Below, piece by piece: positions 1-36,643 of a stretch of 36,643 bases of DNA; within the stretch, counting starts at the first letter, position 1; every line of letters begins with the position of its first letter. The DNA comes from Sulfuricurvum sp. (lineage in GTDB: Bacteria; Campylobacterota; Campylobacteria; Campylobacterales; Sulfurimonadaceae), in NCBI GenBank assembly GCA_022729835.1, contig DZBC01000001.1:1-36643 (forward strand). Direction: 5' to 3'. The position numbers and the translations under genes are program-made. The notes under the pieces were generated by a model. That model did no database searches. It was not told the origin of the DNA and saw only the letters and a program-made list of their open reading frames with translations.

Positions 1-153
1 GAAGCGGGCCCGCAACGGGAGGGAAAGATCAGTGAAGAGGACATTTTGGCGCTTGATCTACCCAAAAAACTAGCCGCCAGACTGATCTGCAAGATCACCG
101 GCGAGAACCCAAAAGCCTGTTATGCACGGCTAATTGATCTTGAGGTAAAATAA
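1..153 (+). CDS. 3' end of a gene that starts upstream of the window; possibly 16S rRNA 2'-O-methyltransferase RsmI
   Basis: Frame 1 is open from nt 1 to TAA at 151-153: ...EEDILALDLPKKLAARLICKITGENPKACYARLIDLEVK. The tail resembles the RsmI C-terminus by recollection only. Confidence 0.35.
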   Translation, partial: EAGPQREGKISEEDILALDLPKKLAARLICKITGENPKACYARLIDLEVK

Positions 154-158
154 CAACC

Positions 159-842
159 ATGCTTATTTACGGAAAACAGCCCATTTATCATCTTATTGAG
201 CGTCATCCATCACGGATTCAAACCCTGTTTTTGGCTAAAGAGCTTGAAGCCAAAGAGTACAACCGAATCATGCGGTTGGGTTTTGAGGTCAAGCGCATTC
301 CCCAAAACGCCGCGCAGGTGATGAGCAAAAACGGAAACCATCAGGGCTTTTTGGCAGAAGTCGAAGCGGTGGAGCCTAGTGTGCTTTCAGACCTGCATCA
401 GCCTCAGTTCATTGTTTTACTCTCGGGGGTCACCGATGTGGGCAATATCGGTGCGATCATCCGTAGCGCTTATGCTTTGGGTGTGGATGCCCTGGCTGTC
501 TGTGGGATCAGGTCGCTTGGACTCGAGGGGATAGCGCGCAGCTCTTCTGGTGCGTTGTTTGAGTTGCCATTGATCGTGGAGCACAATATTTTAGATCTTA
601 TCAATGAGCTTAAAACCCAAGGCTTTACCTTTTATGGCGCGGATATGCAGGGTGCAGATATACGTGATGCAGTCATGATGCCCAAGAGGGCGCTCGTTTT
701 GGGCAACGAAGGTGAAGGGATTGCGCCGCGCGTTGCGGCAAAAATAGAGTATAAGGTGCGTATTTCGATGGCGCATGAGTTTGATTCGCTCAACGTCAGC
801 GCGGCGGGAGCGATTATGATGGACAGGATGAGATATGCGTGA
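159..842 (+). CDS. TrmH/SpoU family RNA 2'-O-methyltransferase (RlmB-like, group 3)
   Basis: 227 aa. The N-terminal YGKQPIYHLI substrate-binding-type segment is followed by the SpoU motifs DVGNIGAIIRSA, LVLGNEGEGI and SLNVSAAGAI. Confidence 0.85.
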   Translation: MLIYGKQPIYHLIERHPSRIQTLFLAKELEAKEYNRIMRLGFEVKRIPQNAAQVMSKNGNHQGFLAEVEAVEPSVLSDLHQPQFIVLLSGVTDVGNIGAIIRSAYALGVDALAVCGIRSLGLEGIARSSSGALFELPLIVEHNILDLINELKTQGFTFYGADMQGADIRDAVMMPKRALVLGNEGEGIAPRVAAKIEYKVRISMAHEFDSLNVSAAGAIMMDRMRYA

Positions 843-1719
843 TGTACTCGAAGGACTCAAAGGGCTTGATACTGAAGCGATAGTGCAGCGGACGAAAATT
901 TCGCACAGTAATATTGTTAAAATGTTAGGACGTGATTTTGGTGCATTCAAAAAAGTGCAATTTTTTGGCTTTATATCGATTCTCGAGCGTGAATATCGTG
1001 TTGATCTACATTCGCTTAGAGAAGAGTACTTAGAGGCTTCAGCACTAGAACAGCCGACATCGCTACATCCTGAATATTTTTTGGGTGCGCCGAGAAAACG
1101 CTCATTGGGAAAGCTGTGGGGTATCGCTCTTTTGTTTTTGGTAGGGCTTGTCGTCTATATGCTGTTGCCGCAGACACCCCAAACGCCTCATCTGGTGTTG
1201 CCCGAAACAGAGCATCCTCTGATCGTAAAAGCCAAAGAACAGCTTGAAGCGGCGCGACAACAAGAGTCTCTTGAGGAGAACAATACACAATATCCTGAGC
1301 CGATAATGCCTGAAAAGATGGAAGTGCAGAGTGGGATTTTGGAACCAGAAACCAATGCTACCCTACAAGAAGAGCAAGCGGTAGCACCCATTGTCACAGC
1401 GGCGGAGAAGGTGATGACACCTACGCCATCAAATGTTGAGGCCGAGCTGGTGCTTATCCCTTCGAGACGCCTTTGGTTGGGAATTATTGATATGGATGAT
1501 GGAACAAAAATACAGACCGTGACGCAAGACCCTTATGAGATTAATGCGACGAAACGATGGCGTATGGTTTTGGGACACGGCTATGTGGAGGTACGTATCA
1601 ACGGAGAGACTAAGACATATCAAACTCCGGAAAAATTGTGGCTTGCCTATGAAAACGGCAGACTCGATGAGTTGGATGCGGAGACTTTTCGCCAACAAAA
1701 CGGCGGTAAATCGTGGTAA
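835..1719 (+). CDS. RodZ-like membrane protein (N-terminal HTH-like segment, one TM helix, C-terminal DUF4115-like domain)
   Basis: 294 aa; overlaps the upstream stop by 8 nt. A single hydrophobic helix (LWGIALLFLVGLVVYMLL) and a C-terminal LWLGIID...VLGHGYVEVRINGE block are typical of RodZ C-domains. Confidence 0.5.
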   Translation: MRDVLEGLKGLDTEAIVQRTKISHSNIVKMLGRDFGAFKKVQFFGFISILEREYRVDLHSLREEYLEASALEQPTSLHPEYFLGAPRKRSLGKLWGIALLFLVGLVVYMLLPQTPQTPHLVLPETEHPLIVKAKEQLEAARQQESLEENNTQYPEPIMPEKMEVQSGILEPETNATLQEEQAVAPIVTAAEKVMTPTPSNVEAELVLIPSRRLWLGIIDMDDGTKIQTVTQDPYEINATKRWRMVLGHGYVEVRINGETKTYQTPEKLWLAYENGRLDELDAETFRQQNGGKSW

Positions 1720-2537
1720 AAAAAGCCCTTTTTTGGTGGGCTTTGTTGGGATCGATGCTTTGGGCTGAGAGTGTTATGCAGGAGAAAATCCGCTCTTTTG
1801 TTGAGCCTGAGGTGTATGAGAAAAACCGCGCATTTATAGCGACGATTTTTCAAGATGAGACTGCATATTATCAAAACGAGCGTCTAGATGTGGTTAGAAT
1901 TGCTCAAACCTTACGCGATAACGGCTTATTGGGACTCTTTTTTGATGCGCCTACGTCAATGAAGTTGACTTTTCACAGCAGTGGATCACCACTTTTTTTT
2001 GTGAAAGTGATGGGGGATGCTCTGCGGGATTTGGGCTACTATCGGTATATGACTGAATACTCCAAAAACGATGTTGAAGGGTTTATATGGACCATTTCCC
2101 TCACCTCGGAATATGCTACGGACCCGACCGCGCTGCAGCGTGAACTTCGCAAGCGAGGCTGTGATATCGCGGATATGCGTCGGATCAATACGCACGAGTG
2201 GCACTATGATATTGATATGCACGATGCCCGCTTAGAGGTGGGTGAACTCACAGTGGGGGCTCAGGTGGAGCTCAAAAGTACACTTTCGCCCCACTGGGTC
2301 AATGTGTCAAAAGTCAAGACGCTGATGCTTACCAGCCTCAAAGCCAATCAGTGGCATCCGTATATTGCTTTTTATGACGGGAAAATGCGTCTGCTTAAAA
2401 TCTACCAGCGCGATGAAAAGACATGGCAGATTAAAATCCAGCTCCCCCGTGATACTGTTTATGCCAAAATTAGTGACCTCTATCATTTGAAAAACATCAA
2501 AGAAGGTTTACAAATCGAGGCGCTTGGCGAGAAGTGA
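1713..2537 (+). CDS. secreted/periplasmic hypothetical protein
   Basis: 274 aa. The GTG start overlaps the upstream stop (GTGGTAA). The N-terminal signal-like peptide is MVKKALFWWALLGSMLWA. I recognise no family. Confidence 0.55.
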   Translation: MVKKALFWWALLGSMLWAESVMQEKIRSFVEPEVYEKNRAFIATIFQDETAYYQNERLDVVRIAQTLRDNGLLGLFFDAPTSMKLTFHSSGSPLFFVKVMGDALRDLGYYRYMTEYSKNDVEGFIWTISLTSEYATDPTALQRELRKRGCDIADMRRINTHEWHYDIDMHDARLEVGELTVGAQVELKSTLSPHWVNVSKVKTLMLTSLKANQWHPYIAFYDGKMRLLKIYQRDEKTWQIKIQLPRDTVYAKISDLYHLKNIKEGLQIEALGEK

Positions 2538-2555
2538 GTGGCCGGGGCAAGGTTG

Positions 2556-2564
2556 TGCTAGAAT
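2556..2564 (+). promoter_or_regulatory. candidate extended -10 promoter (TGcTAGAAT) for the aminotransferase-hom pair
   Basis: TGCTAGAAT lies 30 nt upstream of the ATG at 2595, in the 57-nt spacer after the previous stop. Confidence 0.35.
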
Positions 2565-2594
2565 GTCAACCACAATTTTCCTACAGGTACACCA

Positions 2595-3821
2595 ATGTTT
2601 GATGAGATAGAGTTCGATCGGATAAAACGCCTTCCTAAGTATGTGTTCGCACAAGTCAACGAGTTGAAAATGGCTGAGCGACGTGCAGGTGCCGACGTGA
2701 TTGACTTTAGTATGGGTAATCCAGATGGAGACACCCCGGAGCATATCCGAGCAAAGTTGATTGAATCGGCGCAAAAAACCAAGACCCACGGCTATTCGGC
2801 TTCCAAGGGCATTTACAAACTCAGATTGGCCATTTGCGATTGGTATAAACGCCGATATGACGTTGATATCGACCCTGAGACTGAAGCGGTCGCAACCATG
2901 GGTTCTAAAGAGGGGTATGCGCATCTAGCCTACGCGATCACCAACCCCGGCGATGTGGCAGTTGTCCCCGATCCGACCTATCCGATCCACTCTTACGGTT
3001 TTATTCTTGCCGGTGGTAATGTCCAAAAAATGAAACTTCCCTTCGATGAAGATTACAATGTCGATGAAGATCAGTTTTTCCTCAATCTGGAGACTGCCTT
3101 CAAAGACTCTTTCCCCCGGCCCAAATTTGTGGTCGTCAATTTCCCGCACAATCCTTCGACGGCGACCGTCACGCCTCATTTTTATGAGCGTTTGGTGGCT
3201 ATGGCGAAAAAAGAGCGCTTTTACGTTATCAGTGACATCGCGTATGGAGACATTACGTTTCGCGGATACAAGACGCCGTCGATCATGTCTGTTCCCGGAG
3301 CTAAAGATGTGGCAATTGAGAGTTTTACCCTCTCTAAGAGCTATAACATGGCCGGTTGGCGTGTCGGCTTTTTTGTTGGTAACAAGAAACTGATTGGGGC
3401 GCTGCAGAAGATCAAATCTTGGCTGGATTATGGGATGTTTACACCGATTCAGGTGGCAGCAACGATTGCGCTTAATGGAGATCAAAGTTGTGTCGATGAG
3501 ATTGTTGATAAATACGATAAGCGCCAAGATGCCTTAATTGATGCCTTCAGCCGCGCTGGATGGCCGATTCGTCGTAATCAGGCATCAATGTTTGTTTGGG
3601 CGAAGATACCCGATTGTGCAGCCCATTTGGGATCGCTGGAGTTTGCAAAGCGCCTTTTGGTTGAAGCGCAGGTCGCGGTGGCTCCGGGCATCGGTTTTGG
3701 GGAGTATGGCGAGGGGTATGTGCGTATTGCTTTGATCGAAAATGAAAAGCGCATTCGCCAGGCGGCAAAAAACATCAAGCGGTTCTTATGCCAGTTTGAG
3801 GGTGCCGAGGAGTGTGAATGA
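2595..3821 (+). CDS. class I/II PLP-dependent aminotransferase, AlaC/YfdZ-like
   Basis: 408 aa. The N-terminus IKRLPKYVFAQVNELKMAERRAGADVIDFSMGNPDGDTP closely parallels E. coli AlaC. The PLP-lysine motif SKSYNMAGWRVG is present. Confidence 0.85.
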   Translation: MFDEIEFDRIKRLPKYVFAQVNELKMAERRAGADVIDFSMGNPDGDTPEHIRAKLIESAQKTKTHGYSASKGIYKLRLAICDWYKRRYDVDIDPETEAVATMGSKEGYAHLAYAITNPGDVAVVPDPTYPIHSYGFILAGGNVQKMKLPFDEDYNVDEDQFFLNLETAFKDSFPRPKFVVVNFPHNPSTATVTPHFYERLVAMAKKERFYVISDIAYGDITFRGYKTPSIMSVPGAKDVAIESFTLSKSYNMAGWRVGFFVGNKKLIGALQKIKSWLDYGMFTPIQVAATIALNGDQSCVDEIVDKYDKRQDALIDAFSRAGWPIRRNQASMFVWAKIPDCAAHLGSLEFAKRLLVEAQVAVAPGIGFGEYGEGYVRIALIENEKRIRQAAKNIKRFLCQFEGAEECE

Positions 3822-5080
3822 TACGCGTTGGAGTGATCGGCGTAGGGACGGTTGGGACATCGGTTGTTAAGATTCTCGAAGAGAATAGCGACATTATCGA
3901 GGCACGTGCAGGTAGCAAGATTGTTGTAAAAGCGGGAGCTGTGCGTTCGCTTGAAAAAGAGCGTGGCCTCTCTATCCCGCTGACAACCGATCCTTATGAC
4001 ATCGTCAACGATCCTGAAATTGATATTGTGGTAGAGCTGATGGGTGGAGCCGAAGCGCCTTATGAGGTGGTGAAGCAGGCGTTGCAAAATGGTAAGGCCG
4101 TTGTGACTGCCAACAAGGCGATGCTCGCGTATCACCGCTATGAACTCCAAGACTTCGCAGGAGATATTCCTTTTGAGTTTGAAGCCAGCGTTGCCGGTGG
4201 AATACCGATAATCAATGCACTTCGTGATGGACTCTCGGCAAACCATATCGAATCAATCGTTGGGATTATGAACGGTACATGTAACTATATGCTCAGTAAG
4301 ATGATGCATGAGGGCGTGGCGTTTGATGTGATTTTAAAAGAAGCTCAGGCGCTGGGCTACGCGGAGGCTAATCCGACTTTTGATATCGGTGGATTCGATG
4401 CCGCCCACAAGCTTCTAATTTTGGCATCGATTGCTTATGGTATCGACGCCAAACCTGAAGATATCCTTATTGAAGGCATCGAAGCAGTGACGCAAGATGA
4501 TATCTATTTTGCCAAAGAATTCGGCTATGTTTTGAAGCTTCTGGCTATTGCCAAACGTGACGGTGACGAGGTTGAGCTTCGTGTGCATGCCGCTTTGATT
4601 GATGCAAATGAAATGATTGCCAAGATCGACGGGGTGATGAACGGTATTAGTGTTGTAGGTGACAAAGTGGGCGAGACACTTTATTATGGCCCTGGCGCAG
4701 GCGGCGATGCTACAGCGAGTGCAGTCATTGCCAATATTATCGATATCGCTAGGTCGGGGCGTAAAAGTCGGCCGATGCTTGGATTTAACCGTCCTCTTGA
4801 GCATGGATTGCGTCTCAAAGCAAAAGATGCGATTCGCTCCAAATATTATTTGCGCCTTAAGGTGGTTGATGAACCCGGTGTCCTTGCGCAGATTAGTAAG
4901 ATTTTCGGTGAACAGACTATTTCGATTGCGGCGATGTTACAAAACAGTATCGACAGCCGTTATGCCAACTTGCTTATTTCAACCCACACGGCCCATGAGC
5001 GTGATATCCAAAAAGTGCTTTTGGAGCTAGAGGGACTTCATTTTGTTGCTGCAAAACCCGTCATGATTCGCATTGTGTGA
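3818..5080 (+). CDS. hom: homoserine dehydrogenase
   Basis: 420 aa. The ATGA start/stop overlaps the upstream gene. It has the Rossmann motif VGVIGVGTVGTSV, the catalytic-domain motifs ANKA and GIMNGTCNYM, and a C-terminal ACT-like domain (YYLRLKVVDEPGVLAQISKIF). Confidence 0.9.
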   Translation: MIRVGVIGVGTVGTSVVKILEENSDIIEARAGSKIVVKAGAVRSLEKERGLSIPLTTDPYDIVNDPEIDIVVELMGGAEAPYEVVKQALQNGKAVVTANKAMLAYHRYELQDFAGDIPFEFEASVAGGIPIINALRDGLSANHIESIVGIMNGTCNYMLSKMMHEGVAFDVILKEAQALGYAEANPTFDIGGFDAAHKLLILASIAYGIDAKPEDILIEGIEAVTQDDIYFAKEFGYVLKLLAIAKRDGDEVELRVHAALIDANEMIAKIDGVMNGISVVGDKVGETLYYGPGAGGDATASAVIANIIDIARSGRKSRPMLGFNRPLEHGLRLKAKDAIRSKYYLRLKVVDEPGVLAQISKIFGEQTISIAAMLQNSIDSRYANLLISTHTAHERDIQKVLLELEGLHFVAAKPVMIRIV

Positions 5081-5257
5081 ATTATGACCTCATTTTAATA
5101 TTATTTTTACCTTAATTTAGATAGCATACGCTTCCGTTTTGCCTTACTAGGACAAATTTGTTGAATGTTTGTCGATACCTGAGGGTATCCGCAAGTATTG
5201 GTGCTGCGTCGGCGCACCTACATGTAAGGATAAGCGAAGCCAATTTTGGAGCTTACC
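5081..5257 (+). promoter_or_regulatory. promoter plus long leader region of the rpmJ-rplQ ribosomal/rpoA operon (boundaries not defined)
   Basis: This 177-nt spacer has an AT-rich stretch containing TAATAT (5096-5101). It also has the hairpin GATACC-TGAG-GGTATC (5174-5189), a second GC stem GGTGC...GCACC (5200-5218) and a palindrome copy at 5219-5227. Confidence 0.3.
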
Positions 5258-5371
5258 ATGAAAGTACGTTCTTCGGTAAAGAAGATGTGTGATGACTGCA
5301 AGGTGATCAAACGTAAAGGAATTGTAAGAGTAATCTGCAAAACCCCTAAACACAAACAGAGACAAGGATAA
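5258..5371 (+). CDS. rpmJ: 50S ribosomal protein L36
   Basis: This 38-codon ORF is absent from the ORF track: [37 protein letters not shown]. It has the C-x2-C-x12-C-x4-H zinc-ribbon pattern and ends 2 nt before rpsM. Confidence 0.93.
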
Positions 5372-5373
5372 GT

Positions 5374-5736
5374 ATGGCACGTATCGCTGGTGTAGACTTG
5401 CCCAAGAAAAAAAGAGTTGAGTATGGATTGACCTATGTTTATGGCATCGGTTTGCATACTTCACGCCTCATTCTCGACGCAGCCGGTATCAATTACAACA
5501 AGCGCGTTTATGAACTGAGTGAAGATGACGTTGCGAATATTACCAGAGAGATTCGTGCCAAGCACACGGTCGAGGGTGACCTGCGCAAACAAGTAGCTAT
5601 GGACATCAAAGCATTGATGGACCTTGGAAGCTACCGTGGACTTCGTCATCGAAAAGGATTGCCATGCCGTGGCCAAAGCACGAAAACCAATGCGCGTACA
5701 CGCAAAGGCAAACGTAAAACTGTCGGTTCGGCGTGA
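5374..5736 (+). CDS. rpsM: 30S ribosomal protein S13
   Basis: 120 aa. [26 protein letters not shown]... is canonical S13, and the operon position is conserved. Confidence 0.97.
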
Positions 5737-5748
5737 GGATAACAACAG

Positions 5749-6141
5749 ATGGCAAAAAGAAAAGTAACTCGTAAAAAAGTTGTTAAAAAAAATATTGCGC
5801 GCGGAGTGATTCACATTTTTGCTTCGTTCAACAACACGCTGGTCACCATCACTGATGAGATGGGGAACATGATCGCATGGAGTTCAGCCGGAAGCCTAGG
5901 CTTTAAAGGCAGCAAAAAGTCAACTCCGTTTGCTGCTCAGGCAGCAGTTGAGGCAGCAGTTGAAAAAGCAAAAATCCATGGCCTCAAAGAGCTCGGTATC
6001 AGAGTGCAAGGCCCAGGATCGGGTCGTGAAACTGCTGTTAAATCTGTCGGTACAATCGAGGGTATCCGTGTTACATTCATGAAAGATGTAACTCCGCTGC
6101 CACACAACGGTTGTCGCGCACCAAAACGTCGTAGAGTCTAA
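5749..6141 (+). CDS. rpsK: 30S ribosomal protein S11
   Basis: 130 aa. [18 protein letters not shown]...[17 protein letters not shown] is canonical S11. Confidence 0.97.
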
Positions 6142-6153
6142 GGAGGATCACCA

Positions 6154-6780
6154 ATGGCAAGATACAGAGGTCCAGTAGAAAAAATCGAAAGAAGATTCGG
6201 CGTCAGTCTCAATCTTAAGGGTGAGCGCCGCTTGGCCGGTAAATCGGCACTAGACAAGCGTCCTTATGCACCAGGCCAGCACGGTCAACGTCGCAAAAAG
6301 CCTTCAGAATATGGACTCCAGCTCAACGAGAAGCAAAAAGCCAAGTTCATGTATGGTCTTTCCGAAAAGCAAATGCAAGCAGTATTTGCTGAAGCGAAGC
6401 GCCGTACAGGGAATACAGGTATCAACCTTGTCACCCTGCTTGAGCAGCGTCTTGACAACGTGGTTTACCGCATGGGCTTTGCTACAACCCGTCGCTTTGC
6501 ACGCCAATTGGTCAATCATGGCCATGTTATCGTAGATGGACAGCGTGTGGATATCCCTTCGTACCGCGTCAAACCGGGTCAGAAAGTGGAGATCCACGAG
6601 AAGAGTAAGAAAAATGTTCAAGTAGTTCGTGCGCTTGAGTTGACCAACCAGACAGGTTTGGCACCGTGGGTTGATATCGACGCTGAGAAAGTGTTCGGTA
6701 TTTTTACACGTCTTCCTGAGCGAGAAGAGGTTGTTATCCCGGTTGAAGAACGTCTGATCGTTGAGCTTTACTCGAAATAA
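6154..6780 (+). CDS. rpsD: 30S ribosomal protein S4
   Basis: 208 aa. [19 protein letters not shown]...[29 protein letters not shown] is canonical S4 with an S4 RNA-binding domain. Confidence 0.97.
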
Positions 6781-6805
6781 TTTATAACAATAAAGGCACT
6801 GACGC

Positions 6806-7798
6806 ATGAACAAAATCAAAACATCGCCGCTTCTTCCGCAAGAGTTTGTCGTTGAGCAGGTTAGTGAGAACGAAGCCAATGTCATAGCCTATCCGTTTGA
6901 AACCGGATATGCTGTTTCGTTGGCACATCCTCTCCGCCGCTTTTTGCTCAGTAGCTCTGTAGGATTTGCACCAGTCGCCATCAAAATTGAGGGTGCTCAG
7001 CATGAATTTGATTCTGTGCGCGGTATGCTCGAGGATATTTCTGATTTTATCATCAATCTAAAAGGCGTGCGCTTCAAGCTAAAAAACAATGCCAAAGAGG
7101 TTGAAATATCATATAGCTTTATCGGACCCTGCGAGATTAAGGGTGGCGATCTTGGTGGTGAAAGCGTCGAAATAGTTACACCCGACGCTTTCTTGGCCAC
7201 ACTGAACGAAGATGCAACATTGAATTTTTCATTGAAAATTTATCAGGGGATTGGGTATGTGCCTAGTGAGGATATCCGTGATCAGCTTGATGACGGATAT
7301 ATCGCACTGGATGCTTATTTTACGCCTGTTCGAAGAGCCACGTACAAAATAGAGAACGTGCTTGTAGAAGACAACCCGAATTTTGAAAAAGTGATCCTCA
7401 ATATCGTCACGGACGGGCAGATTAGCCCACATGAAGCGTTCAAGAATGCACTGCAGGTGATGTATGCTCAACTTTCTGTATTCAACAGTGAGATCAGCAT
7501 ACAAATGCCTACATCGATAGAGCGTTCAGAAGAGACGCCAGAACTTAGAAGATTGATGGGTAGAATCGATGAACTTGGCCTGAGTGCGCGCAGTTTTAAC
7601 TGTCTAGATCGCTCCAGTATCAAATACATCGGTGAAATTGTCATGATGAGCCAAAATGATTTGAAAAATGTCAAAAATCTTGGCAAAAAATCATATGAAG
7701 AGATTGTCGAAAAAATCGAAGAGTACGGCTTTAGCGTAGGTGCTGAGTTGCCTAGCGATCTTCTTTCGACATTAAAAAAGAAAATTGAAGCTGAATAA
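6806..7798 (+). CDS. rpoA: DNA-directed RNA polymerase subunit alpha
   Basis: 330 aa. It has the N-terminal assembly domain and the C-terminal domain motif [23 protein letters not shown], and sits between rpsD and rplQ. Confidence 0.96.
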
Positions 7799-7807
7799 GG
7801 ATACCCA

Positions 7808-8158
7808 ATGAGACACCGTCATGGATACCGCAAACTGGGGCGCACCAGTGCACACCGCGCTGCTCTGCTTAAAAACCTCACGATTGCATTAGTCGAAAGT
7901 GGAAAAATTGAAACGACATTGCCAAAAGCAAAAGAGCTTCGCTCTTATGTCGAAAAATTGATTACTACTGCCGGAAAAGGTGATGCAAACGCACACCGCG
8001 CTATTTTCGCTTCATTGCAAAATAAAGAAGCTACGAAAAAGCTGGTCAATGAGATCGGCCCAAAATATGTAGAACGCCCAGGCGGCTACACCCGTATTAC
8101 CCGCACCCGTATTCGCCGCGGTGATGCGACTACTATGGCATTTGTCGAACTCGTCTAA
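7808..8158 (+). CDS. rplQ: 50S ribosomal protein L17
   Basis: 116 aa. [24 protein letters not shown]... is canonical L17. Confidence 0.97.
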
Positions 8159-8170
8159 GAGTTCGGCACC

Positions 8171-8190
8171 CATCCCCCTCCATCCCCCTC
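8171..8190. repeat. tandem direct repeat, 2 x CATCCCCCTC
   Basis: Two adjacent identical decamers lie 13 nt after the rplQ stop, in a C-rich stretch with no obvious hairpin. Confidence 0.9.
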
Positions 8191-8305
8191 GCAGGCGCTA
8201 CATATAACGTGCTACATTAACAAGCTTCGTTTACCTCCCTTTTTTTATGGCGTGTTAAGCGAGTTTGCCCTATTTTTCGGGACAGTTTATCAAAGGTTAA
8301 AATAG

Positions 8306-8581
8306 ATGATTCCATTTAGTGACGAAGAGTTGATAGCGCCGGTCCGTCGTGTAATTGAAAAGGTTCGCCCGACACTGGCACTAGACGGTGGGGATATTGA
8401 TTTCATCACCGTCAAAAACGGCGTTGTGTATGTTCAGCTCAAAGGAGCCTGTGTTGGTTGCGGAAGCAGCGGCAATACGCTTAAGTATGGTGTCGAACGC
8501 CACTTGCGCATAGAGATTCATCCTGAATTAACGGTCGTGAATGTACCATTCGGAATGGAAAATCAGATCGACAATCTTTAG
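8306..8581 (+). CDS. NifU C-terminal-domain (Nfu-type) Fe-S cluster protein
   Basis: 91 aa. VRPTLALDGGDIDFITVKNGVVYVQLKGACVGCGSS carries the CxxC motif typical of the NifU_C/Nfu domain. Confidence 0.85.
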   Translation: MIPFSDEELIAPVRRVIEKVRPTLALDGGDIDFITVKNGVVYVQLKGACVGCGSSGNTLKYGVERHLRIEIHPELTVVNVPFGMENQIDNL

Positions 8582-8637
8582 CATCCCTTGTTTTTTCCGA
8601 TATTTTATTCAAGAAATGATCCATTCAGGAGTGTGAG

Positions 8638-9225
8638 ATGAAAACTATCAATAAATTTAAAGCCCTCACCACAGCTAATGATAGCTTCAATAAGGCTGAT
8701 TACGCTCAGGCCTTGCGGAATTACGCTTTGGTGCTCAAAGACCATCCAAACTCCAAAGAGGCGTACAACGGTGCTATTCTTGCCGAGATGGCCATGAGTG
8801 GGGAGTTGAGTGCCGTTGCATTGTTTGATTACTATGAAGTACTTCGAAGCGAAAATGCAGATGAAGCCGATCTAATAATGAGTGAAATACTTAGTTCTAT
8901 GGATGGCACTCTTGATGAAATAGCCCAACTCATTTCAAACCCGTCGAAGCATCGTGTGGAACTTGAAAATGGCATTAGTTATACAGAATTTAAAATGCTT
9001 GTTGAAGAGGAAGGTGATTTCAAACGTATTTTTGAAAACATAATGTTCTCGACGAGGGTTATTATTACTGAAAAAGAGGATTTTTTAGATTTTTTAGAAG
9101 AACTTGTAGCCCACGGTTTTTCTGAAATGGCGATAAGCTATGTCGAGAGCGCACTCTCGGTTTATAAAAATGATCCGAAGCTCACGCGTGTTTTTGAAAT
9201 GATACGCTTTAAGGCGCATAATTGA
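8638..9225 (+). CDS. hypothetical protein with a TPR-like N-terminal segment
   Basis: 195 aa. A SD-like CAGGAG lies upstream. DYAQALRNYALVLKDHPNSKEAYNGAILAEMA is TPR-like. I recognise no family. Confidence 0.5.
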   Translation: MKTINKFKALTTANDSFNKADYAQALRNYALVLKDHPNSKEAYNGAILAEMAMSGELSAVALFDYYEVLRSENADEADLIMSEILSSMDGTLDEIAQLISNPSKHRVELENGISYTEFKMLVEEEGDFKRIFENIMFSTRVIITEKEDFLDFLEELVAHGFSEMAISYVESALSVYKNDPKLTRVFEMIRFKAHN

Positions 9226-10520
9226 AGATCGCGCTTCGCTCCACTCCTTTTGCGTTCGTCACAGAAAATTCTACAGAGTGTGATCATCAGACGGCTTTTG
9301 TTGTCACACGTCTGAATGAAAAATATCAAGAGGATGCACATAAACACGGTGCGGTAGCATGTGTTAAGCCATCAGCTATTGCTACGTCATTCGGGATTGA
9401 TCGTATCCGCATTATAGGCATCACTGGAACTAACGGTAAGACAACGACGGCCAGCGCGATCTATTCCATGTTGTTAGACCTTGGCTATAAAGCGGCGATG
9501 CAGGGGACTCGGGGCTTCTTTATGAATGATGCCCAAGTTGAAGAGAAGTCTTTGACGACGCCTACGGTTCTCACAACCTACAGACATATTTATCAAGCAG
9601 TGAGTGCTGGATGTGATTTTTTTGTAATGGAAGTAAGCTCGCATGCGATAGCCCAAGATCGTATTGAAGGACTCCCTTTTGCTTTAAAGGTTTTGACCAA
9701 TATCACGCAGGATCATCTGGATTTTCATGGGACGCTCGAGGCGTATGTGGCAGTTAAAAACAGTTTTTTTACGGATTCCGGAATGAAGCTGGTCAACAAA
9801 GATGAGCCAAAAGCGCTGATTAACACCAAAAACGCTTTTACCTATGGCGTTGAGAACAACGCCACCTACAAGATTGTCGCATATACGCTCAAAGAGGGGA
9901 TCGGTGGAGTTATCAACCGTCTAGGAGAGATCAGCACATTTCAATCTCCGTTACATGGTTTTTTCAACCTCTACAACATGCTCTCAGCCATCGCTTCGGT
10001 ACATCTTTTGACTGAAAAACCGATGGAGTTGATTACGGAAGCGGCGGAGAACTTTGCTGGAGTTAGTGGGCGCATGGAGTGTGTGAGTACAGAACCATTG
10101 GTGATTGTGGATTTTGCGCATACGCCCGATGGTATCATACAGGTGCTAGAAGCGCTCAAAGATAAAGAGCTGCGGGTGGTTTTTGGTGCCGGGGGTGATC
10201 GGGACCGTAGCAAGCGTCCTTTGATGGGGAGGGCTGCGGAGCGCTACGCAAAGAAAATCTATCTTACCAGTGACAACCCGCGTAGCGAAGATCCTCAGGC
10301 GATTATAGATGATATTTTAGTAGGTATAGAGAATCGCTCCAAAGTACATGTAGAGCCAAATCGTAAAAAAGCGATTGAAGCAGCCCTATTAGAGCAGAAG
10401 AGCGGAGAGGCTGTGGTGGTTTTGGGGAAAGGGGATGAACGATATCAGATCATTTACGACCACCATCTTCCTTTTGATGATCGGGATGTGGTTCGAGCGC
10501 TTTTGAAAGACTTATCTTAA
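9222..10520 (+). CDS. murE: UDP-N-acetylmuramoyl-L-alanyl-D-glutamate--2,6-diaminopimelate ligase
   Basis: 432 aa. The TTG start overlaps the upstream stop. It has the Mur ligase P-loop GITGTNGKTTT, plus DNPR and the mid/C-terminal Mur domains (VVFGAGGDRDRSKRPLMG). Confidence 0.9.
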   Translation: MKIALRSTPFAFVTENSTECDHQTAFVVTRLNEKYQEDAHKHGAVACVKPSAIATSFGIDRIRIIGITGTNGKTTTASAIYSMLLDLGYKAAMQGTRGFFMNDAQVEEKSLTTPTVLTTYRHIYQAVSAGCDFFVMEVSSHAIAQDRIEGLPFALKVLTNITQDHLDFHGTLEAYVAVKNSFFTDSGMKLVNKDEPKALINTKNAFTYGVENNATYKIVAYTLKEGIGGVINRLGEISTFQSPLHGFFNLYNMLSAIASVHLLTEKPMELITEAAENFAGVSGRMECVSTEPLVIVDFAHTPDGIIQVLEALKDKELRVVFGAGGDRDRSKRPLMGRAAERYAKKIYLTSDNPRSEDPQAIIDDILVGIENRSKVHVEPNRKKAIEAALLEQKSGEAVVVLGKGDERYQIIYDHHLPFDDRDVVRALLKDLS

Positions 10521-10568
10521 ATTTTAAACCTGACTGTTTGGGCTTAAAGTGAACGATTGTTTATCCGC

Positions 10569-10574
10569 TATAAT
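10569..10574 (+). promoter_or_regulatory. candidate -10 box TATAAT for the ferredoxin-panD-ybaB string
   Basis: A perfect TATAAT lies 31 nt upstream of the ATG at 10606. The SD AAGGAG at 10595-10600 lies between them. Confidence 0.4.
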
Positions 10575-10605
10575 GCGCCGAATTTTCACTGCCTAAGGAG
10601 CTTTT

Positions 10606-10989
10606 ATGATACCAGGACAAGTCCCGCAACCCGCTTTTTATATGTTCAAATGTGAACAGTCTGCACCTCCTGGAATGCCAAAGCCCAGTTGCGTCAATCC
10701 GCAGACACAGGAACTTTTTCAGTATTTAGCCCAATCTTTAATGCAAAAAGGTATAATTGGAACAGTACAACCTATCCGAACAGGCTGCATGAACCGCTGT
10801 AATATGGGGCCTGTCATGTTGGTAGAGCCCGGTCATGTTATGTATACAGGATTAACCAAAGAGAAGATTGACAGAATCATCACAGAGCATATTTTAGGTG
10901 GTGAGGTCGTCTCTGAATATGTGATTCCCGCACAGATGTGGGGTGAGCCAATATCCCCGGCAGATATGGCAAAACAGATGGGTAGATAA
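10606..10989 (+). CDS. thioredoxin-like [2Fe-2S] ferredoxin
   Basis: 127 aa. Cysteines at residues 16, 29, 61 and 65 give C-x12-C-x31-C-x3-C, the spacing of thioredoxin-like 2Fe-2S ferredoxins. A strong SD is present. Confidence 0.7.
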   Translation: MIPGQVPQPAFYMFKCEQSAPPGMPKPSCVNPQTQELFQYLAQSLMQKGIIGTVQPIRTGCMNRCNMGPVMLVEPGHVMYTGLTKEKIDRIITEHILGGEVVSEYVIPAQMWGEPISPADMAKQMGR

Positions 10990-11009
10990 GCGATTAAGGA
11001 CACAAATCA

Positions 11010-11375
11010 ATGACCATGGAAATGCTCTACAGTAAGATTCATCGAGCGACCGTAACGGATGCAAACCTAAATTATGTGGGGTCTATTACGATTGATGAGC
11101 AATTGCTAGAAGCATCGAAAATGCGTTTCGGACAGAAAGTTGAGGTTCTCAACATTAATAACGGTGAGCGTTTTTCAACCTATATCATCGTAGGTGAGCG
11201 GGGCAAGGGTGATATTTGTCTCAACGGTGCGGCGGCGCGTAAAGTACACAAGGGTGACAAAGTGATTATCGTCGCTTATGCAACTTACGAAGAGTCCGAG
11301 CTTGCGGCATATCAGCCGACTGTAGTCCTTGTGGATGACGACAATCGAATCAGCGAAGTATTGACGAGCATTTGA
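11010..11375 (+). CDS. panD: aspartate 1-decarboxylase
   Basis: 121 aa. [25 protein letters not shown] contains the Gly-Ser self-cleavage site and aligns by eye with E. coli PanD along its length. Confidence 0.93.
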
Positions 11376-11689
11376 TGTTTGACAAGATGAATCTGGGTGA
11401 GATGGGCAAGATATTCGAGGGATTGCAAGAGCAGGCGCAGAAGCTGCAGACGGAAATCGCCGCTCGTGAGTACACGGTAAAAACCGGAGGCGGTATGGTC
11501 AAAGTGACGATCTGCGGCTCTGGTGAGGTGATCGATGTAGATATCGCTGATACCTTGCTCGAAGATAAATCGTCGCTGCAAATTTTGCTGATTGCGGCAT
11601 TCAATGATGCCAACAAAATGGTCGAAGACGCTAAAAAACAGAGCGCACTGAACCTCTTTGGCGGCATGAATCCCTTTTCTCAGCGCTGA
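11375..11689 (+). CDS. ybaB: YbaB/EbfC family nucleoid-associated protein
   Basis: The ORF track starts at TTG 11372. I prefer ATG 11375, which overlaps the panD TGA by 1 nt. The sequence ...LQEQAQKLQTEIAAREYTVKTGGGMVKVTICGSGEVIDVDI... is typical YbaB. Confidence 0.85.
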   Translation: MFDKMNLGEMGKIFEGLQEQAQKLQTEIAAREYTVKTGGGMVKVTICGSGEVIDVDIADTLLEDKSSLQILLIAAFNDANKMVEDAKKQSALNLFGGMNPFSQR

Positions 11690-12690
11690 TGCGCTTTTTA
11701 CTCCTTCTATTATCTTTTGGTTACGTTCTTGTGGCATGTGAGAGTGGTTGGCTTACATGTAAGCAAAAAGCGGTGGATGCGGGGGTATTTCGCAACGGAC
11801 ACTTTGCGATTCCTTTGGCCCCTACGGTGCGCTTGGTTTACAGCGAACAAGATGATCCGAAATTCTCTCGATACGACCCCCTGCTTGGCCTAGCGCTTGT
11901 AGAAGATAAAAAGCCTTTTGCTTACCCCTACACACTTGTGCGTACCATTGACAGCAAAAAAGTTGCAGCCATCGATGCCCGCGGAGTGCATGAGGTCAAG
12001 CGGGTTTCGGCACAGTGCGGCTTGGATCGTCTTGGGGTTTGTGAGACTTCCGCTTCGAATATGGCTTTTTTGAGCGACAGTTGCTGTGCCTTGCACGCCT
12101 TGATCACGCCTAGAGGTGTGATTGACGCGGCGTTTATCGATTATTTCAAAAGTGCAGCTTGGGCAGGTTACGGAGATGCAGGCATACGCCTTGGCGAGCG
12201 CGAGGGGGGCGTTGTTGTTGCGTCGATCGATCCCTTTTTCGAGCCACTTGTATTTGAGCTTGGTGACAGGTTGATGGCCTTTGACGGGCACACGTATCGT
12301 TCTGTTTGTGCATTTGAAAAAGCGATTTTACTCTCTCGGCCAGGTAGTACACATCGATTTAAAGTCGCTAGAGGCGGGCGGGTGTTTGATGTCGATGTGT
12401 TGTTAGAGAGACGTTTGGGCGGCGGCTTGCGGCCTGATACCTACCTTGAGCGTTTGGGTATTCTGCTCGATGAACGCTATTGCATTGACACAAGCTCAAT
12501 GAGCTTGTCTGCGAGAGGTCTGCAAAAAGGAGATTGTCTGATTCAGATCAATCATCAAGACATCAAAGCCCACAGTTCAGATGCTATGTTGTGGTTGCAG
12601 GGGGATAACGCACTTCTCTTCGAGCGGCGGGGGTTGCAGTTCTTTATTCATATAAAAAGTAAAGATGCTAAAATGCCAAAAAAGATATAA
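11689..12690 (+). CDS. putative lipoprotein, possibly PDZ-like
   Basis: 333 aa. TGATG overlaps ybaB. The signal peptide has a lipobox (LLLLSFGYVLVAC). Internal segments are weakly PDZ-like, and the family is not firmly recognised. Confidence 0.5.
   Translation: MRFLLLLLSFGYVLVACESGWLTCKQKAVDAGVFRNGHFAIPLAPTVRLVYSEQDDPKFSRYDPLLGLALVEDKKPFAYPYTLVRTIDSKKVAAIDARGVHEVKRVSAQCGLDRLGVCETSASNMAFLSDSCCALHALITPRGVIDAAFIDYFKSAAWAGYGDAGIRLGEREGGVVVASIDPFFEPLVFELGDRLMAFDGHTYRSVCAFEKAILLSRPGSTHRFKVARGGRVFDVDVLLERRLGGGLRPDTYLERLGILLDERYCIDTSSMSLSARGLQKGDCLIQINHQDIKAHSSDAMLWLQGDNALLFERRGLQFFIHIKSKDAKMPKKI
11753..11762. repeat. perfect TTACATGTAA palindrome (extends to 14-mer GCTTACATGTAAGC, 11751-11764)
   Basis: Read directly. 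It lies inside the 11689 gene and is read as L-T-C-K. Confidence 0.95.
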
Positions 12691-12699
12691 CGGGTTTTC

Positions 12700-13554
12700 A
12701 TGCAGGCGTTCGAAGCTTTTATCAGTGAGCATCTTCCAAAAGCTTCAAGTTTCCATCCTCACTACGAGGCCGCACTTCAAGCAATGCTTTTAGCCGGTGG
12801 CAAACGGTTTCGACCTGCGTTGCTGCTCTCAGTGGTGCGTGCGTATGCTCCCTTGATGCTTGAGAGTGCCTATCACGCGGCGTACGCAGTTGAGTTGTTA
12901 CACACCTACTCTTTGATTCACGACGATCTACCCGTGATGGATAACGCCCCGTTGCGGCGCTCACAGCCCACCTTACATGTACGCTATAACGAGGTGACGG
13001 CAGTTTTGGTGGGCGACGCGCTCAATACCCACGCCTTTGAAGTTCTTGCTCATGCCCCTTTTTCGGATCGTGTTTTGGTGCGGCTTATTCGTGCCTTGGC
13101 TCAAAACGGCGGCGCTTCGGGGATGGTGCTTGGCCAGGCTATTGACTGCCATTTCGAAGGGCAGGCGCTGACATTGGAGCAGATGAAGGCGTTACATGTA
13201 AACAAAACGGCCAAGTTGATTGCGGCGTCGCTGAAAATGGGTGCGGTTATTGCTGGAATAAGAGTGCTCGAAGGGCCATTATATGATTTCGGCATTGATC
13301 TGGGTCTGCTCTTTCAGATTCAAGACGACATTTTGGATGTGACGCAGACGCCACAAGTGGCGGGCAAGACAACGCAAAATGATGGCAACAAAAACAGTTT
13401 TGTGACTGTTTTGGGCTTGGAGCGGGTAATTGAAGAGGCTGATGCGCTTGCCTGTGAGCTTCATGGAAGACTCGAAAATATGGATGAACGCTTGCGCTTC
13501 GAGCTTTCATCTCTGCTGCACCACTATATCAACAGACATAAGGAACATTCATGA
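12700..13554 (+). CDS. ispA: polyprenyl (farnesyl/geranyl) diphosphate synthase
   Basis: 284 aa. It carries both aspartate-rich motifs, LIHDDLPVMDN and FQIQDDILD. Confidence 0.88.
   Translation: MQAFEAFISEHLPKASSFHPHYEAALQAMLLAGGKRFRPALLLSVVRAYAPLMLESAYHAAYAVELLHTYSLIHDDLPVMDNAPLRRSQPTLHVRYNEVTAVLVGDALNTHAFEVLAHAPFSDRVLVRLIRALAQNGGASGMVLGQAIDCHFEGQALTLEQMKALHVNKTAKLIAASLKMGAVIAGIRVLEGPLYDFGIDLGLLFQIQDDILDVTQTPQVAGKTTQNDGNKNSFVTVLGLERVIEEADALACELHGRLENMDERLRFELSSLLHHYINRHKEHS
13192..13201. repeat. perfect TTACATGTAA palindrome
   Basis: Read directly. It lies inside ispA and is read as L-H-V. Confidence 0.95.
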
Positions 13555-15470
13555 GTAATACAATGCGACAACAGATGGCCGATACCATCCGCTTTTTGGC
13601 GGCAGATATGATAGAACGTGCCAATTCAGGCCATCCAGGTGCACCGATGGGACTCGCCGATATTGCTGTGGTGCTAAGTGAACACTTGAGTCACAATCCT
13701 AAAAATCCGAAGTGGATCAACCGTGATCGGTTGGTATTCTCGGGCGGCCATGCAACGGGACTGATCTACTCTCTTTATTATTTATGGGGATATGGCCTGA
13801 CGATTGAAGATTTGCAGTCGTTTCGACAGTTTGGTTCAAAAACTCCAGGGCATCCTGAGTATGGTCATACCGCAGGCGTGGAGATGACGACGGGACCTTT
13901 GGGGCAGGGCGTGGCCAATGGTGTGGGCTTTGCGATGGCAGCCAAACATGTGGCGGCTCAAGTCAACTCTGAAACAGCCGCTCTGATCGATCATCACGTC
14001 TATGTATTGTGTGGTGATGGGGATCTTGAAGAGGGGGTGAGCTACGAAGCCTGCTCTTTGGCGGGGCATCACAAGCTTGATAATCTGATCATGATCTATG
14101 ACTCCAACCGCATTACCATCGAGGGTTCTACCGCTTTGAGCATCTCAGAAAATATGCGTATGCGTTTTGAGGCTCAGGGTTGGTATGTGCTGGAGACCGA
14201 TGGGCATGATTTTGATGCGATTGATGTAGCCCTTCATGCGGCCAAAAAAGCGGATCGTCCGGTTGTGATCATTGCCCATACGACCATCGCCAAAGGTGCC
14301 GATAAAATGGAAGGTACACATCATGCCCACGGAGCGCCTTTGGGTGCGCAAGAGATCGAGAGTGCCAAGCGAAAAGCGGGATTTGATCCGCAAAAGAGCT
14401 TTTTTGTAGATGATGCGGTGTTGGAGCGCTTCCGTTGCGCGATTGAAAAGGGCGATTTGGCAGAGCGGGAGTGGAAGCACCGTATGCTCACATTGCCGCT
14501 TTCTGAGCAGAATGAAGCGTTTAAGCAGCTCATGGAGCCGGACTTTTCACGCATCGAGTGGCCGGTGTTTGAAAAGGCAGATGCGACGCGTAACACCAAC
14601 GGCAAAATCCTCAATGCCATCGCCAAAGCAGTTCCCGGTTTCTTGGGTGGCTCAGCCGACCTCGCACCATCGAACAAAACCGAGCTGATCGGTATGGGCG
14701 AATTCCCAAAAGGTAAAAATATCCGTTTTGGTATCCGTGAACACGCTATGGCGTCGATCACCAACGCGATGGCACTTTATGGCCCGTTGATGCCTTTTAG
14801 CGCCACTTTTTTCGTCTTTAGCGATTATCTTAAACCCGCAGCGCGCATTGCCGCGCTGAGCGGTATTCAGCACTTTTTCGTTTGGACTCATGACAGCATT
14901 GGCGTCGGGGAAGACGGCCCAACGCACCAGCCCATCGAGCATTTGAGCCAGTTTCGTGCACTGCCAAATTTCTATGTGTGGCGTCCGGCGGATGGACATG
15001 AGAATGTGGTCGCATGGAAAACGGCGCTAAGCATGTGTCAAAGTCCCAGCGCATTTGTGGCTTCCAGACAAAATCTCTCCGTGTTGCCGACGTCGGTTTA
15101 TGGAGAGGCTTCACGCGGGGGCTATCTGTTAAGCCGCCAAGAAGGAGCAACCTTGACACTGATGGCTTCGGGTTCTGAAGTGCAACTGGCGCTTGATGTG
15201 GCACAAAAGCTCTCCGAGCAAGGAGTTGCGCTCAACGTGGTGAGCGTGCCGTGCTTTGATCTGTTTATCGAGCAAGATCAGGCTTATATTGAAGCGGTCA
15301 TTGCGCCAGACACGCGCAAGGTTGCCATTGAAGCGGCGCGTGGTATGGAGTGGTATCGATTGGCCGATCAGGTGATCGGTATGAATGGTTTTGGTGCTTC
15401 GGCTCCCGCAGGTGCGCTTTTTGAATACTTTGGATTTAGTGTCGAATCTATTATAGAAGCGATACACTAA
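13551..15470 (+). CDS. tkt: transketolase
   Basis: 639 aa. ATGA overlaps ispA. It has the N-terminal SGHPGAPMG motif, the ThDP motif GDGDLEEG and the C-terminal transketolase domains. Confidence 0.95.
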   Translation: MSNTMRQQMADTIRFLAADMIERANSGHPGAPMGLADIAVVLSEHLSHNPKNPKWINRDRLVFSGGHATGLIYSLYYLWGYGLTIEDLQSFRQFGSKTPGHPEYGHTAGVEMTTGPLGQGVANGVGFAMAAKHVAAQVNSETAALIDHHVYVLCGDGDLEEGVSYEACSLAGHHKLDNLIMIYDSNRITIEGSTALSISENMRMRFEAQGWYVLETDGHDFDAIDVALHAAKKADRPVVIIAHTTIAKGADKMEGTHHAHGAPLGAQEIESAKRKAGFDPQKSFFVDDAVLERFRCAIEKGDLAEREWKHRMLTLPLSEQNEAFKQLMEPDFSRIEWPVFEKADATRNTNGKILNAIAKAVPGFLGGSADLAPSNKTELIGMGEFPKGKNIRFGIREHAMASITNAMALYGPLMPFSATFFVFSDYLKPAARIAALSGIQHFFVWTHDSIGVGEDGPTHQPIEHLSQFRALPNFYVWRPADGHENVVAWKTALSMCQSPSAFVASRQNLSVLPTSVYGEASRGGYLLSRQEGATLTLMASGSEVQLALDVAQKLSEQGVALNVVSVPCFDLFIEQDQAYIEAVIAPDTRKVAIEAARGMEWYRLADQVIGMNGFGASAPAGALFEYFGFSVESIIEAIH

Positions 15471-15494
15471 GAAGTGTGCGGCTAAGGAGTATGC

Positions 15495-16250
15495 TTGAAC
15501 GATTCGCAGCAATATAAAGAGAAAAAGGCGCGTTTTGCGTCGATGATCACCTTTTATGGGCGCAATGTTGCCGAAGAGTTGTTGGCGGATCGGAGCGTAC
15601 AGCTCCACAAACTTCATTTGGCTGATTCGAACCGTCGTGAGGGGATCATCTTGAAGCTTGAAGCGATGGCTCAGGCTAGAGGGATTGAGATCGCGTATCA
15701 CAGCAAAGAGGCACTCTCGCGTATCTCCAAAAATGCGAAGCAAGATCAGGGGGTTGCGATCGATGTGATGGCGCAAAACTACCGTGACGCGTCGCAGCTT
15801 CTCGTAGATACACCCCAAAAAATGCGTCTTATTGCTCTTGACGGGATTCAGAATCCGCAAAACTTAGGCATGATTGTTCGCTCTGCGGCTGCAGGTGCTA
15901 TCGACGGGATAATTTTGCCGCGCAAAAGCAGTGCCAAGCTCTCGCCACTGGTGATGAAGGCGAGCGCTGGGACGCTGTTTAAGATCGATATCTACTATTG
16001 TGACGATCTAGAGCCGATTTTGCGCGGTTTGAGGGATTTTTCTATTTATCAGCTCTCATCCCACGCCACGCGCAACCTCTTCAAAGAAGAGCTCGCGGCA
16101 CGATCAGTTTTTGTGTTGGGGAATGAGAGTGAAGGAGTGAGTTCTTCGGTGGGCACTTGTGCCACGCACACACTCAACATCCCGATGCGTCGAGGTGTGG
16201 AGTCGCTTAACGTGGCGATCGCGGCAGGCTTACTGGCCTTTTTGCCCTGA
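15495..16250 (+). CDS. TrmH/SpoU family RNA 2'-O-methyltransferase (second copy, RlmB-like)
   Basis: 251 aa. The TTG start is preceded by AAGGAG at 15484-15489. The SpoU motifs are NPQNLGMIVRSAAA, FVLGNESEGV and ESLNVAIAAG. Confidence 0.8.
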   Translation: MNDSQQYKEKKARFASMITFYGRNVAEELLADRSVQLHKLHLADSNRREGIILKLEAMAQARGIEIAYHSKEALSRISKNAKQDQGVAIDVMAQNYRDASQLLVDTPQKMRLIALDGIQNPQNLGMIVRSAAAGAIDGIILPRKSSAKLSPLVMKASAGTLFKIDIYYCDDLEPILRGLRDFSIYQLSSHATRNLFKEELAARSVFVLGNESEGVSSSVGTCATHTLNIPMRRGVESLNVAIAAGLLAFLP

Positions 16251-16574
16251 TTATTTGACTCTTTTTGCCAAATCGCTCAAGAATCGCTCCATATCGTACT
16301 TGACCCGGTACTCTGGAGTCATGATATGAATCAGAATATCCCCCAAATCGATAACGATCCATTCGTCGCTTTCATCAACAAAGAGAAACTTCTCCTCAGG
16401 CTTAAGCTCGCGCCGTAGATGATCAAGTAGTGCTTCGGTGTGGCGGCTCCCGAGTGAAGAGGCGATAACAACGTATTCGACAAAATAGTCACGCTCCCTA
16501 AGATCGAAGGCTTCAATCGCTTCGGCTTTGTGTTTGTCCAATATATGCGTGATGTGTTCAATGCGTTTGAGCAT
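16251..16574 (-). CDS. rsfS: ribosome silencing factor RsfS (Iojap family)
   Basis: The ORF-track version (to 16667) has an implausible basic N-terminal extension that overlaps nadD. ATG at 16574 has an AAGGAG SD and gives MLKRIEHITHILDKHKAEAIEAFDLRERDYFVEYVVIASS..., typical of RsfS. Confidence 0.85.
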   Translation of the reverse strand: MLKRIEHITHILDKHKAEAIEAFDLRERDYFVEYVVIASSLGSRHTEALLDHLRRELKPEEKFLFVDESDEWIVIDLGDILIHIMTPEYRVKYDMERFLSDLAKRVK

Positions 16575-17100
16575 GAATCTCCTTGTAAAAATCAATAACT
16601 TCCGTAGCGATCTGTGGCGGCAAAAGGCCCTGGTCCGGCGCGAAACGAAGGGCCGTAGAGTTGACATCTACCATTACATGTAAGGGAGTGTAATCTCCCT
16701 TGACCTCGTAACCTTTTCGACTGGCTACTACCCATGTCACCAGCGCATCGAGCGCATCAAACGCGAACCACCTTGAGAGTGTCGGTAGATTATCGGCTCC
16801 GATGATCAGGTAGAGTTTACCTTCCGGGGGAAGGTAGCGGCGCACAGTCTCGATGGTCGGAACCGGACGACCCTGACTGGTCTCAAAGGTGCTGATCTCA
16901 ACACGCGGATCATCGAAGAGTCGCTCAAGCCATTGCACCCGCAAGTGTGCTGGCGCAACGACAGTCTCTTTTAAAGGATTGCGAAAAGCAGGTACGATGA
17001 CCAGCTTGTCGATCTCGAGGTGTCTAAGCGCTGCGTCAACGACAGCAACGTGTCCTAAATGGGGCGGATCGAAACTACCACCGTAGAGTGCTACATTCAT
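16558..17100 (-). CDS. nadD: nicotinate-nucleotide adenylyltransferase
   Basis: 180 aa. The N-terminal MNVALYGGSFDPPHLGH is the nucleotidyltransferase signature. The nadD-rsfS pairing is conserved. Confidence 0.9.
   Translation of the reverse strand: MNVALYGGSFDPPHLGHVAVVDAALRHLEIDKLVIVPAFRNPLKETVVAPAHLRVQWLERLFDDPRVEISTFETSQGRPVPTIETVRRYLPPEGKLYLIIGADNLPTLSRWFAFDALDALVTWVVASRKGYEVKGDYTPLHVMVDVNSTALRFAPDQGLLPPQIATEVIDFYKEIHAQTH
16674..16683. repeat. perfect TTACATGTAA palindrome
   Basis: Read directly. It lies inside nadD (minus strand) and is read as L-H-V. Confidence 0.95.
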
Positions 17101-17109
17101 TTAATGCAA

Positions 17110-17115
17110 ATTATA
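17110..17115 (-). promoter_or_regulatory. candidate -10 box (TATAAT on minus strand) only 9 nt upstream of the nadD ATG
   Basis: The minus strand reads GGCTATAATTTGCATTAA-ATG. There is no SD in front of nadD. Confidence 0.3.
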
Positions 17116-17173
17116 GCCGATTCAGGGTAAGATTTAACCATACGCTAGACCAAAAACTCTCATAGGAATCTCG

Positions 17174-18372
17174 ATGCAACTCTACTCAATCAAAGACCTT
17201 GAACTGGCCCACAAACGTGTTTTTATCCGATGTGATTTTAACGTTCCGATGGATGAATATGGCAATATCACTGATGACCGTCGTATTCGCGCGGCTTTGG
17301 CAACCATCAACTACTGTTTAGATCAAGACTGTTCCGTGATTGTTGCCTCCCATATGGGTCGTCCCAAAGGGGAGCGAAGCGACAAATATTCACTAGCCCC
17401 GATTCAGCGCCGCTTGCAACAGCTTTTGAAGCGGGATGTCGTGCTAACGAGAGATGTTGTTGGGGAAGATGCCTGTGCCAAAGTGCAGGCACTAAAGCCC
17501 TCTGAAGTCATCTTGCTTGAAAACCTCCGCTTTGAAAAAGGCGAAGAGAAGAATGATGCGAAGCTCTCCAAGGCACTCGCGGAGATGGCAGATTTTTACA
17601 TTAACGACGCTTTTGGGGTTAGCCACCGTGCCCACGCTTCAGTTGAGGGCATTACCCATTTTTTTGACAATGAGCACAAGGCGGCTGGCTTTTTGTTGCA
17701 AAAAGAGATTCAGTTTTTTGGCACCTTACTCAAACGTCCTGTGCGTCCCTTTGCGGCGATTGTAGGCGGAAGCAAAGTCTCTGGAAAACTCGAGGCGCTC
17801 ATCAACCTGTTGCCGCGTGTCGATAAGCTGCTAATCGGTGGCGGTATGGCCTTCACCTTTCTCAAGCAAATGGGCTATGACATAGGTAACTCGCTGGTCG
17901 AGGATGATTTATTGCAAGATGCACAGCATGTGATGGACGAGGCGCGCCGCTTGGGCGTGAAGTTTTATTTGCCCGTTGATGTCGTTGCTGCGCAGGCGTT
18001 TGCGCCTGATGCTGTCAGTAAGCTGGTGACGGTACAAGAGATTCCGCAAGGCTGGATGGGTCTGGATATCGGGCCGGCCACGGTGCGGCTCTACCGTGAA
18101 GCGCTTAACGACGTACAAACGGTACTGTGGAATGGGCCTATGGGGGTCTTTGAAATGGAGCGCTTTGCGCGCGGCTCTACCAAAATCGCCCACTTTGTCG
18201 CTGATTCATACGCCACCACTGTCGTAGGTGGAGGCGATACTGCAGACTTGGTACAGCGCATCGGCGTGGATGAGGAGATGAGCTTTATTTCGACAGGAGG
18301 TGGTGCCTCTCTTGAGCTGCTCGAAGGGAAGATTCTACCTGGGGTGCAGCAACTGATCGTGGAAGAGATCGC

Positions 18373-18376
<4 letters not shown>
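17174..18376 (+). CDS. pgk: phosphoglycerate kinase
   Basis: 400 aa. It has [15 protein letters not shown] and the C-terminal GGGDT motif, and is full length. Confidence 0.96.
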
Positions 18377-19921
<1,545 letters not shown>

Positions 19922-19922
<1 letters not shown>

Positions 19923-19965
19923 CGCTTTGAACAAGCGCAGGGGGGGCTTGAGCTCCCACCCCTCG
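19922..19965 (+). terminator. two GC-rich hairpins after fabI (possible terminator, no clear U-tract)
   Basis: GCGCTT-TGAAC-AAGCGC lies at 19922-19938. It is followed by a G7...C-rich stem (GGGGGGGCTTGAGCTCCCACCCC). Confidence 0.3.
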
Positions 19966-19979
19966 TAAGCTTATACCTT

Positions 19980-20146
19980 CTCTTATAAAAAAAATTAATA
20001 CAACGTTATATTTATTATAAAATCAATAGTGAATTTTCGTAACATTAAAATAAAAATATAGCTTTTTGGTCACAATTTTGCCTCAGATTACGGAGATTGT
20101 GTAATACAATGGTGGCGTTTGGAGATTTTACTACAAGGAAGAATGA
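19980..20146 (+). promoter_or_regulatory. AT-rich promoter/5'-UTR region of the porin gene
   Basis: This stretch is very AT-rich (TATAAAAAAAATTAATA, TTATTATAAAAT, AAAATAAAAATATAG), in sharp contrast to the flanks. SD AAGGAAG precedes the ATG at 20147. The exact -10 is not assignable. Confidence 0.35.
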
Positions 20147-21451
20147 ATGAAACTAGTTAAAATGAGCCTTGCGGCAGCAATGTTGATGGGTGTAAATGCG
20201 TTTGCGCTCGAGAATGTGAAAATCAGCGGAAACGCTAATCTGTTCTATTCAACAACAGATGTCAGCGGTCTAACCAGCAATGCTATCGTCGGTGAAGAAG
20301 ACGGTACCCTGTTTGATAAAGATTCCTCTGCTGCGGATGCCAATTTGAATCTTGCCGTCAGCGCGGATCTGCTGAAACACGATCTTGTTTCTGTAAGTGC
20401 AGGCGCTGGGTATACAGCGGTTTCGACACTTGGTCTGGAAAACAACTTCGTAAGTAACGTATGGGCCGGTTCACACAAGGCGGTCGCAACTACTGGTGCA
20501 ACTTATGGCGAAGCACTCGGCGGCGCAAAAGTAGAAAACGCAAGCTGGTTTACTGAAGCGTGGGTTGCAGCAACATCTGGCAAGTCAACATTGAAGCTTG
20601 GTCGTATGGAACTTGATACGCCCCTCGCATTTAGCGAAACGTGGACTGCAGAAAAGAATACTTTTGAAGGTGCGGTGGTACTTAACCAAGATATCCCTGC
20701 TACAACCATCGTTCTTGCATTCATCGGTAATGGTAACGGTACGGAGGCTTTTGGACAAGGACTTCACAGCAATGTTCAAGAGTTGGGCCTTGCAGTAGGA
20801 CCTGTGGTTAATGCAGAAGGCAAATTCGCAACTTACGGCACGGATGGTGCTTATGCCGCTGCGGTTGTTAATAACTCGTTTGAGCCACTTACAGTTCAAA
20901 CATGGTACTACGATGTCTCACGCCTTGCTCAAGCGTTTTGGGTCCAAGCTGATCTCTCCATGGAAGGGATTATGGCAGGCGCTCAATTCACTTCTGTGAC
21001 TCTGGACGCTGATGATGCTGATTCAGACACTGCGTTTGCAGTCATGGCAGGTTATGAGATGAAAGATCTGCTTAAAGCAAAAGTAGCCTACTCTTCCACA
21101 AACGAAGATGGTTCTTTGGGGGCTGCTGGCTTCAATACGGCAACTGCTTCTGGTGCTAGCAAACTTTACACTGAAGCATGGTGGAACTACGGTTACGTCA
21201 TTCGCACAGAAACTTCAGCAATCAACGTAACTGTTGAAGGTTCTGTAGCTGATGTTGTAGATTTGGCAGCGTACTACACAGCTACTATGTCTGACATCGA
21301 TGCCAACGAAATGAACGAAATCACTGTAGTGGCTAGTAAGACTTTTGGACCTTTGGATGCATCACTCGCTTATATCATGATTGATGCTGAAGATCAGAAT
21401 GACGCCGATGCTTACAGCATTGTTCAAGCATACCTGACTTACAACTTCTAA
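20147..21451 (+). CDS. major outer membrane porin, Campylobacter MOMP (PorA)-like
   Basis: 434 aa. The signal peptide MKLVKMSLAAAMLMGVNAFA closely resembles C. jejuni PorA. Alternating beta-strand patterns run throughout, and the C-terminus LTYNF ends in an aromatic residue. Confidence 0.8.
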   Translation: MKLVKMSLAAAMLMGVNAFALENVKISGNANLFYSTTDVSGLTSNAIVGEEDGTLFDKDSSAADANLNLAVSADLLKHDLVSVSAGAGYTAVSTLGLENNFVSNVWAGSHKAVATTGATYGEALGGAKVENASWFTEAWVAATSGKSTLKLGRMELDTPLAFSETWTAEKNTFEGAVVLNQDIPATTIVLAFIGNGNGTEAFGQGLHSNVQELGLAVGPVVNAEGKFATYGTDGAYAAAVVNNSFEPLTVQTWYYDVSRLAQAFWVQADLSMEGIMAGAQFTSVTLDADDADSDTAFAVMAGYEMKDLLKAKVAYSSTNEDGSLGAAGFNTATASGASKLYTEAWWNYGYVIRTETSAINVTVEGSVADVVDLAAYYTATMSDIDANEMNEITVVASKTFGPLDASLAYIMIDAEDQNDADAYSIVQAYLTYNF

Positions 21452-21456
21452 AGCTT

Positions 21457-21487
21457 TTCATTGCGCATTTTTGCGCAATGAATTTTC
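21457..21487 (+). terminator. rho-independent terminator of the porin gene
   Basis: A perfect 11-bp stem TTCATTGCGCA / TGCGCAATGAA has a TTTT loop and is followed by TTTTCT. It starts 6 nt after the stop. Confidence 0.75.
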
Positions 21488-21567
21488 TGCTCTCTCCTTC
21501 TTCACCTTTGTATCAATTGCCAAATAACACTGCTTCTCGGTAAATCGCCACGACAGCTTCTAGTGCC

Positions 21568-21577
21568 TTACATGTAA
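21568..21577. repeat. perfect TTACATGTAA palindrome (12-mer CTTACATGTAAG, 21567-21578), intergenic
   Basis: Read directly. It lies between the porin terminator and the permease promoter. Confidence 0.95.
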
Positions 21578-21613
21578 GCACCTATTTGGTTCCCGATTTT
21601 GTAGCCCTTGCGC

Positions 21614-21619
21614 TATAAT
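21614..21619 (+). promoter_or_regulatory. candidate -10 box TATAAT for the permease gene
   Basis: A perfect TATAAT lies 20 nt before the ATG at 21640, with SD AAGGGAG between them. Confidence 0.4.
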
Positions 21620-21639
21620 CTCCCTAAAAAAGGGAGTTT

Positions 21640-22608
21640 ATGTCTTCACTCCTCCTTCGTAAAATGCTCTACCTTTTGGGTATGACGTTGCTCATCTCTT
21701 TTATCTCCTTTATAGCGATCAACGCGGCGCCCAACTCTTTTTTATCCGCCGGCGAACTCAATCCGAACATGACACCCGAATCAATTGAACGGCTGAGGCA
21801 CGTTTATGGATTGGACAAACCGATGCTGGAGCAGTATCTAGGATGGCTTTGGAGCCTGTTGCAGCTTGATTTTGGGGTCTCTTTTGTGAGTGGGCAGAGC
21901 GTTATTGATGAGATCAGTAAGCGTCTGCCGGTCACCTTGAGTATGAACTTTGTTGCGCTGATGGCGGTTTTTGTACTTTCGATCTGGATGGGGATCAAAG
22001 CGGCACTCGCGTTTGAGCGGCGCAGCGATTATATCATTCGCCACCTATCGCTGGTGTCGTTTGCGATGCCCTCATTTTATCTTGCGCTACTGGCGGTTAT
22101 GCTTTTTAGCGTATGGTTGGGTTGGTTGCCGATTGCCGGATTACACTCGGTTGAAGCTAAAAGTGGTGTGGCGTATTATCTTGATATGGCACACCATCTC
22201 ATTTTGCCCGTTGGCGTGATGATTTTTGTGTCGATTGGCAGTATGACGCTTTATATCCGCTCGTTGACGCTTGAGATCCTCAAGAGCGACTATCTCTTTT
22301 TTGCCCGGGCGCGTGGCTTGTCTGAGCGGGTGATTTTACGCCGCTATATTTTGCCCAATCTGTTACCGCCGGTGATTACGCTGTTGGGGCTTTCTTTGCC
22401 TGGGCTTATCGGCGGAAGTGTTATTTTGGAAGCAATTTTCGGTATCGAAGGGATGGGGCAGCTCTTTTATTTGAGTGCCCTTAGCCGCGATTATCCGGTG
22501 ATTATGGGGATTTTGACGGTTGGGGCGTTGTTGACGCTACTTGGCAACATGAGTGCAGACCTGTTGCTGTTGCGCCTCAACCCTTTTATGAAGAGGAGTG
22601 TTAGTTAA
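21640..22608 (+). CDS. ABC transporter permease, OppB/DppB (binding-protein-dependent, peptide/nickel) family
   Basis: 322 aa with about 6 hydrophobic helices. The N-terminus has the LRKMLYLLGMTLLISFISF...NYLGWLW pattern. The EAA-like loop FARARGLSERVILRRYILPN is typical of OppB/DppB. Confidence 0.85.
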   Translation: MSSLLLRKMLYLLGMTLLISFISFIAINAAPNSFLSAGELNPNMTPESIERLRHVYGLDKPMLEQYLGWLWSLLQLDFGVSFVSGQSVIDEISKRLPVTLSMNFVALMAVFVLSIWMGIKAALAFERRSDYIIRHLSLVSFAMPSFYLALLAVMLFSVWLGWLPIAGLHSVEAKSGVAYYLDMAHHLILPVGVMIFVSIGSMTLYIRSLTLEILKSDYLFFARARGLSERVILRRYILPNLLPPVITLLGLSLPGLIGGSVILEAIFGIEGMGQLFYLSALSRDYPVIMGILTVGALLTLLGNMSADLLLLRLNPFMKRSVS

Positions 22609-23719
22609 AGAGCGCTTGGAGTGAAGAGATATCCTCTTTCTTCTCCTCTTTGGCGCTGGATCCATCTTGCTCGATCAGCTCGATGTCGAATCCAGTGATC
22701 ATAGAGGCGAGACGAATATTGATACCACTTTTGCCAATGGCTTTGGATTTTTGATCGCTAGGCAGGGTGACGATTGCTTTGCGTGTCGCTTCGTTTTCGC
22801 CGTTTTCGATACGTACGGTTGAAATGATGGCCGGTGACATCGCGCGGGCGATGAAGAGCTCAGGGACGGTGGTGTATTCGATACAGTCGATGCTTTCGCC
22901 GCAGAGTTCTTCGCTCACCGCGTTAATACGCACGCCTTTGACCCCCACTGTCGCACCGATGGGGTCGATTTTGGGATGGGTGGTGTAGAGGGCGATTTTG
23001 GCGCGCTCTCCTGGAATGCGTGCGGAGCGTTCGATGATGACCGCACCGTCTTTAATTTCGGGAACCTCTAAGGCGAGTAGCTCATCGAGAAATTTTGGTG
23101 AGGTACGTGAAAGCTCAATTTGTATGCCGGTTTGCTTGTCGATATGAACGCGGCGTACTACAGCCTGAACGATCTCACCGACTTTGAATTTTTCCCCTTT
23201 GATACGGCTTTTCATAGGCAATATGGCGCGCACTTCGTCTACTTCAATATAGGTGTTTTGCTCATGATCGACTCGGGTGACGCGGCCTGAGGCGATGGTG
23301 CCGATTTTGTTTTTGTACTTGCTATAGAGGTCATCTTCGACAAGGCGCTGGATGTGAAATTCGATCTCACGATGGAGTGTCATCGCAGCTGTGCGACCGT
23401 GGGTCTCTAGGTCGTGCTCAATCTGGAACTGATCGCCGATTTCGATCTCGTCATCGTTCTCTTGCGCTTCGCTCAGTGCCATGTAGGCTTCAGCGTGTTC
23501 GCTGTTGAGCTCAGGCGCGTCATCGGCGACTACTGTGATCATCTGATACAGTTTGACCGATTTTTTCTTCATGTCGATTTCGGCTTCGAAGTCGAAATGC
23601 TCATTGATAACACGCTTGGCGGTTTGAATAAAAGCCGTTTTGATGCCCCCTTGTACCTTTTCGGTTTCAAGGCCTTTTTCGTGGGCGATGGAGTCAATGA
23701 TATCCAAAATATTTTCCAT
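22601..23719 (-). CDS. nusA: transcription termination/antitermination factor NusA
   Basis: 372 aa with N-terminal, S1 (GTIASGRVTRVD) and two KH domains (GERAKIALY...DPIGATVGVKGVRI; AIGKSGINIRLAS). There is no C-terminal AR repeat extension. Confidence 0.93.
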   Translation of the reverse strand: MENILDIIDSIAHEKGLETEKVQGGIKTAFIQTAKRVINEHFDFEAEIDMKKKSVKLYQMITVVADDAPELNSEHAEAYMALSEAQENDDEIEIGDQFQIEHDLETHGRTAAMTLHREIEFHIQRLVEDDLYSKYKNKIGTIASGRVTRVDHEQNTYIEVDEVRAILPMKSRIKGEKFKVGEIVQAVVRRVHIDKQTGIQIELSRTSPKFLDELLALEVPEIKDGAVIIERSARIPGERAKIALYTTHPKIDPIGATVGVKGVRINAVSEELCGESIDCIEYTTVPELFIARAMSPAIISTVRIENGENEATRKAIVTLPSDQKSKAIGKSGINIRLASMITGFDIELIEQDGSSAKEEKKEDISSLQALFN

Positions 23720-23793
23720 TATTATCCCTTCTGGTTAATGCGTCGTTTTCATAAAAAATGGCTGTAGTGGGGAGTCAATTTATGAAGGGGAAT

Positions 23794-23822
23794 ATTATAG
23801 CATACCAGATGCTACATGTAAA
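23794..23822 (-). promoter_or_regulatory. candidate nusA promoter: TTTACA-N17-TATAAT with TGc extended -10 (minus strand)
   Basis: On the minus strand, TGCTATAAT is at 23802-23794 and TTTACA at 23822-23817, with a spacer of exactly 17 nt. The -35-like hexamer is supplied by the palindrome copy at 23813-23821. Confidence 0.45.
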
Positions 23823-23861
23823 CTTTTAGAGCGGATTAACGCGCCCTTGGCTATAATGCAA

Positions 23862-23867
23862 CCCATT
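23862..23867 (+). promoter_or_regulatory. candidate -10 box TATAAT for the small-gene/miaB operon
   Basis: A perfect TATAAT lies 25 nt before the ATG at 23893, with SD GAGGAG at 23881-23886. Confidence 0.45.
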
Positions 23868-23892
23868 TTCAGACATTTCAGAGGAGCACATC

Positions 23893-24135
23893 ATGGAGCT
23901 AAAACTCGCCCGAAGCGAGCCAAGCGGCAAGCCAAAAAAGACCGATATCGAAAAGATTGACGAGCAATTAAACAAGCACGATACCACCATCATCTATTTT
24001 GATCGGGAAAATTCGCATAAGGATCTGCTGGAGCTTCAAGACCATTATGAGTCCAAAGGCCGAAGTTTCTATATGCGTGAAGTGCGCTACGGATTGGCCG
24101 ATACCGAGTACATGTATGAGGTTCATATCCTCTAA
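23893..24135 (+). CDS. small conserved protein, probable homologue of H. pylori HP0268 (80-aa nicking endonuclease/RNase)
   Basis: 80 aa with a strong SD. Its stop overlaps the miaB ATG (TAATG). Its size and its position directly upstream of miaB match HP0268/HP0269 as I recall them. The sequence match has not been verified. Confidence 0.5.
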
Positions 24136-25436
24136 TGTGCAAAAAGCTCTTTATCGAGACTTTGGGTTGTGCAATGAACGTGCGCGATTCTGAGCATATG
24201 ATCGCCGAACTGGGTGAACGCGAAGATTATGAGCTCACACAAGACGCGGCTGAGGCCGATCTGATCATCATAAACACTTGCTCCGTGCGTGAAAAGCCTG
24301 TACACAAACTCTTTTCGGAGTTGGGTGCTTTCAACAAGGCCAAAAAGAGCGGTGCAAAAATCGGCGTAGCGGGTTGTAGCGCCTCGCATCTTGGCCGTGA
24401 GATTATCACCCGCGCCCCTTTTGTCAATTTTGTGCTGGGAGCGCGTAATGTTTCGAAGATCACCGAGGTGATCCACCGCGATAAGGCAGTGGAGACGCAG
24501 ATCGACTATGACGAATCGCAATACGCCTTCAAAGATTTTCGCTCCAGCCCTTACAAATCTTTTATCAATATCTCAATAGGATGCGACAAGCAGTGTACCT
24601 TCTGCATTGTGCCACACACGCGGGGTGAAGAGGTCTCGATCCCTGCCGAACTGGTGGTCGCAGAGGCGCGCAAAAGTGTAGCGCGTGGAGCAAAAGAGGT
24701 TTTTTTGCTGGGGCAAAACGTCAACAATTACGGTCGCCGTTTCTCGGGGCTGCACGAGAAGATCAACTTCACGGGTCTGTTGCGCTTAGTCAGTGAGATT
24801 GAGGGGCTTGAGCGCATCCGCTTCACCTCCCCGCATCCTTTGCACATGGATGATGCCTTTTTGGAGGAGTTTGCACGCAACCCAAAAATTTGCAAGTCTA
24901 TGCACATGCCCTTGCAGTCAGGCTCGACTGAGCTATTGCGGCGTATGAAGCGGGGATATTCCAAGGAGTGGTTTTTGGACCGCGCCAAAAAACTGCGGAC
25001 TTTGATCCCTGATGTTTCTATTAGTACCGATATTATTGTTGGATTTCCCGGGGAGGGCGAGCGTGATTTTCTTGACACGCTCGAGGTGGTCAGCGCGGTG
25101 GAGTTTGATCAGCTCTTTAGCTTCAAATATTCGCCACGACCACATACGGAAGCAAGCCATTACACGGATATAGTAGATGAAGAGCTCGCCTCAAGACGCC
25201 TGTCGCATCTGCAAGATTTTCACAATGCGATTTTGGATCGACGCGCTGCGCGGATGTTGGGGAAAGAGGTGGTGGTCTATTTTGAAGAGGCCAAAGAGAA
25301 CGGCTTCGTTTCGGGGCGCAGCGATAACAACTTACTGGTGCGTGTCAAAGGTGATGCGTCGCTGCTAGGTACGTTACGCCGCGCTGAAATCGTACACACG
25401 TCACGGCTCTCTTATGAAGGTAGGCTACTCGGATGA
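24135..25436 (+). CDS. miaB: tRNA-2-methylthio-N6-dimethylallyladenosine synthase
   Basis: 433 aa. It has the UPF0004 N-domain ([16 protein letters not shown]), the radical-SAM CxxxCxxC motif ([16 protein letters not shown]) and a C-terminal TRAM domain. Confidence 0.92.
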
Positions 25437-26065
25437 AAAAGCGCAAAAAGCGGCTAATCCGCTCTTTGGCGCTTTGGGCTTTGCCTCCCATCGGTGCTGT
25501 GTTGATTCGTATGATTTACCTTACATGTAAGAAAAAATTTCATGTCGAAGCGCCTATCGGTGAGCGGCCTGTGATCTTTGCCTTTTGGCATGGGGATTTG
25601 TTGATGCAGCCTTACATGTACGCCCATCTTCGCTCCTCTCCCAAAGCCAATGTCATTATCAGCGACCATTTCGACGGTATGATCATTGCCAAAATCATGC
25701 ACTATTTTGCGCTCGGAACGATTCACGGCTCATCCAATCGAAGTGCCGCAAGGGTGCTCTTTCAGGCGATTCGTACGCTCAAAGAAGGGTATGACATCGG
25801 CATCACACCTGATGGTCCCAAAGGGCCAAGACACGAAGTGGCTGATGGTGTGGTCGTGATGGCACAAAAGGCGCAGGTGGGCGTGGTGATTTACAGTTGT
25901 GTTCCATCGCATTATTGGCAGCTCACCAGTTGGGATCGATTTACAATTCCCAAACCTTTTAGTCGGCTTGATTTTTATGCTTCGGCACCTCTGCGGCTTG
26001 AAGGTATGGCGCTGGATGCGGCAAAGGCACGGATCAAAGAGGAGCTGATGCGTCATGCGTTTTAA
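25433..26065 (+). CDS. DUF374 / lysophospholipid acyltransferase-like family protein
   Basis: 210 aa. ATGA overlaps miaB. It has [21 protein letters not shown]...[15 protein letters not shown] and [11 protein letters not shown], the DUF374 signature blocks. Confidence 0.75.
25521..25530. repeat. perfect TTACATGTAA palindrome (12-mer CTTACATGTAAG, 25520-25531)
   Basis: Read directly. It lies inside the DUF374 gene and is read as L-T-C-K. Confidence 0.95.
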
Positions 26066-26510
26066 CGGTTGGGTTTTGATTGCAGGGGTTGTGGCGCTTA
26101 GTCTGGGCTACTTTCTGTTTAACCCTTCTTATGAACGATCACTCGAAGCGAAGTTTTACTATACCATTGGTTCATACGCGGAGGCGGAGCGGCTTGCCAA
26201 AGAGGCGTTTGTGCTCAACTCCTACAACCGAATGGCTTCTACCGTGATGGTGCAGTCGCAGACGGCGTTGCGTTTTGTAGCCTACATTGAAGAGTCGAAG
26301 CATTACCTTGAAGAGATCTCCAAAATGGCCGCTTCGTCGCCAATCGGTGATGCACAACGTGCCAAAGTAAGAATGATCTGCGAGATTATGATGGCTCAAT
26401 TTGAAAAGATTTCGGCAACCGTCGTGACAGATCGCTCTTTAGTGGAAGAGGCGTCGTCGTATCATGACAAATTTAGGGTCTTGTATGCCAAAGTCGCTCC
26501 AAAATCATAA
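26055..26510 (+). CDS. membrane-anchored hypothetical protein
   Basis: 151 aa; overlaps the upstream gene by 11 nt. It has one N-terminal TM helix (WVLIAGVVALSLGYFLF) and a helical, TPR-like remainder. Confidence 0.5.
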   Translation: MRFNGWVLIAGVVALSLGYFLFNPSYERSLEAKFYYTIGSYAEAERLAKEAFVLNSYNRMASTVMVQSQTALRFVAYIEESKHYLEEISKMAASSPIGDAQRAKVRMICEIMMAQFEKISATVVTDRSLVEEASSYHDKFRVLYAKVAPKS

Positions 26511-27339
26511 ACGCTCCTTTTTAGAATATTTAGGCGACCTGCGTGGCTACAGTGACGCGACGCTCAAAACCTATGATGAGGCCCTGACGCAGATGCTTAT
26601 ATACGCCGATATCGCGCAGGGTGATGGGGTTTATGAGATTAATCTTATGCGCTTGCGGCTACATATTGCCGCACTCAAGGCCAAAACCATTGCCAAAAAA
26701 CTGAGCGCGATCCGTAGTTTTGTACGTTATCTTAGAGATCGGGGCTTGTCGGTGTTGCTGCGTGGTGATGAACGCATCAAAGTGCCCAAAACACTGCCCA
26801 AGCCCGTATCGCATGGGCACATCATGGAGGCGGTCAAACAGGCGCCTATTCAGCCTCGTCTGGCTGTTTTGATGCTGTACGCGCTTGGGTTGCGGATTAG
26901 CGAGCTGTCGTCGCTACGGCTGGAGAACCTCTCTGAATCATGGGTGCGCGTTTCGGGTAAGGGGAACAAAGAGCGTGAGGTGCCACTGCTTGCTTCTTTG
27001 CACGATTTGATTGTGCTCTATCGAGAGCAGTATGCCCCCAAACGGTTTCTGTTTGAAGCAAGCGGCAATAGATTAAGCGAAAATAGTTTAAGATATTTGG
27101 TTATGAAGCTTTTTAAAGACTCAGGGCTGAAGGTGACGCCGCACCAGTTGCGCCACGCCTTTGCGACAGAGTTGCTTGCGCACCATGCACGTATCGGGGA
27201 TGTGAGCGCACTGCTTGGCCACGCTTCGATGGCAACGACGCAAATCTATACCAAGCTAGGTTCCGTACTCAAGATGGAAAATTATCTCAAAGCGCATCCG
27301 CTCTGCAAGGATAGTAGTGAAACTTCAGCGTCTCATTGA
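26485..27339 (+). CDS. tyrosine site-specific recombinase, XerC/XerD family (XerH-like)
   Basis: The start is ambiguous (ATG 26464 or 26485); I prefer MPKSLQNHKRSFLEYL. The catalytic residues are recognisable: GLRISEL (Arg), HQLRHAFAT (H-x-x-R) and LLGHASMATTQIYT (His...Tyr). Confidence 0.85.
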   Translation: MPKSLQNHKRSFLEYLGDLRGYSDATLKTYDEALTQMLIYADIAQGDGVYEINLMRLRLHIAALKAKTIAKKLSAIRSFVRYLRDRGLSVLLRGDERIKVPKTLPKPVSHGHIMEAVKQAPIQPRLAVLMLYALGLRISELSSLRLENLSESWVRVSGKGNKEREVPLLASLHDLIVLYREQYAPKRFLFEASGNRLSENSLRYLVMKLFKDSGLKVTPHQLRHAFATELLAHHARIGDVSALLGHASMATTQIYTKLGSVLKMENYLKAHPLCKDSSETSASH

Positions 27340-28363
27340 CCACCTCTACGACACCATCTATATCGCGATTGTCGATCAGGGGCGCTACAAAGAGGTAGCG
27401 CTACAGATCGGGCGCAAGAGTGATCCTGCCCGTGTGGAAGTGCATCGCCTTCACACTCAAGGGGAGTTAGACGCTCTGATTGAAGAGGCGATTGGTGACT
27501 CTCCCTACTTTTATATTGCTCTACTAAATACTGTACCTGATCAAGGGGGATTGCCCGCGTGCGACAAGACGATGCGGAAGATGGCTGATCTGACACTCAG
27601 TGTGACGCTCTGCATGGAAGGGCGCTGGCTGCTACACTGTTCCAAAGGAGAGCTTGACCTTCTCCGTGAGCAACACCGTGTATACGGGCTTGATTTTGTG
27701 TTTTCTCCGTTTTCGGTACTGTCGCGTTTTTTTGCCGATAAGATCGGGAGTGTGTGGGCATTGTATGTGCTGGTGCAAGAGGGGAGTATCGCTCTGGCAG
27801 TCTTTTCGTCTGATCGGCTTGAGTATGCCCACTTTGCCACCACCGATGAAAGTGACATCGCCTTGATGGAGGCGAGTGCTTCGAGTCAGTTCGAATTCGA
27901 TGCTCACGGCGGCGCACAAGAGAAGCATGCGGAGGTGGAAGAGGATGAGTTTGATCTGATTGAAGAGATTAACACCCTTGAAGGTTTTGATGGATTTGAT
28001 GACATCGAAGAGCTCGATGATCTTGATAGTATCGAGAGTTTTGGTGATTTTGAGCAGCTGGAAGAGGCAAAGCCGACTATGCTAGCGCAAGATAGCAAAG
28101 AGCTACACCATCAAGAAGAGGGATTTAATCTCGATTATCATCGTTTTACTCTGGTGCAAAAAGCACTTTCGGAGTATTACCGCGATGCGCACTATCGGCA
28201 GGAGTTTGTCGAAGCGATCTTTGTTGCCGATGCGGTAGGGCTGAGCGGCGATTTTAAGCTTTATATCGAGGAAGAGCTCTTTATGACACCGATTATCCGG
28301 CGTATTGAGCTGGCCAAAGAGCTGTTGTCGCTGTGCAAAGAGGAAACGACCCATGCGGCATAG
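27317..28363 (+). CDS. PilM/FtsA-like (degenerate actin-fold) protein with an internal acidic linker
   Basis: 348 aa. The GTG start overlaps xer by 23 nt. The N-terminal IYIAIVDQGRYKEVAL and C-terminal AIFVADAVGLSGDFKLYIEEELFMTP resemble the first and last strand-loop motifs of PilM/FtsA with glycines lost. The acidic block spans residues 205-250. Confidence 0.45.
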   Translation: MKLQRLIDHLYDTIYIAIVDQGRYKEVALQIGRKSDPARVEVHRLHTQGELDALIEEAIGDSPYFYIALLNTVPDQGGLPACDKTMRKMADLTLSVTLCMEGRWLLHCSKGELDLLREQHRVYGLDFVFSPFSVLSRFFADKIGSVWALYVLVQEGSIALAVFSSDRLEYAHFATTDESDIALMEASASSQFEFDAHGGAQEKHAEVEEDEFDLIEEINTLEGFDGFDDIEELDDLDSIESFGDFEQLEEAKPTMLAQDSKELHHQEEGFNLDYHRFTLVQKALSEYYRDAHYRQEFVEAIFVADAVGLSGDFKLYIEEELFMTPIIRRIELAKELLSLCKEETTHAA

Positions 28364-28865
28364 TTTCATTGCGCCAAGGCCTAAGCGTTTTTTGGCGCCG
28401 GAATTTCGGTTGGTTCTCTTCTTTTTTGCTACGACGCTGGTGATGTTGGGGGGGACTTACGCTTTTTTGGCGTATCAAAGCTGGAGCTACATGCAGCAGC
28501 GTCAAGCCAGTAGCGCACATATCGTGTCGATGCGTGCCGAGATTGTTGAGTTTGAGAAGGGCATCGCCTTTGTCGAGCGTGAGCGGCAGTTGGGCGAGGA
28601 GATATTCACCGCCAATACCGTCCTCAAGGAGAGCATTAAAAACCTATTCGATCTCGTCCCTGAACGCATTACGCTCACGAAGGCGGAATTGGACAAAAAT
28701 GCGTTGATTCTTTATGGGGTCACACCCACGAAAGACATCTACGAATTCATGCTGCATGCGCCTTTGCGCTCCATCTTTCACCGCAGTTACAGCAGTTTTT
28801 ATCCACTGGAAAATGGGTGGTTGCGTTTTGTTTCGACCAACTACCTTGACGAGGAGGAGCTGTGA
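28353..28865 (+). CDS. PilN-like bitopic membrane protein
   Basis: The track ORF starts at 28305. I prefer ATG 28353 (SD AGAGGA), which overlaps the upstream stop by 11 nt. The layout is a short basic N-terminus, a TM helix (LVLFFFATTLVMLGGTYAFLAY), a coiled coil, then an alpha/beta domain (ITLTKAELDKNALILYGVTP), which is the PilN architecture. Confidence 0.5.
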   Translation: MRHSFIAPRPKRFLAPEFRLVLFFFATTLVMLGGTYAFLAYQSWSYMQQRQASSAHIVSMRAEIVEFEKGIAFVERERQLGEEIFTANTVLKESIKNLFDLVPERITLTKAELDKNALILYGVTPTKDIYEFMLHAPLRSIFHRSYSSFYPLENGWLRFVSTNYLDEEEL

Positions 28866-29428
28866 AGCTCAATCTCGCACGTCAGACGCTCTACATGTTG
28901 ATTGTGGCAATCGTGTTAATGGTGATCGTTTTTCTGTTTTCGCTCTTTTTTCTGATTCCTCAGGGCAAAACCTACCGTATGGAACGAATTTTGATGAAGA
29001 AAGAGGCGCTTCAAGAGCGTGAATATCAAGCGCTTTATGATGAAACGCACGCACATCTGCAGCAGCTTCGCAGCAATCACAAGCATGTGATCGGTGCTTT
29101 TGAAAACCGATTTGATCCAGCGCGTTTTGTTGATCTGTTCCGTGGCGCTTTTGATGCCCTTACCCTTTCACCGCTATTAACGGTGGAAAATAATGAGAGC
29201 GAATTTACGATCTATGAGGTAAACACCTCTTCGCGCATCGATTCACCACGTATTTTTTACGATTTTTTAGATCAGATCAACAAGAGTGAGTGGGTGATCA
29301 AGGTTAATTTCCCGATCCACTTTGAGCGTGAAGGAGCGCAGATTCGCTCCAGTTTTAGCATGCGTGTCTACGCTTTTGACAAAAGTGAAACGACCCAAGA
29401 GAATGCTTCGGGCTCTTCAAATAGATAG
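28862..29428 (+). CDS. PilO-like bitopic membrane protein
   Basis: 188 aa. GTGA overlaps the upstream stop, and SD GAGGAGG is present. A TM helix (LYMLIVAIVLMVIVFLFSLFFLI) and a coiled coil are followed by the C-domain FTIYEVNTSSRIDSPRIFYDFLDQINKSEWVIKVNFPIHF, which matches the PilO pattern. Confidence 0.5.
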   Translation: MKLNLARQTLYMLIVAIVLMVIVFLFSLFFLIPQGKTYRMERILMKKEALQEREYQALYDETHAHLQQLRSNHKHVIGAFENRFDPARFVDLFRGAFDALTLSPLLTVENNESEFTIYEVNTSSRIDSPRIFYDFLDQINKSEWVIKVNFPIHFEREGAQIRSSFSMRVYAFDKSETTQENASGSSNR

Positions 29429-30357
29429 CCGCGCAGCAGTGCGGGGATACCCAGAGTGCGGCAGTGCTCTTTAAAAGTTGCCTCCATCACGCATCGGCGA
29501 TAGGGGGCGATATAGGTGTAGTGCGCTGTGATGGAGACAGCAAAGCGTCTGCCGACAACCCAATTGCAGCGCCCTTTGAGGGCTTGGCGATCTCCTTTGC
29601 GCATCAGATGTCCACGTGATTTAAGTATGCGGTCGATGACGATTTTGTTGTGCCGCGCGTCGCTTAAGGTGGTAAAAAGGGTCAACTCTTTGGTATGGTA
29701 GAGGTGCGGGGCCTCAAAAGCGGTGTCCTCTTCGAGATACTCAAAGCTACGCTTGATCCCCTGTGCATACTCAGCCAGCAGGGGGGTGGCGAAGCGGTGG
29801 CGGAAGCGGTTACGCGCTAGGGCTTCGTCGGTATTGCTTGCGTCTTCTAGCCATTGGATCTCTTGGTGGCGGAGATACTCCAGCAACTCCGCTTTGCTTA
29901 CATGTAAGAGGGGCCGGATCAGCGTGTAGCCTTCACGCTCTTCGATTGTTTGCATCCCCAAAAGTTCATACACACCTGATCCTTTGCAAAGCTGCATCAA
30001 AAACCACTCCAAACGATCACCCAGATGGTGGGCCGTTAGCAAGACATCATAACCGTGTTCACGTATAAGACGCTCGAAAAATTGGTAGCGCATGCGCCGT
30101 GCTTCTGACTCAAAATTGCGTTCGATAGGCGGCGCAATCATTTGATGGCAGGTTTTGTGGTGGATGCGGGCGAGTTCCATAGCCCCCTGCGCTTCGGTGT
30201 CACTTTGGGCTCGTGTGCGGTAATTGACATGGGCGATATCAAAAGGGCAACCTTGTTCTAGCAACAGGTGAAACAGTGCGGTAGAGTCAGAACCGCCGGA
30301 AAAGGCGAGGAGGGCTTTAGCGCCCTGAAGTGCCGCTAGTGTGTGCTGCTCAAGCAA
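29368..30357 (-). CDS. tilS: tRNA(Ile)-lysidine synthase
   Basis: 329 aa. It has the PP-loop motif LAFSGGSDSTAL, HVNYRTR and TAHHLGDRLE. It overlaps the rimO stop by 8 nt. Confidence 0.9.
   Translation of the reverse strand: MLEQHTLAALQGAKALLAFSGGSDSTALFHLLLEQGCPFDIAHVNYRTRAQSDTEAQGAMELARIHHKTCHQMIAPPIERNFESEARRMRYQFFERLIREHGYDVLLTAHHLGDRLEWFLMQLCKGSGVYELLGMQTIEEREGYTLIRPLLHVSKAELLEYLRHQEIQWLEDASNTDEALARNRFRHRFATPLLAEYAQGIKRSFEYLEEDTAFEAPHLYHTKELTLFTTLSDARHNKIVIDRILKSRGHLMRKGDRQALKGRCNWVVGRRFAVSITAHYTYIAPYRRCVMEATFKEHCRTLGIPALLRGYLFEEPEAFSWVVSLLSKA
29898..29907. repeat. perfect TTACATGTAA palindrome (12-mer CTTACATGTAAG, 29897-29908)
   Basis: Read directly. It lies inside tilS (minus strand) and is read as L-H-V. 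Confidence 0.95.
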
Positions 30358-31660
30358 TCACGCACCCAAGCAGCTTGTCGCCTGCACGCTCTGTGATGCG
30401 CACGGTGTAGATCTGTCCGAAGCCCAGCGCTTCGTCGATCTCACGGTCGTTGATGTAGATCTCTCCGTCCACATCCGGCGCCCAGATGAGTGCGCGAGCG
30501 CTGAGCAGAGATTCGTGTTCGTCGCTTTCGCCGTCAATGATCACCTGCAACTCTTGAGCAATAAGGGCATCGAGGCTTTTGTGGGTTACATGTAAGGCAA
30601 TATTACCTAGATGTTGCGCCCGTTGCTCGATGGTTGCATCGTCTAAATGGCCGTCCATGCCAAAGGCGCTTGTCCCCTCTTCGTCGGAATAGGAAAAGAC
30701 GTTGATGCGGTCAAACCCAAAGGTAGCGGCAAAATCGCAAAGCTCCTCAAGCATCACTTCGCTCTCTTGCGGATGACCGACGATGAAGCTTGTGCGCACG
30801 AAACTGTTCGGTAGCGCACGCATGGCGCGCAACAACTCAAGTGTTTTGTCGCGCCCGAATCCACGCTTCATCAGCCGCAGCATATCGTCATTGATGTGCT
30901 GGATCGGCATGTCGAAATAGTTGTGAAACACCTTTGATTCGCCTATACATGTAACGAGTTTGAGGCTGGTGGTGGAGGGGTAGAGGTAGAGAATGCGTGC
31001 GCTTTTGACCCCTTCGATCAGCTCGATGCGCTTGATGAGGTAGATCAGACCGTCTTGGATATTCTGGTCGCGCAGGTAAGAGCTGGAGTCTTGGGAGACA
31101 AAGCTAAAATCATAGTAGCCGCGCTTCACCAGCCCCTCTACTTCACGCGCCACCACATCCAGATCGCGCGAATGGAGCTTGCCTTTGAACGAGGGGATGG
31201 CGCAGAAGCTGCAATGCTGGTTGCACCCCTCGGAGAGTTTGATGTAGGCATGGTAGCTTGAGCCGCTCACCACGCGCTCTTCGGTGCCGATGAGGTAGAC
31301 TTGCTCGCTAAAGCGACTCTGTTTTTGCGCGAGTAGCTCGTCGATGCGGTCGTAATCGCCCACTCCGGTAAAGATGTCCACCTCTTCAAGCTCTTTGGAA
31401 AGCTCCTCTTTGTAGCGCTCGGAGAGACAGCCCGTCATCACAAGCACCGACTCCTCTTTTCGCTGCTCATGCAGATTCATGATGGTGCCCAGCGATTCGG
31501 CTTTGGCGGCATCGATAAAGCCGCAGGTGTTGACGATGATGACATCCGCTTCGCTTGCTTCGTCGGTGAGGGCGTAGTTTTGGAGTCGTCCCATCATCAC
31601 TTCGGTATCGACAAGATTTTTGGTACAGCCCAAAGAGACGACATGTAACTTTTTTTGCAT
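30350..31660 (-). CDS. rimO: ribosomal protein S12 methylthiotransferase
   Basis: 436 aa. It has the N-domain LHVVSLGCTKNLVDTE, the radical-SAM motif GCNQHCSFCAIPSFKG and a C-terminal TRAM domain. It is a MiaB paralogue with the RimO-type N-terminus. Confidence 0.88.
   Translation of the reverse strand: MQKKLHVVSLGCTKNLVDTEVMMGRLQNYALTDEASEADVIIVNTCGFIDAAKAESLGTIMNLHEQRKEESVLVMTGCLSERYKEELSKELEEVDIFTGVGDYDRIDELLAQKQSRFSEQVYLIGTEERVVSGSSYHAYIKLSEGCNQHCSFCAIPSFKGKLHSRDLDVVAREVEGLVKRGYYDFSFVSQDSSSYLRDQNIQDGLIYLIKRIELIEGVKSARILYLYPSTTSLKLVTCIGESKVFHNYFDMPIQHINDDMLRLMKRGFGRDKTLELLRAMRALPNSFVRTSFIVGHPQESEVMLEELCDFAATFGFDRINVFSYSDEEGTSAFGMDGHLDDATIEQRAQHLGNIALHVTHKSLDALIAQELQVIIDGESDEHESLLSARALIWAPDVDGEIYINDREIDEALGFGQIYTVRITERAGDKLLGCVIA
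30586..30595. repeat. perfect TTACATGTAA palindrome
   Basis: Read directly. It lies inside rimO (minus strand) and is read as L-H-V. Confidence 0.95.
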
Positions 31661-31671
31661 TCTATCTGCCC

Positions 31672-31697
31672 TTGTTATAATGGCACCATTATAACAA
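31672..31697. promoter_or_regulatory. 26-bp inverted repeat TTGTTATAATGG-ca-CCATTATAACAA carrying an extended -10 (TGtTATAAT) on each strand
   Basis: It has perfect 12-bp arms and a 2-nt spacer, and sits in the 46-nt gap between the divergent rimO ATG (31660) and the flavoprotein GTG (31707). TATAAT is at 31676-31681 on the plus strand and 31693-31688 on the minus strand. Confidence 0.5.
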
Positions 31698-31706
31698 AGA
31701 GGGCGT

Positions 31707-32864
31707 GTGAAGCAGTTTGACGTTTTGATTTTGGGTGCGGGCGCGAGCGGGCTGATGTGCGCGGCGCAGATTGTGGCGCAGAGCAGCTTACACGTAGGGC
31801 TGATCGACGGAAATACTCAAATTGGCATGAAGTTACGGATCTCAGGCGGGGGAAAGTGTAATATCACCAACACTGAGGTGGATGCATCGCACTATCTGGG
31901 AGATGAGGCCTTTGTACAGCGCGTGCTTGATGCTTTTTCGCGTGATGATCTTCTGCGCTTTCTGGCTATACACGATCTGCGTCCCATTATACGCAAGGAG
32001 CGCTACTACTTTTGTCCTGACTCTTCTGAGCAGATTATTCGGATTTTACGCACGCTTTGCGCTCCATGCACCATGTTGTTAGGCCGGAAGTGCTTACATG
32101 TAACCCGCGAAGAGGATCAATTTGTCGTCGTGACCGATCAAGGGGTGTATCGTGCCGGCAATCTGGTTGTCGCTACAGGTGCGGAGAGTTATAAAAGTAT
32201 CGGAGCGAGTGCGGTGGGACTGGAAATTGCCAAAAGTTTTGGTCATGCAGTAAAACCGTTTTATCCGGCGCTTGTGGGCATGACTTTGCAAAGCGATCAG
32301 TTTTGGATGAAAGAGCTGAGCGGTATTTCGCTACCGGTGCGCATTAGGGTAGGACAGAAGGTGTTACAAGAAGATCTGCTTTTTGCGCATAAAGGAATTA
32401 GCGGACCGGCGGTGCTGAGCGCTTCGCTCTATTGGCATAAAGGGGAAATGTCGATCGATTTTTTGCCAACGGTTGAACTAAACCGCCTTTGTGGACGCGA
32501 TCAAAAGCAGATCAGTACGGTGTTGCCGCTACCAAAACGCTTTGTGAAGGCTTTTCTCGAGACAATTGGCGTACCTGACAAACCCTGCGGCTCCCTTACG
32601 CTGCAGGAGCGATCAAGGCTTGAAGCGCTACAGGATTACAGGTTCTCTCCTGCAGGCAATTTTGGCTTCACAAAAGCTGAAGCGTGTCGTGGCGGTGTCG
32701 ATACCAGCCAAATTGATCCCGCTTCTATGGAGAGTTTGCGGCAAAAGGGACTCTATTGGATTGGTGAAGTGCTCGATGTGACCGGGGAGTTGGGCGGATA
32801 TAATTTTCAGTGGGCTTTCAGCAGTGCAGTGGTGTGTGCGAGGAATTTGCGGCAGAATCCTTAA
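31707..32864 (+). CDS. NAD(P)/FAD-dependent oxidoreductase, HI0933/YhiN (BaiN-like) family
   Basis: 385 aa with a GTG start. The dinucleotide-binding motif is DVLILGAGASGLMCA. SGGGKCNITN and the C-terminal GEVLDVTGELGGYNFQWAFSS are typical of the HI0933-like family. Confidence 0.8.
   Translation: MKQFDVLILGAGASGLMCAAQIVAQSSLHVGLIDGNTQIGMKLRISGGGKCNITNTEVDASHYLGDEAFVQRVLDAFSRDDLLRFLAIHDLRPIIRKERYYFCPDSSEQIIRILRTLCAPCTMLLGRKCLHVTREEDQFVVVTDQGVYRAGNLVVATGAESYKSIGASAVGLEIAKSFGHAVKPFYPALVGMTLQSDQFWMKELSGISLPVRIRVGQKVLQEDLLFAHKGISGPAVLSASLYWHKGEMSIDFLPTVELNRLCGRDQKQISTVLPLPKRFVKAFLETIGVPDKPCGSLTLQERSRLEALQDYRFSPAGNFGFTKAEACRGGVDTSQIDPASMESLRQKGLYWIGEVLDVTGELGGYNFQWAFSSAVVCARNLRQNP
32094..32103. 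repeat. perfect TTACATGTAA palindrome
   Basis: Read directly. It lies inside the flavoprotein gene and is read as L-H-V. Confidence 0.95.
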
Positions 32865-33016
32865 ATTTATTTGCGATAAATGCCGATTTTGTGCTACCAT
32901 AAATCCCTATTAATGTTCTGGAAATATTGTGCTCATTTGACATGTTTTTTTGTGTTTATATTGAAACATATAGATCGTTTGACAGGTTCGGTATTTTGAT
33001 TTGAAAAGGTTGTGTT

Positions 33017-36000
33017 ATGAACATGAACGCTTTTGTGATGAAGTTGGCCTTTGTGCTTTTGTCGCTTTTTATCTTTGTGGGTTGCGGAACGAATAATTCG
33101 CAGACGGTTCCAGAAGCTCCCGTCGTTGACACAAATGTATCTACTGCTCCTGCAGTATTGGCGCTGTATGGTGGTGATCGTAAAACCGTCACAGAAGATG
33201 CTCAGACGTTGAATATTACGATCCAAGCATGGACCAAAAGCAATACTCCTGCAGAGGGAGCAATCATAGCGCAGGCGATGGAAAGTGACGGAAAAAATGG
33301 AAAGTTGACACCCGCAAACGTTTCACTAGTCAGCGGCCTTGCGACTTTTACTTATACTGCACCTGATAATCTGCAAGCTGAAATCGATGCTAATAATACA
33401 GAAACAAGTTTTCGTTTTTACAGTGACTCAAATGATGTCGATCCTGTAACCGTCACTATTCTTTTTAACACAAAAGTTACCGATCAAAATTTATCAGACG
33501 CTCCGGCGGTTTTGGCGATTTACGGAGGCGGTAGTAAAACGGTTGCAGAGAATGGACAGGTTATTAGCATTACAGTGCAAGCTTGGACTCAGGAAAACAC
33601 TCCCGCAGAAGGAATTATTGCGGTACAAGTACTTGAAAATGACGGAAAAAACGGAATGCTGACACCCTCAACCGTTGAGCTTGAAAATGGACTTGCGACC
33701 TTTACCTACACGGCTCCACAAAATCTTCAAGCTGAAATCGATTCAAACAACACCGGAACAATTTTTAGTTTTTTCAGTAAAACCAACGAAATTGAACCTG
33801 TAACTGCGACGATTCGCTTTGATACGACCGCTACGGGAGAGACAACCGGTAACCCTATAGCAAAATTAGAAGTCATTAATGGCTCAACTACCCTTACCGG
33901 TGATGGGGAATCTATTAATGTTCAAGTATTAGCAAAAGACAAATTTGGTTATGCGGTCAAAGGGGGAACTGTACGCGTCAAATACCCTGCCAATGCTGTC
34001 AAAGTAGGAATATTTGGAATGGATGAAGTGCCTGTGGGTGCCAATGGCATTGCTGCATTTAGTTATACTGGGCCTGCTCCCATATACTATGGCTATGCGC
34101 AATTTACATTTGAATATAAGGAAGACCCAAACTACTCAACTACCTGGAGCGTTTCATTCGTGCCTCTTTCTGAGCCACAAGAGCCGCAAGATCCAGTGTA
34201 TCCTATTGTTAGCATTGCAGCCACTGAAGATATCGTTGCCAATACTGACGCTTATACTAAAACCATAGAAGTGATTGCATTGATGTCTGGTAATCTTCCA
34301 GCACCTTCAGGTTTTGTTAGTGTTGTTTATCCAGCAGATGTAAAAACAAAAAACATTGGTTACTTTACGCCTGCAAAGGCGGAAATATTGAATGGAAAAG
34401 CGACGTTCACTTATACGGGTCCTACGCCGCTCGTAAGTGAAGTGGAGCAATATTTCACATTCAGGGCAACGAATTATCCATCTGCATCAGATACAGTTAA
34501 AGTTAGCTATGTGCCGACAATCGATCCTACCAGCCCCATAGCCCAAACGCTAATAGTGGTCAATGACGATGATAATAATGTAGCGAATGGGAAGTTGATT
34601 GAGATCACAAAAAACAGTGAAGTTGTTAAAGTAAAGGTACGTGTTTATGGTGCTGATAACAATCCGTTTACAGGGGGTAATGTCAGGATTACATATCCCA
34701 GCGTTGCCGTTGACGGTAAAGACGTAGGCTCATTTGCTTCGTTGAGCGTTCCATGTGTTAATGGAGAAGCGGAATTCACCTATACAGCTCCTGCGGATCT
34801 GAAAGGTAGGAGTGATTCATTCGCATTCACATTTTATCATGACAGTACGAATAGCCCTGCTTCTCAAAGTTTAACCATGAGGATGAATCCAAGCGGGAAT
34901 CAACTGGTTTTGGCAAACTACGAGATCGTTTTGGCTGCTGCGAATGGAAATTTTGAGATGAATCTAGAATCAGGGAGATCGTTTACGGCCTCTGTGATAG
35001 ACGATAAGGGCAATAATCTGACTCAGGATGCGAACTACATCATTACCAATGACTACACTACTTTTGCAGATATCAATGATACAATCGGCGTGGGTGCAAC
35101 GCCAAATTTGACGATTGTGGGTTTCAGTGTCAATTTTAGTGTCACAACGAAGAGAAAATCGGGAACATTCCCGATTAAGGTCAGTGCGACCTTCACGGAT
35201 ATTAATGGTCAAGTGAAAACAATATCTGCGATCTTTAACATAACGATATTTTCAGGACCTCCGACGGCCATGAGTATTAGTTATGTTGAAACAGGGCAGG
35301 ATAAAGAACATTCACAATTCATTGAAGTAATGAGCGTCAAGCTGACGGATAAATATAACAATCCTGTCAACACGCGTCCAATGATCCATTTTGGGGCGAT
35401 TGCCGGATATGCCAAAGATCCATCTCAGTATCCGCAGATTAAGGCCGCAGTAGATGCTATGGTAGCGATACCAAGCAATGCCGATTATCCGACAAGCAAG
35501 CTTTACAATGGCAATATGATCGCCTTGCGGAATGATGCAAAAGTAGATAACTACTTAGTTGATCAGGCAATCATTAGCTTGAAGCAAAACACCCTAGGCG
35601 GAGTTTCCACCAGTTATAATTTGACTGGTCTCGATGTCTATAACAACACGATAGTCCTCTTTGGTGACGGATACGTATATCACAAATCCGGGAAATGGGA
35701 TTTAGCCTCAGTGGACGGAGCAGACAAGCTGATCGTGAATGAGAAATTTGAAGGCACTTCCCCGAATTTTGATATGGGATTTGCAATCGGCAATAACTTC
35801 AGACAAGATACGTGCCAATTCGGTCAAGAGTGGGTTTTGACCACGGAGTCAAATGACTTCAACGACACGACGTCGGGCAATACAAACGCCACAGAGTTGG
35901 ATAATGGTAACTATAGAGTGGATGAATCGGGATATGCTCGTGTCAAATTGTATTACGACTACTATTTGGCAGGTAAAGATGTGGTTGTCTATGCCAATCT

Positions 36001-36373
36001 CCTAGGAGATGTACTGGGTGCGCCTGATAATACTTTTCGCGTTGGTGAGGCCCAAAAAGTGACGCTTCGCGGTCATGGACTCTTTCCTGTTCCTGTAGCT
36101 TACACCATCCCTGCCAATTCACCTTTGAGTTCAGGTTATACGTTTGAATGGATGCTTAAGGACACGGTTGAGTGGTATCGCAATGCTAATTTCGGAGGAT
36201 TTGAAATAAAAGTATCAGGGCAAGGTGCTTACTGCACCAATCCTGTTTTGAATGACTACCGTCATTGTGGCAATGAAGGTGTTGCCTATATCAGTTACTC
36301 CTGTGCAGGTGGCGCTCAAGATGGAACAGTGACTATGAGCGATGCTATCGTCTCGGCAGAACTTCAATATTAA
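33017..36373 (+). CDS. large surface-type lipoprotein built from at least 5-6 Ig-like (Big/invasin-type) repeats plus a roughly 350-aa C-terminal domain of unknown type
   Basis: 1118 aa. The signal peptide has a lipobox (LSLFIFVGC, Cys23). Repeated modules of about 113-122 aa each end in the motif G-x-A-x-F-[TS]-Y-T-[AG]-P. A later SVKLTDKYNNPV segment is typical of Big_1 domains. Confidence 0.75.
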   Translation: MNMNAFVMKLAFVLLSLFIFVGCGTNNSQTVPEAPVVDTNVSTAPAVLALYGGDRKTVTEDAQTLNITIQAWTKSNTPAEGAIIAQAMESDGKNGKLTPANVSLVSGLATFTYTAPDNLQAEIDANNTETSFRFYSDSNDVDPVTVTILFNTKVTDQNLSDAPAVLAIYGGGSKTVAENGQVISITVQAWTQENTPAEGIIAVQVLENDGKNGMLTPSTVELENGLATFTYTAPQNLQAEIDSNNTGTIFSFFSKTNEIEPVTATIRFDTTATGETTGNPIAKLEVINGSTTLTGDGESINVQVLAKDKFGYAVKGGTVRVKYPANAVKVGIFGMDEVPVGANGIAAFSYTGPAPIYYGYAQFTFEYKEDPNYSTTWSVSFVPLSEPQEPQDPVYPIVSIAATEDIVANTDAYTKTIEVIALMSGNLPAPSGFVSVVYPADVKTKNIGYFTPAKAEILNGKATFTYTGPTPLVSEVEQYFTFRATNYPSASDTVKVSYVPTIDPTSPIAQTLIVVNDDDNNVANGKLIEITKNSEVVKVKVRVYGADNNPFTGGNVRITYPSVAVDGKDVGSFASLSVPCVNGEAEFTYTAPADLKGRSDSFAFTFYHDSTNSPASQSLTMRMNPSGNQLVLANYEIVLAAANGNFEMNLESGRSFTASVIDDKGNNLTQDANYIITNDYTTFADINDTIGVGATPNLTIVGFSVNFSVTTKRKSGTFPIKVSATFTDINGQVKTISAIFNITIFSGPPTAMSISYVETGQDKEHSQFIEVMSVKLTDKYNNPVNTRPMIHFGAIAGYAKDPSQYPQIKAAVDAMVAIPSNADYPTSKLYNGNMIALRNDAKVDNYLVDQAIISLKQNTLGGVSTSYNLTGLDVYNNTIVLFGDGYVYHKSGKWDLASVDGADKLIVNEKFEGTSPNFDMGFAIGNNFRQDTCQFGQEWVLTTESNDFNDTTSGNTNATELDNGNYRVDESGYARVKLYYDYYLAGKDVVVYANLLGDVLGAPDNTFRVGEAQKVTLRGHGLFPVPVAYTIPANSPLSSGYTFEWMLKDTVEWYRNANFGGFEIKVSGQGAYCTNPVLNDYRHCGNEGVAYISYSCAGGAQDGTVTMSDAIVSAELQY
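33146..33853 (+). repeat. tandem coding repeat, 2 x 354 nt (2 x 118 aa), the two most similar Ig-like modules
   Basis: Unit 1 is 33146-33499 (APAVLALYGG...QNLSD). Unit 2 is 33500-33853 (APAVLAIYGG...ETTGN). My hand alignment finds 72 of 118 residues identical. Confidence 0.85.
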
Positions 36374-36387
36374 TAAAGGTGAAAAGT

Positions 36388-36643
36388 ATGATAAAGAAAA
36401 TAACAAGTTTGGCTCTTTTGTTGGCAAGCGTATCGACATTTGCATATGACGGCACCTCCAAGTCTCTAGTAGGTGTAGAATTTGGCTATTCACAACTGGA
36501 GTACAATGTAGATGATTCAGCGCTTGGTACGGGTAGTGATGATGAACGTTTTGGGGTGATCGGGCTTAAAATAGGTGCAGAGAATGAAGAGGCCCGTGTG
36601 TTTATCGATGGACACTACTACAATACCAGTGGCGATTTTGATT
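36388..36643 (+). CDS. outer-membrane beta-barrel protein, 5' fragment (runs off the window)
   Basis: It starts 14 nt after the lipoprotein stop. The signal peptide MIKKITSLALLLASVSTFA is followed by amphipathic strands (LVGVEFGYSQLEY, FGVIGLKIGAE, VFIDGHYY) typical of small OMP beta-barrels. Confidence 0.55.
   Translation, partial: MIKKITSLALLLASVSTFAYDGTSKSLVGVEFGYSQLEYNVDDSALGTGSDDERFGVIGLKIGAENEEARVFIDGHYYNTSGDFD

Follow-up and report, generated by a model that had tools for sequence, protein, structure and literature searches.

A highly iterated CATG-centred palindrome in Campylobacterota and its possible role as a self-recognition word

Why does one palindromic word recur about once every 2 kb in a stretch of Campylobacterota DNA (the window, 36,643 bp), and what might read it? 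A sequence-only reading of the window had reported 9 copies of the 10-mer TTACATGTAA (starting at 11753, 13192, 16674, 18520, 21568, 25521, 29898, 30586 and 32094), 18 of the 8-mer TACATGTA and 22 of ACATGT, and all of its counts and coordinates were reproduced; a listing of the flanks also confirmed four 12-mers CTTACATGTAAG (starting at 11752, 21567, 25520 and 29897), one 14-mer GCTTACATGTAAGC, two CCTTACATGTACGC and the 9-mers. In dinucleotide-preserving shuffles, the 10-mer averaged 0.05 copies (maximum 1) and the 8-mer 0.27 (maximum 2); shuffles gave a mean of 8.5 for ACATGT (maximum 15). An order-2 Markov model predicted 0.35 copies of the 8-mer, so that its excess over chance is 51- to 67-fold by Markov model and shuffles, and k-mer counts ranked TACATGTA first among all 8-mers and TTACATGTAA first among the 10-mers of the window. 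The density of the 8-mer is ~0.5 per kb (~490–500 per Mb). The excess also survived a codon-shuffled control, in which synonymous codons were permuted inside each of 39 window genes for 1000 rounds: coding sequences hold 15 copies of the 8-mer versus a mean of 1.38 (maximum 5), an ~11-fold excess, and 8 copies of the 10-mer versus 0.28 (maximum 2). CATG itself is unenriched (140 observed versus ~141 from base composition; pooled observed/expected (O/E) 0.84).

Eleven genes, on both strands, hold 15 of the 18 copies (hom, murE, a DUF7488-PDZ gene, ispA, nadD, tpiA, an HP0268-like small gene, a DUF374 gene, tilS, a rimO-like gene and an HI0933 flavoprotein gene), and three lie in spacers (5219, 21569 and 23813). 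The perfect 14-mer GCTTACATGTAAGC (11751–11764), which contains CTTACATGTAAG from 11752 and TTACATGTAA from 11753, reads L-T-C-K in the DUF7488-PDZ gene, 62 bp downstream of ybaB; YbaB, a general nucleoid protein, is encoded in the window. The other 12-mers occupy the DUF374 gene (25520–25531, Y-L-T-C-K-K), the minus-strand tilS gene (29897–29908, L-H-V) and the spacer upstream of a permease gene (21567–21578), with a GCTATAAT box ~40 bp downstream of the copy. TTACATGTAA is also found in ispA (13192–13201, A-L-H-V-N), the minus-strand nadD gene (16674–16683, P-L-H-V), where the related metagenome-assembled genome (MAG) L003 has the same copy, tpiA (18520–18529, S-L-H-V-K), the minus-strand rimO-like gene (30586–30595, L-H-V) and the HI0933-like flavoprotein gene (32094–32103, L-H-V). 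The 9-mer TACATGTAA occurs in hom (4276–4284, G-T-C-N), the hom–rpmJ spacer (5219–5227), the spacer between nusA and the HP0268-like gene (23813–23821, ~40 bp upstream of a GCTATAAT box) and the rimO-like gene (30946–30954), whereas the 8-mer alone is present in murE (10345–10352, K-V-H-V-E), the 3′ end of tpiA (19070–19077, S-L-H-V-Q) and the HP0268-like small gene (24109–24116). The two CCTTACATGTACGC copies are identical; one lies in ispA (12972–12985, T-L-H-V), 219 bp before the 13192 copy, and the other in the DUF374 gene (25611–25624, P-Y-M-Y-A), in a rare third frame in which the 10-mer is impossible because it would make a TAA stop. One-off variants are seen at 28892–28899 (TACATGTT) and at the 5′ end of the rimO-like gene (31640–31648, GACATGTAA).

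Past ±7 bp the flanks are unrelated, with an identity of 27.7% versus 27.6% at random places, and a repeat search found no longer repeat family containing the window sites. The unrelated flanks indicate a DNA-level word built by point substitutions rather than a mobile element; its copies arose where they stand, scattered among unrelated core genes and spacers. This agrees with the sequence-only description of a highly iterated, dispersed word that is neither MITE nor REP. The idea that the copies are remnants or ends of small mobile elements (MITE, REP or IS target duplication), or an artefact of codon usage or a protein motif, has next to no chance of being right: in addition to the flanks and the lack of a longer repeat, in-frame copies recur at orthologous positions of conserved genes, codon-shuffled genes fall far short of the observed counts, and two frames, both strands and spacers are occupied. 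The same occupancy bears out the earlier rejection of an operator of one regulon and of a conserved protein-motif footprint. IS608-type elements insert at TTAC, a tetramer that both strands of the word contain, but this is only a lead for a mobile origin.

Although no protein motif underlies the word, the proteins are not untouched, as the word imposes Leu-His-Val and Thr-Cys-Lys/Asn on them. It uses two stop-free frames, TTA-CAT-GTA (Leu-His-Val) and xTT-ACA-TGT-AAx (x-Thr-Cys-Lys/Asn), and coding copies pooled from 14 loci fall 74 / 42 / 3 by frame. Codon analysis found 10 Leu-His-Val in the window versus 1.98 expected, a 5-fold excess, and (T/C)TA-CAT-GT encodes nine of the ten, even though TTA makes up 7% of Leu codons. 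In murE (10345), the window organism has His in place of the Tyr, Val or Phe of most motif-free relatives, and the word recurs at this position in three Sulfurospirillaceae loci (L049, L051 and L053); murE is the one traced case in which the amino acid itself departs from motif-free relatives. In the 14 pooled loci, 23% of copies fall in non-coding DNA, which makes up 7% of bases (~3-fold spacer enrichment), and about three quarters lie within coding sequences of unrelated housekeeping genes.

Confinement to the window, which the sequence-only reading had left as a possibility, was refuted by related genomes, in which the word is hyper-abundant. It is carried by L003, by a Sulfurospirillaceae clade with S. 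deleyianum, S. barnesii and S. oryzae, and by many metagenome contigs; word-bearing loci form two clades in a transketolase tree. Motif-bearing loci totalling 140 kb held 64 copies where 2.0 were expected, 168 kb from S. deleyianum, S. barnesii, S. oryzae and allied loci held 98 against an expected 2.6, and 1.12 Mb of other Campylobacterota held 7 against an expected 21.5, the word being absent or avoided in Sulfuricurvum, Sulfurovum and Campylobacter loci. A copy once present persists at its orthologous position far better than the surrounding sequence: 79 of 97 copies (81%) are conserved in position, whereas random 8-mers from these alignments are so in 19% of cases. L003, L006 and L053 carry the ispA word of 12972 at the orthologous position, and the conserved 219-bp spacing between the ispA copies places it in L049, L051 and L052 too. 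Only one of 3–4 alignable sites is common to the window and L003, and L048, a lineage adjoining the motif-bearing L052, conserves none of four sites and keeps one- and two-off remnants. No description of such a word in Campylobacterota was found in the literature searched.

The earlier guess of methylation at CATG now has a concrete link, in relatives. A solitary D12-class methyltransferase of the M.NlaIII family is syntenic in 9 of 9 sampled Sulfurospirillaceae loci (51–95% identity), all nine motif-rich, although the association is confounded by phylogeny because these loci represent one family. A response-regulator gene lies upstream and, in most loci, transglutaminase-core, MerT/HMA and DEAD-helicase genes lie downstream; no restriction gene was found near the enzyme in the nine loci. 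In S. barnesii, SMRT data identify Sulba_2268 as M.Sba3II, an m6A enzyme for cATg (99.1% methylated) without a partner endonuclease (Blow et al. 2016, PMC4752239, supplementary files 4 and 5), and the gene order of locus L325 agrees with this locus tag. The central CATG of the word is N6-adenine methylated on both strands in Sulfurospirillum. Since CATG is unenriched, something beyond methylation must define the word, and its reader has to be postulated as a separate factor. The copies could be epigenetic regulatory sites, at which competition between the orphan methylase and a regulator switches expression, as at Dam or CcrM targets. Orphan methyltransferases often go with unmethylated sites of a regulatory kind (Blow et al. 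2016), spacers hold more than their share of copies and two window copies precede −10-like boxes; but with most copies inside housekeeping genes, near-complete CATG methylation in S. barnesii and inconsistent promoter spacing (no clear peak in distance to TATAAT boxes among 155 pooled sites), we consider such switching highly improbable.

A word placed every ~2 kb in housekeeping genes, with its CATG methylated by a solitary enzyme in Sulfurospirillum, looks like a HIP1-type "self" mark. We tentatively favour, with rather less than even confidence, a HIP-type, methyl-centred self-recognition word, probably read in natural transformation, as RAATTY is in C. jejuni and, according to a recent report, HIP1. 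A two-fold symmetric protein would recognise the methylated centre and the duplex on either side of it, ~14 bp in all, most likely at uptake or soon after, favouring DNA of its own kind; word-bearing fragments would be over-transmitted and copies would accumulate genome-wide until coding constraints halted the gain, a molecular drive as proposed for the uptake sequences DUS/USS, C. jejuni RAATTY and, recently, HIP1. If so, this would be a HIP1-type mark in a new phylum, open to experimental test. Uptake by C. jejuni is restricted to DNA with RAATTY methylated by the orphan CtsM (PMC8468864), methylated HIP1 raises Synechococcus transformation (bioRxiv 10.1101/2024.09.10.611283), and HIP1 abundance correlates with DNA-uptake (type IV secretion system) genes (bioRxiv 10.64898/2026.06.24.733823). 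Seven copies occur in 11.9 kb of an inovirus-like prophage from an isolate genome, which would not be expected of a drive that worked through chromosomal recombination only. Uptake-sequence models and data usually show many decayed copies, which counts against the transformation reading, given that one-off variants are neither enriched nor depleted (O/E ~1), with no class in clear deficit. The small number of sites common to the window and L003 is a further point against it.

The shape of the site bears on its reader. Information fades gradually outward to ±7 bp, giving the consensus (S)CTTACATGTAAG(S), and position ±6 depends on lineage, being C in the window clade and T in Sulfurospirillaceae; both features are compatible with a dimeric reader. 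Negligible hairpin energies imply that the word is read as duplex DNA, and the unenriched one-off copies that sites are either perfect or absent. Much of this would also suit an abundant two-fold symmetric chromosomal protein, with sites kept by selection for that role rather than by transformation drive. Nucleoid-associated and architectural factors are candidates, as is a SeqA-like protein that reads methylated CATG during replication, segregation or repair. A palindrome graded over ~14 bp is typical of dimeric DNA-binding proteins, and the positional conservation, the spacer enrichment and the GCTATAAT boxes ~40 bp downstream of two of the three window spacer copies point the same way. Sites of Noc, SlmA, MatP and ParB are likewise palindromes (12–16 bp, dimer-bound), often within genes, but they number tens per genome and are regional, as against an extrapolated ~1000 here. 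This roughly 100-fold higher density weakens the earlier suggestion of Noc/SlmA/MatP-type sites. With no candidate protein identified or linked to the word, no clear TATAAT-box peak, and a lineage-specific word inside families that would be expected to share general nucleoid proteins widely, a chromosomal-protein site seems a serious but, on balance, unlikely explanation.

A functionless by-product of mutation or repair bias linked to the methyltransferase, such as very-short-patch-like conversion of near-matches, appears improbable. Gain and loss do track lineages, with only remnants in L048; point substitutions write the word, with a coincident amino-acid difference in murE; the prophage has it too; and repair-linked origins have been proposed for HIP1 (Elhai 2015, PMC4390886). 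However, methylation in the relatives is m6A, and one-off words show no clear deficit in any class, with the C-to-T product TATATGTA undepleted at an O/E of 1.16. The process would also need 8–14 bp specificity, far above the 4-bp methyltransferase site, and no Vsr-like gene was seen in small genome samples. Chemically, m6A creates no deamination mismatches. The methylation-linked repair footprint suggested by the sequence-only reading is thus weakened, as one-offs are neither depleted nor enriched.

That reading's closest analogues, HIP1 and uptake sequences, held up, and the self-recognition word can be set beside them and beside RAATTY. DUS (Neisseriaceae) and USS (Pasteurellaceae) share its spacing (~1 per 1–2 kb), a two-orders-of-magnitude excess for a 9–12-mer, placement inside genes in tolerated, peptide-shaping frames, spacer enrichment and clade-specific dialects; Neisseriaceae DUS dialects resemble the lineage-dependent ±6 position. 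Unlike the word here, they are not palindromic and not known to require methylation, and ComP, the DUS receptor, and the USS receptor have no known counterpart here. The CtsM/RAATTY system of C. jejuni is in the same phylum, with a palindromic, hyper-abundant word, a central m6A-T step and a conserved orphan methyltransferase; AAATTT is over-represented 5- to 10-fold in C. concisus loci, unlike in the window and Sulfurospirillum, where it is unenriched, and TAAATTTA differs from TACATGTA solely at symmetric positions 3 and 6. Campylobacter, however, enriches the 6-bp methyltransferase target itself (~8 per kb), whereas here only an 8–14 bp superset of a 4-bp target is enriched (0.5 per kb), and the linked enzyme is D12-class and M.NlaIII-like, a possible difference from CtsM. 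HIP1 (GCGATCGC) and other cyanobacterial highly iterated palindromes differ in phylum and sequence, in carrying GATC (m6A) and CGATCG (m5C) methylation rather than one known internal m6A, at CATG, by an M.NlaIII-family enzyme, and in one-off copies reported as common (Elhai 2015; unenriched here); a further difference is that specificity here reaches 14 bp gradually. Their abundance, 300–2700 copies per Mb at O/E of tens to hundreds (Elhai 2015, PMC4390886), spans the ~490 per Mb and O/E of 51–67 found here. As here, they are palindromic octamers with lineage-specific palindromic extensions, spread over coding and non-coding DNA, substitution-built and positionally conserved; they include the target of conserved orphan methyltransferases (here in Sulfurospirillaceae), and some lineages without the word carry other palindromes instead.

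The palindromic 8-mer TACATGTA, which is centred on CATG, occurred 18 times in the window (about 490 per Mb) against a mean of 0.27 and a maximum of 2 in dinucleotide-preserving shuffles, and its 10-mer form TTACATGTAA occurred nine times (mean 0.05, maximum 1). The observed-to-expected ratio (O/E) of the 8-mer was 67 by these shuffles and 51 by an order-2 Markov model, and the two words ranked first among 8-mers and 10-mers of any kind, respectively. The inner ACATGT was found 22 times (shuffle mean 8.5, maximum 15); 18 of these copies fell within TACATGTA, indicating a specificity at least 8 bp wide. Listing the flanks gave four copies of the 12-mer CTTACATGTAAG, two identical copies of CCTTACATGTACGC and a single perfect 14-mer, GCTTACATGTAAGC, at 11751–11764. 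Within the stretch 11372–11764, this sole 14-mer sits 62 bp downstream of ybaB/ebfC, the Borrelia homologue of which binds a short GTnAC palindrome.

The source organism was sampled by these 36.6 kb only. The window has a G+C content of 48%; a 12.7-kb piece of it matched the MAG GCA_973318225.1 and a second piece matched the Logan assembly of SRR407181, and the nearest relatives of its transketolase were found in Sulfuricurvum and Sulfurimonadaceae-like MAGs (75–81% amino-acid identity). Its genes are ordinary housekeeping genes (hom, rpmJ-rpsM-rpsK-rpsD-rpoA-rplQ, murE, panD, ybaB, a DUF7488-PDZ gene, ispA, tkt, a SpoU methylase gene, rsfS, nadD, pgk, tpiA, nusA, two MiaB/RimO-type radical-SAM genes, DUF374, a Xer-type recombinase gene, tilS and the HI0933 flavoprotein gene), and no DNA methyltransferase gene is encoded within the 36.6 kb. 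An ORF of 1118 aa at 33017–36373, which had no Pfam match, was without an exact entry in the protein collection and lacks the palindrome, carries a diverged internal direct repeat (33281–33480 and 33635–33834, 73% identity).

Several observations place the signal in the DNA itself. Beyond ±7 bp, the similarity between copies was 27.7%, compared with 27.6% between random places, and a repeat search found no longer repeat family containing them. Single-stranded 14-mers folded weakly (−0.1 to −2.6 kcal/mol), so the word is most likely read as duplex DNA. A REP, MITE or other small mobile repeat would be expected to share at least 25–35 bp, to form a stable hairpin and to lie mostly between genes, and was rejected given the unrelated flanks, the weak folding and the 77% of copies that are coding. 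When synonymous codons were permuted within each of the 39 window genes (1000 shuffles), TACATGTA appeared on average 1.38 times (maximum 5) compared with 15 observed in coding sequence, and TTACATGTAA 0.28 times compared with eight. The sequence-only reading, whose counts and coordinates were all reproduced by our recount, had already argued against a MITE, a REP element or a duplicated segment and had proposed the codon shuffle as a control; the first view agrees with the flank and repeat analyses, and the excess survived the second. Together, the flank, repeat and codon-shuffle tests rule out a mobile-element or codon artefact. Copies lie in conserved genes in which relatives show near-matches, and the word thus arises by point substitution.

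The word is accommodated in proteins in a frame-restricted manner. Leu-His-Val was present ten times in the window genes against 1.98 expected, and nine of these were spelled (T/C)TA-CAT-GT, with TTA accounting for just 7% of the Leu codons; the three Thr-Cys-Lys/Asn tripeptides were all spelled ACA-TGT-AA. The third frame, TAC-ATG-TAA, ends in a stop and was occupied by truncated copies only. Pooling 14 motif-bearing loci (295 kb, 155 copies) gave 74 coding copies in the Leu-His-Val frame, 42 in the x-Thr-Cys-Lys/Asn frame and three in the third; non-coding DNA made up 7% of the bases and held 23% of the copies, the other 77% being coding. At one site in murE, the word encodes a His in the window organism and likewise in three Sulfurospirillaceae loci (L049, L051 and L053); Tyr, Val or Phe is found there in most relatives that lack the motif. 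A word acting at the DNA level can push uncommon residues (His and Cys), along with a rare Leu codon, into the proteins of housekeeping genes. Of the three intergenic copies in the window, two (21567–21619 and 23813–23858) lie about 40 bp upstream of GCTATAAT boxes, which are −10-like. Across the 155 pooled sites, the distance from copy to TATAAT box showed no convincing peak, with a weak excess at 30–50 bp.

We scanned 80 loci around the transketolase gene from species-representative genomes, each relative being sampled as a locus of 10–22 kb. The closest motif-bearing relative, a MAG labelled Helicobacteraceae (L003), held nine copies in 15.8 kb, and the loci of a Sulfurospirillaceae clade (L049, L051, L053, L061 and L052) held 5–11 copies each. 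Pooled motif-bearing loci (140 kb) contained 64 copies against 2.0 expected, and the remaining loci (1.12 Mb) contained seven against 21.5 expected. On the transketolase tree the word marked two separate clades. Confinement to the window, which the sequence-only reading had named as grounds for abandoning its claim, is thus contradicted by these motif-rich relatives; its remark that it knew of no such element for Campylobacterota agrees with our literature searches, which found no description of the word in the phylum and no report on preferential uptake of DNA carrying it in these organisms. Every locus sampled from a motif-bearing genome had a density of 0.5 per kb, which argues against arrays of the Noc/SlmA/MatP/ParB type with their tens of regionally distributed sites per chromosome. 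In the 73 motif-free Campylobacterota loci (within L004–L082), both ACATGT (O/E 0.40) and GCATGC (O/E 0.42) were avoided, and this shortage of RCATGY-type sites suggests widespread restriction pressure across the phylum.

A metagenome scan for two 10-mers spaced 15–45 bp apart returned 120 contigs, which are thus ascertained by the motif itself; after removal of the ascertained pairs they held 221 further copies (0.35 per kb). Some tandem arrays of word-containing repeats (L207, period 38, and L219) were ascertainment artefacts and were excluded as evidence; in L207, 14 units of a 38-bp repeat at 2369–2904 each contain TTACATGTAA, and the contig was caught through the search pattern alone. Scanning viral contigs for CTTTACATGTAAAG gave mostly single chance matches. 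One viral cluster (L104, 350–550), with five copies in 190 bp inside a TTGACA/TTTACA(C) iteron array, was set aside as a likely promoter or origin region of a phage, with no relation to the word in chromosomes. An inovirus-like prophage with Zot and secretin genes in IMG isolate genome 2558860208 (L155; 33% G+C) carried seven copies of TACATGTA in 11.9 kb, next to PLD-like and Mrr-like nuclease genes and an IS256-type transposase gene.

Copies are maintained in position. In alignments of eight Sulfurospirillaceae loci at 70–85% nucleotide identity, the pairs of which are not phylogenetically independent, 79 of 97 copies were kept at orthologous positions, compared with 19% for 8-mers taken at random from those alignments; L049 shared all seven copies with L051 and all six with L053. 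In L048, from the lineage next to that of the motif-bearing L052, none of four copies was conserved and only one- or two-off remnants were left, as if the copies had decayed once the factor that maintains the word was lost. Conservation was weaker between the window and L003 (one of three or four alignable copies in common), and two ispA copies 219 bp apart recurred in both clades. The information in the word falls off gradually outwards, with T/A at about 80–88% at ±4 and about 72–83% at ±5, and a weak C or S preference at ±7; at ±6, lineage-specific dialects are seen: the window clade has C and Sulfurospirillaceae have T. One-off variants of the 8-mer had an O/E of about 1, being neither enriched nor clearly depleted. 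An architectural or replication-linked binding site under selection would account for a graded, strongly conserved palindrome that lacks decayed copies; however, the density does not fit such a site and the lineage specificity comes without a candidate protein, and we consider this explanation rather unlikely.

A strict regular-expression screen of 504 kb of motif-rich DNA found no methyltransferase, and a looser screen found one true enzyme, on metagenome contig L322; two further candidates were false positives (a photolyase and a fumarase). The L322 gene, located beside an ArsS-family kinase gene, encodes a D12-class N6-adenine DNA methyltransferase, the closest homologues of which come from S. 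deleyianum (95%), S. barnesii (85%), S. oryzae (65%) and Sulfurospirillum sp. SCADC (60%); a further homologue, 50% identical, bears the name M.NlaIII, the CATG methylase. We fetched nine contigs with members of this clade (51–95% identity). Most showed the same neighbourhood (response regulator, methyltransferase, sometimes a small ORF without a family match, transglutaminase-core protein, MerT, HMA and DEAD helicase), and none of the nine had a restriction gene near the methyltransferase. All were motif-rich: the eight full-length loci held 8–17 copies of TACATGTA per 21 kb (98 pooled copies against 2.6 expected) and L332 held five, an association that is confounded by phylogeny. The L332 locus includes an inserted island of about 8.5 kb (1–8500) that bears ArdA and adjoins the orphan methylase gene; the island holds no copies and the adjacent 11 kb of core holds the five. 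At a control locus in Helicobacter himalayensis, where a 51%-identical enzyme lies inside a restriction–modification island, there were no copies and CATG was strongly avoided (15 in 21 kb).

In S. barnesii SES-3, Sulba_2268 is M.Sba3II, a type II m6A enzyme that methylates cATg at 99.1% of sites and has no partner endonuclease (Blow et al. 2016, PMC4752239 supplements). The gene order of the fetched locus L325 fits this identification, with another methylase gene, five genes away, matching Sulba_2273. An orphan m6A CATG methyltransferase is thus present in motif-bearing Sulfurospirillum. As S. barnesii carries the same word, a solitary enzyme in this cultured organism methylates the centre of the word on both strands. 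CATG itself was not enriched in motif-bearing loci (O/E 0.84), only the 8–14 bp word, so the methylase alone cannot define the word. Use of the sites as epigenetic promoter switches conflicts both with the 99% methylation and with the 77% of copies that are coding, and is very improbable. Very-short-patch repair of the Dcm/Vsr type would require an m5C methyltransferase and depletion of the T:G-derived one-off words, and was rejected because the relatives have m6A and TATATGTA had an O/E of 1.16. More generally, a neutral footprint of repair bias is weakened by the chemistry of m6A and by the absence of any trend among one-off variants, and we regard it as improbable.

At the sequence level, the word belongs to the class of highly iterated palindromes (HIP) sensu Elhai 2015: it reaches hundreds of copies per Mb at an O/E of tens and is kept at orthologous positions. 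It also shows the dispersal of that class, over coding and non-coding DNA, outside any longer repeat and built by substitution. That it is a real HIP-type element acting at the DNA level is, in our view, nearly certain. It is not HIP1 itself, which is GCGATCGC, occurs in cyanobacteria and is methylated by DmtA and DmtC. Like the DUS/USS uptake sequences, which run at about one per kb across the core genome, it is a hyper-abundant short word; it was not assigned to that family, being palindromic and having no known receptor of the kind through which competent cells preferentially bind or take up DUS/USS-bearing DNA. The Ssn/NTS system of Neisseria, with its oriented hairpins of about 30 bp, is unlike this short loop-less palindrome and was also rejected. 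In the CtsM/RAATTY system the palindromic methyltransferase target is itself hyper-abundant, whereas CATG is not. The Campylobacter word TAAATTTA differs from TACATGTA at the symmetric positions 3 and 6 only and has its methylated adenine in the same place.

This last likeness, together with CtsM/RAATTY, the C. concisus AAATTT and HIP1, leads us to a fuller but tentative proposal, in which the HIP-type element has a role in natural transformation. A dimeric reader would recognize about 14 bp, the word would serve to discriminate self DNA during transformation, and copies would accumulate by molecular drive. In C. jejuni, uptake is restricted to DNA in which the orphan CtsM has methylated RAATTY (PMC8468864). 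In Synechococcus PCC 7002, methylated HIP1 raises transformation (bioRxiv 10.1101/2024.09.10.611283). The abundance of HIP1 is correlated with genes for DNA uptake (type IV secretion system; bioRxiv 10.64898/2026.06.24.733823). It is conceivable, although unlikely, that the phylum Campylobacterota has a family of methyl-marked palindromic 'self' words in lineage dialects: TACATGTA around m6A-CATG in Sulfurospirillum and the window clade, AAATTT or TAAATTTA around m6A-RAATTY in Campylobacter, ATCATGAT in another Sulfurospirillum-labelled MAG and even GCGATCGC in some Campylobacterales MAGs. The competence machinery would then read these words through a common TA-N-(m6A)T-N-TA frame, and an exchange of orphan methylase and reader would change thousands of sites across the genome and determine the limits of gene flow.

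Cyanobacteria have posed the puzzle of highly iterated palindromes for 30 years, and the link of these words to methylation-dependent transformation is only recent. The word described here is an independent instance in another phylum, in which both the sequence and the orphan methylase are different. It is found in cultured organisms with complete genomes (S. deleyianum, S. barnesii and S. oryzae), and for S. barnesii a SMRT methylome is already available. These species provide a second system for finding out which factor recognizes such words and whether the words label self DNA for uptake. In practice, the word can serve as a marker for binning Campylobacterota MAGs and possibly in the design of DNA constructs for Sulfurospirillum genetics.

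Other palindromes were over-represented elsewhere in the phylum. In the C. concisus loci (L075–L082), AAATTT, the A-form of the CtsM-methylated uptake motif RAATTY of C. jejuni, occurred 900 times in 109 kb (O/E 4.8–10) and TAAATTTA 115 times against 8–11 expected; GAATTC, TAATTA and CAATTG were avoided there, and ACATGT was absent against 15 expected. In an uncultured Sulfurospirillum sp. MAG (L067), TACATGTA was absent from 16.9 kb and another CATG-centred palindrome, ATCATGAT, was present 13 times against about 1.2 expected, which may represent another dialect; in the window, ATCATGAT was not enriched (three observed, 1.8 expected). Finally, in two Campylobacterales MAGs the top palindromic 8-mer was the cyanobacterial HIP1 sequence GCGATCGC, with five copies in 8.3 kb against 0.13–0.78 expected in one (L025) and three in 11.2 kb in the other (L009).
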